Notes: generated by a model from the letters alone, not told the origin. A DNA stretch of 64,000 bases from Nibricoccus sp. (GCA_047602425.1 JASGHG010000001.1:1376001-1440000); one strand, 5' to 3'. Positions 1-64,000 are shown, counted from the stretch's first letter. Translations and numbers: made by a program.

Positions 1-190
1 CGACACGCTCTGGGCTCAGGCCAAACGCACCTTGTCGGAACGCGAGTACGAAGTCCTCTGGCTGCGCTACGCCGAGGACATGTCGCTCGAAGAAACCGCC
101 AAAATCGTGGGCCTTACCCAGACTCACACCAAGATCATCGCCTTCCGCGCCCGCCAGCGCCTCATCAAACTTCAATCACCCTCCTCATGA
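1..190 (+). CDS. ECF RNA polymerase sigma factor, C-terminal region 4 (partial, runs off left edge)
   Basis: Frame from nt 2 reads DTLWAQAKRTLSEREYEVLWLRYAEDMSLEETAKIVGLTQTHTKIIAFRARQRL, typical of sigma region 4.2. Its stop overlaps the next ATG (ATGA at 187-190). Confidence 0.8.
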   Translation, partial: DTLWAQAKRTLSEREYEVLWLRYAEDMSLEETAKIVGLTQTHTKIIAFRARQRLIKLQSPSS

Positions 191-792
191 GCTCCCACGG
201 AAAAATCCGCCTCGCCTGCCGCATCATACGCATCCGTGACGCAATGACCGGCTCCCGCGCCGGCCACGTCGCACACTGCGCCGATTGCCAGGCCTACTAT
301 CGCACCGCCGAGTCGCTCTCCGACCAGCTCCGCGCCACCGCGCCACGCCCGTCCCAGCCCGTGCCCGACGAACTCGCCGCCCGCATCGCGCGCGCCGTGC
401 GCCAATCGACTCCCACCGCGCGCGCCCCGCGCCGCACCCGCGCATTTGAGACTTTCGCCATTCTTGGCGCCGCCGCCGCGGTCTTCGCCTTTGCGTTCTA
501 TCTGGTTCGTCAAAACGTAATCGCGCCCCGCGCCCATAAAACCGAATCAATTGCCAGTACCAACGCAGCCGACTTCACCGCCCTGGTTGCCGGTGTCGAT
601 TCGTTGCGCAGCCGGTTGCTCGACTCCGTCGAACCCGCCGCCGAGACCCTCGCCGAACAAAACCCGCTCAGCCGGGAAATTGCTTCCGTGCAGGCCGATG
701 CCCGTTCCGCCCTCGGCTTCCTCGCCTTGAACTTCCTCCCGGCCGATTCCGCCCAACAGCTCGAAGCCCGTATCGATCCGTCGCGCAGCTGA
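187..792 (+). CDS. Putative zinc-binding anti-sigma factor (ZAS type), single TM
   Basis: HxxxCxxC motif (HVAHCADC), one hydrophobic helix (FAILGAAAAVFAFAFYLV), translationally coupled to the ECF sigma. Confidence 0.7.
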   Translation: MSSHGKIRLACRIIRIRDAMTGSRAGHVAHCADCQAYYRTAESLSDQLRATAPRPSQPVPDELAARIARAVRQSTPTARAPRRTRAFETFAILGAAAAVFAFAFYLVRQNVIAPRAHKTESIASTNAADFTALVAGVDSLRSRLLDSVEPAAETLAEQNPLSREIASVQADARSALGFLALNFLPADSAQQLEARIDPSRS

Positions 793-913
793 CATCGCCA
801 AAGACAGAACCGCTTTTTGCAACCGAACTAACTTCCGCATTTACAAGATCGTAAACATCAACAACCTCACCTGTTCCAGTTTCTGATTTTCATCAATTCA
901 TACCGGGAACGAC

Positions 914-3900
914 GTGGGGAATGCGCTTAATTTAGTGCAAATCGCCGACTCCGCTGCGCAAGCCGCGGAGGTGATTCACGTTTTCGAGAAGACGGGCTTC
1001 TCGTTGCAGGCCAAGCTGTTCACCACGCCCGCCTCCTTGGATGGGGCCTTGAATGGGCAACCGAACCAGCTGGTTATCGTCCATATTTCAAATTCATCGA
1101 AAGACGTGCCAGCGACGCTGGAGGCGCTTCAACGTCACGCACACAAGGTGCCCTGTATCATCGTTTCTGATACAATCGATCAGTTCGCAATAGACTGCAT
1201 GAAAGCGGGTGCGCGCGACTGTATTGTCCGCGGCGATACAGTGCGCCTGCAAGAGGCGGCGAGAAATATTTTCCAGCCCGTCGACAACCACGGCGAAACG
1301 CTGCAAGCATTGCGCGAAAGCGAGGAAAAGTTTTCCCGCGTTTTCCATATAAGCCCCGATCCGATCACCATAACGCGGCTCGCCGACGGCGTTTATCTCG
1401 ACGTCAATGCCGGTTTCACTCAAATCCTTGGTTATGCCCGTGAAGAGGTCGTGGGAAAACGCTCGGCAGCCGGCAAGCAGGGCATCTGGGTCAACCTGGC
1501 GGATCGCGACCGGTTGATCGAAGGATTAAAATCCAAAGGTGAAGTCGTTGGATTGGAGGCTCCCTTCCGCACCAAGAATGGGTCCGTGGTCGTGGACCTG
1601 CTCTCCGCCCGCGTGGTGAAATTAGGCGGCGTCGATTGCATCCTCGCGTTCACCCGCGACATCACGGAACGGCGGCGAGCCGACCGCGCCATCAAAGAGA
1701 GTGAAGCGCGTTACCGCGGTCTTTTCGACCACATGGTCGAAGGTTTCGCCTATTGCCGGATGATTTACGACGACGGTATTACGGACTTCGTCTATCTCGC
1801 GGTAAACCCAGCTTTTTCAGAACTCACGGGGCTTCGGGATGTCATCGGCAAACGCGTCTCGGAAGTCATCCCCGGCATTCAGCAACGAGATCCCGGGTTA
1901 TTCGAAATCTACGGTCGGGTCGCCCGGACCGGCAGTCACGAAAAGTTTGAAATCTACGTGGAGGCTCTCGGCGATTGGTACGCCGTCTCCGTCTACGGAA
2001 CGGGCAACAGTTGTTTTGTGGCCATGTTCAGCGTCATCACTGATCGAAAGAGGGCTGAGCAACAACGCGACGCGACCATCCGCTTATTGCGTCTCTGTAA
2101 CCGGGCCCCTGATCTAAAAGGTCTGTCCCGCGAGATCACGCTTTTCTTCAAGCAACTCGCCAATTGCGAAGCCGTCGGTCTGCGCCTCCGCGATGGGCCG
2201 GATTTCCCGTACTTTGAAACCCACGGTTTCTCGAACGAGTTTGTGCAGGCCGAAAAGTTTCTTTGCACTTACCAGTGCGGCGGCGAACCCGCCTGTGATG
2301 ACGCCGGCAATCCCCTGCTAGCCTGCATGTGCGGCAACGTCCTGCAAGGCCGCATCGATCCCACCAAACCGTTTTTCACCCAATACGGCAGTTTCTGGAC
2401 CAACAGCACCACCGAACTAATTGCCACCACCACAGAAAAGGAACGCCAGACCAAGGCCCGGGGACGCTGCACTGGCGAAGGCTACGAATCCATCGCGCTG
2501 GTCCCCCTGCGCAGTGGACGTGGCACGCTCGGCCTGCTCCAGCTCAACGACCGTCAAAAAGGCCGCTTCAATCCCGATCTCATAAAATTGATTGAGTCGT
2601 TGGCAGGCTATTTGACCGTTGCGCTTGAAAAACTTCAATCGGACCAAGCTCTCCGCTCGAGCGAAGAACACCTGCGCCAAGTCCTGGCCACCGCCGAGGC
2701 AGGTTACTGTTTCATCGACAACGAAGGCATTTACCGTCGCGTCAATGAAGCGTTCGTGCGCATGCATGGTTACTCGCACGCCGACGAGTTGCTGGGACAA
2801 CATTTCAGCGTCACCCAGGTCGAATCCGAAAAACCCGCAGCCGAACAGTTCGCGCGGAAACTGCTCGCAGGCGGCACGATCGCGGGCGCTGAATTTAGTC
2901 GGCGCCAGAAGGATGGTTCGACTGCCTTTCACTCGTTTTCCGCGCATGCCGTGCGCGAACACAACCGTGTCGTCGGGCTCGAGGCCTTCCTCATCGATAC
3001 CACCCGATTGCACACGGTGAACCAGCAGTACCAAATGCTGTTCGAGCAGATGCTCGACGGTTTCGTGCTGCATGAAATGATCTACGACCCCGAAGGCGAG
3101 CCGGTTGACTATCGTTTCCTCGCGATGAATCCCGCCTTCGAGCAGATGACCGGCATGAAGGCTTCCCTTTGCAAAGGGCACACCGCCCGCGAAGTGTTAC
3201 CCGGTTTGGAAAGCAAGTGGCTCAAAACCTACCACGACGTGGTGAAGACCGGCGAGGCGCGACGCTTCGAGGATTTTTCCCGCGAGCTCAACAAGCATTT
3301 TGAAATCGTAGCGTTCAGCCCGGCCCACGACCAATTCGCCTGCCTCGTACGCGACATTTCCAATCGCAAGCAACTCGAGTTGCAACTGGTGCACTCGCAA
3401 AAAATGGAAGCCGTCGGCCAGCTCGCCGGCGGCGTCGCCCACGATTTCAATAATTTTCTCGCGGCAATCATGATGCACTTGAGCTTGTTGCAGCGCACGC
3501 CAGGCACAGGCGGCGAGGTACGGGAGTCGCTCAAGGAACTGGAAGCCGAAGCGCGACGAGCCGCCGGCCTCACGCGGCAACTACTGATGTTCAGCCGGCG
3601 ACAGGTCATGCAGCTCAATCCCACCGATCTCAACGACCTGCTCACCCATTTGCTGAAGATGCTCCGCCGTCTTATCGGCGAACACATCCGACTTATTTTC
3701 TCCAGCGAGGCCGCCCCGCTTTGGGCTGAGGCTGATCCCGGCATGATCGAGCAGGTTATTATGAACCTGTGCGTCAATGCTCGCGACGCCATGCCCCGCG
3801 GCGGCGATCTCAGAATCGAGGCCGCCTCGCTCCACCTCGGCGCGACCGAACATCTCGGCGATACTGAAAACCGCGCGGGCAATTTCATCTGCCTCACGGT

Positions 3901-4546
3901 CGCCGACAATGGCGTCGGCATGAGTCAGGACACGCTGGCCCGCATTTTCGAACCTTTCTTTACCACCAAGGAACCTGGCAAGGGCACGGGCCTGGGCCTT
4001 GCGACGGTTTATAGCATCGTCAAGCAGCACAAAGGATGGATCAACGTGAGCAGTGTGCTGGGACAGGGCTCGGCTTTTCGTATTTTTCTTCCGGCCATCG
4101 CAGCGCCCTCGGCCCACAGTCATTCTGCCACTCAAAGTCCCATTCAGGGCGGATCGGAAGGAATCCTTGTCGTCGAGGACGATGCTGGTTTCCGCAACCT
4201 CGTCGGTATGAGCCTCAAGGTCCTCGGGTACCGCGTGTTCGAAGCCGTTAATGCCCGCGAAGCTCGGGCCATTTGGGAGGCCCACCAAGCCGATATCGGC
4301 CTGCTCTTCGCGGACGTTGTTCTGCCCGGCGGTATGAACGGCTTGGAGCTTGGCCAGCAGTTGCGCACCGCCAAACCAACCTTGCGGATGATCGTAACCA
4401 CCGGATATCTTGGAGACAGTATTAAACCGGAGCAGTTGGAGGCCGAAAGTATAGTATTCCTACCCAAACCCTTTACCGCCGAAGCTCTCGCCAACGCCGT
4501 GCGCGAGTGTCTCGATCATCCGCCCATCGCCCCTGACGCCTCATGA
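914..4546 (+). CDS. Hybrid sensor histidine kinase (pseudo-REC, PAS x2, Cys-rich GAF, PAS x2, HisKA/HATPase, REC)
   Basis: H-box LAGGVAHDFNN, N-box NLCVNARDAM, G boxes DNGVGM / FFTTKEPGKGTGLGL, several RDIT-type PAS ends, C-terminal receiver (VVEDD...FADVVLPGG...KPF). Confidence 0.92.
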   Translation: MGNALNLVQIADSAAQAAEVIHVFEKTGFSLQAKLFTTPASLDGALNGQPNQLVIVHISNSSKDVPATLEALQRHAHKVPCIIVSDTIDQFAIDCMKAGARDCIVRGDTVRLQEAARNIFQPVDNHGETLQALRESEEKFSRVFHISPDPITITRLADGVYLDVNAGFTQILGYAREEVVGKRSAAGKQGIWVNLADRDRLIEGLKSKGEVVGLEAPFRTKNGSVVVDLLSARVVKLGGVDCILAFTRDITERRRADRAIKESEARYRGLFDHMVEGFAYCRMIYDDGITDFVYLAVNPAFSELTGLRDVIGKRVSEVIPGIQQRDPGLFEIYGRVARTGSHEKFEIYVEALGDWYAVSVYGTGNSCFVAMFSVITDRKRAEQQRDATIRLLRLCNRAPDLKGLSREITLFFKQLANCEAVGLRLRDGPDFPYFETHGFSNEFVQAEKFLCTYQCGGEPACDDAGNPLLACMCGNVLQGRIDPTKPFFTQYGSFWTNSTTELIATTTEKERQTKARGRCTGEGYESIALVPLRSGRGTLGLLQLNDRQKGRFNPDLIKLIESLAGYLTVALEKLQSDQALRSSEEHLRQVLATAEAGYCFIDNEGIYRRVNEAFVRMHGYSHADELLGQHFSVTQVESEKPAAEQFARKLLAGGTIAGAEFSRRQKDGSTAFHSFSAHAVREHNRVVGLEAFLIDTTRLHTVNQQYQMLFEQMLDGFVLHEMIYDPEGEPVDYRFLAMNPAFEQMTGMKASLCKGHTAREVLPGLESKWLKTYHDVVKTGEARRFEDFSRELNKHFEIVAFSPAHDQFACLVRDISNRKQLELQLVHSQKMEAVGQLAGGVAHDFNNFLAAIMMHLSLLQRTPGTGGEVRESLKELEAEARRAAGLTRQLLMFSRRQVMQLNPTDLNDLLTHLLKMLRRLIGEHIRLIFSSEAAPLWAEADPGMIEQVIMNLCVNARDAMPRGGDLRIEAASLHLGATEHLGDTENRAGNFICLTVADNGVGMSQDTLARIFEPFFTTKEPGKGTGLGLATVYSIVKQHKGWINVSSVLGQGSAFRIFLPAIAAPSAHSHSATQSPIQGGSEGILVVEDDAGFRNLVGMSLKVLGYRVFEAVNAREARAIWEAHQADIGLLFADVVLPGGMNGLELGQQLRTAKPTLRMIVTTGYLGDSIKPEQLEAESIVFLPKPFTAEALANAVRECLDHPPIAPDAS

Positions 4547-5196
4547 CCCTGACCCCCTCGACCAAAATCCTCCTCGTCGACGACCACGTTCTCGTACGCC
4601 ACGGCATAAGATTGATTCTCCAAAATGAACCCGGTTTTGAAGTCGTCGGAGAAGCCACCGATGAAAACGAAGCGTTGAAAAAAGCCGTAGAGCTCCTTCC
4701 CGACGTCATCGTGATGGATCTCGACCTCGCCGGCATCAACGGCCTCAACGTCTCCCGTCAAATCCTGGACGCCCAGCCCAAAACGAAAATCGTCGTACTC
4801 TCCGCCGAAAGCTCGGCTGAAACCGCGCAACGAGCCCTGCAAGCAGGAGTCTTGGGCTACGTCATAAAAGGTTCCTCCAACGAAGAACTCGTCCGCGCCA
4901 TCCATACTGTCGCCAGCGGCCGCTGCTATCTTTGCCCGGAAATCACCACGGCCTTGATCCGGACGCAGACTCTTAAACCAACGTCTACCGACACGCCGCC
5001 GCTTCTCACCGATCGCGACCGCGAGCTCATGCGCCTCGTCGCCGCCGGTCTGCGCAACAAGGAGATCGCCGAGAAATTTTCCCTCAGCATCAAAGCCATC
5101 GAAGCGACTCGCTCGAAGTTGATGCACAAGCTCGGCTGCAATAGCGCCGCGGAACTCGTGCGTTACGCCGTCCGCGAAGGCATCGCAAAACTTTAG
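4543..5196 (+). CDS. NarL/FixJ-family response regulator (REC + LuxR HTH)
   Basis: LLVDDH...VMDLDL receiver; LTDRDRELMRLVAAGLRNKEIA HTH; 4-bp overlap with the kinase. Confidence 0.93.
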   Translation: MTLTPSTKILLVDDHVLVRHGIRLILQNEPGFEVVGEATDENEALKKAVELLPDVIVMDLDLAGINGLNVSRQILDAQPKTKIVVLSAESSAETAQRALQAGVLGYVIKGSSNEELVRAIHTVASGRCYLCPEITTALIRTQTLKPTSTDTPPLLTDRDRELMRLVAAGLRNKEIAEKFSLSIKAIEATRSKLMHKLGCNSAAELVRYAVREGIAKL

Positions 5197-5508
5197 GCCG
5201 AATAGCCGCAATAGCGGCCGCGTAAAGTTCTGGCCGGATTCGGCTTAAACCCAAAAAAAGGGTAAACCCAAATGCGTGCGCGGGTTTGCAGGGACCACCG
5301 CGGGGTTTCTTCACGTTCAGGGCAAACGCCTTCAAGCCGATTACTTCCACTATTCGTAGAAGTCGTCCGCAGCTCTTCTGACTTTGGAAGATCCTAGCGA
5401 GCGGGTCCAGCTCCACGAAAAAACATACGCGCCGGCGAGAACTCAAATAACAAAACCATCATCCTGATCTAATTTTTCCGCTCCGCGTCTGAAAAAATTC
5501 CATCATCC

Positions 5509-6189
5509 ATGAAAATCGGTTCGCTGCCTCCCGTACTCACTCCCGTCGCCCTGCTTTTCGTGCTCGCCATCGGCGCCCTCGCGGCGGATCCCGTGCACAA
5601 AGACCCCGCGCCAGTTTCACCGGACACCGGCCTTGCACGTCTTACAGAAGGCAATAAACGGTTCGTCGCCGGTACCCCCGCCCGCAATACCCCCACCGCG
5701 CAGCAGTGGGCCGAACTTGCCAAGGGCCAGCATCCTTTCGCCATCGTGCTCACCTGTGCCGACTCGCGCCTTTCCCCCGAACTAATCTTCGACCAAGGAC
5801 TCGGCGACCTCTTCGTCCTGCGCAACGCCGGCAACCTCGCCGATCCCCACGTCCTCGGTAGCATGGAATACGCCGTCGAGCACCTCGGCTGCCGGCTCAT
5901 CATCGTGCTCGGCCACACCAAATGCGGCGCCGTCACCGCCGCCGTCTCCGGTGGCGAAGCCCCCGGCCATATTAAGGACATCGTCGACGACATCATTCCC
6001 GCCGCGAGCATGGCCAAAAAGAAACCGGGCGATCCGGTCGAAAACGCCGTGCGCATTAACACCAAGTTCACCGCCAACGCCATTTCCCAGGCCGAACCAA
6101 TCCTCGGCCACGCCGTGAAAGCCGGCCAGCTCAAGGTCGTTTCCGCCCGCTACGACATCTCCACCGGCGCCGTGGAGTTCCTCCAATAA
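5509..6189 (+). CDS. Beta-class carbonic anhydrase with N-terminal signal peptide
   Basis: Zn ligands CADSR and HTKCG; LGSMEYAVEHL; hydrophobic signal ending ALA-AD. Confidence 0.92.
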   Translation: MKIGSLPPVLTPVALLFVLAIGALAADPVHKDPAPVSPDTGLARLTEGNKRFVAGTPARNTPTAQQWAELAKGQHPFAIVLTCADSRLSPELIFDQGLGDLFVLRNAGNLADPHVLGSMEYAVEHLGCRLIIVLGHTKCGAVTAAVSGGEAPGHIKDIVDDIIPAASMAKKKPGDPVENAVRINTKFTANAISQAEPILGHAVKAGQLKVVSARYDISTGAVEFLQ

Positions 6190-6225
6190 CCACTCTCAAC
6201 CGCTACAGCTTCAAAAAATTCCGCC

Positions 6226-8415
6226 ATGTTCAACAACCTAAAGCTCGCCGCAAAACTCAACGGCTCGTTCATCGCCGTCGCCAGCCTCACTCTTATCCTG
6301 GGTGGTCTGGCGATTTTCAACATGCTCAAGGTCAAGTCCGTCGCCACGGTCCTGGCTCAGCAAAAGGTGCCCGCCGTCGGCATCGCCAATGAGGTCGAGC
6401 GCGACACCCAGGCGGCGATGCTGCAAATCCGCACGTATGGTTTGATCGAAGATATGGCCGCTCTCGAGAAGGGCCGCGAAAATCTCACACAGGTGAAGAA
6501 GGATCTGAAAGAGGCCTCCGCTCACGCTGAGAAATATGATCTCAAGGTCTTGCGCGCCAACGCGCAAATCGCCGGTGAAAAGGCCGCGGCCTACGAAGGT
6601 TTGATCTCAGAAACCGTCAAGGTCACCGACGAATTGCGTCAGGACAGAGAGGAAATGAACGCGGCCGCTGCTCTCTACATGAAGTCCTGCGACGATTTTC
6701 TCGAAAATCAGATGAAAGCACTCGACGCCGATCTTTCCTCGCTCGTCGGCGAAAAAATCACTGAGGAAAAAGTCAGGGAGCGCATCAAAAAAACCGCCCT
6801 CGTTAACGACATCATCGATATCGGCAATGAAGTTCGCATCGACGTTTGGAAAGCCGTCGCGAACCGCAATCCCGCACTTTTCAGGGAAACGATGAAGCGC
6901 TTCCCCGAAATCCACGCCAAGTTGGACGAACTGAAAACCATCACGCACCGGGAAGTGGATCTCAAGGAGATCGCTGAATGCCGCAAAGCCGGCGACGCGT
7001 ACCTTCAAGGCATGACCGACTTCCTCGCCAACTGGTTGGCGCGCGAAGAGCTCAGCAAAAAACGCGGCATCGTCGCCGACGAAGTACTCAAAGCCGCACA
7101 AGACACCGCGCGCTACAACATGCAGGCCACTGAGGAATCCGCGACCCACGCCGCCAACTCGCTCGCCACCGCCTCCACCGTCCTGATCGTTGGCTGTATC
7201 ATCTGTTTCGCTCTCGCCCTGAGTCTTGGAATTATCATCACCCGCATGATCACCAAGCCCGTGCATAATCTCGTCACCGGCCTGGGCCAGATCGCCATTG
7301 GTGACCTCACCGCCCGGGTCGAAGTTACCTCTGGCGACGAGATCGGCAACCTCTCCGCCGCAGCCAACAAGATGGCCGAGGCCCTCGATGCCAAAGCCAA
7401 ACTCGCTTTGCAAATCGGCGAAGGCGATCTGCGTCATGACGTCACGCTCGCCTCCGAAAAAGACACCCTCGGCATCGCCCTCAAGAAAATGGTCGCCAAT
7501 CTCCGCGACGTCGTTGGCAATGTTCGCTCCGCAGCCGAAAACGTCGCCTCCGGCTCCGAGGAAATCACCGGCACCGCTCAAACCCTTTCCACGGGCGCCT
7601 CCGAACAGGCGGCCAGCGTCGAGGAAGTTTCCGCTTCCATGGAAGAATCCACCGCCTCGATCCAGCAGAACACCGAGAACGCGCGCCAAACCGACAAAAT
7701 CTCCACCAAAGCCGCGCAAGATGCCCAGGGCGCCGGCCAGTCAGTCGGCCAGACGGTGCAGGCGATGAAGGATATCGCTCAGAAAATTTCCATCATCGAG
7801 GAAATCGCCCGCCAAACCGATCTGCTCGCCCTCAACGCCGCGATCGAAGCGGCCCGCGCCGGCGAACATGGCAAGGGCTTCGCGGTGGTCGCCTCCGAAG
7901 TGCGCAAGCTCGCAGAGCGCTCGCAAAAAGCCGCCGGCGAAATTTCCAAGCTCTCCAGCTCTTCCGTCGAAATTGCGGAATCCGCTGGCCAGATGCTCGA
8001 CAAACTCGTGCCCGACATCCGCAAGACCGCCGATCTCGTCAAGGAAATCGCCTCCGGCTCGGAAGAGCAAAACACCGGTGCCTCCCAAATCAACAAGGCC
8101 ATTCAGGAGCTCGACAAGGTCATTCAGCAAAATGCCTCCGCCTCCGAGGAAATGGCCGCCTCCGCCGAGGAACTCGCCTCCCAAGCCGAACAACTCCAAA
8201 GCGCCATTGAATTCTTCAAGGTCTCCGACGAGGGCACCCGCGCCGTCGCCACCAAACGCAAGGTCGCCAAAGCCCAGGCCGCGCAAAAAGCTTCGCATCA
8301 TCTCTCGCATTCGCTCGCCAAAAAACCGGCGGACGAAAACGGCCACGGCGTCATGATCGAGCTCGACAAACCCGACCTGCCGCCGGTCGACGAGGGCGAC
8401 TTCCAGCGCTACTAA
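6226..8415 (+). CDS. Methyl-accepting chemotaxis protein with large helical periplasmic domain and HAMP
   Basis: Two TM helices; signalling tip [37 protein letters not shown]. Confidence 0.95.
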
Positions 8416-8435
8416 ACCTCCGCCCAGCAAAACCT

Positions 8436-8933
8436 ATGAGTACCGCTAAAATCACCGAAACCGCGCGCTACCTCACCTTCCGCTTGGGCGACGAGGTCTT
8501 TGCGATCAACGTCTTCAAGGCCCGCGAAGTGCTCGATCTCTCGCACATTACTCGCGTGCCCACGGCGCCCGGCTACCTCCGCGGTGTCGTCAATGTTCGC
8601 GGCAACGCCATCCCGGTCGTCGATCTTCGCAACAAGTTCGGTCTTCCGCAGACCGCCGACACCTTGCACACCCGAATCATTGTCATGGACCTCCAAATGG
8701 ACGGCCAGACCGTGGTGGTAGGCGGTCTCGCCGACGCCGTGCACGAGGTGCTCGAGCTCGAACCGCAGGACATAAACGATCCGCCGTCGCTCGGCATGCG
8801 CTGGCGCACCGATCTCATTGTGGGTCTCGGCCGTCGTGACGACAACTTCATCATCATTCTCGATATTGAACGGGTGTTCTCAACGGAGGAACTTTCTAAC
8901 TTAATTCAAGAGCCAAGCGCCGCCACCGTCTAG
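8436..8933 (+). CDS. cheW: Chemotaxis coupling protein CheW
   Basis: YLTFRLGDEVFAI...GVVNVRGNAIPVVDLR. Confidence 0.95.
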   Translation: MSTAKITETARYLTFRLGDEVFAINVFKAREVLDLSHITRVPTAPGYLRGVVNVRGNAIPVVDLRNKFGLPQTADTLHTRIIVMDLQMDGQTVVVGGLADAVHEVLELEPQDINDPPSLGMRWRTDLIVGLGRRDDNFIIILDIERVFSTEELSNLIQEPSAATV

Positions 8934-8965
8934 TGCCCCGGCGCAGCCTTTGGGGAAGGCTGCAC

Positions 8966-9817
8966 ATGCACCAAGCTGAACTCACCAATCAACAGTTCGA
9001 GGATTTCCGCTCTCTCATCTCGGACCGGCTCGGCATAAAAATGCCTCCGGCCAAGCGGACGATGCTTCAAAGCCGTCTGCTCCGCCGCGCCCACGAACTC
9101 GGCCTGCAAAACGTGCAGGCTTACCACTCCCGGTTTTTCTCCGATCCCAATGAGCAGCAGGAGGAACTGGAGCATCTGCTCAACCTGGCGACGACGAACA
9201 AGACCGACTTTTTCCGCGAGCCCGATCACTTCGACTTTCTCGCACAACAGGCGCTGCCAGCTTGGCGGGCCCGCTCCCCCGGCGGACCGTTCAAGGTCTG
9301 GTGCGCCGGTTGTGCGACAGGCGAGGAGGCTTATACCCTCGCAATGGTGCTCAAGGAGCAACAGGCCCGTGGCGTATTCGAGTTTTCGATACTGGCGACC
9401 GACGTCTCTACTCGCGTTCTCCAAAAGGCGATGGATGCCACCTACGACGAGGAGCATGCCCTGCCTATCCCCGTGCCGCTGCGCAAAAAATATCTGCTGC
9501 GCGGTCGCAAGGACAGCGACGGTCTCGTCAAGATCGCGCCCGAGGTTCGCCAGCATGTTCGCTTCGGCCATCTCAATTTCCTCTCACCGCACTACGGCAT
9601 CCGTGAAAAGTTCGATGTCATTTTCTTTCGCAATGTCATGATCTATTTCGATCGCCCCACCCAGCGGGAGATCGTGGGGAAAATGTGCCAGCTCATGCCG
9701 CTTGGCGGCTGGCTCTTCACCGCCCACGCCGAGACTTTGCACGGCCTCGACCTGCCGATCGATCCCGTCGCCGCCGCCGTCTACGTCCGCACGAAAGGAG
9801 CGCCTTCCGTCGCATGA
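8966..9817 (+). CDS. cheR: Chemotaxis methyltransferase CheR
   Basis: TTNKTDFFRE, WCAGCATGEEAYTLAM, FFRNVMIYFD. Start set at ATG 8966. Confidence 0.93.
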   Translation: MHQAELTNQQFEDFRSLISDRLGIKMPPAKRTMLQSRLLRRAHELGLQNVQAYHSRFFSDPNEQQEELEHLLNLATTNKTDFFREPDHFDFLAQQALPAWRARSPGGPFKVWCAGCATGEEAYTLAMVLKEQQARGVFEFSILATDVSTRVLQKAMDATYDEEHALPIPVPLRKKYLLRGRKDSDGLVKIAPEVRQHVRFGHLNFLSPHYGIREKFDVIFFRNVMIYFDRPTQREIVGKMCQLMPLGGWLFTAHAETLHGLDLPIDPVAAAVYVRTKGAPSVA

Positions 9818-10335
9818 GCAAGCTTCGTCCAGGCAATCCTCGGCATACTCCACGACTGCTTCCTCCGTCGGTCGGAAGCGAAATTCGCGAGGAAACAATC
9901 TGGGCGGGCGATATCCTCGTATCGAAAGAACAAATACGCATGACGACGGTGCTTGGTTCATGCGTGACGGTCTGCCTCTTCGACAGTCTGCATTGTTACG
10001 GCGGCATGAACCACTACCTGCTTCCCTCGCCCGGCTCCGATGGCCGCCACGGGGAATGGTCGATTCGCGAACTCCACCAGCGCATGCTCAATCTCGGCAG
10101 CCGCCCGCGAAATCTCCAGGCCAAGGTCTTCGGCGGCGGCAGCCCGCTCGCCTTTGTCAATGAAAGTTCCGGCGTCGGTCCCGACAACGCTCGCGTCGCG
10201 GGCGAAACCCTCGCCGATTTGAAAATTCCCGTCGTCAGCGAATGTGTCGGCGGGAATTCGGGTATGCGCATCTATTTCGAAAATTGGAGCGGGCTCGTCC
10301 TCGTTCGTTCGCACCGGGAGGGGCGGTCCTTATGA
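9814..10335 (+). CDS. cheD: Chemoreceptor glutamine deamidase CheD
   Basis: [30 protein letters not shown] overlaps the cheR stop. Confidence 0.92.
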
Positions 10336-11390
10336 GCGATGCGATAAAAGTTTTGATCGTCGACGATTCCGCCGTCGTCCGCCAGACACTGAGCGACATC
10401 CTTGGCACCGATCCTGAGATCGCCGTCCTCGGCGCGGCTGGCGATCCTTACCAGGCGGTAGAACTAATGAAGGCGCAGCGCCCCGATGTCATTGTCCTCG
10501 ATATCGAGATGCCCCGCATGGACGGCCTCACCTTTCTGCAAAAGATCATGGAGCAGCACCCGATCCCCGTGATCATCTGCTCCACGCTGGCCATGGCGGG
10601 CGCTCCCGCCGCCTTGCGCGCTCTCGAACTTGGCGCGGTCGATGTCATCACCAAACCCAATCTTGGCACCCAGGAATTCCTGCTAGAATCGCGCATCACC
10701 ATCTGCGACGCCGTCAAGGCCGCTTCCCACGTGCCGGTTCACCGCCTCCAACCCAAGGCCGAGCGAAAACTTTCCGCCGATGCCGTCCTCGCCAAGGCAG
10801 GTTCCCGCCCGTCCTTCGAGACCACGCAAAAAATCTGCGTCGTCGGCGCCTCCACCGGCGGCACCGAGGCCCTCGCGGAATTTCTCACTGACCTGCCAAT
10901 GAATGCCCCGGGAGTTGTCGTCGTGCAGCATATGCCCGAACAATTCACCCGCACCTTTGCCGAGCGTCTTGATTCGCTTTGCCGCATCAGCGTCAAAGAG
11001 GCAGAGACAAACGACGTCGTTTCTCCCGGCTGCGCCCTGATCGCGCCAGGTGGCAAGCACACTCTCGTCAAACGCTCCGGCGCCCGGTACTACGTCGAAG
11101 TACGCGATGGCCCGCTCGTCAGCCGTCATCGGCCTTCCGTCGACGTCCTTTTCCGCTCCGCCGCCCGATATGTCGGCCACAACGCCGTCGCCGTTATCCT
11201 CACCGGCATGGGCAACGATGGTGCCGCCGGCATGAAGGAACTCCACGAAACCGGAGCCCGCACTATCGCCCAGGACGAAGCCACCTGCGTCGTTTTCGGC
11301 ATGCCCAAGGAGGCCATCCGCCTTGGCGGTGTCGACCAGACCCTCCCCCTTGGACAAATCGCACCCGCCGTCATGAAATACAGCCGCTAG
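10332..11390 (+). CDS. cheB: Chemotaxis methylesterase CheB (REC + esterase)
   Basis: [39 protein letters not shown]. Confidence 0.96.
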
Positions 11391-11404
11391 CAACAACCAA
11401 TATC

Positions 11405-11803
11405 ATGCAACCAAATACTCCCGCCCCGGGCGCCCCCGCCGCCAAAACCATCCTCGTCGTCGACGACTACGCCAGCGTACGTTTCTACCACGCCAATCTC
11501 CTCCGTCAGGCCGGCTACAAAACCCTCGACGCCCGCGACGGCAACGAAGCCCTCGACAAGGTCCGGCAAAATCGCGTCGACCTCATCCTTCTCGATCTGA
11601 TCATGCCGAAAATGAGCGGCGAGGAATTTATCCGCCGCCTCCGCGCCATTCCGGAATTCGTTAATATCCCGCTGCTCATCGTTTCCTCCGAGGCGGCCGA
11701 GGATAGGATCCGTCCTATTGCCGGTAGTGGTCGTTTCGGCTTCGCCATCAAGCCGATTGTGCCCGGCTCCCTCTTGGAATCCATTCGCAAGCTGATCGCC
11801 TGA
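11405..11803 (+). CDS. Single-domain response regulator (CheY-like)
   Basis: ILVVDDY...LILLDLIMPKMSG...KP. Confidence 0.88.
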   Translation: MQPNTPAPGAPAAKTILVVDDYASVRFYHANLLRQAGYKTLDARDGNEALDKVRQNRVDLILLDLIMPKMSGEEFIRRLRAIPEFVNIPLLIVSSEAAEDRIRPIAGSGRFGFAIKPIVPGSLLESIRKLIA

Positions 11804-11808
11804 AGACC

Positions 11809-13857
11809 ATGCCCGTTGCCCCACCATCGCCCCGTCAGTCCTTTCCCTGGCTTCTCCACGCCAGGCGCTTGGGACTTTGCGTTCGGCAGAAAGCAGGGCC
11901 CTTGGTTAATCGTATTTTTCGTGGGAAAAACGGTGCCGCCTCGGGCGACCCGGTGACTGACGTGCTGGCTCTCCTTCCGTCGGTGGAATCGAATCGCGCC
12001 AACTTGCTCGATTTCGGCAAGGAGACCGATGCCGAGTTCACCGAACTCGCTCAGGGACTCTCCGAACTCAACACGCGCTTTTCCAACATTCGCGAGCAAG
12101 CCGAAGCGCTCGACACGATCCTCCATCAACGCGACAAGGAAAACATTCTCGCCGCCGCATACCAGGTCTACCGAAGCTCCGTGGATCTCGTACATGCCAG
12201 CATGGGCATTGCTCTTTCCGAGCAACAGCAGATGGAACAAGTCGAGTCCGCGTTGACCCACGCCTGCCGCGTTCAGGAAACATTTAACCGCAACAACCTT
12301 CTCCTGCGCATTCTCACCATGAGCATTCGCATGGAGGCCTCGCGTATCGACTCGGAAAACCGTGCCGTCTTCCTAAATGTCGCCGCCGCCATAGCGGAAA
12401 TCGACAGCAAAATCGCCCAAACCACCGCCGCCGCCTTCAACCGCATTGAACAGGTCATTGAAGAGGCCCGCCAGGAAAGACATGCCCTCCACGGTCTCGA
12501 ACAAAATCTCAAATCCCGCGCTCAACAAAGCATCGACAAGTTACAGGGCGAATTGGCCGGCTACAAGGAGTCGCTCCTTCCCTGCGCCGACCTTTCCTGC
12601 AAAATCGGCGAACTCTTTGCCCAGACCGGCCCACTCACGCTCCAGATCGTCACTTCGCTGCAATATCAGGATATCGTTCGCCAGCAGCTTGAACACGTCG
12701 CTTTCGGTTTCGGCGACATCACCAGCCATCTTCACGACCTCCAGGGCTCTTGCGGTGAAAATACTCAACCCGAACTAGGCTTTATCCACCACGCCGCAAG
12801 CGTCCAGCATGCGCACCTTGCCTCCTCTCGCGAAGAAATTGAAAAGGCGGGCCACAATGTCGCCGATGGCATCAAGCAACTGCTCGCCCTCGGCCAGATC
12901 CTTATCGGCCATTTCAACGACATGGAGAAGGCCGCACAAACCGTTTTCGGTCACGCCAATATTTCCGCCCTTTTCAAGCACGAGATCCACCAACTCGCCC
13001 TCATTGCCGACCAAAGCGAAAAGGCCAACGCCAAGATCTCCCTCCTCGTCGAAAAGATCGACGATGTCGTTCGCGTTTTCTCCCGGGAAATCACCGCCCA
13101 CGAATTCGAGGTCAAACTCGTCTCCCTGAACGCGCAAATCGCCGCCGCCCGCCTCAGCTCCGCCGAAGCCCTCAATAAACTCGCCGAGGAATCCAGCCTC
13201 GCCGCCACGTCGAACGCGGCCGCCACTGAGGAACTCACCCGCGAACTTCAAAACTGCCTCTCCCAACTCCAGGGCATCAAAAACGACGCCGACCAGTTCA
13301 TGGAAATCGTCACCCAGGAGAAAACCGAAATGGAGAAAAACGCCGCCAACGTCAGCCAACAACTCGCGCTCCTCGGCGAACGAATCGGCAGCCGTTCCAG
13401 CGACGTGCGAAAACAATTCTCAACCATTCATGAGGCCCAAAACGAACTCCTTTCCCGTTTGCGCTTCAGTGAACTCATTGACGCCACTTACCAGCCGGCA
13501 ATCGTACTCTGCGACAACCTTCGCGCCGCCACTCGTGCTTACGCGCTTCCCGAGGATCTTACCGAGGAAGGCCACCGCAAGCTCACTGCCCACCAAAGCC
13601 GTTATACGATGGAAAGCGAAAGTGAGCTCCATGCCAATGCCCTCGGCCAGACCAAAACCGCCAAAATAACACAAACCGGAAGCGGCGCGGGCGATATCGA
13701 TCTTTTCGACACCGTTTCCGCTGAGTCTTCGCAAATTCCAGAGATCGCTGCCCCAACTACATCTCCGGAGGAGACGTCCGTGCAGTCCGACGCCGCGCCA
13801 ACGCCCGAAAGCCGCGACAAGAAAGAGGACCTCGGCGACGGGATTGAACTTTTCTGA
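11809..13857 (+). CDS. Soluble coiled-coil MCP-like protein with CheZ-like QDxxxQ motif
   Basis: Two degenerate MCP tip-like segments (MSIRMEASR; VSLNAQIAAAR), LQYQDIVRQQLEHV, C-terminal DLGDGIELF; no TM helix. Confidence 0.65.
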   Translation: MPVAPPSPRQSFPWLLHARRLGLCVRQKAGPLVNRIFRGKNGAASGDPVTDVLALLPSVESNRANLLDFGKETDAEFTELAQGLSELNTRFSNIREQAEALDTILHQRDKENILAAAYQVYRSSVDLVHASMGIALSEQQQMEQVESALTHACRVQETFNRNNLLLRILTMSIRMEASRIDSENRAVFLNVAAAIAEIDSKIAQTTAAAFNRIEQVIEEARQERHALHGLEQNLKSRAQQSIDKLQGELAGYKESLLPCADLSCKIGELFAQTGPLTLQIVTSLQYQDIVRQQLEHVAFGFGDITSHLHDLQGSCGENTQPELGFIHHAASVQHAHLASSREEIEKAGHNVADGIKQLLALGQILIGHFNDMEKAAQTVFGHANISALFKHEIHQLALIADQSEKANAKISLLVEKIDDVVRVFSREITAHEFEVKLVSLNAQIAAARLSSAEALNKLAEESSLAATSNAAATEELTRELQNCLSQLQGIKNDADQFMEIVTQEKTEMEKNAANVSQQLALLGERIGSRSSDVRKQFSTIHEAQNELLSRLRFSELIDATYQPAIVLCDNLRAATRAYALPEDLTEEGHRKLTAHQSRYTMESESELHANALGQTKTAKITQTGSGAGDIDLFDTVSAESSQIPEIAAPTTSPEETSVQSDAAPTPESRDKKEDLGDGIELF

Positions 13858-13863
13858 CGACCG

Positions 13864-16800
13864 ATGAAATCGCGCATTCTCATCATCGAAGACGAACCTT
13901 TTTACGCCGCCATTTTGATGCAGCAGCTAAGGGAGCTCGGTTATGACACCGCCGGTCACACAACCAGCGGCGAGCAGGCCATTGCCCTGGCGTCACCGGG
14001 AAAATTCGATCTCGCCTTCGTCGACCTGCGGCTGGATGGCGAACTCGACGGCATCGATACCGCCCGTCTCCTCCGCGACAAATCTGGCCTCGAGTCCGTC
14101 CTCATGACGGGCACAACTGACCAAAATCTCATTGAACGCGCTCTTGCCGCCCAACCTTACGGATTCCTTTCCAAGCCGTTTCATCCCCAAGCGCTCAAAC
14201 TTTCCGTCGAGATGGCTCTTCAGCGCCTCCGCGCGGAGTCGACTCTCCGCGAACGCGAAGAACAACTCGTGACGGTGCTCAAGACCTCCATGGACGGCTT
14301 CTGGACCGTTTCCTTCGAAGGCCTGATCCTCGACGTCAATGATGCCGCCTGCCAGATGACGGGTTACAGTCGCGAAGAGCTGCTTATGATGAGCATTTCG
14401 CAACTCGAATATGGTCGAACACCCGAACAGATCGCCACCGGCTTGGAATTGGTGATCAAGCAAGGTTCTGTGCAAATCGAGCGTCTTGCCCGCTGCAAGG
14501 ATGGCCGGGTGCGCCTCATCGATATGAGCGTGACCTGCTCGCCGACGCCTTTGCGCCGACTTTACTGCTTCGGCCGCGATATCACCGAGCGGCGCATGGC
14601 GGAAAATTCCCTGCGCGAACGCGAACATCACCTCCGCGCCATCATCGATAATATTCCCGATGCGGCTTGGTTAAAGGACAATCAGGGACGCTACCTCGCG
14701 GTGAATTCCGTCTGGTGCAAATACTACAACAAGAAACCGGAAAATGTAATCGGCAGAACCGACTACGATTTTTTCCCGCCCGAACAAGCCACGGCCTACT
14801 GGCAGCGCGACGAACAAGTTCGCCAATCTCGCGAGCCTATCTGCACGGAAGTCGAGCATGCGGGTGAAAATGGCCAAATCGCGTGGCTCGAAGTGCGTAA
14901 AGCTCCGTTCTTCGATGCACAGAATAATTGCGTTGGAATGGTCGGCATTACTCGTGATGTGACTCAGCGTCGTGAAGCCGAACTCAAGCTTCAACTCCTT
15001 AAGCGCGCCGTCGAACAAAGTCCCGCCTCCATCGTCATCACAAATACAGCCGGAACCATCGAATATGTTAATCCCTACTTCGAAAAGCACACCGGTTATT
15101 CCTCCAGCGAAGCGATTGGGTCGAATCCCCGTATGCTGAATTCCGGCGAGCATCCTCAGGAGTTTTTCAAAAACCTCTGGAACACCATCATCACCGGCCA
15201 GGAATGGCGCGGCGAGATCCGCAACCGGCGTAAAGACGGCACACTTTATTGGGAACAGGCGTCGATTTCCCCGATGCGCAACGAAAATGGCGAGATCGTC
15301 AACTTTGTCGCCGTCAAGGAAGACATCACCGATCGCAAGAATGCCGAACTCACCATGGCCTGGCAGTCCGCCTTGGTGGAAAACTCGGTCGATATCTGCT
15401 GCGTCAAGGACCTCAACCTTCGCGTGCTCACTGCCAATCAGGCCATGGCACGTGCCGCCGGTTTCGATACTCCGGAACAACTTATCGGCAAAACCGACGC
15501 GGAAATTTTCCGCAAGCCGTTCAACTCCGAGGAAGCGCGCATCTACATGGAGGACGACCTCGCCACCCAGCTTCTCCAGCCCGGCCAGGTGCTCGTCCGC
15601 CAGGAAAAATTCCATAGCCCCGATGGCTCCGAAAAGTTCCTGCTTACGCGCAAATTTCCCGTTTTCAATCGCGAACTAAAACTCATTGCCACCGCCAATA
15701 TTTCCACCGACATCACCGATGCCAAGCGCTCCGAGCGCGAGCTCATCCGTGCCCGCGACGAAGCCGAGGCGGCCAACCGCGCCAAGAGCACGTTCCTCGC
15801 GACCATGAGCCACGAGTTGCGCACGCCGCTCAATGTCATCAATGGCATGGCCGCCATTCTCGCCCAGTCCAGCTGGCCGCCCGAGCAACAACACGCCATC
15901 GAAATGATCTCCGAGGGAGGCAACACGCTCCTCACCATTATCGAGGAAATCCTCGATTACTCCGGCCTGCAGGCAGGCAAAACCAAACTCGAGCTCGCGA
16001 CGTTTTCTCCCCTCAGCGTTGCCGGCAACGCCCTCCGGTTGTTTTCGGCCACCGCACTTTCGAAGGGCATCGTTATCACCTGCGCCTTCGATCCCAATAC
16101 GCCCGCTGAGGTGATCGGCGATCCACGCCGCCTTCAACAGGTGCTCGTCAATCTCCTTCAGAACGCCGTCAAGTTCACCGAGCGCGGTCGCGTCCATCTC
16201 AAGCTCAGCGTGACCGCGGAAACCGCGCAGGATTACACGATCAATTTCATGGTGCTCGATACTGGCATCGGCATCACACCCGAGAGCCTCAGCCGACTCT
16301 TCCAGCCCTTTACCCAGGCTGACGGCACCATCACCCGGCGTTTCGGAGGCACGGGTCTCGGCCTCGCCATCTCCAAGTCTTTCATCGAACTCATGGGCGG
16401 AACCATCTCGGCCCGCAGCCGGCATGGGCGCGGCTCCGCCTTCAGCTTCTCGGTAAAACTATCCGCCACCGCCAACCGCTCAACCGCCTTTGCCTCGCTC
16501 GCCCAACCTGTTTTCCGCGGCCGCCGGGTGCTCGTTGCCGCGCGAAAGGGCGCTCAGCAACGCACTCTGCTCGCCCTCCTGCGGTCCTGGCAAATGGCGC
16601 CCGAAACCGTTGATCTCAGCGCGCATCACGACGGGGTACCACCTTTTGATGTCGCCGTCCTTCCGGCGCCACCCGTAGACGGCGCAGCACCCGCGCTTCT
16701 CGATCCTGCTCTCCCTGTCGTTTGGTTCGGACGCAAGGAAAACTCCGTTGCGCAAAATTCCCGGGCGCGCTGCATCGGCACAGCGCTCGATGCCACTGCC

Positions 16801-17736
16801 CTCGCTTCAACCCTTGCGGAACTGTTCGCGCATCCAATCTCGAGCGCCGCACAATCGTCCCAACCTGCGGAAACAGCGCCTTCAACCAAACTCGTCCCGC
16901 CGTCCATCTCGATTCTCGCCGCAGAAGATAACCGAACTAATCGCGAAGTCATAAAACTCGTTCTCAACCATCTCGGCTATACCGCGGACTTGGTCATCAA
17001 CGGAGCCGAGGCCGTTGAAGCCGTCCAAAAGAAACGCTACGACCTTCTTCTCCTGGACGTCCAGATGCCTGTCATGGACGGCCTCACCGCCGCATCGGAA
17101 ATCTGCCGCCTCTTCCCCGATCCCGCAAAACGCGTCCGCATTGTCGCCCTGACCGCTAACGCTCTCCCTGGCGACCGTGAACGCTGCATCTCTGCCGGCA
17201 TGGATGACTACTTGAGCAAACCCATCCTTCCCGCGGAACTCCATGCGTGCATCCAGCGTCATTTCGGCAAAACTCCCGGAGGCAATGTGCCCAAAACTGT
17301 CGCCCCCGCCACACCGGCTCAACCGTCCCGATCGGAACCCACTCCCGCACCTCTGATCGATCGGTCCCATCTCCAGACGATTACCGCAGGCATGACTTGC
17401 GAACAGGTCATCGAAACCCTCACTCACCTCCACGGCTCCGTTTGTACCGATTTTTCGGATACATTTCCGCTGATTTCAAAAATCTGCATCGCCCGAAACC
17501 AAAAGCAATTCGCCGAAACCATCCATGGACTAAAAGGTTGTTTCATGATGACAGGATGGACCCGCGCCGGAAAACTCTGCGCCCAGGCCCTCGCCGCCGC
17601 GCGTCAGGACAACTTTTCAAACTGGGAGAAATTTCCCAACGAATTGCAGGAACTTTATGCCATCTCCAATCAGGCCATGACCGCTCACCTCTCCCTCCTG
17701 CAAACGCAGAATAAAGAATGCGGAATTAAGAGTTAA
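13864..17736 (+). CDS. Hybrid histidine kinase (REC, PAS x4, HisKA/HATPase, degenerate REC, REC, Hpt)
   Basis: FLATMSHELRTPLN, NLLQNAVKFT, DTGIGI, TRRFGGTGLGL, AEDN...LDVQMPVMDG, Hpt-like IHGLKG. Confidence 0.92.
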   Translation: MKSRILIIEDEPFYAAILMQQLRELGYDTAGHTTSGEQAIALASPGKFDLAFVDLRLDGELDGIDTARLLRDKSGLESVLMTGTTDQNLIERALAAQPYGFLSKPFHPQALKLSVEMALQRLRAESTLREREEQLVTVLKTSMDGFWTVSFEGLILDVNDAACQMTGYSREELLMMSISQLEYGRTPEQIATGLELVIKQGSVQIERLARCKDGRVRLIDMSVTCSPTPLRRLYCFGRDITERRMAENSLREREHHLRAIIDNIPDAAWLKDNQGRYLAVNSVWCKYYNKKPENVIGRTDYDFFPPEQATAYWQRDEQVRQSREPICTEVEHAGENGQIAWLEVRKAPFFDAQNNCVGMVGITRDVTQRREAELKLQLLKRAVEQSPASIVITNTAGTIEYVNPYFEKHTGYSSSEAIGSNPRMLNSGEHPQEFFKNLWNTIITGQEWRGEIRNRRKDGTLYWEQASISPMRNENGEIVNFVAVKEDITDRKNAELTMAWQSALVENSVDICCVKDLNLRVLTANQAMARAAGFDTPEQLIGKTDAEIFRKPFNSEEARIYMEDDLATQLLQPGQVLVRQEKFHSPDGSEKFLLTRKFPVFNRELKLIATANISTDITDAKRSERELIRARDEAEAANRAKSTFLATMSHELRTPLNVINGMAAILAQSSWPPEQQHAIEMISEGGNTLLTIIEEILDYSGLQAGKTKLELATFSPLSVAGNALRLFSATALSKGIVITCAFDPNTPAEVIGDPRRLQQVLVNLLQNAVKFTERGRVHLKLSVTAETAQDYTINFMVLDTGIGITPESLSRLFQPFTQADGTITRRFGGTGLGLAISKSFIELMGGTISARSRHGRGSAFSFSVKLSATANRSTAFASLAQPVFRGRRVLVAARKGAQQRTLLALLRSWQMAPETVDLSAHHDGVPPFDVAVLPAPPVDGAAPALLDPALPVVWFGRKENSVAQNSRARCIGTALDATALASTLAELFAHPISSAAQSSQPAETAPSTKLVPPSISILAAEDNRTNREVIKLVLNHLGYTADLVINGAEAVEAVQKKRYDLLLLDVQMPVMDGLTAASEICRLFPDPAKRVRIVALTANALPGDRERCISAGMDDYLSKPILPAELHACIQRHFGKTPGGNVPKTVAPATPAQPSRSEPTPAPLIDRSHLQTITAGMTCEQVIETLTHLHGSVCTDFSDTFPLISKICIARNQKQFAETIHGLKGCFMMTGWTRAGKLCAQALAAARQDNFSNWEKFPNELQELYAISNQAMTAHLSLLQTQNKECGIKS

Positions 17737-17757
17737 ATTTCCACCAATACGCAGCCC

Positions 17758-18045
17758 ATGCCTTTCACGCTTCACCTCGATGGCTCCTGCCTCCAAGTCA
17801 CCCTCTCCGGTGAACTCAACATTGCGCAGGCTCGCGAATTTGCAGACGCACTCAAACCGGCCCTGCAACCGGAATGCACCCTCGCGATCGACGCCTCTGA
17901 ACTTTCCCGACTCGACGCCGCCATTTTGCAAATTCTCCTCGCCGGCACCCAATTCGCCGCCGAAGCGACCCTCGTTGCCGCCAGCCCCGCTTGGAAAACC
18001 GCCTTTTCCCGCTACGCCTCGCCTGATCCATTCCGTATTCTCTAA
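17758..18045 (+). CDS. STAS domain protein
   Basis: LSGELNI...IDASELSRLDAAILQIL; position before cheY-cheA. Confidence 0.82.
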   Translation: MPFTLHLDGSCLQVTLSGELNIAQAREFADALKPALQPECTLAIDASELSRLDAAILQILLAGTQFAAEATLVAASPAWKTAFSRYASPDPFRIL

Positions 18046-18056
18046 AACCACCCGCC

Positions 18057-18425
18057 ATGCCCAAAACCATCATCACCGTCGATGACTCCATGAGCATCCG
18101 AGAAACCGTAAAAATGACTCTTCAGTCCGCGGGCTACCGGGTCGTCACCGCCGAGGATGGCGCGCGCGGACTTCAGGTTTGCCAGCAGGAAAAAGCCGAC
18201 CTCGTCATCACCGACCTCAACATGCCCAACGTCGATGGCATCACCCTCATCGCAAATCTCCGCGCACTGCCGCAATACAAGTTTACCCCGATTCTCATGC
18301 TCACCACCGAATCGAACGACGAGAAAAAGAACGCCGGCAAACGCGCTGGCGCTACCGGCTGGATCGTCAAACCTTTCGACCCCGCCCGTTTCCTCGCTGT
18401 CGTGCAAAAAGTCTGCCCGGCCTGA
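18057..18425 (+). CDS. cheY: Chemotaxis response regulator CheY
   Basis: TVDDSMSIR, ITDLNMPNVDG, TPILMLTTES, GATGWIVKPF. Confidence 0.93.
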   Translation: MPKTIITVDDSMSIRETVKMTLQSAGYRVVTAEDGARGLQVCQQEKADLVITDLNMPNVDGITLIANLRALPQYKFTPILMLTTESNDEKKNAGKRAGATGWIVKPFDPARFLAVVQKVCPA

Positions 18426-18455
18426 GCCGTTTTCCATTCTTACATCAACATCTCC

Positions 18456-20558
18456 GTGAACTTCGACGAAATCCAACAACGCAGCCGTGAAATTTTCCGC
18501 ATCGAAGCGGCCGATCTCCTCGGCGAACTCGAAAGTTCTCTCCTGGAACTTGAAGCCGCGCCCGGCGAAACGGCGATTCTTCACCGCGTCTTTCGCGTGA
18601 TGCATACTTTGAAAGGTTCGGGTGCCACCAGTGGTTATCAAGATCTCTCATCCTTTCTCCATCATGTGGAAGACGTCTACAATGCCGCTCGTGAAGGCCG
18701 CGTAGCCGTTTCATCCACGCTCATCGACCTCACCCTCAAGATTGGCGACACGATTCGTCGTTATCTCGCCGCCACCGCAACGGAGGCTCAAGCCGTCCTC
18801 GCCGCGGCCCAGCCACATCTGAACGCCTTGCTCGCTTTCATGCCCACGGCCGGCACCGCCCATGAAACTATCGCTACCGCCAAACGCCTGTCCGTCCGCT
18901 TTCAGCCCCACGCTCACCTTTTTCAAACGGGCAATGACCCCGGCGTCTTTCTCGACGACCTCCGCAACCTCGCGCCGTGCGTCATCAAGATTTCCGACAC
19001 GCAAATTCCGCCGCTCCAAACCCTCGATCCTGAAGCCTGCTATCTCAGTTGGAATATCGAGTTCACGGCCCCCGTGAAAGAAGAAGCAATTCGGGAAGTG
19101 TTCCAATTTGTCGAAGGCGACTGCGACCTCGATATCCAACCCGTCGCCGATCCCGTAGACGATCCTGACGCCGACCTATTTCGCGATCCCACCACTTCAA
19201 AATCCGAAATTCAAAATCCTAAATCCGACATCGCGGACTTCAAAATCACTCTCCCGCCAGCAGCCGCTTCCTCTGAAATTTCAAATTTCAAATCGGACCC
19301 CCTCAACAACAATACCCTATCTCCAAACGCGGAAATATCGCCTCAAAATGGCAGACGTCCCACGGCTACTGTAAGCGATACGCTGCGCGTCTCCTCGGAT
19401 CGGCTCGACCGCCTCGTCAATCTCATTGGCGAACTTGTCATTCTCAAATCGGTGGTGAGCAATGCCTGCGCTCAAAACCCCGACATTCCTCCCGCCCTGC
19501 ACGCCGCCTCGGAGACGCTACAAAGCCTCACGACTCAACTTCGCGACGAGGTGCTCAACATCCGGATGATGCAGATTGGGCAGACCTTCTCCAAATTCCG
19601 GCGTCTCGCCCGCGATCTCTCCCGCGAACTCGGCAAACAAGTCGAGCTTGTCGTCGAGGGTTCAGAAACCGAGATGGACAAAACCATTCTTGAGCGCCTC
19701 AACGATCCACTCGTCCATCTGGTCCGCAATTCGCTCGACCACGGGCTCGAAACGCCTGACGAACGCATCGCCACCGGCAAGCCCGTCGTTGGAAAACTGC
19801 GACTTTCCGCCGCGCAAAAAGGCGACCGCGTCGTCATCTCCGTCGGCGACGACGGCCGCGGCCTCGACCCTGCCGCCATCCGCGCCAAGGCCATTGAACG
19901 CGGCCTCCTGCAGCCAGATGCCACGCTCACAGACAATGAACTTTTCCAGATGGTCTTCCTGCCGGGATTTTCCACCGCAAAAGCCGTGTCGTCCCTTTCG
20001 GGACGCGGCGTCGGCCTCGATGTGGTCAAACGCACCATCGATCAGCTACGGGGCCGGATCGAACTTCGCAGCACGCACGGGAAAGGTGCCGAATTCCGCC
20101 TCTCGCTTCCTCTCACCCTCGCCATTATCGATGGGCTGATGGTTTCGGTTGGCAAAGATCACTACATTCTCCCGCTCAGCGCCGCCCGTGAAACGATCGA
20201 TCTGCCGCCCAGCCATCGAGCCGATGCCGGCCGTCGTAACCTCGTCGATCTTCGCGGCGAATTCATTCCCTATCTCCGTCTCCGCGATCTCTTTGACTAC
20301 GGGACTCCGCCTCCCGCATTGCGCGAACGCGTGGTCATCGTCGAGCTGGAACAATCCCGCCTTGGGCTCGTTGTCGACGAAGTTTTAGGAAACCACCAGA
20401 CAGTGATAAAATCGCTCGGCTGGATCGCGCCCGAAGCGCCTGTCTATTCCGGTGCCACCGTCCTCGGCGACGGCCGCGTCGCCCTCATCATCGACATTCC
20501 CGCCCTCGCCGCCTACGCCGCGCAACAAACCGGCATCTCGTCCCTCGCCAAAACCTGA
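18456..20558 (+). CDS. cheA: Chemotaxis histidine kinase CheA
   Basis: Hpt FRVMHTLKGS, DPLVHLVRNSLDHG, GFSTAKAVSSLSGRGVGLDVV, C-terminal CheW-like domain. Confidence 0.96.
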   Translation: MNFDEIQQRSREIFRIEAADLLGELESSLLELEAAPGETAILHRVFRVMHTLKGSGATSGYQDLSSFLHHVEDVYNAAREGRVAVSSTLIDLTLKIGDTIRRYLAATATEAQAVLAAAQPHLNALLAFMPTAGTAHETIATAKRLSVRFQPHAHLFQTGNDPGVFLDDLRNLAPCVIKISDTQIPPLQTLDPEACYLSWNIEFTAPVKEEAIREVFQFVEGDCDLDIQPVADPVDDPDADLFRDPTTSKSEIQNPKSDIADFKITLPPAAASSEISNFKSDPLNNNTLSPNAEISPQNGRRPTATVSDTLRVSSDRLDRLVNLIGELVILKSVVSNACAQNPDIPPALHAASETLQSLTTQLRDEVLNIRMMQIGQTFSKFRRLARDLSRELGKQVELVVEGSETEMDKTILERLNDPLVHLVRNSLDHGLETPDERIATGKPVVGKLRLSAAQKGDRVVISVGDDGRGLDPAAIRAKAIERGLLQPDATLTDNELFQMVFLPGFSTAKAVSSLSGRGVGLDVVKRTIDQLRGRIELRSTHGKGAEFRLSLPLTLAIIDGLMVSVGKDHYILPLSAARETIDLPPSHRADAGRRNLVDLRGEFIPYLRLRDLFDYGTPPPALRERVVIVELEQSRLGLVVDEVLGNHQTVIKSLGWIAPEAPVYSGATVLGDGRVALIIDIPALAAYAAQQTGISSLAKT

Positions 20559-20727
20559 CAGGCTCACGACCGCCCGCCTCCGCTTAAATACCACTTCCGC
20601 TCCCCTCGGTATTCAAGCCGTGCTTCTAAATATTTGTCCCTACCCGATAGTTTGTAATCTAATAGACTACAAACTATTCCGGTCACCCCAGATTAAATCT
20701 GACACCCAGACTTGTCCACCGAACCAA

Positions 20728-21672
20728 TCAATTGCAGCCGGCGTGCTGTTTGCGATGACGTAGCTGCGGATAAAGCTGCTGGAGGCGTGCGTAGGCAAAA
20801 TCGGCCAGTTCGCCATGCCCCATTGTGGTCGGGTGAACTCCGTCCCAGAACAGAAATACGTCAGGGTTGCCAGCCAGCACCGTCAGGTATGGATAAGTAA
20901 CATTGGAAAAACCGAACAAGTCCGCATCGTCAACGATCGCATGCATTGCGTCGAAAAGGCTGAACAGGCCAACAGCCGGCCCTGGACAGTGTTTGTTCGT
21001 TTTGAATTTCGCCGCTACAGCCGTATTCACCGTCTGGGTCACGACTGAAAGCAGTTCGTCATAACCGCTCGCCTGGGCATCGGGAGTCAGACCCAGATCT
21101 GCGACATCCACCACGAGAATGTGGCGCGCGCCCATCTTTTTGAGGCGTGAAACAGCTTCAAATAGGTTGCTGGCGACTTGATCGGCAAAAGCGGCGAGGG
21201 ACGATGGCATGCCCGATTCGGTCCAGAGAAAAATATCGTTGGCACCTGCTTGCACAATATAGAGCGCATGCGGGTCGGCGCGTCCGCCTGATGCTTTGGC
21301 AAACAGGTCGATTTCATCCTGCAAGCCCGGCAAACCGGGAATGCCGTAGGCAAAACTCACGTAGCTTTCGCGGCCCGAACATGCCCCGCCAAACGCGTAG
21401 TTCTCCAAGTCATCCGCGAGTCCGAGCTGCTCCGCAAGATACTCCACCCAAACCGGTCCATTGGAGAAATGGCCGTTTACATAATAAGGGGCCGGGGGAA
21501 TGGCGCCGCCTGTCGCGGTGAAAAGATTGCCGTCGTCGCTGATACTGTCTCCAAAGACCACGAGTTTTGAAAAGGGCGAATGGTCACGGGTCGAACCCGC
21601 TTGAACCACCACCGCCAAAAACATCGCCGCCACCAAAAAGCAACGACGAGCCAGAGCATGGGTCGTATTCAT
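20728..21672 (-). CDS. Secreted SGNH/GDSL hydrolase
   Basis: FGDSISD, NYAFGGA, GANDI, FWDGVHPT blocks; signal peptide. Confidence 0.9.
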   Translation of the reverse strand: MNTTHALARRCFLVAAMFLAVVVQAGSTRDHSPFSKLVVFGDSISDDGNLFTATGGAIPPAPYYVNGHFSNGPVWVEYLAEQLGLADDLENYAFGGACSGRESYVSFAYGIPGLPGLQDEIDLFAKASGGRADPHALYIVQAGANDIFLWTESGMPSSLAAFADQVASNLFEAVSRLKKMGARHILVVDVADLGLTPDAQASGYDELLSVVTQTVNTAVAAKFKTNKHCPGPAVGLFSLFDAMHAIVDDADLFGFSNVTYPYLTVLAGNPDVFLFWDGVHPTTMGHGELADFAYARLQQLYPQLRHRKQHAGCN

Positions 21673-21804
21673 GCGGCGAAAGATTGCGCCGTATTAACGA
21701 CTTGGCAAGGTTTCAGGCTCCGGGGGGAGTGACAAATCCGTGAATTCAGTCCCGCGTGCGCCAAAAATTTGCAGTTCGCCGCCGGTTTTGTATCTTTTCC
21801 GCAG

Positions 21805-22410
21805 ATGGCTTTTGGTCTCACAGGCATTTCCAGCACTGCTTACGATCCCTATCGGAACTTTCAATTCACACCGAAAGACCGTAGTGACGCGGGCATCTCG
21901 GAAGCCGACGCCGTCACGGACGAAAACTTCCCCGGCCAGTACGAGGCAACGGATGACACCGCGCAAACAGCCGCCGCAAAAGAAGCCGCGGCCTCGGAAC
22001 TTCAGTCGACTGACCGAGAAGTTCGTTCCCACGAAGCGGCCCACATCGCTGCCGGCGGCAGTCACATCACCAGCGGCGCAACCTACTCTTACCGAACCGG
22101 ACCCGATGGGAAACAATACGCGGTCGGAGGCGAAGTGGGCATCGACATTTCGCCCGTGCCGGGCAATCCACAGGCAACCATTACCAAAATGATGATGGTG
22201 CGCGCAGCCGCACTGGCTCCCGCCAACCCCTCGCCGCAGGATCTCGCCGTCGCCGCGGCTGCGGCACAAATGGAAGCCAATGCCCGCGCCGAACTTACGG
22301 CACAGAACCAAGCCCGAATTTCTGAAACACAGCCTATCGGTAAAAGTGCCGCCAGCGTCTACCGCGCCCGCGTGGGGCGGGTCGGCCGGCACGTCAATAC
22401 CGCCGCCTGA
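21805..22410 (+). CDS. SprA-related family protein (putative HExxH metalloprotease)
   Basis: DREVRSHEAAH, GPDGKQYAVGGEV, AALAPANPSPQD. Start set at ATG 21805. Confidence 0.8.
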   Translation: MAFGLTGISSTAYDPYRNFQFTPKDRSDAGISEADAVTDENFPGQYEATDDTAQTAAAKEAAASELQSTDREVRSHEAAHIAAGGSHITSGATYSYRTGPDGKQYAVGGEVGIDISPVPGNPQATITKMMMVRAAALAPANPSPQDLAVAAAAAQMEANARAELTAQNQARISETQPIGKSAASVYRARVGRVGRHVNTAA

Positions 22411-22506
22411 ACCGCAATTGGCGGTATGCAGGCGTAAAGTAAAGCTTCCGGATTTCCCTCCGATCGCGGTGTAAATATGTCCGTTTGGTTGATTTCGTCC
22501 CCTTTC

Positions 22507-22523
22507 TTGGCATAGTCAGTGCT
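22507..22523 (+). promoter_or_regulatory. Putative sigma54 (-24/-12) promoter of TonB-dependent receptor
   Basis: TTGGCATAGTCAGTGCT: GG-N10-GC spacing matches the YTGGCA...TTGCW consensus, ~80 bp before the ATG. Confidence 0.6.
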
Positions 22524-22603
22524 CAAACGAGGGACAAACACAACTCAATGGCGGCCGTTCTCTGTGCGGGAACCAACCGTCAGAACCTAAACACAAGCAT
22601 CAT

Positions 22604-25261
22604 ATGTCTACTATTATGACGCCAGGTACGACGTTATCCAAACCGGTACTGGCACTCTGGGGCATTTTGGCTATAACGACAAGTTCGTTTGCGCAAACTG
22701 CCGTCACCACCCCCACCTCTGAAAAGGAGGACGAAAAACCAATCACGCTGGATACGATGACCACCGTCGGGTCCCGCGTTAAAAACATCGAGGCCGCGGG
22801 CCCCAACCCCGTGACCTCTTTCGACCAGTCCACGTTGCAGGCCGCCGGTTTCGCCAATGTCGGCGAGGCCTTGCGATCTCTCCCGATGATCTCGGGAACA
22901 TCGCTGAATCCCGCGGCGTCAAACAACAGCTTCACGCCCGGAGCCTCGACGGTGAATATGCGCGGCCTCGGCAATAACAACGTTCTGGTTTTGCTGAATG
23001 GCCGCCGCGCCGCCCCGCTTTCCACGCCGGGCTTTGACGGATTGCAGACGATGTTCGATTTTAACAGCATCCCGTCGGCGGCAATCGAATCGATCGAAAT
23101 CCTGAAGGACGGTGGTTCGGCAATCTACGGTTCCGATGCCGTTTCCGGTGTCATCGATATTAAACTGAGAAAACGCTACAGCGGCCTTTCGGTATCGGCC
23201 CAAGTTGGCAATACGACACACACCGATTCATTGGAAAAAACATTCTCACTCGTCGCTGGCACGACGAAGGGAGCGTTTTCCATCATCACCACCGTCGACT
23301 ACACCGATCGCCACCCGATCAAGGACCACGATTATGCGTTCTCTTCGGACGCGAATACAAAAAGCCGGGGCGGTGTGGACCGGCGAAGCTACGCAGGTTA
23401 TCCAGGCTTGGTTTACGTGCTCAGCCTCGACGATTACTATACACTGCTTGCACCTAAATCGAATCCCACGCTTTCCGATTTTGTTGTGGCCGACGTCAGC
23501 CATGGCTCGTACAACTTTCAATCGGTCACCGATCAGACGCCTGAAATACGAAACTATGGTTTCTATTCGAGAGCAAACTATGACTTCACTCCGTACTTCT
23601 ACGGTTTCATCGAACTTTCGTTCCGCCGCTCGCAGGCAAAAATCGGCGCCGCCCCTTCCCCGGTTTTCAACTACAATGAAAATGGCGACGGTGCCACCAC
23701 TGGTTATTTGACCATACCGGCCTCAAATCCGAACAATCCGTTTGGCGAGGATCTTGAAGACGAATGGTATGCTCGGCTCGTCCACGGTGGGAATCGTGTC
23801 AACGATGTCACCTCGGACACACCGAGAGGACTGATTGGCGTCGGCGGAAAAATACCGGAGACCTCTTGGACCTGGGAAACGGGTGTGGTTCAAACTCGCA
23901 ATGCCCAGAAAAACCTCAACCACGGCATGGCTTTTGACGACCTCTATCAGAATGCCCTCAACGGCGTATCCATTGGCGGGACCGTCCTCTACGCAAATCC
24001 GTTCGGTCCGGAAGACCCGCGTGTAACGAACTATTATGTACACGATAATCCGGAGTCTTCCCGATTCACGCTCAGCACCTACGATTTTTCCGCGACCGGC
24101 AACCTGGTGGAATTGCCCGGCGGACACCTCGCGCTCGCTTTTGGCGGCGAAGGCCGTTCCGAGAAGTTCGAGAATATCCGCAGCCTCGATAGCACGATGG
24201 GCAATGTCATAGGTGGATCTGAAGGTTCGTCAATTCATGGCAGCCGCACCGTGCGCGCCGCCTATGCCGAGCTGCGTATTCCGCTTTTCTTCAAAAGCCT
24301 CCAGGCGCAGATCGCCGGACGCTTCGAACATTATAGCGATTTCGGATCGACCACGAAACCCAAGTACGCCCTCTCCTATCGGCCTTTCGATTGGCTTCTA
24401 TTGAGAGCTTCCTACGGCCAGTCGTTTCTCGCGCCCAATCTTTCCTATCTCTACACCGCCCAGGTCACCCAGTTTTCCGACAATTCCCTGGAAGACCCGA
24501 AACGCCCGACTGACGCTCCTCGACAGATCATGACGCGCTCCGGTGGAAATCGGGATTTGAAACCGGAACAGACCACCGCCTACTACGCCGGGTTTAAGGT
24601 GGAGCCGTCGTCGGGCCCGTTGAAGGGCTGGGCTGCCGGTTTGGATTGGTTTGAATTCAAACAGAAGGACCTCATCGCCCAGCTCGGAGAAGACTTCATT
24701 CTTACAAATGAGGATACGCTACCCGGCCGAGTCGTCCGCAATCCTCCGGCCGCGGGCGAAACCGTGGGCGTCATCAACTATATCATCGATACCTACGCGA
24801 ATATCGACAAACAGACCTATCGCGGCTTCGACGCCGAAATCAGCTATCGTTTCAAGTCGGCATACTTGGGCAAATTCAAGATCTCAGCCAGCACGACCTA
24901 TCTGACAGCGCTAAAATACAATGACGACGATTTTGCGAGTTCCTATAACTTTCCCCGCGTCCGGGCGATTTCTTCGCTCGAATGGGAAAAGGGAAACTGG
25001 GGCTCGGCAATTTTCGTTAGTTATATTGGAACGTTCGACAAATACGACGAAAGTGGAGCAGTGGGAAAAATCGGATCGCAGACCCTCGTCAATCCCCAGA
25101 TCAGCTATTCGGGCCTCTTCGACGTAAAAATCACCCTGGGCGCGCGTAATATCTTTGATCGGGATCCGCCGTTCGACCGTCATACATCGACCGGTTGGAA
25201 TTCCGACATTCACAGCCCGGAGAAACGTTTCGTTTATCTCCGCTTGGAAAGAGAATTCTAA
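22604..25261 (+). CDS. TonB-dependent outer membrane receptor
   Basis: Signal peptide, plug motif NMRGLG...VLVLLNGRR, IEILKDGGSAIYGSDAVSGVI, C-terminal Phe. Confidence 0.93.
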   Translation: MSTIMTPGTTLSKPVLALWGILAITTSSFAQTAVTTPTSEKEDEKPITLDTMTTVGSRVKNIEAAGPNPVTSFDQSTLQAAGFANVGEALRSLPMISGTSLNPAASNNSFTPGASTVNMRGLGNNNVLVLLNGRRAAPLSTPGFDGLQTMFDFNSIPSAAIESIEILKDGGSAIYGSDAVSGVIDIKLRKRYSGLSVSAQVGNTTHTDSLEKTFSLVAGTTKGAFSIITTVDYTDRHPIKDHDYAFSSDANTKSRGGVDRRSYAGYPGLVYVLSLDDYYTLLAPKSNPTLSDFVVADVSHGSYNFQSVTDQTPEIRNYGFYSRANYDFTPYFYGFIELSFRRSQAKIGAAPSPVFNYNENGDGATTGYLTIPASNPNNPFGEDLEDEWYARLVHGGNRVNDVTSDTPRGLIGVGGKIPETSWTWETGVVQTRNAQKNLNHGMAFDDLYQNALNGVSIGGTVLYANPFGPEDPRVTNYYVHDNPESSRFTLSTYDFSATGNLVELPGGHLALAFGGEGRSEKFENIRSLDSTMGNVIGGSEGSSIHGSRTVRAAYAELRIPLFFKSLQAQIAGRFEHYSDFGSTTKPKYALSYRPFDWLLLRASYGQSFLAPNLSYLYTAQVTQFSDNSLEDPKRPTDAPRQIMTRSGGNRDLKPEQTTAYYAGFKVEPSSGPLKGWAAGLDWFEFKQKDLIAQLGEDFILTNEDTLPGRVVRNPPAAGETVGVINYIIDTYANIDKQTYRGFDAEISYRFKSAYLGKFKISASTTYLTALKYNDDDFASSYNFPRVRAISSLEWEKGNWGSAIFVSYIGTFDKYDESGAVGKIGSQTLVNPQISYSGLFDVKITLGARNIFDRDPPFDRHTSTGWNSDIHSPEKRFVYLRLEREF

Positions 25262-25283
25262 CCACGCATCATCGGCAGGTGAT

Positions 25284-25322
25284 AAAAAAGGGCGACCCGT
25301 GTCGGTCGCCCTTTTGCCTTTT
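25284..25322. terminator. Bidirectional intrinsic terminator
   Basis: AAAAGGGCGACC-cgtgtc-GGTCGCCCTTTT between convergent genes. Confidence 0.85.
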
Positions 25323-25335
25323 AAACGCGTGCGGC

Positions 25336-26733
25336 TCAGATGTGGATCGCTTCGCCCATGGTGGCGGCAGCAGCTTCCATCAGGGCTTCACCGAGCGTCG
25401 GGTGCGCGTGGATTGTCTGGTGGATTTCCTCGACGGTCGCTTCGAGATGAATCGCAAGACCGTACTCGGCGATGAGTTCGGTGGCTTCGGCGCCGATGAT
25501 GTGCGCGCCGTAGATTTCACCCGTTTTGGCATCGCTGATGACTTTAACGAACCCGTCACTATCGGCCGAAGCTACGGCCTTGCCGGAAGCGGTGAAGGGG
25601 AACTTGCCAATCTTGAAGTCGAGTTTCTTCTCCTTCGCGGCTTTTTCGGTCAAACCCGTGCTGGCCACCTGCGGCTGGCTGTACGTGCAGCCCGGGAAGT
25701 TTTTCACGCGTTTCGGCTTACCGTGGCCGAACATGCCGTTGACGGCGTTGATCGCCTCGTAGTTGGCCACATGCGCGAGCCAGGGTGGACCAATGATGTC
25801 GCCGGCGCCATAGATGCCTTTGACACTCGATTGGTAATCGTCGCCGACTTTCAGGTAATTGCGGTCGAGTTCGGGTTTCACGGCGGCCGCGAGCAAACCA
25901 TCGAGATTGGCTTCGACACCGATTGCAGAGAGCAAAACCTCGGCTTCGACTTCGGTTTTCTGGTCACCTTTGACCAGGTCGACTTTGACGCTGTCTTTGC
26001 CGACGCGGAAATTTTCGCACTTTGTGCCGGTGTGAGAAACGATGCCCTGCTTGTCGAAAGCGCGGTTGAGCGTCTTGGCCACTTCCTCGTCCTCGATGGG
26101 AAGAAGTTGCGGCAGCATTTCGACCAACGTCACTTTTGTTCCGAGCGCGTTGAAAAAGTAGGCAAATTCCACGCCGATCGCACCAGCTCCAACGATGATG
26201 ATGGATTTTGGCTGCTTGGTGTTGGCAAGGGCCTCGCGGGACGTCATCACGCGCACGCCGTCGTAGGTCAGGCCGGGGATTTTGCGCATCTTGCAACCGG
26301 TCGCGACGAGGATGTTCCTGGCTTTGAAGAACTGGCCTTTGCGGTCGCCTTCCGTGAGTGAAACCATGCCGGGCGCATCGATGCGGGCTTTGCCGACGAT
26401 GTAGTCGACCTTGTATTTTTTGAAAAGGAACTCGACGCCCTTGGCCATTTGGTTGGAGACGCCGCGGGAGCGCTCCATGATTTTCGCGAAGTCAAAGGTT
26501 ACGTCCTTTGCGCTGACGCCGAAGGTTTCCGCCTTCTTGATCTTTTGGTAGAGCTCGGCGCTCTTGAGCAACGCCTTGGTCGGAATGCAGCCCCAATTGA
26601 GGCAGGTGCCGCCGGCACGCTCCATTTCGATGCACGCGACTTTCTTGCCGAGTTGGCCGGCACGAATGGCGCCCGCGTAACCCGCAGGTCCGCCGCCGAT
26701 GACGATGAGATCGTATTCAGTATTTTCAGCCAT
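25336..26733 (-). CDS. lpdA: Dihydrolipoyl dehydrogenase
   Basis: GGGPAGY, GGTCLNWGCIPTK redox disulfide, GAGAIG, HAHPTLGE. Confidence 0.96.
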   Translation of the reverse strand: MAENTEYDLIVIGGGPAGYAGAIRAGQLGKKVACIEMERAGGTCLNWGCIPTKALLKSAELYQKIKKAETFGVSAKDVTFDFAKIMERSRGVSNQMAKGVEFLFKKYKVDYIVGKARIDAPGMVSLTEGDRKGQFFKARNILVATGCKMRKIPGLTYDGVRVMTSREALANTKQPKSIIIVGAGAIGVEFAYFFNALGTKVTLVEMLPQLLPIEDEEVAKTLNRAFDKQGIVSHTGTKCENFRVGKDSVKVDLVKGDQKTEVEAEVLLSAIGVEANLDGLLAAAVKPELDRNYLKVGDDYQSSVKGIYGAGDIIGPPWLAHVANYEAINAVNGMFGHGKPKRVKNFPGCTYSQPQVASTGLTEKAAKEKKLDFKIGKFPFTASGKAVASADSDGFVKVISDAKTGEIYGAHIIGAEATELIAEYGLAIHLEATVEEIHQTIHAHPTLGEALMEAAAATMGEAIHI

Positions 26734-27021
26734 GGTGGGAAAAGTGACGTTGGTTGAACAAAGTGCAAACGTCTCCTCCGGCTGAGGGCCGGTCAACGGG
26801 GAAATCCGACCCGCCGACGGACATTAGTTGGCGGCGTGGCGGTTCGCACCTTCAACGAAGCTATCTCATGTTGGGGCTATCTCGCATTTAGCTGTTAGAC
26901 ATTGAACCGGAAAACAATGCAGGCCGCTAGAGACAGAAAATAATCACAAGAATGTCCCAGCAATCGCATCCAGTTTTGAGCTGACGGATGCGCGACGACT
27001 CCCCACGCTCCGAATTTAGGA

Positions 27022-27564
27022 ATGAGTACCCTGCCCTCTGATTACGGTTCCCGCATCGATGAGTTGCTACGCGAACTCGGCATTCCCGCCAACTATGCCC
27101 AAATTCGCCAGCTGACGCTTCAGATCGAGGCCGCCTCAACCGATCTCGTGTCCGTAGGCAACAGCCCCGAGGGTAAGCCCTGCCGGTTGATCCGTCCCGC
27201 CGCCCGCGCCTGGCACAGCATGTACGCTGCCGCCCGCAAACTCGAAATTGAGCTCCAACCGCTTTCCGGGTTCCGCAGCGTCGAACGCCAAGTGGAAATC
27301 ATCCGCGGCAAACTCGCCGTCGGCGAAAATATTTCCGAAATCCTCCACTCGATCGCCGCTCCCGGTTTCAGTGAACATCACACCGGGCGCGCGATCGACG
27401 TCGGTTCCGACGAAGCCCCTCCGCTGGAGGAAGTCTTCGCCGACACCCGTGCCTTCGCCTGGCTGCGCCTGCATGGAGAAGAGTATGGTTACAGAATGAC
27501 CTATCCCCGCCACAACCCCCACGGTTTCGTTTACGAACCCTGGCACTGGTGCTGGCAGGGCTAG
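27022..27564 (+). CDS. M15B (VanY-like) D-Ala-D-Ala carboxypeptidase
   Basis: SGFRS, APGFSEHHTGRAID, YEPWHW. Confidence 0.88.
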   Translation: MSTLPSDYGSRIDELLRELGIPANYAQIRQLTLQIEAASTDLVSVGNSPEGKPCRLIRPAARAWHSMYAAARKLEIELQPLSGFRSVERQVEIIRGKLAVGENISEILHSIAAPGFSEHHTGRAIDVGSDEAPPLEEVFADTRAFAWLRLHGEEYGYRMTYPRHNPHGFVYEPWHWCWQG

Positions 27565-27569
27565 GCGAA

Positions 27570-27758
27570 CTATTCGCCAGCGGGAATTTCCGGGTTGTCC
27601 GTCGCGCTCTTGCCCTTTCGCCGCTTCACCGCGTCGCGCAGCAAAAACTCGATCTGGCCATTCACACTGCGAAGTTCGTCGGCCGCCCACGCTTCCAGTT
27701 CGGTCCACAACTTGGGATCGATCCGCAACAAAAACGTTTTTCTATCTTCTGCGGCCAT
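27570..27758 (-). CDS. Arc-family ribbon-helix-helix DNA-binding protein
   Basis: [35 protein letters not shown]; follows the SPFH gene. Confidence 0.85.
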
Positions 27759-27838
27759 GAAAAATCGGGTGCTCGCACGAGTTCGTGGCCCGTAAGCCGG
27801 GCCACGCCAATGAAAAACTCTCGGCTCCAAAAACCACG

Positions 27839-28741
27839 TTAGGAATAAAGCGTGCCCGCGTTGATCACCGGCTGGGCTTCGGCTTCCCCGCAGAGCACCA
27901 CCAACAGATTTGAAACCATCGCGGCTTTGCGCTCTTCATCGAGCGTAACCACTTTCTTTGCCGATAGTTCGTTGAGCGCCATTTCAACCATGCTCACCGC
28001 GCCTTGAACAATTTTCTGCCGCGCCGCGATCACGGCTTCGGCCTGCTGACGTCTCAACATCGCCTGCGCGATTTCCGGCGCATAGGCGAGGTGCGTGAGC
28101 CTCGCCTCTTCGATTTCGACGCCAGCCTTGTCGAGCCGTTCCTGCAATTCGCGCCTGAGCGCCGCCACGATTTCGTCGCCGCCGCTGCGCAGAGTCAGCT
28201 CGTTCGTTTCCCCGTCGTCGTACGCATAACTATTCGCCACGTGGCGCAGCGCCGTTTCGCTTTGAACGTTCACGTAGGAACCATAGTCGTTCACATCGAA
28301 AACCGCCTGTGCCGTGTCGCGTATCCGCCAAACCACTACCGCGGCGATCTCGATCGGATTTCCACGCTTGTCGTTAACCTTGATCTTCTCGCTGTTGAAA
28401 TTCCGCGAACGCACCGATACGCGCAGCCGCCGATTAAAAGGATTGGTCCAATTGAACCCGGCCCGGCGAATCGTTCCCACATAGCGGCCAAACAACGTCA
28501 GTACCACGGCCTCGTTGGGCTGCACCGTGAAAAGCCCGGCGAAAACGAAAATCGCCGCCATGATTGAGAGAATCCCGAAAATCGCCGGTGTCGCCCCTGC
28601 TCTGTGCTGCGTCGCCGCATAGATAAGCAGCATCGCTGCAACGACCGACATAAAAATACCGAGGCCAAGCATCGTGCCGCCGGACAGCGGCGAGAGCGGA
28701 CGCTCACGGTTTACGGACTGATCCAGCTGTGGAGTATTCAT
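27839..28741 (-). CDS. SPFH/Band 7 domain membrane protein
   Basis: Two TMs; [35 protein letters not shown]. Confidence 0.9.
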
Positions 28742-28754
28742 AGGTTGAAGAGGT

Positions 28755-28788
28755 TTTGATTTCTAAATGATATCACTTCGAAATCAAA
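28755..28788. promoter_or_regulatory. 34-bp inverted repeat, candidate Arc-protein operator
   Basis: TTTGATTTCTAAATGAT|ATCACTTCGAAATCAAA, 15/17 symmetric, just upstream of the SPFH start. Confidence 0.6.
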
Positions 28789-28823
28789 TACGAGCAAAAT
28801 CGCGCAGATTTTTGTGATTTTCG

Positions 28824-28867
28824 TTAGAATAATTCCAATTCTCACTTGAAACTTAGAACCATTCCAA
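28824..28867. promoter_or_regulatory. Two Fur-family (ICE/Per-box-like) sites
   Basis: TTAGAATAATTCCAA (28824-28838) and TTAGAACCATTCCAA (28853-28867) just upstream of the Fur-family gene. Confidence 0.6.
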
Positions 28868-28886
28868 TCTGTTAGGAGCCCTTTCA

Positions 28887-29315
28887 ATGATCGAGCAGCA
28901 CACAAATACTTCCTCCGACGGCTTGGCGCAAAAACTCGCCGACAGCGGCCTTCGCGCTACTCCTCAGCGAGAATTGGTCTATCGCTCACTCCTCCAGCAA
29001 CGCGATCATCCGACTGCCGAGGAAGTCTTTGCCCGCGTGAAAAGCGAGATGCCTTCCATTTCATTGGCAACGGTTTACAATTGCCTAGAAACGCTTGTGC
29101 AGTGCCGCCTCATTCGGCAGGTCCATCACGAGCGAAGTTCGACTCGTTACTGCCCGAATCTTCACCCTCACGCCCACTTTCACGACGAAAACACCGGCGA
29201 AATCCACGACGTCGATCTTCCCGCCAACCTCTTGGACCAACTCAAGGCCGCCCTTCCGTCCAATTTCCAGGCGTCGGTCGTCGAGATCACGTTTACCGGC
29301 AAAGACAGCAAATAA
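28887..29315 (+). CDS. Fur-family transcriptional regulator (Irr/PerR-like, lacking CxxC)
   Basis: [35 protein letters not shown]. Confidence 0.88.
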
Positions 29316-29361
29316 CCATCAACTCCCCGCCAACGCGCGGACCACCTCTTTTTTATACAAC

Positions 29362-30117
29362 ATGCACTCGCTCGAAATCAAAGACCTCCACGTCTCCATC
29401 GGTGACAAAGAAATCGTCAAGGGCCTGACCCTCACGATCAAAACCGGCGAAGTCCACGCCATCATGGGGCCGAACGGCACCGGCAAATCCACTCTTTCCA
29501 AAGCCATCGCCGGCCATCCCGACTACGCCATTACCAGCGGCGACGTGCTAATCGACGGCAAATCCATCCTCGAAATGGAGCCCGACGAACGCGCCCGCGC
29601 CGGCATCTTTCTCGCCTTCCAATATCCGAGCGAAATTCCCGGCGTCACCATCGCCAATTTCCTCCGCGCCGCGCAACAAGCCCGCCTCGGCGAAGGTGAA
29701 GAACTCGACGCCACCGCCTATTACAAAAAACTCTACAGCAAGATGGACCTGCTGAAGATCGATCGGAAATTCACCTCCCGCGCGGTCAACGAAGGTTTCT
29801 CCGGCGGCGAAAAGAAACGCTGTGAAATTCTCCAGATGGCCATGCTCGAGCCCATCTTCTCGCTCATGGACGAAACCGATTCCGGCCTCGACATCGATGC
29901 CCTCCGCATCGTCGCCGAAGGCGTCAACGCCCTTCGCGGCGAAAAGCTCGGCGTCCTCCTCATCACCCATTACCAGCGCCTCCTCAACTACATCGTCCCG
30001 GACTACGTGCACGTCATGTACGACGGTCGCATCGTCAAAAGCGGCGACAAAAATCTCGCCCTCGAACTCGAGGCCAAGGGCTACGACTGGGTCAAAAAAG
30101 AACTGGTCCACGCTTAA
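29362..30117 (+). CDS. sufC: Fe-S cluster assembly ATPase SufC
   Basis: [32 protein letters not shown]. Confidence 0.96.
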
Positions 30118-30186
30118 CCAGCAGCCACCACTAGCGCGGCGACCGCCGCCAAGTCTCAAATCACCAATCTCAAAATTCAGATTCCG

Positions 30187-31644
<1,458 letters not shown>

Positions 31645-31659
31645 CCAAATCCCAAACCA

Positions 31660-31757
31660 GTTACACAGAGTTCACCAGAGGATCCACAGAGACCACCGAG
31701 AAAACTTGCCCACCTGCTCCGTGACCTCCGTGCCTCCTCTGGTGCCCTCTGTGTAAC
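31660..31757. repeat. Intergenic ~98-bp hairpin element built from CAC(A/C)GAG units
   Basis: GTTACACAGAG...CTCTGTGTAAC terminal inverted repeats with further internal pairing (CACCAGAGGA/TCCTCTGGTG). Confidence 0.7.
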
Positions 31758-31773
31758 AAAAGAAATTTCACAA

Positions 31774-33084
31774 ATGTCCGCATCCACTCTCTCCGCCAAA
31801 TCCAGCATCGGCGCTTTCACCGCCGAGGCCTTTGCCGAACATCTTGCCACCCAGAAAAGCGCCCCCGCTTGGTGGCTGGAGCGCAAACGCGCCGCTTATG
31901 AAAAATTTGCGTCGCTGCCCATGCCTGCCCGTACCGACGAAACCTGGCGTTTCAGCAACATCGGCACGCTGACGCTCGAAGGGTTCACGCCTTCGCCCGT
32001 TTCAAATCTCAAATCCGAGATTCCCGCGCCCTTCGGCGTCTCCGCGCTGACTTTCAAAAACAACCTCCTGATCGGCGACACATCCTCCAAAAACGGCCTC
32101 GCCGCCAAGGGCGTGATCGTTTCGACACTCGCCGATGCCACCACGCATCACGCCGACCTGCTCAAGGCGCATTTCATGGCGCAGCCGCAGAAGCTCGGCT
32201 CGGCGAAATTCGCCGCGCTGCACACTGCCTTCGTCGCCGACGGCGCCTTCGTCTACGTCCCGAAGGGCGTCGAACTTGCCGAACCGATCGTCATCACCCA
32301 CGTGGCCAACGGCGCCAATACCGCCGTCTTTCCGCACACGCTCGTCGTGGCCGAGGAAAACTCGAAGGTCACTGTCGTGGACTATTTTGTTTCGACCGAC
32401 AATTCCACGCACTTCGCCTGCGGCGCCAACGACCTTTACGCCGCCCATGGCGCGCAACTCACTTACGTCGCCGCCCAGTCCTGGAGCAAAACCACGCTCT
32501 CCCTCCAATTTAACTCCACGGTCGCCCGCCGCGACGCCCGCGTTCAATCCCTCAATCTCCACCTCGGCGCCCGCCAGGCCCGCCACGAGTCGCTCTCGCA
32601 GCTCCAGGCACCCGGCGCGTTTTCCGAGATGCTCGCGCTCACCGTCGCAACCGGCGCGCAGGAGTTCGACCAGCGCACGCTGCAAATCCACCAGGCGCCG
32701 AACACCAAGTCCGATCTCCTCTACAAAAACGCGCTCAACGACACGTCGAAGACCAACTTCTCCGGCTTGATCATTGTCGATCCCGACGCGCAGAAGACCG
32801 ATGCCTACCAGAGCAACCGCAATTTGATGCTCAGCGACGACGCCGAGATCAATTCGCTCCCCGGCCTCGAAATTCAGGCCAACGATGTGCGTTGTACTCA
32901 TGGAAGCACTACGTCGCGCGTCGAACCCGAACAATTATACTATCTCCAATCGCGCGGCATTCCGCCGAAAACCGCGCACCAGCTCCTCGTCTTCGGTTTC
33001 TTCGAGGAAGTGCTCAACCGTCTGGAAAACGAACCACTCCATACCGCCTTGCGCGGCTTGATCGAGCAGAAGCTGGCCCGCTGA
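31774..33084 (+). CDS. sufD: Fe-S cluster assembly protein SufD
   Basis: ETWRFS, AQKTDAYQSNRNLML, PGLEIQANDVRCTHGST, YLQSRGI. Confidence 0.93.
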   Translation: MSASTLSAKSSIGAFTAEAFAEHLATQKSAPAWWLERKRAAYEKFASLPMPARTDETWRFSNIGTLTLEGFTPSPVSNLKSEIPAPFGVSALTFKNNLLIGDTSSKNGLAAKGVIVSTLADATTHHADLLKAHFMAQPQKLGSAKFAALHTAFVADGAFVYVPKGVELAEPIVITHVANGANTAVFPHTLVVAEENSKVTVVDYFVSTDNSTHFACGANDLYAAHGAQLTYVAAQSWSKTTLSLQFNSTVARRDARVQSLNLHLGARQARHESLSQLQAPGAFSEMLALTVATGAQEFDQRTLQIHQAPNTKSDLLYKNALNDTSKTNFSGLIIVDPDAQKTDAYQSNRNLMLSDDAEINSLPGLEIQANDVRCTHGSTTSRVEPEQLYYLQSRGIPPKTAHQLLVFGFFEEVLNRLENEPLHTALRGLIEQKLAR

Positions 33085-33108
33085 TCCCGCGTACAAGTTT
33101 CCTTCACA

Positions 33109-33150
33109 AAACACGCCGCGTTTCCTTCGGAGCGCGGCGTGTTTCTTTTC
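33109..33150 (+). terminator. Intrinsic terminator after sufD
   Basis: AAACACGCCGCG-loop-CGCGGCGTGTTT followed by a T-rich tract. Confidence 0.75.
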
Positions 33151-33173
33151 TAAATTCCACTCGATAAAGCAGC

Positions 33174-33246
33174 TGCGGACACCTGCCCGGAATTTTAACA
33201 ACTATTTCCGCGGGAACGCTGTTTTTCACTTGCGGACACCTGTCTG
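33174..33246. promoter_or_regulatory. Paired TGCGGACACCTG operator-like sites, cassette 1 leader
   Basis: Exact 12-mer at 33174 and 33231 (57-bp spacing), each part of the pseudo-palindrome CGGACA-CC-TGYCYG. Confidence 0.7.
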
Positions 33247-33521
33247 TTAAGCTTCTTAGCACACCTCTCGGCGAGTACCCCCGCTTCGGTTTCCACTGAA
33301 GAACTTGTCGAAAGCTCTTAGTTAGTACCCCAACAACACCCCACCCCTTCAAAGCTCCCTGTTGCAAGGCATCGCATGATGGTTTGTGCAAGCGCGCGTG
33401 CGCGTGCGCACATGCAATCCCGTGGGCCGGCGGCAGGAAAAAATTCAGGCATACACCTGCCCTACCCCTTTCCGTATCAACCTAACCCCGGGAAGAAACG
33501 GAACGTTAAAACAACATGCAA

Positions 33522-34181
33522 ATGCTAACCCACATACACAGCCGCGTTCGATATGCGGTTCTCACCACGGCCCTCGTCGGCCTTTTCAGCGCTGCGCAAG
33601 CTGCCACTATCACGATCACCACCACGATCAACGTCGCGGCCGGTGCAACCTACGATGGCGGCGGCAACACCATCAAGGCGTCAGGAATGGGCGATGGCGG
33701 CCAAGGCGAAGGCCAGAAGCCGTTCTTCAAGCTCAATGCCGGCTCCACCGTCAAGAATGTCATCCTCGCCGCTCCCGGCGTCGACGGCATTCACTACTAC
33801 GGTAACGGCACGATCAACAACGTGACTTGGCAGGACGTTGGCGAGGACGCTTCGACCATCAAATCGGGCGGCACATGCACGATGAGCAGCAGCAAAGGAT
33901 CGTCGGCCTACGATAAGTTCGGCCAATGCAATGCCGCTGCCACCTGGACGCTCCAGAGCGTCACCGAGACAACTTGCGGCAAGGTCATCCGTCAGAACGG
34001 CGGCACGTCCTACACCTGCAAGTTCTACTACAACACGGTGAAGTCGGACAAGTGCAAGGAGGCGATCGGTCGCACCGATTCGTCCACCACGCGCTTCTAC
34101 TACCGCAGCCTGACTGTGACCAACTTCACAGGCAGCAATGGCTGGTGGTATGGACGCTCGTCCCAAGCATCCACCTACTGA
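33522..34181 (+). CDS. Secreted pectate lyase, polysaccharide lyase family 3 (copy 1)
   Basis: Signal ending AQA; GDGGQGEGQKPFF, DGIH, WQDVGEDA, AYDK, GKVIRQNGG, RTDSST as in Bacillus Pel-15-type PL3 enzymes; 219 aa from ATG 33522. Confidence 0.88.
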   Translation: MLTHIHSRVRYAVLTTALVGLFSAAQAATITITTTINVAAGATYDGGGNTIKASGMGDGGQGEGQKPFFKLNAGSTVKNVILAAPGVDGIHYYGNGTINNVTWQDVGEDASTIKSGGTCTMSSSKGSSAYDKFGQCNAAATWTLQSVTETTCGKVIRQNGGTSYTCKFYYNTVKSDKCKEAIGRTDSSTTRFYYRSLTVTNFTGSNGWWYGRSSQASTY

Positions 34182-34210
34182 GCTCCCCAAAGCAGCTTAA
34201 GTAGAACCAC

Positions 34211-34238
34211 GACACGCAGGGCTCCGGCCTTGCGTGTC
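34211..34238 (+). other. Stem-loop directly after pectate lyase 1
   Basis: GACACGCAGGG...CCTTGCGTGTC, no U-tract. Confidence 0.6.
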
Positions 34239-34267
34239 AGTGCCCTTCGGTTCCCAGGAATTTCAAA

Positions 34268-35467
34268 ATGCCCGTTCAATCCACCACCGCCAAAAATTCG
34301 CTTCGCTGGACGACTCTTCAGCTGCTGGCCATTGTGGCGACCAGCGGATTGCTCACTTTTTTTGGCGCCAGAGCGCTGTTCCGCGACGTGGCCTTTCACC
34401 CGTCGTCGGCAAAGTCGGACATCGCTGGCAATTCGACTGGCTTGGCCCATACGAGTCGCAATAACCAGTCCGTAGATTCAATCTCCGGCCACGCCCGCAC
34501 CGACTTTCCCGCCCAATGGACGCAACTCTGCGCGCAAGCGAACACTCCGCAGCGCGACCGCCAACTCGCCGCGTTGATCGAAGAACTCGCCAGGACCGAT
34601 CACAGTCGCGCCTTTTCCCTCGTCGATGCGGAGTCTAATTGGCGGCTTCGTGAGGAATTGCGCGACGCCGCGTTGCGTGGTTGGGCCTCGGCCGATCCCG
34701 ATGCCGCTGGCGACTGGGCGCTTCAGACACGCACCGAAGATCGCGTGCAAGCCGTGTCGGCCGTCCTCGCCGGTGCCGCCGCTCATCCCGAAAGCGCCGT
34801 CAAACTCGCGCTTCGCCTCTGCGCGGCGGACCCTGAGTCCGCAGGCGACTTCGGTCATGCGGCCGTCGCTGCATTATCCGAAAACGGAAACTTCGAATCC
34901 GCTGCCAGGTTTGGCCAGTCCGCCGGCATGGAAAAATATCCCTTTCTCCTCAGATCCGCCTTCTTCCAATGGGCGCGCAACCAGCCCAACAGTGCACTGG
35001 CCGCCGCCCAGCGTATCGAGAATCCCACTACGCGGGAACAAGTCGTCGCCGAGACTCTTGCCGGCTGGGCTTGGGCCGACGCCAAGGCGCTGGCCGAATA
35101 CGCCCGCACGTTGCCCGCCAGTGCCATTCGCGAAAAAGCCTTTGCCGAGGCCCTGCCTCAATGGGTCGAACGGGACCCCGATGCGGCCACAGCATGGATT
35201 AATAAACAGGATGCCGGGCCCGAATTCGACGCGGGCATCGAAACCGTCGCCAATCTCCAATCCATTATCACGGCGCATCCCGATACCGCGATGGCCCTCG
35301 CCGGCAGCATCTCCGATCCCGCCCGTCGCTCTCATGCATTGCGCGCCGTGTTCCGCCAATGGGCCACCAACAACCCCGACGCGGCCCGCGCCTACGTGAA
35401 CAAAGCCGGCGGCACCGCCGACTATGCCTTGCTCATGGACGAATTGAAGGACATGTCGCCGAACTAA
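34268..35467 (+). CDS. Hypothetical membrane-anchored Trp-rich helical-repeat protein (type A, copy 1)
   Basis: N-terminal hydrophobic helix; recurring W-x3-(D/Q/N)P-x-AA-x2-W units; ends ELKDMSPN like 42511..43713. Confidence 0.8.
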   Translation: MPVQSTTAKNSLRWTTLQLLAIVATSGLLTFFGARALFRDVAFHPSSAKSDIAGNSTGLAHTSRNNQSVDSISGHARTDFPAQWTQLCAQANTPQRDRQLAALIEELARTDHSRAFSLVDAESNWRLREELRDAALRGWASADPDAAGDWALQTRTEDRVQAVSAVLAGAAAHPESAVKLALRLCAADPESAGDFGHAAVAALSENGNFESAARFGQSAGMEKYPFLLRSAFFQWARNQPNSALAAAQRIENPTTREQVVAETLAGWAWADAKALAEYARTLPASAIREKAFAEALPQWVERDPDAATAWINKQDAGPEFDAGIETVANLQSIITAHPDTAMALAGSISDPARRSHALRAVFRQWATNNPDAARAYVNKAGGTADYALLMDELKDMSPN

Positions 35468-35510
35468 ACCGTTCTCCCAATAATTTTTCGCCAGCCCATC
35501 GTTTCCCGCC

Positions 35511-36665
35511 ATGCCAATTTCCCCCAATGTGCCACGCTGGAATACCCTCACTGTTGTCAGCAGCGCGGCATTGTCCGCGCTCCTCACCTTCGGCCTCGCT
35601 TGGCTCACTGCCGGAAATTCCACCGGCAAAACCCAACCAAAAACCGTTTCCGTCGCGTCATTTCAAAGCCGCAAGGTTCAGTCTTCCCAGGAAAACTGGA
35701 GCGATTCCTGGCATCAGCTGCAAAAGCAACCCGCCTGTGCCGTTCGCAATAAAGAGCTCGCTGCGATGCTCGAACAACTCGCCCGCACGGATCCCCAACG
35801 TGCCCTCGCGCTCGCCGAAGCTGAATCCAACTGGATTTTGCGCGACGAACTTCTCGACGCCGCCCTGCGCGGCTGGGGCGCCACCGCCCCCGACGCAGCT
35901 GCGGACTGGGCCATCAACCATCGCCTGGACCAACGCATGCGGTACGTCTCCGCCGTACTTTCCGGAGCCGTCGAACAACCCAGCGAAGCCGTGCGGGTCG
36001 CGCTCCGTGTCTGTAAAGCCGATCCCGGTCCCGCCGCGGATTACGGACATGCCTTGATCAACGCCCTCGTCGACAAGGTTGGCTCGTTCGCCGAGGCCAC
36101 CCGTTTCGCCTCCACCGTTGGCACCGACCGCCAGCAATTCCTGCTCGATTCCGCGTACTATCAATGGGCGAAGTACCAGCCGGAACAAGCGCTCGCCTCG
36201 CTAAACCAAATAACAGATCCAAACATCAAGGCTTCCGCTTACGAGGGCATGCTCGCGGGTTGGGCTGCTGCCGATGCCACCAAACTTGCTTCGCTCGCAC
36301 TGTCGATGCCGCCCGGCGAGGATCGTCTGAAGGCTTTCAACGTTGCCCTGCCCAAATGGATCGAGAAAGACCCGACCGCCGCTACCGAGTGGATCGGCAA
36401 TCAGGATCCCAGCCCCGACCTCAACGCCGGCGTCGCCGCCATCGCCACGCTTCCTTCGATGATCGCGCGGAATCCCCTGCTCTCGTTCGATTGGGCCGAC
36501 AGCATCACCGATTCCGCTCAACGCATCATGACGAAGCACGAAATTTTCACCCAATGGGCCCAAAAAGATTTCCCGGCCGCCGTCGAATATGCGCGCAACG
36601 TGAAAAATCCGGACGAACGCGACATGATGACTGAAGCCCTCGCCGGAATGCGCCAGGGCGGATAG
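35511..36665 (+). CDS. Hypothetical membrane-anchored Trp-rich helical-repeat protein (type B, copy 1)
   Basis: Paralog of type A (LARTDP..RAL...AE.NW.LR...AALRGW; C..DP..A.DYGH); N-terminal TM. Confidence 0.8.
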   Translation: MPISPNVPRWNTLTVVSSAALSALLTFGLAWLTAGNSTGKTQPKTVSVASFQSRKVQSSQENWSDSWHQLQKQPACAVRNKELAAMLEQLARTDPQRALALAEAESNWILRDELLDAALRGWGATAPDAAADWAINHRLDQRMRYVSAVLSGAVEQPSEAVRVALRVCKADPGPAADYGHALINALVDKVGSFAEATRFASTVGTDRQQFLLDSAYYQWAKYQPEQALASLNQITDPNIKASAYEGMLAGWAAADATKLASLALSMPPGEDRLKAFNVALPKWIEKDPTAATEWIGNQDPSPDLNAGVAAIATLPSMIARNPLLSFDWADSITDSAQRIMTKHEIFTQWAQKDFPAAVEYARNVKNPDERDMMTEALAGMRQGG

Positions 36666-36684
36666 AACCTCTTTCATTGCCCGT

Positions 36685-38790
36685 ATGCTCGGATCTAAAA
36701 TCACACCGCTCTTTATCGCCCTCGCTTCCCTCTTTCTCGTTGGTTCGTCATTTGCCGGCGATCCGCCGCCAGCCGTTGCGCCCGCACCGGCGACCAGTTC
36801 GCCGTTTCCGCTGCACAAGGCGGTTCAGGATGGCGACGCAGCAGCGGTCCGCTCGCTCCTGCGCACCCGTCCCGAACTAGTCCGCGCCGAGGACCCCGAT
36901 GGCGTCACGCCGCTGCTGGTTGCCGCGATGTTTGGCCGCGTGGAAATCGTGCGCCAACTTCTCGACGCCGGCGCTCCCGTCAATGCGGCGACCCGCGTCG
37001 ATGGCTCCACGCCGCTCTGCGTTGCCGCCTACCACGGTCATATCGAAACCGCGCGCCTGCTGATCGATGCCGGTGCCAAACTCGAAGTCCGCACCACCAA
37101 CAGCAATTCGACCCCGCTGCTCCTCGCCTCCGCCGGTGGCCAGCCTGCGATGATCGCATTTCTCAAGGAACGAGGCGCCAAAGATGACGTACTTGGCGCC
37201 GGCAATCTCAGCCCGCTCGCGACGGCTGCCGTCGAGGGCCAGACCGAAGTGGTCAAAAGCCTCGCGAAACCCGGACAGAATATCGATGCCCGAAACGAAT
37301 TCGGGCAAACGCCTCTCATGCTCGCCGCACGCGAAGGTCGCATGTCCGTGGTGCAAGTTCTCCTCGAACAAGGCGCCGATGTCACCGCCAAGGACCAGGA
37401 AGGCCTGACCGCACTCCACCTCGCCGCGAAGGAGGGCCATCACGACGTCGTCAGCGTCCTCATCGCCAACAAGGCATCCGTGAATGAACGCGATTTACGC
37501 GGGCGCACTCCTTTGTTCCTGGCGGCTTGGTATGGTTATGCGAATGCCGCCCGCGTGCTCTGCGAGCACAATGCCGAACTTAACGCTCGCGATGAAAAAA
37601 ATCGCACCCCGCTCTACATGGCCGCGTCCGACAATTCCGAAGCCGCCGCCTTCGTGCTCCTAGAAAAAGGCGCGTCGGTTGAAGACAAAATCGTCAATGG
37701 CCGCGACACGCTGTGCCCTCTCCGCACCGCCGCCTACGAGGGATATCTCGGAATCCTCAAGGCCCTTGTGGCCAAAGGGGCCGACGTAAACTGCAAACGT
37801 CTCGACGACGGTTTCACTCCGATCATTTTCGCTGCGCAGGGCGGGCATCTCGACGCCATCAAACATCTCGCCTCCAAGGGCGGCCGACTTGAGGAAACCA
37901 CCAAGGATGGACGCACCGCTCTCTGGCTTGCCGCCGAAAACGGCCATCTCGCCATCGTAAAATATTTCGCCGAAAAGAAATTCGATCTCGAAGTCCGCGA
38001 TGGCAACGGTCGCACCCCGCTTTTCGTCGCTGCGGAAATCGGTCATCACGCCGTTGTCCGCTATCTCCTCGAACAGGGCGCTAATCCCGAATCCCTTTCA
38101 AAAGATGGCCGCACCCCTTTGATGGTCGCTGCCAAGGGCGGTCATTTCGAGTGCGTCGACGCGCTCCTCGAAAAAGGCGCCAACATCGCCGTCCGCAGTC
38201 AAAATGGTCTCTCGCCGATTCTCATGGCGAGCGGAGCCGATGGACCGCACTACATTCTACCGCCAGAGGGTTCGTATCAAAACACGTTGAAACTCCTTCT
38301 CGAAAAAGGGGCGAATCTCGATGACCAAACGCCAGCCCACGAGTCCCCGCTTTTTCTCGCCGCGGAATCTGGTCGCCTTGAAATCGTCAAGGCCCTGCTC
38401 GAACTCGGCGTAAAGGTCGACGCCACCGACCTTGAAGGTCGCACCCCGCTTTATGCCGCCGCCCGACGAGGGAAAGCCGCCATTGTCCGTGCACTCCTAG
38501 ACAATGGCGCGAATCCAAATGCCACCATGATGCTGGGCGAATGCCCGCTCTACGTCGCTGCCGAGGCTGGCCACATCGAAGTCGTCAAGGCGCTTCTCGA
38601 TATGGGCGCCCAACATACCCTAACCACGCAACAGGGCATAACTCCCATTCTCATCGCGCACCAAAACGGCTACAAAGCCATCGTGCGCATGCTCGAACGC
38701 CGAGGCGCAAAATTGCCCGCGGCCGCACCCGCAGCGGCCAGCGCCACAACACAACCTTCAACCACCGCCAACACGGCTAAAGGTTCCTGA
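36685..38790 (+). CDS. Secreted long ankyrin-repeat protein (copy 1)
   Basis: Signal peptide ending SFA; many G-x-TPL-x2-AA-x2-G repeats. Confidence 0.92.
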   Translation: MLGSKITPLFIALASLFLVGSSFAGDPPPAVAPAPATSSPFPLHKAVQDGDAAAVRSLLRTRPELVRAEDPDGVTPLLVAAMFGRVEIVRQLLDAGAPVNAATRVDGSTPLCVAAYHGHIETARLLIDAGAKLEVRTTNSNSTPLLLASAGGQPAMIAFLKERGAKDDVLGAGNLSPLATAAVEGQTEVVKSLAKPGQNIDARNEFGQTPLMLAAREGRMSVVQVLLEQGADVTAKDQEGLTALHLAAKEGHHDVVSVLIANKASVNERDLRGRTPLFLAAWYGYANAARVLCEHNAELNARDEKNRTPLYMAASDNSEAAAFVLLEKGASVEDKIVNGRDTLCPLRTAAYEGYLGILKALVAKGADVNCKRLDDGFTPIIFAAQGGHLDAIKHLASKGGRLEETTKDGRTALWLAAENGHLAIVKYFAEKKFDLEVRDGNGRTPLFVAAEIGHHAVVRYLLEQGANPESLSKDGRTPLMVAAKGGHFECVDALLEKGANIAVRSQNGLSPILMASGADGPHYILPPEGSYQNTLKLLLEKGANLDDQTPAHESPLFLAAESGRLEIVKALLELGVKVDATDLEGRTPLYAAARRGKAAIVRALLDNGANPNATMMLGECPLYVAAEAGHIEVVKALLDMGAQHTLTTQQGITPILIAHQNGYKAIVRMLERRGAKLPAAAPAAASATTQPSTTANTAKGS

Positions 38791-38836
38791 ACTCTCGCGC
38801 CTTGGCCTAAGCTTGCCTGTGCCCGTTGAGGCGGTC

Positions 38837-41185
38837 TCACCGCAAACGTTCGAGGTTCTGTCGCGCCGGAAGATAATCCGGCTTCAACTGAAGTGCCTTC
38901 TCGTAACAATTCCGCGCCTCGTCAGACCGGCCCAACTGCACATAAACGTTGCCGAGTAAATAATGAGCCTTCGGCGAATCCGGTTTTAGCCGCACCGCCT
39001 CGGCCAGATGCGGCAGCGCGGCTCCGGACTTGCCTTGCATCGCGAGCATCGAGCCAAAATTCGTGCGCGACTCGACATGCTCGGGTCGAAGCCGAACCGC
39101 TTCCTCCCCGTAATGCATCGCCTCATCCAGTCGTCGCAGCTTCAGGTATGTGTTGCCCAGGTTGAAACAGACATCAGCCGAACTCGGCATGAGCCGGTAA
39201 GCCGCCTCGTATTGCACGGCCGCGCCGGCCAGATCGCCCTGCGCAGCGAGTGCATTGCCCAGGTTGTTTCGCGCTTCGAAATAGTCCGGCGTCAATCGAA
39301 GTGCCTCGCGAAAACAATCGGCCGCCTCCGCAATCCGCCCTTGTGCCTGTCGCGCGATACCCAGGTTCAAATGCGCCTCGGCAAAAGTCGGCTTGAGTCG
39401 CAACGCCTGTTCATACTCGCGGATCGCCTCGTCAGTTTTGTCCGACGCAAAAAGAACAATTCCGAGATTGCTGTGCGCCTCGGCATTTTCCGGCTTCAAT
39501 CGAATCGCCTCACGACCATGCGCGATCGCTTCCTCAAAACGGCCGGCCACAGGAAGCACAATGCAAAGATTGCTGTGCGCATCCGCATACTCCGGCCTTC
39601 GCTTCGCCGCGCCCTCGATCAGTTTCACGGCTTCCGCCGTCCGCCCCATCGAGTGGAAAAGCATGCCAAGGTTATTCGCCGCTTCCGGATCTTCGGGCTT
39701 GATCCGCAACGCCGCCTCGAAAGCACTCCGCGCCTCCTCCATCTTCCTCTGCGAAAGCAACGCAATACCAAGATTATTGTGCGCATCGAAGTACCCGTCA
39801 TCGAGTTTGAGCGCGGCTTTGTACCGGTCCAATGCCTCATCGGTCCGGCCCGCTTCGAACAGGACCCGCCCATGTGCACAAATGGCACGCGCATTCGATG
39901 GACAGTCGAGCGCCGTCTTGGACCAAAGTGTCAGTTCGTCTTTGAAGAGCGCGTTGCGATTGACGGTCATCACACCAAAAATAACCGCCACCGCCAGACC
40001 GACTGGCCAAACCCATCGGCCTGCCCACCGGTAACCCACCAGCACGAGCAAGAGCAGCACCGGCGCGAGGGGCAGATACATCCGGTGTTCCGCCATCGTC
40101 TGCGTCGCGATCGGCACCACGCTCGAACTCGGTGCCAGAATGATAAAAAACGCCAGCGCCGCCACGCTCCACAACCGCCCTTTCAAAAACCCCGCCACTG
40201 CACCGCAAAACACCGCGATCAAGAACAGCCCCTGCCAGAGCACCGCGCCGGGTTGAGTCACCAGTCCCCGTCCATAGTCGAAGACGAGCGGATTTGGCCA
40301 AACCACCAGCTTGAGGTAAATGACGATTGCCTTGCATTGCGTCAAAAGATACGACCACCAGGAAGCAGTGCCAAAACCCGCCGTCCCGCTTCGCTGATCC
40401 GCCTGCAAAATCAGCCAGCCCTGCAAAAGCCAGCTCGCCAACAAGCCGGCGTAAAGCCAGCGCCGGCGGCGCCATATCTCTGAAAAGCTCGCCGCCATAA
40501 GCGTTCGGTCGATGAGCAAAATCACCAGCGGCGCGGTCGCCGCGACTTCCTTCGTACCCACTCCGAACCAAACCGACGCAACCGCTCCCCACGCCCAAAA
40601 CTTCTCCGTCCGCCCGTTCTCCGCCGCACGCAAAAAGCAATAGACCGCCAGCAAGTAGAACAATGCCATCAAGGCCTCCACTCGCTGTACGATATAGGTG
40701 ACCGATTCCGTCTGCAATGGATGCACCGCCCAAAGCAGTGCGACCAGCCCCGCCAGCGGCGTCGCCGCCTTCCCGAAACAGCCGGCCAGCCTCGGCAGCA
40801 GCAAAATCCGCCGCACACCGCCAAACAGCGCCAGAGCCGCCGCCCCGTGAATCAGCACATTAACCAAGTGATACCCCCATGGCCTCAATTCGCCAAAAGC
40901 GTAGTTGGCCGCAAATGTAACGTTTGCCACCGGACGCCCGCTGACCGTGGTATCGAGTGGTGGGCGCAAAACCGCGCCCGGATTTCGCCACTCGCGCAGG
41001 GTCGGGTTGTTGATGATCGTCGGCCGGTCATCGAAAACCATTACCCCTTGAAAAGAGTTATGGTAAACAGAAGCTACTGCGACGATCAGGCAAAGCGCAA
41101 ACAACCACGTCTGCCAGCAAACGCGCGTGCCTGCTTCGCACGGGTTCACCGCAGACGCACGGGGTGAAATTCCTGCGTCAGACAT
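38837..41185 (-). CDS. TMTC-like GT-C membrane glycosyltransferase with 10 TPRs (copy 1)
   Basis: MVFDD, GRPV, YHLVNVLIH, HPLQTESVTYIVQR, AEHRMYLP, multiple TMs, ten 34-aa TPRs. Start set at ATG 41185. Confidence 0.82.
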   Translation of the reverse strand: MSDAGISPRASAVNPCEAGTRVCWQTWLFALCLIVAVASVYHNSFQGVMVFDDRPTIINNPTLREWRNPGAVLRPPLDTTVSGRPVANVTFAANYAFGELRPWGYHLVNVLIHGAAALALFGGVRRILLLPRLAGCFGKAATPLAGLVALLWAVHPLQTESVTYIVQRVEALMALFYLLAVYCFLRAAENGRTEKFWAWGAVASVWFGVGTKEVAATAPLVILLIDRTLMAASFSEIWRRRRWLYAGLLASWLLQGWLILQADQRSGTAGFGTASWWSYLLTQCKAIVIYLKLVVWPNPLVFDYGRGLVTQPGAVLWQGLFLIAVFCGAVAGFLKGRLWSVAALAFFIILAPSSSVVPIATQTMAEHRMYLPLAPVLLLLVLVGYRWAGRWVWPVGLAVAVIFGVMTVNRNALFKDELTLWSKTALDCPSNARAICAHGRVLFEAGRTDEALDRYKAALKLDDGYFDAHNNLGIALLSQRKMEEARSAFEAALRIKPEDPEAANNLGMLFHSMGRTAEAVKLIEGAAKRRPEYADAHSNLCIVLPVAGRFEEAIAHGREAIRLKPENAEAHSNLGIVLFASDKTDEAIREYEQALRLKPTFAEAHLNLGIARQAQGRIAEAADCFREALRLTPDYFEARNNLGNALAAQGDLAGAAVQYEAAYRLMPSSADVCFNLGNTYLKLRRLDEAMHYGEEAVRLRPEHVESRTNFGSMLAMQGKSGAALPHLAEAVRLKPDSPKAHYLLGNVYVQLGRSDEARNCYEKALQLKPDYLPARQNLERLR

Positions 41186-41438
41186 TGGGGTATTGGGGTG
41201 ACTAAGAGCACAGCGAAACGGCTGCCCGGAGCAAAACAAAATGACACCGATCGTCTTCCGTTTTTCCCGCGCCGGATTCAATTTTCGCCACAACTTAAAC
41301 CACTCATTACCGCCAACTCCATTTTTTCCAACGCCAGCCGCCGCGCTGGCCGAAGCACACGCACGCTTCACAAAACACGCGTCGTTTTCCTGCAAAAGAG
41401 AGGCCCGTTCTTACATAAATCTCGCTCTGAAAAGCAAC

Positions 41439-41511
41439 TGCGGACACCTGCCCGAAATTTTAACAACTATTTCCGCACGAACGTTGTTTTTCACTTGCGG
41501 ACACCTGTCAT
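41439..41511. promoter_or_regulatory. Paired TGCGGACACCTG operator-like sites, cassette 2 leader
   Basis: Exact 12-mer at 41439 and 41496 (57-bp spacing), the same geometry as cassette 1. Confidence 0.7.
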
Positions 41512-41779
41512 CTGGGCTTCTTACCCAGTCCTTCCGACGAATACCCCCGTTTCAGCCACCCACTGAAAATTTGTCGAAAGTCTTAGTTACAACCCCAACC
41601 CCACCCAACCCACCTACTGTTGTTAAGCATGCTTTTTCGTGCGCACCTCTGTCGAGTGTGCCTGCGTTTAGCCTGTTCGACAACGGCCGGATGTTCTTGG
41701 TCTGAGCTCCCACACCCCTCTCCGTAAAATCCTAACCCCAGGACTAACGGAATATCAGACCCAAAACATAACAAGGAAA

Positions 41780-42439
41780 ATGAAAACCCACATACACAGC
41801 CGCGTTCGCTTCGCGGTTCTCACTGCGGCCCTCGTCGGCCTTTTCACTGCTGCTCAAGCCGCCACCGTAACCATCACCACCACGATCGTCATCGCCGCTG
41901 GCGCCACCTATAATGGCAACGGCAACACGATCAAAGCGTCGGGCATGGGCGACGGCGGTCAGGGCGAAGGTCAGAAGCCATTCTTCCGCCTCAACGCGGA
42001 TTCCTGGCTCAAGAACGTCAAGCTCGCCGCCCCCGGTGTCGACGGCTGCCATTTCTATGGCAATGGCACGATGAACGAGGTCACCTGGCAGGACATCGGC
42101 GAAGACGCTCACACTGAAAAATCCGCGGGCAACTGCTGGGTTTCCGGTGGCGCGGCTTACAACGGTGCTGACAAGTGCGGCCAGGTTAACGCCGCTGGTT
42201 GGCTCACGCTGTACTACTTCTACACCAGCGTGTGCTTGAAGAACATCCGTCAAAACGGTGGCACCACCTACAAGTGCCAGTTCTACTACGACCACAACAC
42301 CGCCAACAAGACTGGCGAAGCCATTGGTCGCACCGACTCGTCCACGACGACGTTCGGCGTTCGTGGCATGACCGTGACGAGCTTCACGGGCAGCAAGGGC
42401 TGGTGGTATGGCCGCGATTCTCAGGCCTTCACCTACTAA
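41780..42439 (+). CDS. Secreted pectate lyase, polysaccharide lyase family 3 (copy 2)
   Basis: 219 aa, collinear with copy 1; GDGGQGEGQKPFF, WQDIGEDA, SGGAAY..ADK, KNIRQNGGTTYK. Confidence 0.88.
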   Translation: MKTHIHSRVRFAVLTAALVGLFTAAQAATVTITTTIVIAAGATYNGNGNTIKASGMGDGGQGEGQKPFFRLNADSWLKNVKLAAPGVDGCHFYGNGTMNEVTWQDIGEDAHTEKSAGNCWVSGGAAYNGADKCGQVNAAGWLTLYYFYTSVCLKNIRQNGGTTYKCQFYYDHNTANKTGEAIGRTDSSTTTFGVRGMTVTSFTGSKGWWYGRDSQAFTY

Positions 42440-42469
42440 TCCTTCGGCCTAAAAGCTGATCGTTTATTG

Positions 42470-42498
42470 CGCCTGGAGCCAAACAACGGCTCCAGGCG
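42470..42498 (+). other. Stem-loop directly after pectate lyase 2
   Basis: CGCCTGGAGCC-aaacaac-GGCTCCAGGCG. Confidence 0.65.
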
Positions 42499-42510
42499 TC
42501 TTCGTCTGTT

Positions 42511-43713
42511 GTGCCCGACGGTCAACGGCACAATTTTTCCCCACGTCACTCCGTTCACTCCATGCGCTGGTCCTCTCGCACGCTCATTGCCGTCGTCGCT
42601 TTCTCCGCCATCGCAGGCATACTGGTCGGTCTCAAAACCGCGCCCGCCAGCCCATCCCGCCCAACCCGCGCACAAGCTGCCCGGCCAGCCGGCAGTGCCG
42701 TCGCTTCATTGGACCAAACTACTGAAAACCTCCAAACGACTGGCGGCTCCTGGAATGAGCGCTGGCGCAATATTCTTTCCGGCACCCCCACTCCTGCCCG
42801 CACCCGCGACCTCGCCGCCCTGATTGAGGAACTTGCAAAGACCGACCCCAAGCGCGCTCTCGAACTCGCCGCCGCCGAAACCAACTGGCGCCTCCGCGAC
42901 CTTCTCCGCAATGCCGCCCTCCGAGGATGGGCCTCGGTCGAACCCATCGCCGCCGCCAACCATGCCCTCACCATTCGGCCTGAGGAACGCCGTTCCGCCG
43001 TCGAGGCGGTCATGCAAGGCGCCGCCGCCAATCCTCCCGAAGCGGTCAAAACCGCCCTCCATCTTTGCAAATCCGACACCGAAGCGGCCGGCGATTATGG
43101 CCACTACACCATCGCCGCCCTGGTCGATGTTGGCGCGTTCAACGAGGCCGTGCAATTTGGCAACCAGATCGGTACCGACAAATATCCCTTCCTTCTCAAG
43201 TCCGCCTTTTTCCAGTGGTCCCGCAACCAACCGCAAGAGGCATTAGCCGCCGTCGACTCCATTAAGGATCCGCTTCTGAAAGCCCAGGCTTATGGAGAAG
43301 CAATCTCCGGCTGGGCTTGGGCCGATGGGAAATCGGTCGCCGAGTACGCCCTCACACTTCCCTCCGGCTCCTCGCGCAACGACGTCCTCACCGAGGCTCT
43401 TCCGCGCTGGGTCGAGAAAGATCCCGTCGCGGCGACCGAGTGGATCAACAAGCATGATTCCGGCCCCGAATTCGACGCAGGCATTGAAGCCGTCGCCAAT
43501 CTCCAGTCTCTCATTCAAACCCGCCCCGCCAATGCGCTGGAACTCGCCGGCAACATCTCGGATCCCGGCCGCCGTTCCCATGCCATGCGCGCCATCTTCC
43601 GCCAGTGGGCCACCACCGACGTCACCGCCGCCAAACGCTACGTCGACAGCACTGCAAATGCCACGGATCGCGCCCTGCTTGCCGACGAACTCAAGGACAT
43701 GTCGCCCAACTAA
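42511..43713 (+). CDS. Hypothetical Trp-rich helical-repeat protein (type A, copy 2)
   Basis: Aligns with 34268..35467 (KYPFLL.SAFFQW, GWAWAD, GPEFDAGIE, ELKDMSPN). Start is GTG 42511 or ATG 42562. Confidence 0.8.
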   Translation: MPDGQRHNFSPRHSVHSMRWSSRTLIAVVAFSAIAGILVGLKTAPASPSRPTRAQAARPAGSAVASLDQTTENLQTTGGSWNERWRNILSGTPTPARTRDLAALIEELAKTDPKRALELAAAETNWRLRDLLRNAALRGWASVEPIAAANHALTIRPEERRSAVEAVMQGAAANPPEAVKTALHLCKSDTEAAGDYGHYTIAALVDVGAFNEAVQFGNQIGTDKYPFLLKSAFFQWSRNQPQEALAAVDSIKDPLLKAQAYGEAISGWAWADGKSVAEYALTLPSGSSRNDVLTEALPRWVEKDPVAATEWINKHDSGPEFDAGIEAVANLQSLIQTRPANALELAGNISDPGRRSHAMRAIFRQWATTDVTAAKRYVDSTANATDRALLADELKDMSPN

Positions 43714-43736
43714 ACGGTTCAGCGCCGCCCCGCCAC

Positions 43737-44894
43737 ATGCCAAACGCACTTTCCCTCCCTCGCTGGTCAACCAAAACCCTTGGCCTCGCCGCCGTCCTCA
43801 CGGCGATTTTCGCCGGCCTGATCACGCGCCAGATTGCCGCCAAAACCATCCCTAACCTCCAAGTTTCCATTGCCTCCGCCCGCGTCCGCCTCGATGGCAC
43901 CAGCAGCGCCCGGAAACATTGGGAGGATACTTGGTCACAGACCAGCCGCCAGCCCGCCTGTCCCGCGCGCAACCGCAACCTCGAGGCCATGCTGGAGGAG
44001 CTTGCCCGTACCGATCCGCAGCGAGCGCTCGCACTCGCCATGGCGGAAGGCAACTGGCTTCTCCGCGACAAACTTCGCAACGCCGCCCTTCGCGGTTGGG
44101 GCGCCGTTGCCCCCGACGCCGCCGCCGACTGGGCCATGGCGCAGCCCGAATTGGGCAATCGACTCTTCTGCGTTCAGGCAGTCCTCAGCGGCGCGGTTGA
44201 GAAACCCGACGACGCCGTCCGCGTCGCGCTCCGCGTTTGCGAGGCCGATCCGCTTCCCGCCGGCGATTATGGCCATGCCGTCATCAACGCCCTTATCGAC
44301 AAAGCCGGCTCTTACGAAGCCGCGACCAAGTTTGCCCTCGCCGCAACCAAAGTCGACCGCCAATCGTACCTCGTCGATTCCGCCTTCTATCAGTGGGCGC
44401 AAAACCAACCCGAACTCGCCGTCGCCAAACTTTCCGAAATCAAGGACCCTAAAGTCCGCGATTCCGTCATGAAGGGCGTTGTCGAGGGCTGGGCCGACGC
44501 CGATGCCAAGAGTCTCGCCACCTACGCCCAGGCCATGCCTCCCGGCGAAGACCGAACCAAATTTATGAGCATCGCCCTCATGCAGTGGGGCAATAAAAAC
44601 CCCGAGGACACCATGCAGTGGATCAACCAGTTTGAACCCCACCCCGATTTCGACAAAGGTTTCGCCACGCTCGCCCTCGGAGAAACCGTTCTCAAAACCC
44701 GTCCCGAGATGGCCATTGAGATGACCGAGTACATCACCGATCCCGCGCAGCGCACGCTTACTCGCGACAACGCGTTCTGGCGCTGGGCCCTTCGCGATCC
44801 CGAAGGCGCCCGCAAATACGCCGAGTCGGTCCAGAACCCCGAGTACCGCGCCTCCATGCTCGACGATCTTACCCGCCTTCCCAAAGACCAGTAA
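43737..44894 (+). CDS. Hypothetical Trp-rich helical-repeat protein (type B, copy 2)
   Basis: Aligns with 35511..36665 (PRW, QPAC, LARTDPQRALALA, DYGHA.INAL.DK, MPPGEDR). Start at ATG 43737. Confidence 0.8.
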   Translation: MPNALSLPRWSTKTLGLAAVLTAIFAGLITRQIAAKTIPNLQVSIASARVRLDGTSSARKHWEDTWSQTSRQPACPARNRNLEAMLEELARTDPQRALALAMAEGNWLLRDKLRNAALRGWGAVAPDAAADWAMAQPELGNRLFCVQAVLSGAVEKPDDAVRVALRVCEADPLPAGDYGHAVINALIDKAGSYEAATKFALAATKVDRQSYLVDSAFYQWAQNQPELAVAKLSEIKDPKVRDSVMKGVVEGWADADAKSLATYAQAMPPGEDRTKFMSIALMQWGNKNPEDTMQWINQFEPHPDFDKGFATLALGETVLKTRPEMAIEMTEYITDPAQRTLTRDNAFWRWALRDPEGARKYAESVQNPEYRASMLDDLTRLPKDQ

Positions 44895-44908
44895 GCAACC
44901 CGCCCGCC

Positions 44909-46990
44909 ATGCCGTTTGCTGCTCGCTCCCCGTCTTCCGACTTCCGACCCCCGTCCTCCGGCCTGCGCCTTCTGGCCTCCAGCCTCTGGCTTCTGGCTTC
45001 ACTCCTCCTTGCGCAGAGTATCCAAGCCTCCGATACGCCGGCGCCCGTCGTTTACCCTTTCCACCGAGCCGCGCAAAACGCGGACCTCGTCACGCTCCGC
45101 GCTCTCCTTCGCCTCGATCCACTCGCCGTCAATGCCGCAGACCCCAATGGCGTCACGCCGCTTTTCGTCGCCGCACGTCTTGGCCATGTTCCCGTCGTCC
45201 GCCTCCTGCTCGAAAATGGCGCGTCGCCTCACGCTCGCACCAATGACGGCTCCACACCGCTTTGCATGGCCGCCTATTTTGGTCATCTTGAAATCGCACG
45301 CCTCCTCCTCGACAAAGACGCCGATCTCGAAGCCCAAACTGTCGATGGCGCAACCCCGCTCACCCTGGCCGCCGCCAATGGACAGTCGGAAATGGTCAAA
45401 TGGCTGCAGTCCAAAGGCGCCCGAACCGACGCCCTCACCGCCAATAGTTCGACCGCACTCGCCCAAGCCGCTCTCGAAGGTCACGCCGATGCGGTCAAAA
45501 CCCTCCATGAAACCGGCGCCGCGGTGGATACTCGCGACGAAAAAGGCCAGACGCCTCTCATGCTCGCCGCCCGCGAAGGTCGCAACGAGGTTGTTACGCT
45601 TCTCATCGAACAAGGTGCCGATCCTAACGCCACCGACAAACAGGGTCTCACCGCGCTTCACCAGGCGGCCAAGGAAGGCCGCCCCGAAACCGTCAGGCTC
45701 CTCCTCAAACATGGGGCCAAAATCGACCGCCGCGACAAACGCGGCCGCACACCTCTCTTCATGGCTGCCTTCTATGGCTATGCCAATTCCGCTGCCGCTC
45801 TCTGCGATGCCGGAGCCGACGTCGACGCGCGCGACGAACTCAATCGCACCCCGCTTTTCATGGCCGCTAATGATGGCTCCGAAGCCGCTGCCCTCGTCCT
45901 TCTCGAAAAAGGCGCCAGCGTGGAAGATAAAATCATCAACGGCAAAAGCACCCTATCCCCGCTTCGCATTGCCGCTTTCGATGGCTACATCGGGATCCTC
46001 AAAGCACTCATCGCCAAAGGTGCCGACGTAAACCAAAAACGCCTCGATGATGGCTTTACCCCGCTTCTGTTCGCCGCCCAAGGCGGCCATCTCGATGCCG
46101 TCAAAATCCTGATGTCCGCCGGTGCAAAATCCGACGCCACCGCCAACGACGGTCGCAATGCCCTTTGGCTCGCTTCGGAAAACGGTCATGTCGCGATCGC
46201 CAAATTTTTTCTCAAGCAGGGACTTTCCGTCGAAGCCCGCGATGCCCAGGGTCGCACTCCTCTCTTCCGCGCCGCCGAAGTCGGCTACTCAGCCGTCGTC
46301 CGTTTTCTCCTCGCCAACAATGCAGCCGTCGATGCTCCCGACCGCGACGGCCGCACCCCGCTCGCCTTGGCCGCAAAAATCGGCCAGGTGGAAACCGTCA
46401 CCGCTCTTCTCGAAAACAAAGCCGATCCAAACGCCACCAGTAAAGATGGCTTGACTCCACTTCTGATGGCCACCGGCGCCGCCGGCCCGCATTTCATTGT
46501 CCCACCCGAAGGTTCCTATCTCAAGGTCTTCCACCTTCTCCTCGAAAAAGGCGCTCGTCTTGACGCACAAACTCCCGAGGGACACACTCCGCTGCATCTG
46601 GCAGCCCAGGATGGACGCCTCAACGTGGTCAAAGCTCTGCTCGAACTCAAAGCCAACCTCGAACCCATCGACAACGAGAATCGCACTCCTTTGTACCTTG
46701 CTGCCAGTTCAGGACACGCCCCCGTCGTCGCCTTCCTGCTCGAAAAAGGCGCTTCCCCTGACACCGTCGGCAAGTCCGGTGAAAGCGCCCTTTTCACCGC
46801 CGCTCGAAACGGTCATTTCCTCGCCACCAAGGCGCTCGTGGACAAGGGAGCGAAAATCGATACGCCCACCCCTCAAGGCGAAACCCCTGTCTCGATCGCT
46901 AAAAAACACGGTCACCGCCCCATCGCCCGCCTGCTTGAGCGCCGCGTCGCCGGCGCTGGCAGTGCCAGTCCCGTCAAGTCTTCGCCATGA
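44909..46990 (+). CDS. Secreted long ankyrin-repeat protein (copy 2)
   Basis: Collinear with 36685..38790, including the EDKI.NG and GPH.I.PPEGSY inserts. Confidence 0.92.
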   Translation: MPFAARSPSSDFRPPSSGLRLLASSLWLLASLLLAQSIQASDTPAPVVYPFHRAAQNADLVTLRALLRLDPLAVNAADPNGVTPLFVAARLGHVPVVRLLLENGASPHARTNDGSTPLCMAAYFGHLEIARLLLDKDADLEAQTVDGATPLTLAAANGQSEMVKWLQSKGARTDALTANSSTALAQAALEGHADAVKTLHETGAAVDTRDEKGQTPLMLAAREGRNEVVTLLIEQGADPNATDKQGLTALHQAAKEGRPETVRLLLKHGAKIDRRDKRGRTPLFMAAFYGYANSAAALCDAGADVDARDELNRTPLFMAANDGSEAAALVLLEKGASVEDKIINGKSTLSPLRIAAFDGYIGILKALIAKGADVNQKRLDDGFTPLLFAAQGGHLDAVKILMSAGAKSDATANDGRNALWLASENGHVAIAKFFLKQGLSVEARDAQGRTPLFRAAEVGYSAVVRFLLANNAAVDAPDRDGRTPLALAAKIGQVETVTALLENKADPNATSKDGLTPLLMATGAAGPHFIVPPEGSYLKVFHLLLEKGARLDAQTPEGHTPLHLAAQDGRLNVVKALLELKANLEPIDNENRTPLYLAASSGHAPVVAFLLEKGASPDTVGKSGESALFTAARNGHFLATKALVDKGAKIDTPTPQGETPVSIAKKHGHRPIARLLERRVAGAGSASPVKSSP

Positions 46991-47610
46991 CCTCTTTCAT
47001 CCTCCGGCTTCTGGCTTCCGGCCTTTGTCTTTTGGCCTCCGGTCTCCTTGCGGCCGATCCACTGCCGGGCGAGACAGCCCTTCATGCCGCCGCGCGCGCG
47101 GGCGACATCGACGCCGTGCGTTTACTTCTCGACAAAGGTTCGCCTATCGATGTCCGCAGCAAACGCCTTGAAACGCCCCTCTTCTTCGCCGCCGCCAACG
47201 GTCACGCCAAAATCGTCAGCCTGCTCGTCGATCGCCTCGCTGGCGTTAATATCACCGACTACGAGGGTCGCACGCCCCTCATCGCCGCCACTCAAAACAA
47301 TCATCTCGAAACCGTCGTCATCCTTCTCGACAATGGCGCCAATCCCAACGCCAACATGGGTTCCGGCGAGTCTCCCATGTATTTCGCGGTGAAAAACGGT
47401 AATCTGGAAATTATGAAGGCGCTCTACGAAATGGGCGCTAACCTCACGACACTCAATAAAGATGGGGAATCCCCGCTCTCCATCGCCCGCAAACTCGGCA
47501 ACAAGGAGATCCTCGCTTTTCTCGAAAAAAACAACGCCCGCATTCCCCCTCCGCCTACGGGAGAAAAACCCGCCGACGGTCCGCCTCGCGGTAAAGAACC
47601 CAAAGAATAG
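46987..47610 (+). CDS. Secreted short ankyrin-repeat protein (only in unit 2)
   Basis: Signal peptide plus about 5 ankyrin repeats; ATGA overlap with the upstream stop. Confidence 0.88.
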   Translation: MTSFILRLLASGLCLLASGLLAADPLPGETALHAAARAGDIDAVRLLLDKGSPIDVRSKRLETPLFFAAANGHAKIVSLLVDRLAGVNITDYEGRTPLIAATQNNHLETVVILLDNGANPNANMGSGESPMYFAVKNGNLEIMKALYEMGANLTTLNKDGESPLSIARKLGNKEILAFLEKNNARIPPPPTGEKPADGPPRGKEPKE

Positions 47611-47635
47611 TCTCCTCCCCATTGCATCGCGTCCG

Positions 47636-49294
47636 TCAAGGCGCGGTTTCTTTTTTCGCTCGCACAATCTCTGTCAGATGTCGCCGCGCGTCATCCAACT
47701 CGGGTTTCAACCGGAGTGCTTCACGGAAGCATTCCAACGCTTCGTCTTTCCGACCCACCGCCGCCAAAATCATGCCACGCGTATCAACCAATTCGGCAAT
47801 GCCTCCTGCCGTCGCCACCACGTGATCGATTTCTCGCAAAGCGTCCGGAGCGCGTCCCGCCGCCAACAGTGCATTCGCGTAGTTGTTGCGCACCTCAACC
47901 GAACCTGGCACCTGCGCTAAAACTTTTTCGTACTCTGTCACCGCCTCGCTGGCATGGCCTTTTTCCGCCAAAGCCAGCGCAAGGTTGTTGCGCGCTCTCC
48001 AGTTTTCCGGCCGCTTTTTCACCGTGTCGGACCAGATCGAAATCTTTGTCGCGTAATCCGCGTTCCGCCGCACCGACAGCCCGCCCCAAACCAGGCAAAC
48101 GATCGCACACGCGAAAAATACCCAGCGCCCGAACCACTTATTTGCTGTAAAAACTGCCACGACCACAACCGCGGCAAGCGGCAGGTACATGCGATGCTCA
48201 GCCGCCGTTTGTGTCAGCACCGGGACCACGCTCGAACTCGGCGCCAGAATCGCAAGGAACCAAAAGCCTGCCACACCCCACGACGAACGCCGCCAAATCG
48301 CAAAAAGCGTACCAGCCGCCAGCGCCGCCAGTCCTAGCGCCTCCCACCGCACTTTCGCCAATCCTTCCACCAGCGCGTTACCATGATCGAAAATCAGCGG
48401 TGTCGGCCAAACCACCAGCTTGAGGTAATGTACAATCGCCCCGCATTGCGTCAGCAGATATTGCCATGACGAAGCCGTGCCAAACCCAGCCGTACCTCCA
48501 CGGTTTCGGGCACCAACCACAAGCGCCGCCAGCACCACCCACGACAAGGCCATTCCTGCATACATCCATTTTCTCCGCATCCATGCCTCACGAAACGTTG
48601 CCGCCACCCAGGTGCGGTCGGCCAGCAACACCACGAGCGGCGCCGATACTATGATTTCCTTGCAACCTGCGCCGACCAGACAAGCTGTTACCGCAGCCAT
48701 CTGCCATCGCCAAGCCGATGGCGATTCCACGCTGCGCAAAAAACAATACAGCGTCAGTAAATAGCACAGCCCTGCCAGTGACTCGACGCGTTGGACCACG
48801 TAGGAGACCGACTCCGTTTGCAGCGGATGCACCGCCCAAAGTCCCGCCACCGCCAGCGCCAGCCACACTTCGTCGCGTCTAAAACGTCCAGCCCATGCCG
48901 GCAATCGCGCCAGCCGCCGGACCACGCCAAACAACACCAGCGCGGCGCCCGCATGTATTGTAATATTCACTACATGATAGCTCCACGGAGCCAGCCCGCT
49001 GATCGCGTAATTCACCGCGAATGTAGCGTTCGCCAGTGGACGCCCCAAAGTCGTCGCGTCGGTCGGGGGCGAAAATATTTCCGCCAAACCTCGCTCCGCA
49101 CGGATTGAGCGATTGTTCAAAATCGTCGGCTCGTCGTCGAAGACGAATTCCCCGCCTACTCCGTTGGCGAAAACCGCCACCACGATCAGCGCCAACACGG
49201 CCAGCGAACACCAGATCGTCCACGATTTCCCATTCGTGGGCACGACATTCGACGCAGTCGCGCCGGTTTGTTCTGATTGGGGTTGGATCAGCAC
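47636..49294 (-). CDS. TMTC-like GT-C membrane glycosyltransferase with 3 TPRs (copy 2)
   Basis: FVFDD, GRPL, YHVVN..IH, HPLQTESVSYVVQR, AEHRMYLP. Start uncertain (GTG 49294 chosen to avoid overlapping sufT). Confidence 0.8.
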   Translation of the reverse strand: MLIQPQSEQTGATASNVVPTNGKSWTIWCSLAVLALIVVAVFANGVGGEFVFDDEPTILNNRSIRAERGLAEIFSPPTDATTLGRPLANATFAVNYAISGLAPWSYHVVNITIHAGAALVLFGVVRRLARLPAWAGRFRRDEVWLALAVAGLWAVHPLQTESVSYVVQRVESLAGLCYLLTLYCFLRSVESPSAWRWQMAAVTACLVGAGCKEIIVSAPLVVLLADRTWVAATFREAWMRRKWMYAGMALSWVVLAALVVGARNRGGTAGFGTASSWQYLLTQCGAIVHYLKLVVWPTPLIFDHGNALVEGLAKVRWEALGLAALAAGTLFAIWRRSSWGVAGFWFLAILAPSSSVVPVLTQTAAEHRMYLPLAAVVVVAVFTANKWFGRWVFFACAIVCLVWGGLSVRRNADYATKISIWSDTVKKRPENWRARNNLALALAEKGHASEAVTEYEKVLAQVPGSVEVRNNYANALLAAGRAPDALREIDHVVATAGGIAELVDTRGMILAAVGRKDEALECFREALRLKPELDDARRHLTEIVRAKKETAP

Positions 49295-49406
49295 GTTTCC
49301 ACGACAGCAAATCGCTTCTTGTTCGCAAGAAAACACCTCTGCGGCGGCCAAAAACTCCCTTCGCTCCGCAGTTGCGCGCCGCACGGACTCGCATTCAATG
49401 CCCAAC

Positions 49407-49952
49407 ATGTCCAAGGAACGCACTCTTTCCCGCGAAGTCGCCGCCGTCCAGATTCCCGCCGGCAACACCACAATCCTGCCAGCCGGCGCCCGCGTTTTCA
49501 TCACACAAACCCTCGGCGGCAGCTACACCGTCATGACCGACACTGGTCTCGTCCGCATCGATGGCAAAGATGCCGACGCCCTCGGCGAAACCGTCGCCGA
49601 TACCACGGTAAAATCCGCCACACTTTCCGACGGCGCGCCCGATCCCGCCGCCGTTTGGGATCAGCTGAAGAAAGTTTTCGATCCCGAGATTCCGGTGAAC
49701 ATCGTCGACCTCGGCCTCGTTTATTCGATGGACGTTTCCAAAATCGAAGGCGGTGACGGTTATCGCGTCGACGTCGCCATGACCTTGACCGCCCCAGGTT
49801 GCGGCATGGGACCGGCCATCGCCGAGGATGCGAAAAATAAAATTCTCCTCGTGCCAGGTGTATCCACAGCAGAAGTACGCATCACCTGGGAACCAGCTTG
49901 GAATCAGCAAATGATCTCCGAGGAAGGCAAGATGCAGTTGGGCCTGATCTGA
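49407..49952 (+). CDS. sufT: Fe-S cluster assembly protein SufT (DUF59 domain)
   Basis: ITQTLGGSYTV...RIDGKDADALG N-terminal domain; FDPEIPVNIVDLGLVY; MTLTAPGCGMG. Confidence 0.88.
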   Translation: MSKERTLSREVAAVQIPAGNTTILPAGARVFITQTLGGSYTVMTDTGLVRIDGKDADALGETVADTTVKSATLSDGAPDPAAVWDQLKKVFDPEIPVNIVDLGLVYSMDVSKIEGGDGYRVDVAMTLTAPGCGMGPAIAEDAKNKILLVPGVSTAEVRITWEPAWNQQMISEEGKMQLGLI

Positions 49953-49969
49953 GTCTTTCCTCCGCGCAC

Positions 49970-50002
49970 AAAAAAGCCGGGCGCCTTTGAAAGCGCCCGG
50001 CT
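49970..50002 (-). terminator. Intrinsic terminator between convergent genes
   Basis: AAAAAAGCCGGGCGC-loop-GCGCCCGGCT; U-tract on the minus strand. Confidence 0.75.
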
Positions 50003-50028
50003 GCTTGGGGTATCGGACGGAATGGAAA

Positions 50029-50547
50029 TTAACGGGAGTTGCTGGCGAAAACGCGCATCGTTGATGCACGACCAACTGAGTCCTGAAATCCAGAGGAGGA
50101 AGTTGCACGCTCGAACGCGGACGACAGCGTCGCCCTCATCGAAGGATCGTCCGTGCGCAGCACGAAGTGAAACACGCGCACTGGAGTGCCAATCTGCGCA
50201 ACCGCGCGAATCGAGGTGAATTTCTTACCACGGAGAGTATAGGGCAGCGTTTCGCCCAAAACCACAACCGCGTCACAGGTGCCATTGGCCAGCTCTTCGG
50301 CGGCCGAGGTCGCGTCCAGATTCACCATTTTGACCGGCATCGCACGGCCTTCCAGCTGTTTCATGCTTTCCGACAAACTCGACGACAAAGCCTGCTGAAG
50401 GACGTAGAAAGGCGCTTCGTCGTCGATCGCATTGACCGATGCGACACGCAAAGCGCTGCTCGCGCTGACAACAGAGACATCAGCGCTGGCCGAAGCCACG
50501 CTGGCGAACACACCGACAAGAATCACACATAGGGATAGGGTTTTCAT
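50029..50547 (-). CDS. Secreted hypothetical protein, possibly a periplasmic-binding-protein-like fragment
   Basis: Signal peptide ending ASA; AAEELANGTCDAVVV resembles a PBP2 segment. Confidence 0.6.
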   Translation of the reverse strand: MKTLSLCVILVGVFASVASASADVSVVSASSALRVASVNAIDDEAPFYVLQQALSSSLSESMKQLEGRAMPVKMVNLDATSAAEELANGTCDAVVVLGETLPYTLRGKKFTSIRAVAQIGTPVRVFHFVLRTDDPSMRATLSSAFERATSSSGFQDSVGRASTMRVFASNSR

Positions 50548-51125
50548 TTTTGAACTTTTAGGTGGGTAGATTGGTTGTGCTGTTCCGTAGTGCTGCTAAT
50601 GTACGATATAAGGGGCGCACCCTACCAGCTTTTTCGCACTTAATTTGCAATAGCCGTAACTTGCTATTCTCTATTTGAATAAGCGATGTTTTAATGCGTT
50701 TTTTGGAGTTCGGGCCTCACCTATTAAATTTACTGTTTCTGGGGTCTACCCTGTATTTACACGGAGAGTTTTGGCCCACGTTTCGTAAACACGCCGCTGA
50801 AAATCGCGCGGACAAAGCGGGTTATCCCTTCGCGGACCGGCCCTTGCCCCGCTTCCCAATGCTGTGCATAGGAGGTTTTACCCATTCAACATCGATACCG
50901 ATCTTGTGCAGCCTTTCGTATCACTTTACTTATCAATATTTAATTCGTTTTCTTTGGCGGATGAAACAGGGCGAAATCAGAGATTTAGATTGCGGAAACC
51001 CGGGACGGAGGCGATGGTGCCGCCTGCATGCGTCGAGCGCGCACCCTTCGCGCTCCGCCTGCCTTCAAATAAAACCCGCGCTTGCGCCTGTCTTGGGCTG
51101 AGCGCCTTAAACAACAAAACATACC

Positions 51126-52244
51126 ATGTCAGAAGTAACTACGTCCGGCGAAGCCTCGGTGGCCCCCGTCGAGACTCCCAGCGCGCCGCCCGCCCCTGTT
51201 CCCGCTTTCGGAAACAGCCGTGGATCGGGTTTGGCGCGCGGCAAGCGCCCCAGCGCCTCCGCCCCCGCCACCAAAGAAGCCGCCTCCGGCAACTACCAAC
51301 CGACCTCCATACAGGTCGTTAACCACCAGCGAGAGTACAAAAATCCGTTCGCTCCCGAGCCCGCCTCCACTCCTGCCGCCACCGAAACCGCCGCAGTGAA
51401 GACAGAACAGCCCGTCGCAAACGTTCCCGCAGAGCAATCCGCTCCCGCCGCCCCGGCCCCCGTCGCTTCCGTGACCCCGGCCGCAGTCGAAACCAACACG
51501 CCCGCTCCTCAAGCGGCCGTAGAACCCAAAGCCGAACTCAAGATCCTTCCTCCGGAGGAAAAACCCCGCCCCGCCCAAAGCTGGGAAATTGGCGGTTCGT
51601 CTTCTCAACCAACTTCCACCTCCAACACCGGTTCTCGTCGCGAAGGCCGTCCAGACTTCCGTTCCGAGCGCCGCGAACCGCGTCAGGAACGCGGTGAATT
51701 CCGTCCGCGCGAGCGCCGGGAAGGCGATCGTCGCGAGCAATCCGGCGAACAACGTCGCGAAGGCGGCGAGCAGCGCCGTGAACAACGCACGTTTGAACCG
51801 AAGCCCACGCCCGCCGTCACAGAAGCTAAAAAATCCGGCTTCCTCGGCTGGCTAAAAGGTCTTTTCGGCGGCGACACGACCGAACAAACCCAAGCCAAGC
51901 CTGAACAACGCCAAGACGGACGTTCTGGCGACGGTCGGCGTTACGAGGGCAATCGCGGCGGCCGTCATCACCATCGCGGTGGACACGGTCGCGGCGGCTA
52001 TCGAGGCGACAATCGCGGCGGAAACCGTCCACAGTTCGGTTCCGGTCCAGAAGGTCACGGCCAGCATCAAGGCGGCCCAAATCCTGAATCGCACGGCCAT
52101 AGCGGCGAGCAGCGTCGTTTCGACGATGGCAATCGTGGCGGCGGTCGTCGTCATCACCGCGGCGGACGCGGTCGTTTCCGCGGCGACAATCGCGGCGGCG
52201 AACATCGCTCCGACAGCGGCCCGTCGAACGGAGCGACCAGTTAA
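51126..52244 (+). CDS. Intrinsically disordered protein with amphipathic helix and RGG/Arg-rich tail
   Basis: Pro/Ala/Thr-rich N-half, R/E block, KKSGFLGWLKGLFGG, repeated NRGG/HHRGG; followed by a terminator. Confidence 0.7.
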   Translation: MSEVTTSGEASVAPVETPSAPPAPVPAFGNSRGSGLARGKRPSASAPATKEAASGNYQPTSIQVVNHQREYKNPFAPEPASTPAATETAAVKTEQPVANVPAEQSAPAAPAPVASVTPAAVETNTPAPQAAVEPKAELKILPPEEKPRPAQSWEIGGSSSQPTSTSNTGSRREGRPDFRSERREPRQERGEFRPRERREGDRREQSGEQRREGGEQRREQRTFEPKPTPAVTEAKKSGFLGWLKGLFGGDTTEQTQAKPEQRQDGRSGDGRRYEGNRGGRHHHRGGHGRGGYRGDNRGGNRPQFGSGPEGHGQHQGGPNPESHGHSGEQRRFDDGNRGGGRRHHRGGRGRFRGDNRGGEHRSDSGPSNGATS

Positions 52245-52278
52245 ACCTTGCCAAAGCAGCCCCCGCTGCACGCATTTC

Positions 52279-52308
52279 AAGGCGTTCGTTTCGACGAACG
52301 CCTTTTTT
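52279..52308 (+). terminator. Intrinsic terminator
   Basis: AAGGCGTTCGT-ttcg-ACGAACGCCTTTTTT. Confidence 0.85.
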
Positions 52309-52366
52309 ATTTCCGGCGCACGCGCGCCAGCTTAGCTTTTCCGCAACCAACTCGCACCTCGCCCTC

Positions 52367-53656
52367 ATGGCCGATCTCATTGTCAACGGCGGCAAGCCTC
52401 TTTCCGGTACGATCACTCCGTCCGGCAACAAAAATTCCGCGCTCCCTATCGTCTGCGCCTCGTTGCTCACCGACGAACCGGTCACGCTGCAAAACGTACC
52501 CGAGATAACCGATATCGGCAAAATCGTGGCGTTCATGACCTCCCAAGGTTCGCGCGTCGATTGGAATAAAGCCACCGGCGAGATGCGGCTCGATCATTCC
52601 GGTTTCAGGAACACGCTTCTCAATTACGAGCTGCCGCAGGATATGCGTTCCACGGTGTTGCTTTATCCCGCGCTTCTGCGTCGCGTGAAAAAACTCTGCA
52701 TCAGCGCCAATGCCACCGGCTGCTCGCTCGGCGTGCGCGAGATCGATCCGCACCTTGAAATCTTTGCCAAGCTCGGCGCCCGCGTTACACCGGGCGAACC
52801 ACTCGTGATCGAGTTGCCCGATCGTTTTAAAGGCGATCGCCACTGGTGCGATTACATGTCGGTCACCGTCACGGAAAATTTCGTGATGTGCGCCGCCCTC
52901 GCAAAAGGCGCGTCGACGCTCATCAACGCCGCCAGTGAACCGCACGTCCAGGACCTCTGCGCTTTCCTGGTTTCGATGGGCGCGAAAATTGAAGGCATCG
53001 GGACCAGCATGCTCCGCGTCGAGGGCATTGACCGGCTCCGCGGCACCACCGCCACGATCAATACCGATTATCACGAGGTCGTCACCTTCCTCGCGCTCGG
53101 CGCGATCACGGGCGGCGAGGTCCGGGTCAAGCATTCGCTTCCGCACCACTTCGATTTGATCACGCGCGCGTTTAAAAAACTCGGCGTCGTCATCGAGCAC
53201 GAAGGCGATACCGCCGTCGTCCGGCGAAATCAGTCGCTCGTTATCGAACAACCCTACACCACTAATCTGTTGCCAAAAATCGAAGCCGCGCCGTGGCCGT
53301 ATTTCTCCGTGGATCTCCTGCCTCTCATGATCGCCCTGAGCACGCGCGCCAACGGTACGATTCTATTTTGGAACAAAGTTTACGAAAATGGATTCTCATG
53401 GATGCCTGAGCTCGCGAAATTCGGCGCCCATGTCGTCGTCAACGACCCGCACCGCATTGTGATCTTTGGCAATCGCCCTCTCCGTCCAACGATCGTCGAC
53501 GCGCCCTATGTCATTCGCGCGACCATCGCGCTTTACATGGTCGCCGCGAGCATCCCCGGCCGCAGCATTGTGAAAAACGCCGACACGATCAAACGCGCCC
53601 ACCCGCGCTTTGTCGAAAATCTCCGCGCCCTCGGCGCCGAAGTGGAGTGGAAATAA
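52367..53656 (+). CDS. murA: UDP-N-acetylglucosamine 1-carboxyvinyltransferase
   Basis: [25 protein letters not shown] (active-site Cys), [15 protein letters not shown]. Confidence 0.9.
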
Positions 53657-53660
53657 CCCA

Positions 53661-54707
53661 ATGCCCGCCGCATCTGATTCGTCCTCCAAAGGTGTCAATT
53701 TCCTGACCAACACCCTTGCTACGCCCGTGTCTCCCGCCGAGGCGGCGCTGCGTCCGCTGTCATTCGCCGATTTCACCGGGCAACCCAAAACCGTCGAACG
53801 TTTACAGGTTATGGTTGGTGCGGCAAAACGTCGCGGCGACCCGCTTAATCACGTCCTTCTCAGCGGCCCGCCTGGACTGGGCAAGACCACGCTCGCCTTC
53901 ATCCTCGGCCAGGAGCTCGGCAAAAATGTCCGCGTCACCTCGGGCCCCGTCGTCGAAAAAGCCGGCGACCTCGCCGGTCTTCTCACCAATTTGGAAGAAG
54001 GCGACATCCTTTTCATCGACGAAATCCACCGCATTCCGAAAACCGTGGAAGAGTATCTTTATTCGGCGATGGAGGATTTTCGCCTCGATATCATGATCGA
54101 TCAAGGGCCCAACGCCCGCAGCGTACGTCTCTCGATCCCCCGTTTCACCCTCGTCGGCGCCACTACGCGCGCCGGCCTTCTCACCGCTCCGCTCCGTTCG
54201 CGTTTCACGCTGCAAACACGCCTCGACTATTACGACGCCGACACGCTTACCGGCATCGTCAAACGCAGCTGCGGTCTGCTCAAAGTCGACATCGACGACA
54301 CTGGGGCCCGCGAAATAGCCACGCGCTCGCGCGGCACCCCTCGTGTAACCAATAATTTGATCCATTTTGTCCGCGATTTCGCCCAGGAACGCGCCAAGGG
54401 CAAAATCACGCAGTCCGTCGCCGCCGCCGCACTCGAACTTTTGGAAATCGACGCCGCCGGGCTCGACGAAATGGACAAACGCATGCTCCGCATCATGGCC
54501 GAAAACTACCGCGGCGGCCCCGTCGGCATGAGCACCATCGCCGTGGCTGTAGGTGAAGAAGCCGAGACGCTCGAAGAAGTGCATGAGCCATTTTTGATTC
54601 AGGAAGGTTATCTCCAGCGCACTCCGCAGGGCCGCGTGCTCACTCCCAAGGGCTACAACGCCATTGGCATGAAGTCCGCCACGGGCGGGCAGGCCACGTT
54701 GCTCTAG
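53661..54707 (+). CDS. ruvB: Holliday junction branch migration helicase RuvB
   Basis: [37 protein letters not shown]. Confidence 0.96.
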
Positions 54708-54722
54708 GTCAAACCCGAACTA

Positions 54723-54843
54723 TTTTACAGAAGGTAAAAAAGGAAACGAAGCACTGCAAGTGCGCTTCGTCATCTTCCAAGCCATGGAACTTGGGTACAG
54801 AAACACCTGCATCGCTTCGTTCCCTTCGTTCTCTTCTGTAAAA
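54723..54843. repeat. Intergenic ~120-bp hairpin element with 9-nt periodic arms
   Basis: TTTTACAGAAG...AACGAAGC / GCTTCGTT...CTTCTGTAAAA inverted ends. Confidence 0.6.
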
Positions 54844-54942
54844 AGATTCCGGTCGTTACCTCAATTTCACACGGAGCGATTCGGCTCGTCAGGAAAAGGC
54901 TCGAAGCTCTTTCGCGTTCGTTCATGTTTCATTGTCATGCGC

Positions 54943-55983
54943 ATGTCACACTCCCTCCTTTTTGTCGCCGCCATGTTTTGTTCCTCGCTTTCTGTTTTCG
55001 CGTGGGACTACGAAGGCCACCGCACGATCAATCTGCTCGCGGTCGAATCCTTGCCTACGGATTTTCCGGCCTTCGCAAAAACGCCCGAAGCCCGCGAACG
55101 CATCGGCTTCCTCGCCGGCGAACCCGACCGCTGGCGCAATGTCCCGGATCTCGCTTTGCGCCACGCCGGTGGTCCCGACCACTACATTGACATTGAAGAA
55201 CTGGAGGACGCCGGTCTCGCTCCCGCCGAACTCAACGAATTCCGCCATCTCTACACCGTGCAATACGCCGCTGGCCGCGCCGCGCACCCCGACCGTTTTG
55301 CCCCGATCGACCCGGAGAAAAACAAGGATCATGTCCGCGAACTCGCCGGTTACCTGCCTTGGTCGATAACCGAATGTTATGCCCGTCTTAAATCCGGGTT
55401 TTCCTATCTGAAAGCCTTCGAAGAGCGCGGCGGCACACCCGAGGAAATCGCCAATGCCAAGGCCAACATCATCTACCTCATGGGCGTGATGGGGCACTAC
55501 GTCGGCGACGGCGCTCAACCGCTCCATACCACTAAACATTTCAATGGTTGGGCGGGCGAAAATCCGAAAGGCTACACCACGGCACGCACATTTCACGGCT
55601 GGATTGACTCCGGTTTTCTCAACAAAACCGGCGGCATTTCGGCCGCAAAACTCATCACCCGGATTAAACCCGCCGCTTATCTGCCGCCCCCGGCAAATGC
55701 CAATGGCCGCAGTCCGCTTTTTGTAAACGTCCTCAACTACATCATGGCCCAGCAAAAGCAGGTCGAGCCGCTCTATGCGCTGGAAAAAGCGGGAAAACTC
55801 TCCCCTGAAAAACCGGAATCCGCCGAAGGTCGAACTTTCCTCGAGGAACAAATTCTCGTCGCCGGCAACATGCTCGGGAGCCTCTGGGTGACAGCTTGGA
55901 AAGAAGCCCCGATCGACACCTATCTCATTTCGACGCTCGAGCAACGCAAGGCAGCCGCAGCCGCCGCGCATCCCGCGCCATAA
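54943..55983 (+). CDS. Secreted S1/P1 nuclease (zinc-dependent PLC/P1 fold)
   Basis: Signal then W-DYEGH, PD.WR, HYID, HYVGDGAQPLH, HGWID. Confidence 0.8.
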   Translation: MSHSLLFVAAMFCSSLSVFAWDYEGHRTINLLAVESLPTDFPAFAKTPEARERIGFLAGEPDRWRNVPDLALRHAGGPDHYIDIEELEDAGLAPAELNEFRHLYTVQYAAGRAAHPDRFAPIDPEKNKDHVRELAGYLPWSITECYARLKSGFSYLKAFEERGGTPEEIANAKANIIYLMGVMGHYVGDGAQPLHTTKHFNGWAGENPKGYTTARTFHGWIDSGFLNKTGGISAAKLITRIKPAAYLPPPANANGRSPLFVNVLNYIMAQQKQVEPLYALEKAGKLSPEKPESAEGRTFLEEQILVAGNMLGSLWVTAWKEAPIDTYLISTLEQRKAAAAAAHPAP

Positions 55984-56047
55984 AGAGGTCTAGAGCACAT
56001 ACAATAAAACCGTAGCCGTAAACGGTGTTATGAACCGAGCTGCCTTC

Positions 56048-56116
56048 GTAGGGGCGCAGTCTTGCTGCGCCCTTTCTGCGGCAGCCAAACCGGGCGCAGC
56101 AAGACTGCGCTCCTAC
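56048..56116. repeat. GTAG-type REP doublet (REPIN)
   Basis: GTAGGGGCGCAGTCTTGCTGCGCCC and inverted GGGCGCAGCAAGACTGCGCTCCTAC (24/25 identical), each an internal hairpin. Confidence 0.85.
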
Positions 56117-56179
56117 ACCCGGAGTTGTGCGGCTATGACTCACAGCCCGAGATCCTCGCGGGAATACTCCCACCGGGGG

Positions 56180-57241
56180 CTACTTGCTGTTTTGCGAAGC
56201 CCGCAATGGGCTCAGCGTCGCGCCGTAAGCGCGTATGCCTTTCGCAATCGACTCGGCGATTTCCTGGCGGTATTCGCCGGTTGAGATTTTGCGGGCCTCC
56301 ATCTCGCTCGAAAGAAACCCCGCTTCGACCAGTAGGCCCGGGCAGTTCAAGCTGCGCAAGACGCCGAAGTGGGCGATTTTTTTCCCGCGATCGAAGGTCT
56401 TCAGCGTGCCGATCATTTCGCGATGCATGAAATAGGCGACGAGCGAACTCCAATGATCGTATTTATTGACGGGCGAAGGATCGTTTTCGGTATCGTCAAC
56501 CCTGCCGCCCGAAGCGTCGGTCGAACAGACTCCCGCTGGCGCGAAGGTGAAAATCTCAACGCCGTGCGTCTTGGTGTCGCGAGGAAGCGAATTGAAATGA
56601 ATGCTGACAAACAGGTCCGCGCCATAAGTATTGGCGGTAACAGATCGTATCGGTAACTCGATTTTTGTATCTGTCTCACGGGTCAGGATGACTTTAAATC
56701 CCTCGAGGCGCAGGATGCGGGCAAGGCGGACGGCCACATCCATCGTGAGCTTTTTCTCCATCAGACCGAGGCGGGTATTTTGCGCGCCGTTGTCAACGCC
56801 ACCATGGCCTGGATCAATGGCAATAACCCGGAGATCGGGCACGGAAGCTTGAAGGTATCCAGGACGCAGAATCGGACCAATGAGGCGCTCGGCGTCGACC
56901 CGGCTCAAATAGGGAACGCGTCTTTCAACGCGGCAGGGCTCGCCAAGGAGAATACGCAGGCCGTTGATTTCCGCTTCGCGCGAGTCGTTGGCGAGTTCGA
57001 TTTTCCAACGTTCATTTTGCAGCAGCAGACGTTCGTCGCGTTTCAACCAAGTGCCGCGAAGACCCCAACGTTTTTCCAAATCGGCGATGGGGACATATTC
57101 GACACCGCCAATTTTCACCGTGGTCGCACTGCGCTTGGGCGGCATCCGGAGCGGCTGCGAATGCGGCGACTGAGCGGCAGCTTCGAGAGCAAGGCTTACC
57201 AGCACGATCAGGAGCAAAAGTTGCTTCTTGAGGGCTGGCAC
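56180..57241 (-). CDS. N-acetylmuramoyl-L-alanine amidase (Amidase_3)
   Basis: IDPGHGG, MEK, LTRETD, FVSIHFNS, LVEAGFLS; signal peptide. Confidence 0.92.
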   Translation of the reverse strand: MPALKKQLLLLIVLVSLALEAAAQSPHSQPLRMPPKRSATTVKIGGVEYVPIADLEKRWGLRGTWLKRDERLLLQNERWKIELANDSREAEINGLRILLGEPCRVERRVPYLSRVDAERLIGPILRPGYLQASVPDLRVIAIDPGHGGVDNGAQNTRLGLMEKKLTMDVAVRLARILRLEGFKVILTRETDTKIELPIRSVTANTYGADLFVSIHFNSLPRDTKTHGVEIFTFAPAGVCSTDASGGRVDDTENDPSPVNKYDHWSSLVAYFMHREMIGTLKTFDRGKKIAHFGVLRSLNCPGLLVEAGFLSSEMEARKISTGEYRQEIAESIAKGIRAYGATLSPLRASQNSK

Positions 57242-57292
57242 GTCGTTCAGGTGGTGTGCGAAATTACGAACAGCGGGCGTCGAGGACGCCGT

Positions 57293-57949
57293 TTATTCCT
57301 GCTCGTCCTCGTCATCCGCCACATGCTCGGCAGTGTTCTTGTCACGCGTGTGGAGCTTGGGCTTGCGCTTGTTGACCGGCAGCGGTGTGAGCATGACGTT
57401 GATCTGTTTGCCGAGAAGCTTTGGTTCGCTATCGGGATGCCCCATGTTCTCGAGTTCGGAGAGAGCGCGTTTGATGACGTCGAAACCGATTTCGGTGTGA
57501 GCCATTTCGCGGCCGCGGAACTTGAGGCGAAGTTTGACCTTGTTGCCATGGTCGAGGAACTCCTCGGCATGACGGAGCTTGGTCATAAAGTCGTTGGGCT
57601 CGATGCGGGCGCTGAATTCGATTTCCTTGATCTTGCTCGCCGTGGCCTTCGCGTGGGAATGCTTCTTCTGTTCCTCGTAGACGTATTTGCCGAAATCCAT
57701 GATGCGGCAAACGGGAGGCTGGGCGTTCGGCGCCACTTCGACAAGGTCGAGACCGTACTGGACGGCGAGTTGGAGCGCCTTCTCGGTGGGCAAAATTCCG
57801 AGTTGGGTGCCTTCGGGGCTGATCACGCGAATCGACGGAACCTTGATGCGTTGGTTGCGGCGGATGCTCGCAAACGGGTCGTTGTTGGTACGACGCTGGT
57901 ACTGACCGGGGCGGGAGCTGCTGCTCGATGAGGGGAACGAATTAGCCAT
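57293..57949 (-). CDS. infC: Translation initiation factor IF-3
   Basis: NQRI...IRVI, LDLVEVAPNAQPPVCRIMDFGKYVYE, KVKLRLKFRGRE. Confidence 0.95.
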   Translation of the reverse strand: MANSFPSSSSSSRPGQYQRRTNNDPFASIRRNQRIKVPSIRVISPEGTQLGILPTEKALQLAVQYGLDLVEVAPNAQPPVCRIMDFGKYVYEEQKKHSHAKATASKIKEIEFSARIEPNDFMTKLRHAEEFLDHGNKVKLRLKFRGREMAHTEIGFDVIKRALSELENMGHPDSEPKLLGKQINVMLTPLPVNKRKPKLHTRDKNTAEHVADDEDEQE

Positions 57950-58089
57950 CAATAATTAGGTTTTCTTGGATTAAGTCGGAATTCTTTTCGCTGGGAAGGC
58001 GCTGGCTGACAACACCTATTTAGCTGGGATGCGCAGGTTTCACGTTCCTTAACTCCCGGCGAAAAACAGGTTTTGCGGGCCGGTCGGTA

Positions 58090-58512
58090 TCATACGCTGA
58101 AGCTTTCCCCGCAGGAACAGCTGGCTTTGGCGTTGGGATTAGTGAACTTGAAACCGCCGCCAATCATGCGATTGGAGTAATCCAAGACAGTGCCCTTCAA
58201 GTACAAAGCCGTTTTTGAATCAACGAGAACCGCGGTGCCAGCCGTGCGCACGAGGATGTCACCACGTTTCGGCTCGGGTGCGAACCGCAGCTTGTAACTG
58301 AGACCATTGCACCCGCCACCCGTGATGGCAATGCGCAGGTAATTGCCCTGCGAAGGATCGCGGGCGATCAGCGCTCGGGTCTTTTCTCCAGCCGGTTCGG
58401 TCAACCTCACCAATTGTTCACCGCCCTCGCGCACCCCCTCGGGAAGTGGCGTGGGCAAAATACCCGCCGGCATGCTGGCGGTGGAAACTGGTTTGGCTTC
58501 GGTCAATGACAT
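58090..58512 (-). CDS. HesB/IscA-family A-type Fe-S carrier
   Basis: GGGCNGLSY, FTNPNAKASCSCGESF. Confidence 0.92.
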   Translation of the reverse strand: MSLTEAKPVSTASMPAGILPTPLPEGVREGGEQLVRLTEPAGEKTRALIARDPSQGNYLRIAITGGGCNGLSYKLRFAPEPKRGDILVRTAGTAVLVDSKTALYLKGTVLDYSNRMIGGGFKFTNPNAKASCSCGESFSV

Positions 58513-58518
58513 CGGCCA

Positions 58519-59442
58519 CTATCGTCCGGAACGCAGATTTATCAAGCGGCGTGCCACAGTCACCGCGTTGGCAAAGCTTTGCGCGCTTGCCACGCCCTTT
58601 CCGGCGATGCCAAAGGCAGTACCGTGATCCGGACTTGTACGCACGTGGCGGAGGCCGAGCGTGACGTTCACCGCCTCGTCAAAGTCGATTGTTTTAAGGG
58701 GCGCGAGCCCCTGATCGTGGTACAACGCCACGATAACGTCGAATTCGCCCTTGAGCGAACGTCCGAAGACCGTATCCGCCGGTTCACTACGCGAAAGGCC
58801 GGGGTGTGAGGCGCGGAGACGGTCGAGCGCAGGATCCAAAATATCGCGCTCCTCGGCGCCGAGCAAACCGCCCTCCCCCGCATGGGGATTGAGCCCGCAA
58901 ACCGCAATACGCGGCGAAGAGAAACCGTCGGCCCGTGCCAGCTCGTCGGCCGCGCGAACGGCCCGGCCGATATTTACCTCCGTCAATTGATTCGGCACTT
59001 CGCGCAGCGGAATGTGCCAGCTGAGCAAGACTACCCGCAACCGCCCGCCGCAGAATGCCATCGTCGGCTCTCCGCCCCACCGGTCGGCAAAAAATTCAGT
59101 CTGGCCGGGAAAGGGATAGCCGGCTTTTTGCAGCCAGCTTTTGCTCACGGGTCCGGTGACAACACCGGTGAACTCGCCATCTTTCGTCCCCTTCGCAGCC
59201 CGTTCCATCGCAGCCAATGCGACCTGCGCGCCGACAACGGAAGGCTCGCCCGGCTTCGCGATAAAATCCGCGGGTCCCACCGGCACAGCCAGCGCACCGT
59301 GCAATGAAATCTTGTTCAACCAACTTGCAGGTCCAAGCAAGGTCGTGGCCGAAGCGTCGGCAGGATGGTTCTTCAACCAGGTCTCAATGATTTCCGGACC
59401 GACGCCAGCCGGGTCGCCGCAGGTCAGTGCGAGCCTATTCAT
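58519..59442 (-). CDS. pdxA: 4-hydroxythreonine-4-phosphate dehydrogenase
   Basis: GDPAGVGPE, GLNPHAGEGG, YHDQGL, RTSPDHGTAF. Confidence 0.93.
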   Translation of the reverse strand: MNRLALTCGDPAGVGPEIIETWLKNHPADASATTLLGPASWLNKISLHGALAVPVGPADFIAKPGEPSVVGAQVALAAMERAAKGTKDGEFTGVVTGPVSKSWLQKAGYPFPGQTEFFADRWGGEPTMAFCGGRLRVVLLSWHIPLREVPNQLTEVNIGRAVRAADELARADGFSSPRIAVCGLNPHAGEGGLLGAEERDILDPALDRLRASHPGLSRSEPADTVFGRSLKGEFDVIVALYHDQGLAPLKTIDFDEAVNVTLGLRHVRTSPDHGTAFGIAGKGVASAQSFANAVTVARRLINLRSGR

Positions 59443-60199
59443 CCCCGCTATCTCCGTTGGCAACGGCACGACGCGCACGGGCGAAACTGCGTTTGCCGCC
59501 CAGGAAAAATTCGAGGAACTGTTTCGCCTCCGTCGTGCCGTAGCCGCCCTTTTTGAGGGCAGTCTCAGCTACGTTGCGAATATTGCCGGGCGTGAAATAA
59601 ACCTCGTGAAACGCGCGCTTGAGTTCCACGACCGCAGCGCGACTGACACCCCGGCGTTTCAGGCCGACGAGATTGAGCCCAATCACATCGTCGCGTTCCG
59701 CGACCATCACGGAATGCGGTACGTCACGCGTGATCGAGGCGTTGCCCGCCACCATCACGCCTTCGCCGATGCGGCAGAATTGGTGAATTCCCACTCCTCC
59801 ACCGACAAAGGTGTTGTCGCCAATGCTGACATGGCCGGCCAGCATGACGTTGTTGCCCAGCACCACGTTTTTGCCGACGACGCAGTCGTGCGCCACGTGG
59901 ACGTTGGCCATGAGAAAACAACCTTCGCCAACCTCGGTAAAGCCCCCGGTTTTTGTGGAACGATTGACCGTAACGTGTTCGCGGAGCGTAGTGCCGGCGC
60001 CAATACGCACGCCGGATTCGGTCAGCCGGTCAAAGCGCAGGTCCTGCGGATCGCCGCCGATCACGGCATACGGGTGGACGGTGATGCGGTCGCCGAGCAA
60101 CGTGTGACGGCGTATGATGACGCCGGCATGCAGGTCGCAGTCGGAGCCAAGCTGTGCGTCGCGTTCGATGATGGCAGTCGGATGGATGGTGGTGGCCAC
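59435..60199 (-). CDS. lpxA: UDP-N-acetylglucosamine O-acyltransferase
   Basis: IHPTAII, PQDL, HVAHDC, LAGHV, HQFCRIG, GLNLVGLKRRG. Confidence 0.93.
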   Translation of the reverse strand: MATTIHPTAIIERDAQLGSDCDLHAGVIIRRHTLLGDRITVHPYAVIGGDPQDLRFDRLTESGVRIGAGTTLREHVTVNRSTKTGGFTEVGEGCFLMANVHVAHDCVVGKNVVLGNNVMLAGHVSIGDNTFVGGGVGIHQFCRIGEGVMVAGNASITRDVPHSVMVAERDDVIGLNLVGLKRRGVSRAAVVELKRAFHEVYFTPGNIRNVAETALKKGGYGTTEAKQFLEFFLGGKRSFARARRAVANGDSGDE

Positions 60200-60223
60200 G
60201 GTGCTTTGACGGTAATAAATAGT

Positions 60224-60877
60224 TTAGGTTTCAGAACGTCCGGCGCGTCGCGAGGGCGGCGGCGCGGCCGGAAGATCCAACTGGGCATCCTTCAGCAAGT
60301 CGTAGTTTTTCAGGATGCGCATCACGTGAAGCGTATCGCTTTTGATGTAGTTGCGGTTGACCTCGATCTTGTCGATGAGGTCGAGCAGCATCGACCGGAA
60401 CGAAATGATCGCGTCGACTCCGCGCTCTTTCAGCATCTGCACGCTTTGCGAGCGAAATGGTTCGGCAGTTGGCAGACTGGGCAGGACAAGGATTTTGGTT
60501 AGCGAGTCGGCACCCTCGGCGGGACCGCCGGCTTCATCGGCATCCGCCGGGAAAAAACGTGTGGCGTGTTTGAGCACGTTCTCCTCAAGGAAGCTGAAAA
60601 TTTCCGGCGAATTCTTCAGCATGCCGGGGGAAAAAACGTCGGAGTGCCAGCCTTTGACCGCGACCATTGCGCGATGGACGTTGGGGAGTTCGTTGGAAAA
60701 GAGAAAAAAATCCGGTTTGCGCGATCCGCGCTGGTACGCGGGATTATAGACAAGCAGATCGATTTCCTCGTCGCCGGTTTTGCGACGCGACTGCACTTGG
60801 TATTTGCGAACCTGGCGGACAAGAAATCCGTTTTGTTCGAAATACTCGCGAACAATGCCTTCGTCTATGGCGGCCAT
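60224..60877 (-). CDS. Conserved hypothetical protein, possible PD-(D/E)XK-like fold
   Basis: E..VREYFEQNGF...EIDLLV...VAVKGWH; co-oriented between aroB and lpxA. Confidence 0.6.
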   Translation of the reverse strand: MAAIDEGIVREYFEQNGFLVRQVRKYQVQSRRKTGDEEIDLLVYNPAYQRGSRKPDFFLFSNELPNVHRAMVAVKGWHSDVFSPGMLKNSPEIFSFLEENVLKHATRFFPADADEAGGPAEGADSLTKILVLPSLPTAEPFRSQSVQMLKERGVDAIISFRSMLLDLIDKIEVNRNYIKSDTLHVMRILKNYDLLKDAQLDLPAAPPPSRRAGRSET

Positions 60878-60931
60878 GGCGCTAGCATCGGGGAATCCGG
60901 CGTGGGAATCGAGGTTTTTCCCTCCGGCGCA

Positions 60932-62017
60932 TTAAGCGGCGCCCAGTTCGCGCCAGACCGTTTCAACCAATGACGGATCGACGCCCGACTGCGTCGCTGC
61001 TTCGCCGAGTTTTTTCATGACGACGAAACGAAGCATGCCACCGCGGACTTTTTTGTCGCGCGCCATCGCGGCCATCAAAGCGGGAATAGGCAAAGACTCG
61101 CGCAGGCGGACCGGCAAGGCGTGCGCGGCGACAACCTGGTCGACCCGCGCAACATCCGATCCTCCGATAAATTTGAGCTTCGCCGACAGTCGCGCGGCCG
61201 CCGCCAAACCAATTGCCACCGCCTCACCGTGCAAATAAGTGCCGTATCCCGTGACTTGCTCGATCGCGTGGCCGAAGGTGTGTCCGAGATTGAGCAAGGC
61301 TCGGCCGCCCTCCTTTGCGAGTTCGCGCTCGTCGGCCTCGACGATACGGGCTTTGGCCGCGCAACAGGCGCGCACGACTGCCGCAAGCGCGGAACTTGTC
61401 ACGGTGAGCGGCTGGCGCTCGAGCTGTTCGAAGAGGGAATAATCACCAAGGAGTCCGTACTTGATCACCTCCGCCATGCCCGCGGCAAATTCGCGCGGCG
61501 GAAGCGTATCGAGCAATCCCGTTGCGATATAAACCGCCTTGGGCTGATGGAACGCGCCGACGAGGTTTTTGCCGGCTTTCAGATTGATACCGGTTTTGCC
61601 GCCCACCGAACTATCGACCATCGCCAGCAAAGTGGTCGGCACCTGGATAAAATCGATTCCGCGCAAATATGAAGCCGCGACAAACCCGGCGAGGTCGCCG
61701 ATCACACCGCCGCCGATCGCGAGAACCGCGCTGGTCCGGTCCACCCGTTGCTCCGCCAAAAAATCCAAGGCACGGGCGTATTCGCGCACGGATTTTGTTT
61801 CTTCACCGGCCTCAAAAAGCAGGGCCGGGGCGCCGCCAGTCATCGCAGCGAGCGCGGCTTTCTGTTTTTCAGCGACGTTGCGATCGCTCAAAACGACGAC
61901 TTTGCGGCCAGCCTGAGTTAATGCGTCGACGGCCGCACGAACCTGCACATTTAAATCGCGCCCAAAATGCAGGGAATAGCTACGTTCACCGAGATTTACG
62001 CCGAGGCTTTCGACCAT
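60932..62017 (-). CDS. aroB: 3-dehydroquinate synthase
   Basis: GGGVIGDLAGF, PTTLLAMVDSSVGGKTG, LNLGHTFGHAIE, HGEAV. Confidence 0.96.
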   Translation of the reverse strand: MVESLGVNLGERSYSLHFGRDLNVQVRAAVDALTQAGRKVVVLSDRNVAEKQKAALAAMTGGAPALLFEAGEETKSVREYARALDFLAEQRVDRTSAVLAIGGGVIGDLAGFVAASYLRGIDFIQVPTTLLAMVDSSVGGKTGINLKAGKNLVGAFHQPKAVYIATGLLDTLPPREFAAGMAEVIKYGLLGDYSLFEQLERQPLTVTSSALAAVVRACCAAKARIVEADERELAKEGGRALLNLGHTFGHAIEQVTGYGTYLHGEAVAIGLAAAARLSAKLKFIGGSDVARVDQVVAAHALPVRLRESLPIPALMAAMARDKKVRGGMLRFVVMKKLGEAATQSGVDPSLVETVWRELGAA

Positions 62018-62072
62018 GACGTGTTAAAATCCTTCGTCGTTAAATCGGTCAATCCTGCGGTTTTATATATTT

Positions 62073-62121
62073 ATTGAGATATAGTCTCAATCGTTAGCTT
62101 GACATGCGACTGTGTCTCAGT
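62073..62121. promoter_or_regulatory. Palindromic TGAGA-N5-TCTCA boxes (candidate iron-repressor sites) flanking TTGACA
   Basis: ATTGAGATATAGTCTCAAT (62073-62091), TGCGACTGTGTCTCA (62105-62119), TTGACA at 62099-62104. Confidence 0.6.
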
Positions 62122-62171
62122 CGCTTTAGAGCCATTCTTATCGCTTAAACAGCAACTTCACTCTTTTCATA

Positions 62172-64000
62172 ATGAGACTGCGTCCTATTCTCTCTTTAAC
62201 CGCCCTCGCAACAGTGACTTCCTTGTCGTTGTTCTCCGCTGAAAAGACGGCGGATCTCGCACTCTATGCTGACGGCGCCGTTATCGCGCTCGACAAATTC
62301 GAAGTTGTCGGGACTCAAACCACGGCCGTCGATACCACCGTTCAAAAACTACCCACCACCGTCAAAGACACGCCCCGCAGCCTCAGCGTCATCGATTCCT
62401 CCCGGATGCGCGAGCAGGACTTTCAAGTTGGCTCTGACCTGTTGTTTTGGATTCCCGGCATCAACACCAATGGCGCCGTCCAAGAAAGCTACCACTTCTA
62501 CGCCCGTGGCTATCGCATGACGGCCAACGAATGGCGCGTCGATGGTTTTGCCGGCCGCATCATCGGTGGCAGCTATTCGCCCAACCTTTTTGGCTACGAA
62601 CAGGTCGTCGCGTTGAAAGGTCCCTCCGGCCTGCTTTACGGCAACGCTTCCTCGCCCGGCGGTCTCATCAATCTTATCACCAAAAAGCCCCAGGAGCAGA
62701 CTTCCATCAACATCGACACCCGCACGCGCACTTTCGCAGGCAAGGATTCTGGTTTCGGGGATCGTGTAAGCACCGAGGTCGAACTCGATGCCACCGGCAA
62801 AGTTACTAAAAACGGACGCCTTCTTTACCGTCTCCTCGGCAGCGTTGAACAAACCGCCCTCACGTACGACGGACAGACCGACGCCAACCAATTCTACCGC
62901 CTTTCCTTCACCTACAAACTCGATGCCGCCGGCCGCTTCCGTCTCACGCCGATGTTCGAATGGTCCGAGGAAACCCGTGCCGCGCGCAACGCCGTCATTT
63001 CTCCCGCTTCCTCACGCACCACCAATGACGGCCGCACCGACTACACCATCGCCGACGTCTCCCCGCGGGATATCAACCTCGCCGCCGGTCAACGCGTCGA
63101 CCGCAATCGCACCGCCGGTCTCGATCTGAACCTCGACTTCACTTCCGAATGGACCGCCGTCCTCAGCCTTCGCGACCATCAGCGTGACATGAACAACAAC
63201 GTTTGGAACATCCAGACCGGCACGCCCAATACCCTCACCCAAACCAACCTCGCAGATCCAAAAAGCTGGGTCGTCAGCCGCCGGCATGCCCGCAGCAAGA
63301 GCGATATCGGCACGTTCTCCTACGACGCCAATACCACGTACAAATTTCTCAACACGTCCTCCGTCAAAAGCCTTGTCCAACTCGGCCTCAACGGCCGCCA
63401 GACCGAGAATCAGGCATACACTTTCGTCACAAGCACCCTCGACCAGTCACCCATCAACATCTACACCGGCATCACCTCCAGTCCGCTTGTCGCCGTTGTT
63501 CCCGCCACGCCCACCCTCGGCAATCTGACCCGCACGGACGTCTGGAACGCCTACGCACAAAGCCAGACCGAGTTTTGGGACAAACTCATCGCCACCATTG
63601 GCGTCGGCCAGGCCAACGAAAAAACCCGCACGACCACAGCTGCTGGCGTCACCACGTTTTCACCGAAGCGCAATAGCGACCTCACGCCGAATGTCGGCCT
63701 CGTCTTCCGCGTGACAAAAGATGTGTCTCTCTACGCCAGCTATTCGAACAGCTACACGCTCGTTGACCCCGCTGCCGAAGATATTTCGGGCAATACCGGC
63801 AACTTCAAACCCACCGAGGGCGACAACTATGAAATCGGCTTCAAGGGCGATTTCTTCAAACGCCGTATTTCTGCGGGCGTCACCGCCTTTGTCACCGAAC
63901 TCAACAATGTCCTCGTCGCGTCCGCCGCTACCGAACTAAACCTAAAGAACAATCCATTCTACCGCCAGCTCGACACCGGCCGCAAATCCGAGGGCGTCGA
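62172..64000 (+). CDS. TonB-dependent siderophore receptor (partial, runs off right edge)
   Basis: MRLRPILSLTALATVTSLSLFSA signal; KDTPRSLSVID, VALKGPSGLLYG...PGGLINLITKKP plug motifs. Missing from the ORF track because there is no stop in the window. Confidence 0.9.
   Translation, partial: MRLRPILSLTALATVTSLSLFSAEKTADLALYADGAVIALDKFEVVGTQTTAVDTTVQKLPTTVKDTPRSLSVIDSSRMREQDFQVGSDLLFWIPGINTNGAVQESYHFYARGYRMTANEWRVDGFAGRIIGGSYSPNLFGYEQVVALKGPSGLLYGNASSPGGLINLITKKPQEQTSINIDTRTRTFAGKDSGFGDRVSTEVELDATGKVTKNGRLLYRLLGSVEQTALTYDGQTDANQFYRLSFTYKLDAAGRFRLTPMFEWSEETRAARNAVISPASSRTTNDGRTDYTIADVSPRDINLAAGQRVDRNRTAGLDLNLDFTSEWTAVLSLRDHQRDMNNNVWNIQTGTPNTLTQTNLADPKSWVVSRRHARSKSDIGTFSYDANTTYKFLNTSSVKSLVQLGLNGRQTENQAYTFVTSTLDQSPINIYTGITSSPLVAVVPATPTLGNLTRTDVWNAYAQSQTEFWDKLIATIGVGQANEKTRTTTAAGVTTFSPKRNSDLTPNVGLVFRVTKDVSLYASYSNSYTLVDPAAEDISGNTGNFKPTEGDNYEIGFKGDFFKRRISAGVTAFVTELNNVLVASAATELNLKNNPFYRQLDTGRKSEGV

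Follow-up and report, generated by a model that had tools for sequence, protein, structure and literature searches.

Pectate lyases and related enzymes are commonly regarded as self-sufficient secreted proteins. Among the described systems closest to the locus considered here, the lipase foldases (Lif) start with an N-terminal helix, which a flexible linker joins to a client-binding domain made entirely of helices, and their genes lie 3' of that for the secreted enzyme. The comparable chaperones of Acinetobacter are reportedly LipB and CpaB, encoded beside their substrates. Lif/LipH lipase foldases are inner-membrane-anchored periplasmic proteins (PMC13381987, PMC7046727), and in Acinetobacter the export of type II secretion substrates depends on membrane-associated chaperones specific to them (PMC4713064). 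For the KatB-AnkB pair, AnkB is needed for KatB activity (PMC12754779), and the title of that paper's reference 56 describes AnkB as periplasmic. We found no paper linking ankyrin, pectate lyase and Verrucomicrobi, and published work that brings together Opitutaceae, pectate lyase and polysaccharide, as far as its available text extends, does not concern the gene cassette described below.

The window is the whole stretch of DNA analysed, 64,000 nucleotides from Nibricoccus sp. (GCA_047602425.1 JASGHG010000001.1:1376001-1440000), with positions counted from its first letter. Open reading frames and Pfam matches define two tandem units of ~8.2 kb within it (unit 1, 33.1-41.4 kb; unit 2, 41.4-49.3 kb), each with the gene order PL3 lyase, A, B, an ankyrin protein of ~700 aa and a convergent GT-C/TPR gene. 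Because our own codon-usage gene caller erred, scoring the GT genes poorly and merging some starts, the gene maps were drawn primarily from homology, and the calls of a few neighbouring genes may be wrong. The features are as follows.

29095..33084, + strand: sufC, sufB and sufD, upstream flank (Pfam ABC_tran, SUFBD_core), a flank also present in relatives
33109..33144, + strand: terminator-like hairpin after sufD, 16 pairs and a T run
33143..33258, + strand: conserved leader of unit 1, 84% identical to 41408-41523 over 116 nt
33516..34181, + strand: PL3 pectate lyase of unit 1 (221 aa; PF03211 121.1 bits, cut-off 25)
34208..34242, + strand: GC-rich hairpin between the lyase gene and A1 (z -3.2)
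34268..35467, + strand: A1, predicted membrane-anchored alpha-solenoid (399 aa; AF2 model pLDDT 90)
35511..36665, + strand: B1, paralog of A1 (384 aa; 44% identical to A1)
36685..38790, + strand: Ank1, exported ankyrin-repeat protein with signal peptide (701 aa; Ank_2 E 1e-147)
38837..41185, - strand: GT1, GT-C membrane domain and long TPR domain (782 aa)
41408..41523, + strand: conserved leader of unit 2, within the spacer that parts the divergent GT1 and second lyase genes
41780..42439, + strand: PL3 pectate lyase of unit 2 (219 aa; PF03211 104.4 bits, cut-off 25)
42469..42499, + strand: GC-rich hairpin between the lyase gene and A2 (z -4.9)
42562..43713, + strand: A2 (383 aa)
43737..44894, + strand: B2 (385 aa)
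44909..46990, + strand: Ank2, exported ankyrin-repeat protein (693 aa; Ank_2 E 1e-147)
46987..47610, + strand: small exported ankyrin protein, unit 2 only (207 aa; Ank_2 E 7e-43)
47636..49294, - strand: GT2, GT-C fold and short TPR domain (552 aa)
49398..49952, + strand: sufT-like gene (FeS_assembly_P), downstream flank, 89.5% identical to the copy in genome G004

The region holds an Opitutaceae cassette twice in tandem, in copies that have since diverged, each encoding a secreted PL3 lyase, the paired proteins A and B, and an exported ankyrin protein. Direct DNA repeats between the units are spaced 8106-8265 nt apart, and amino acid identity between units is 69% for the lyase, 53% for A, 51% for B, 57% for the ankyrin protein and 43.5% for the glycosyltransferase. 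All five genes are under purifying selection: the dN/dS comparison between units that a preliminary description had put forward gives 0.27-0.36, at a dS that is near saturation (0.8-2 between cassette copies, about 1-1.6 for unit 1 versus unit 2). With protein differences of 31-56% between the units and a dS of at least about 1, a recent duplication or an assembly artefact is ruled out. The duplicated ~8.2-kb cassette with intact genes, as that description had it, is thus borne out by open reading frames, Pfam matches, inter-unit identity, repeats and selection; its claim of identical architecture holds for the five shared genes and their order, but unit 2 has a sixth gene and GT2 is much shorter than GT1. 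Orthologs of the sixth gene's product, the 207-aa ankyrin protein, occur in G004, G067, G084 and G124.

A search of 151 genomes of the family recovered the PL3-A-B-ankyrin core in 8/8 units, from 7 genomes of 3 genera. The core lies directly upstream of sufT in these 7 of the 151 genomes, with sufD on the opposite side in 6. The cassette is also present in 13 metagenome loci, and wherever upstream DNA was available (10/10 loci) a PL3 gene stands directly 5' of the cassette-type A gene. The expectation that the whole gene set would recur in other genomes is therefore confirmed for these four genes and fails for the glycosyltransferase, which is not conserved.

The two cassette lyases are the only PF03211 matches in the genome. 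The unit 1 enzyme has a Sec signal peptide ending in AQA, and against the PDB the lyase matches 4ew9 (E 1.4e-46, residues 31-204) and 1ee6 (E 3.7e-43). Both copies keep GMGDG...QKP, DGIH, WxDVGEDA, DK..Q.NA and IRQNG, and D133-K134, K156 and R159 (unit 1 numbering), which we take to include the conserved Ca and catalytic Lys-Arg residues of PL3, are invariant across the 8 cassette lyases. The unit 1 copy is strongly diverged, departing at 25 sites from a residue on which the 7 other cassette lyases all agree, and the unit 2 copy is 89% identical to the single copy of G004.

Proteins A and B are 41-44% identical to each other and hence paralogs; the A clade and the B clade each hold all 7 cassette genomes, so both paralogs have been retained since before the cassette spread. 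In the AF2 model of A1, a transmembrane helix (residues 16-39) is followed by a disordered linker of ~40 residues (40-78) rich in Ser, Thr, Pro and Ala, and then by a 320-aa solenoid of helical repeats (80-396). Across the A/B linkers Ser and Thr together make up 22-33% of residues, and no more than about 15 residues lie on the cytoplasmic side. A Trp is conserved in every repeat of the family, with W139, W299 and W310 invariant. None of A1, B1, A2 and B2 matches a Pfam family (E<=0.01) or an NCBIfam family (E<=0.001), and the family, present in 31/151 Opitutaceae-family genomes, is nameless in every library searched. A wide fold search with the A1 solenoid listed generic protein-binding solenoids of the HEAT, ARM and PPR kinds, the best Z of 10.6 being below the level held meaningful for repeat proteins; Lif is absent from the listed matches, which excludes nothing. 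The alpha-solenoid fold alone carries no information on the function of A and B. We found no longer fused forms of the family, which is weak evidence. A fusion of an ECF sigma factor with an A/B protein, hinted at by an Atlas structure row, was considered and rejected, as two ECF sigma-like neighbours have no similarity to the family (probability <1%).

Beyond the cassette, the family recurs beside genes for other secreted enzymes. Across 29 fetched loci we counted 36 single-copy relatives (E<1e-40). In 27 of them the gene immediately in front, within the same co-directional run, encodes a partner protein with a signal peptide; a further 3 adjoin such genes in another arrangement, and the other 6 have unrelated neighbours. 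These loci cannot be treated as independent, representing about 17 context types that are common to related genomes. The partners, taken together as secreted pectin or hemicellulose enzymes, comprise PL1, PL9-like and PL11 lyases, pectinesterase, an SGNH esterase-CBM, GH43, beta-helix proteins and a lectin/CBM protein. For scale, these lyase families amount to about 27 gene-sized matches across the 5.16-Mb genome, in which an A-like neighbour stands at about 5/15 PL1 places and at 1/3 PL11 places. Clades of the family track the partner across genera, with PL1-PME in 6 genomes, PL11 in 4 and Pel9-like plus FKBP in 3, the last being genomes in which an FkpA-type FKBP prolyl isomerase gene adjoins the Pel9-like/A-like pair. 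PL1-PME operons hold a single A-like gene per 3-5 enzyme genes, so the relation between enzyme and helper is not strictly one to one. Genes for other enzymes do take the place of the PL3 gene, as had been anticipated, and the suggestion that each lyase keeps a private set proves too narrow, given that the family also accompanies other enzyme types, sometimes with one copy per multi-enzyme operon. Some A-like clusters also carry TonB-dependent receptors, LacI regulators or ECF sigma genes. Among distant relatives elsewhere in the phylum, 11/18 loci have non-CAZyme neighbours, and some of these relatives sit behind a YkuD transpeptidase gene.

The intergenic elements bear on how the cassette may be expressed. 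Given the terminator-like hairpin behind sufD, the cassette is likely transcribed on its own, separately from the suf genes. The 12-mer TGCGGACACCTG occurs twice in the leader of unit 1 (33174-33185 and 33231-33242) and twice in that of unit 2 (41439-41450 and 41496-41507), is conserved in the G004 leader, and has only 5 occurrences in the whole 5.16 Mb; judging from sequence, the unit 1 leader with its 12-mers is likely an operator or promoter region. An Rfam search of 32.5-50.5 kb gave a single match at chance level (E 0.78), and the leader belongs to no known RNA family. Both hairpins between lyase and A genes have GC-rich stems of 12-15 bp, and a stable hairpin separates the enzyme gene from the A-like gene in 3/3 PL3 units tested and in 10/12 further loci. 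Such a hairpin 3' of the enzyme gene suggests that the helper may be made in lower amounts than the enzyme.

The reading we tentatively put first, with confidence that stops short of even, is that A and B are enzyme-dedicated, membrane-tethered periplasmic chaperones or escorts with a logic like that of lipase foldases, and that the ankyrin protein is a second helper. It draws on gene context, the A1 model and analogy. On this account Sec would export the lyase; the solenoid, suspended from the inner membrane by its flexible linker, would capture the enzyme, hold or fold it, and pass it on for secretion, the ankyrin protein would assist, and the hairpin behind the enzyme gene would keep the level of helper below that of its client. 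Physical binding of lyase to A/B, the chaperone or escort activity and the secretion route are predictions. The support consists of the conserved core, a set that was duplicated and retained, the long-kept pair of paralogs, the anchor-linker-solenoid layout, the recurrent place behind genes for pectin enzymes, the partner-specific clades, the hairpins, the FKBP gene beside the Pel9-like pairs, and the precedents named at the outset. An extracytoplasmic placement, proposed earlier, agrees with the export signals or membrane anchor found on all parts, and the foldase analogy proposed with it fits the architecture and gene order of A and B. The partners, however, span no fewer than five unrelated folds, a point against a steric foldase tied to one fold. 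Also counting against this reading are the operons with several enzyme genes to one A-like gene, the fact that only a minority of this genome's lyase genes have an A-like neighbour, the close and distant relatives beside non-CAZyme genes, the lack of independence among the loci, and the missing sequence or specific fold similarity to Lif.

The same layout and adjacency to enzyme genes would fit equally well if A and B were tethers or scaffolds that keep the enzyme stoichiometrically, with no turnover, on the periplasmic side of the inner membrane, a scaffold that the ankyrin protein would extend; partner-specific clades fit this as well. We nevertheless consider it unlikely, as endo-acting lyases must reach polymer outside the cell, a single A-like gene can serve a multi-enzyme operon, and the hairpins would place the helper below the level of the enzyme.

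The glycosyltransferase had been described as TMTC/DUF1736-like and as an integral part of the cassette. Of the first label, a GT-C fold plus TPR is supported for GT1 and GT2 by models and domain matches, while DUF1736 is not: a Pfam search of four N-domains (GT1, GT2, the G004 copy and one paralog) gave no hit to it at E<=1. The TPR arrays are C-terminal (TPR_11 E 1e-68 in GT1; TPR_2 E 7e-13 in GT2). Pfam PMT_2 scores 21.1 bits in the GT1 N-domain, below its cut-off of 26.1, and has no match in GT2, while paralogs at locus L054 exceed the cut-off (29-31 bits). The GT model has a pLDDT of 91, and 20 of the first 23 Foldseek matches are GT-C transferases (PMT, STT3/AglB, ArnT, Emb and Aft enzymes among them) at E 1e-3 to 2.5e-2 and TMq 0.34-0.50. 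A DD motif, D53-D54, is invariant in 43 sequences. Some homologues carry PF13231, some are named 'protein O-mannosyl-transferase' by database sources, and the family, a very large bacterial one, has more than 7000 proteins at E<=1e-10. Elsewhere in the genome four GT-C/TPR genes are interleaved with two long A-family proteins, and at loci L016, L034, L040, L041 and L050 GT-C/TPR genes lie a few genes away from A-like genes.

The second claim does not survive comparison between genomes. The glycosyltransferase is within the cassette in 3/8 genomic units, all of one genus, is missing from the cassettes of 5/7 genomes and from all 5 metagenome cassettes that reach past the ankyrin gene (0/5), is one of 16 paralogs in this genome, 10 of which have no A-family gene nearby, and is the least conserved cassette gene by dN/dS and identity. 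It is a genus-specific addition with at most a putative role in the cassette. An integral five-part system, in which the GT-C/TPR protein O-glycosylates the lyase, the Ser/Thr-rich linkers of A/B or the ankyrin tail as a maturation step, could appeal to the fold and its invariant DD motif, to linker composition, to the interleaved and nearby genes just listed, and to a gene that was duplicated along with the unit and retained in G004 (GT2 is 60% identical to that copy). Set against its patchy presence, its many paralogs, its low conservation and the unmatched DUF1736, these points leave such a system improbable.

The conserved Trp residues could also mean that the ligand of the solenoids is pectic, oligosaccharide or polysaccharide, and not the enzyme, with A and B serving periplasmic capture or sensing for degradation clusters, a role in keeping with one copy per multi-enzyme operon and with the receptor, regulator and sigma factor genes in some clusters. 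But with a cytoplasmic tail of about 15 residues there is no evident signalling output, the ECF sigma proteins beside two loci do not resemble the family, the clades follow the type of neighbouring enzyme even where enzymes share a polymer, and a YkuD transpeptidase gene, as found in front of distant relatives, is no glycan system. We rate glycan binding, too, as improbable.

An inhibitory role, with A and B keeping the lyase inactive in the envelope and so shielding the cell's own uronic-acid polysaccharides, would suit the adjacency and partner-specific clades, and the family does evolve faster than the enzymes (53% identity for A against 69% for the lyase). It is nonetheless very unlikely: immunity would be needless for esterases, GH43 enzymes and lectin/CBM proteins, at least equimolar amounts would be expected where the hairpins argue otherwise, and we saw no sign that the cell makes a susceptible polymer. 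That adjacency is a historical accident of operon hitch-hiking in the lineage, with A, B and ankyrin functions unrelated to their neighbours, may be all but dismissed, for although all loci belong to related genomes within a single family, and six single-copy relatives stand beside unrelated genes, the different enzyme contexts number about 17, pairs are kept across genera despite near-saturated synonymous sites (dS 0.8-2), and the whole set was duplicated and then retained under purifying selection.

Extended beyond this locus, the dedicated-chaperone reading would make the family an unrecognised class of inner-membrane-tethered alpha-solenoid escorts in Verrucomicrobia, each for one secreted polysaccharide-degrading enzyme, with the PL3 cassette grown into a periplasmic machine of several parts. 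An A/B heterodimer and a giant exported ankyrin protein, joined in one genus by a GT-C/TPR protein glycosyltransferase, would be required for folding, modifying or handing over a beta-helix lyase. We regard this wider proposal as possible but doubtful. Should a dedicated helper family of this kind exist, the nameless A/B family would gain a first function, and the few known substrate-specific periplasmic chaperones, Lif and CpaB among them, would be joined by a new family. It would also account for some of the cases in which Verrucomicrobial CAZymes fail to express in a heterologous host, and the duplicated units would let one follow, in a tractable setting, how an enzyme and all its helpers diverged together.

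Compared with known systems, A and B as modelled resemble the Lif proteins of Pseudomonas and Burkholderia in having an anchor, a linker and a helical periplasmic domain and in being encoded downstream of the enzyme, a mechanistic likeness and not one of membership. They differ in showing neither sequence similarity (no Pfam family at E<=0.01) nor specific fold similarity among the listed matches, in having putative clients of several folds (polysaccharide lyases, esterases and hydrolases), and in that the PL3 cassette has two paralogs plus an ankyrin protein, for which chaperone activity is a prediction by analogy. With the Acinetobacter type II chaperones A and B would share the character of a substrate-specific, membrane-associated helper of a secreted protein, but the protein family is unrelated and type II secretion is here only inferred; the genome has three secretin genes. 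KatB-AnkB offers the likeness of an ankyrin-repeat protein encoded in an enzyme operon, whereas the cassette ankyrins, ~700 aa long or, in genus g4, 925-934 aa, are encoded together with a lyase and a pair of solenoid proteins, and are known from genes alone. GT1 and GT2 share with PMT and eukaryotic TMTC1-4 a multi-pass N-domain, a DD after the first helix and a C-terminal TPR, but have no DUF1736 match, reach PMT_2 only below its cut-off (GT1) or not at all (GT2), belong to a very large bacterial family and are not conserved in the cassette. The lyases themselves have their known counterparts in the PL3 enzymes of Caldicellulosiruptor bescii (4ew9/3t9g) and Bacillus (1ee6), with PF03211 well above its cut-off and motifs in common; what sets them apart is the strong divergence of the unit 1 copy and the dedicated accessory genes that lie alongside.

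Two tandem units, each comprising a PL3 lyase, two paralogous membrane-anchored helical-repeat proteins (A and B), an exported ankyrin protein (Ank) and, on the opposite strand, a GT-C/TPR gene (GT), lie between sufD (ending at 33084) and a sufT-like gene (about 49398-49952) of this complete 5.16-Mb genome, the genes being called from open reading frames and Pfam:

33174-33185 and 33231-33242, copies of the 12-mer TGCGGACACCTG, unit 1 leader
33516-34181, + strand, PL3 lyase, unit 1
34268-35467, + strand, A1
35511-36665, + strand, B1
36685-38790, + strand, Ank1
38837-41185, - strand, GT1
41439-41450 and 41496-41507, copies of TGCGGACACCTG, unit 2 leader
41780-42439, + strand, PL3 lyase, unit 2
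42562-43713, + strand, A2
43737-44894, + strand, B2
44909-46990, + strand, Ank2
46987-47610, + strand, extra 207-aa ankyrin gene, unit 2
47636-49294, - strand, GT2

Protein identity between the units is 69% for the lyase, 53% for A, 51% for B, 57% for Ank and 43.5% for GT, while A and B are 41-44% identical to each other. All five genes give dN/dS of 0.27-0.36 between units (Nei-Gojobori), rough values in that dS, at about 1-1.6, is near saturation. The twofold architecture reported in the preliminary description is thus borne out by gene calls, identities and dN/dS, and the between-unit identities together with near-saturated dS point to an old duplication. The cassette sits inside the suf Fe-S assembly cluster (29095-33084 and 49398-49952 in the window; loci L013, L014, L023, L024, L025 and L026), and no functional tie to Fe-S assembly is evident. 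Elsewhere in the window, hybrid histidine kinases and a chemotaxis set (MCP, CheW, CheR, CheB, CheA-like; 914-20558) look ordinary, and a 682-aa protein (11809-13857) has no Pfam family.

A strong terminator-like hairpin follows sufD (33109-33144), and the two leaders have 116 nt in common at 84% identity. The 12-mer TGCGGACACCTG, with its palindromic core CGGACAnnTGTCCG, occurs twice per leader at a spacing of 57 nt and only five times in the whole genome; the leader of the relative G004 also carries it. The fifth genomic copy (L055, ~7357) lies upstream of a TAT-signal GFO/IDH/MocA oxidoreductase gene, after which come Laminin_G_3 and Pfam Glyco_hydro_88-family genes; these sites may mark a small regulon for lyase products. 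An Rfam search of the cassette region returned no fitting family. In both units a GC-rich hairpin of 12-15 bp separates the lyase gene from A (z -3.2 and -4.9); at the equivalent position in G004 stands one of different sequence (z -4.0). A stable hairpin also occupies the enzyme/A-like spacer in 10 of 12 further loci (z -2.8 to -5.7), with L019 and L016 as exceptions.

Both lyases match PF03211 far above the cut-off, as the only such matches in the genome, and match solved PL3 structures (E 1e-46). Read from sequence, Sec-type signal peptides start both of them and all three ankyrin proteins. The unit 1 lyase carries 25 substitutions at positions invariant in seven other cassette lyases (unit 2 carries one) and keeps the motifs common to solved PL3 enzymes; its divergence may reflect a change of specificity after duplication.

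The preliminary description had proposed a five-gene lyase maturation/export system including a TMTC-like glycosyltransferase, and of its gene set the lyase, A, B and ankyrin genes do recur together elsewhere. Tandem A-B pairs occur in 7 of 151 same-family genomes, from three genera (the source genome G000, twice, and relatives G004, G007, G067, G084, G124 and G155), and the order PL3, A, B, Ank is kept in 8/8 units; most of these go on to a second ankyrin gene of small size, or have an ankyrin protein of greater length (925-934 aa). sufT lies 3' of the cassette in all seven genomes and sufD 5' in six. Thirteen metagenome loci, found with a cassette-type A profile, agree: wherever upstream DNA is included (10/10), the gene immediately before A is a PL3 gene, and Ank follows in all six that reach that far. 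In trees, A and B form sister clades that each hold all seven genomes, so the ancestral cassette already had both paralogs; the single G004 unit is an ortholog of unit 2, and the branch leading to unit 1 is long for each of the four proteins.

The fifth gene fared differently. In both GT1 and GT2 a multi-pass domain at the N-terminus is followed by TPR repeats at the C-terminus, and the two belong to a very large family (>7000 proteins at E<=1e-10) whose members are named by their sources as TPR protein or protein O-mannosyl-transferase, some carrying PF13231. Sequence comparison with solved chains gave no match, and Pfam gave none to DUF1736 and a sub-threshold PMT_2 match in GT1 only; the TMTC-type label was therefore dropped. 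Across 43 sequences a DD pair C-terminal to the first helix is invariant. Modelled with AlphaFold2 (pLDDT 91), the N-domain retrieves GT-C transferases in 20 of the first 23 Foldseek rows (STT3/AglB, Pmt, ArnT, EmbB, AftB), at weak E-values of 1e-3 to 2.5e-2, none reaching 0.001, and on this modelled basis we take the proteins to combine a GT-C fold with TPR. Under a codon model that was trained on long ORFs of the genome, both GT genes score poorly (a score of 55 for 852 codons and of 12 for 622), and the + strand remains C-rich across GT1 and GT2. A cassette-internal GT-C/TPR gene is found in G000 (both units) and G004 only, one genus, and in none of five metagenome loci extending past the ankyrin gene(s); by gene content, then, the GT falls outside the conserved cassette. 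G000 has 16 GT paralogs, two of them in cassettes and four clustered at 2.54 Mb (L054, G000:C1:2539000-2557000), where PMT_2 is above cut-off in 3/4, no lyase gene is among the seven genes scanned, and the GT-C/TPR genes interleave with two long A-family proteins (765 and 783 aa; 5-6 solenoid modules, N-terminal anchor as in A/B). Since at five other loci, too, A-like genes have GT-C/TPR genes a few genes away, a link between the two families is possible.

A and B match no named family in Pfam or NCBIfam, all 84 database homologues (E<=1e-5) are unnamed or labelled hypothetical, and the protein atlas shows only clusters from Verrucomicrobiota that carry no family. As modelled by AlphaFold2 (mean pLDDT 90), A1 comprises:

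residues 16-39, single N-terminal transmembrane helix
residues 40-78, disordered segment
residues 80-396, all-helical repeat solenoid

Ser and Thr make up 22-33% of the A/B linkers. A structural comparison with 48,161 solved chains ranks HEAT, ARM and PPR-type solenoids highest, at Z up to 10.6, a level that structure-search guidance treats as generic for repeat proteins. The model and the missing family matches together indicate that A/B form an undescribed family of predicted scaffold proteins, anchored in the inner membrane and facing the periplasm. A profile built from 55 members finds this family in 31/151 same-family genomes (E<=1e-20), or 16/63 genera, and source names on the homologues are Opitutaceae and Nibricoccus.

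The neighbourhood survey took in 41 loci from 20 genomes. These represent essentially every near-full-length profile hit of the 151-genome search, hits that were partial or weaker and long relatives with several modules being set aside. Neighbours were identified with Pfam and with BLAST against references verified in Pfam. Besides the 16 cassette genes these hold 36 single-copy members (E<1e-40), of which 27 lie directly 3', in a co-directional run, of a gene whose product has a signal peptide and is carbohydrate-active or carbohydrate-binding (in two pairs the gap is 650-1020 nt and may hide an uncalled gene). The partners are PL1, alone or in PL1-pectinesterase operons (9), Pel9A-like beta-helix (5), PL11 rhamnogalacturonan lyase (5), SGNH esterase with CBMs (3), and one each of pectinesterase, GH43-AbfB, another beta-helix, a CBM6 protein and a ricin-lectin protein; three further members have PL4 or GH12 genes beside them, arranged differently. 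The preliminary description's private set for each lyase is thus too narrow a reading, since the family also accompanies PL1, PL11, Pel9A-like enzymes, esterases and GH43; for 6/36 members the neighbours are unrelated or unknown. Given that these lyase families occupy about 27 places in the 5.16 Mb of G000, the adjacency is far beyond chance, although the loci are not independent, falling into about 17 context types common to related genomes. Members cluster by partner type across genera in the family tree. In three genomes an FkpA-type FKBP prolyl isomerase gene (461-490 aa) adjoins the Pel9A-like/A-like pair (L016, L021, L040), joined in two by a GT-C/TPR gene. A signal-peptide protein of about 370-400 aa without a Pfam family is conserved inside PL1-pectinesterase operons (L015 6812-7918, L017 7410-8528, L020 5725-6870, L032, L033, L038), directly upstream of the A-like gene in 2/6 (L015, L017).

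Phylum-wide, the profile matches 43/301 genomes (E<=1e-15). Among 18 loci fetched for distant relatives, seven (L070-L075, L077), all from one other family of the same taxonomic order, place the relative (412-471 aa) directly 3' of a 182-aa gene for a YkuD L,D-transpeptidase, a periplasmic class of enzyme; the other 11 have mostly housekeeping-type neighbours. NusG-like and Bac_transf genes lie near the YkuD-linked members.

We tentatively propose, at somewhat short of even confidence, that A/B proteins are periplasmic chaperones or escorts, tethered to the membrane and dedicated to particular enzymes. Their task would be to catch the Sec-exported enzyme, hold it in, or bring it to, a secretion-competent state and then hand it onward, with the exported ankyrin protein as a second helper; three secretin genes suggest that an outer-membrane secretion route may exist. 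This model rests on architecture, conservation, duplication, selection and gene neighbourhood. Less likely rivals are a stoichiometric tether of the enzyme, which the anchored architecture and enzyme adjacency would suit as well, a glycan-binding or sensing role, and an inhibitor. The association has limits: PL1-pectinesterase operons provide several enzymes per single A-like gene, and in G000 an A-like gene is in a cluster with only about 5/15 PL1 places and 1/3 PL11 places. A five-part glycosylation system, also less likely, would draw on the GT-C fold and the A-family/GT clusters, set against a cassette GT confined to one genus. Mere hitch-hiking beside enzyme genes, compatible with the six members whose neighbours are unrelated, fits poorly with about 17 different enzyme contexts.

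The lyase, ankyrin repeats and GT-C/TPR architecture are all of known kinds, and it is likewise known for a secreted enzyme to have its own membrane-anchored helper. What appears new is the A/B family, the systematic way in which it is paired with secreted pectin-degrading enzymes, and the conserved PL3-A-B-Ank cassette with its whole-set duplication: the literature search returned no paper uniting ankyrin, pectate lyase and Verrucomicrobia, and the accessible portions of the literature on Opitutaceae with pectate lyase contain nothing on the cassette. For the ankyrin helper, the available text on KatB, whose activity requires AnkB, offers a precedent (PMC12754779). For A/B, the logic proposed here is that of the membrane-anchored lipase foldases, as far as the accessible text describes them (PMC13381987, PMC7046727), and, in the available part of its source, of the membrane-associated chaperones that serve specific substrates of type II secretion in Acinetobacter (PMC4713064).
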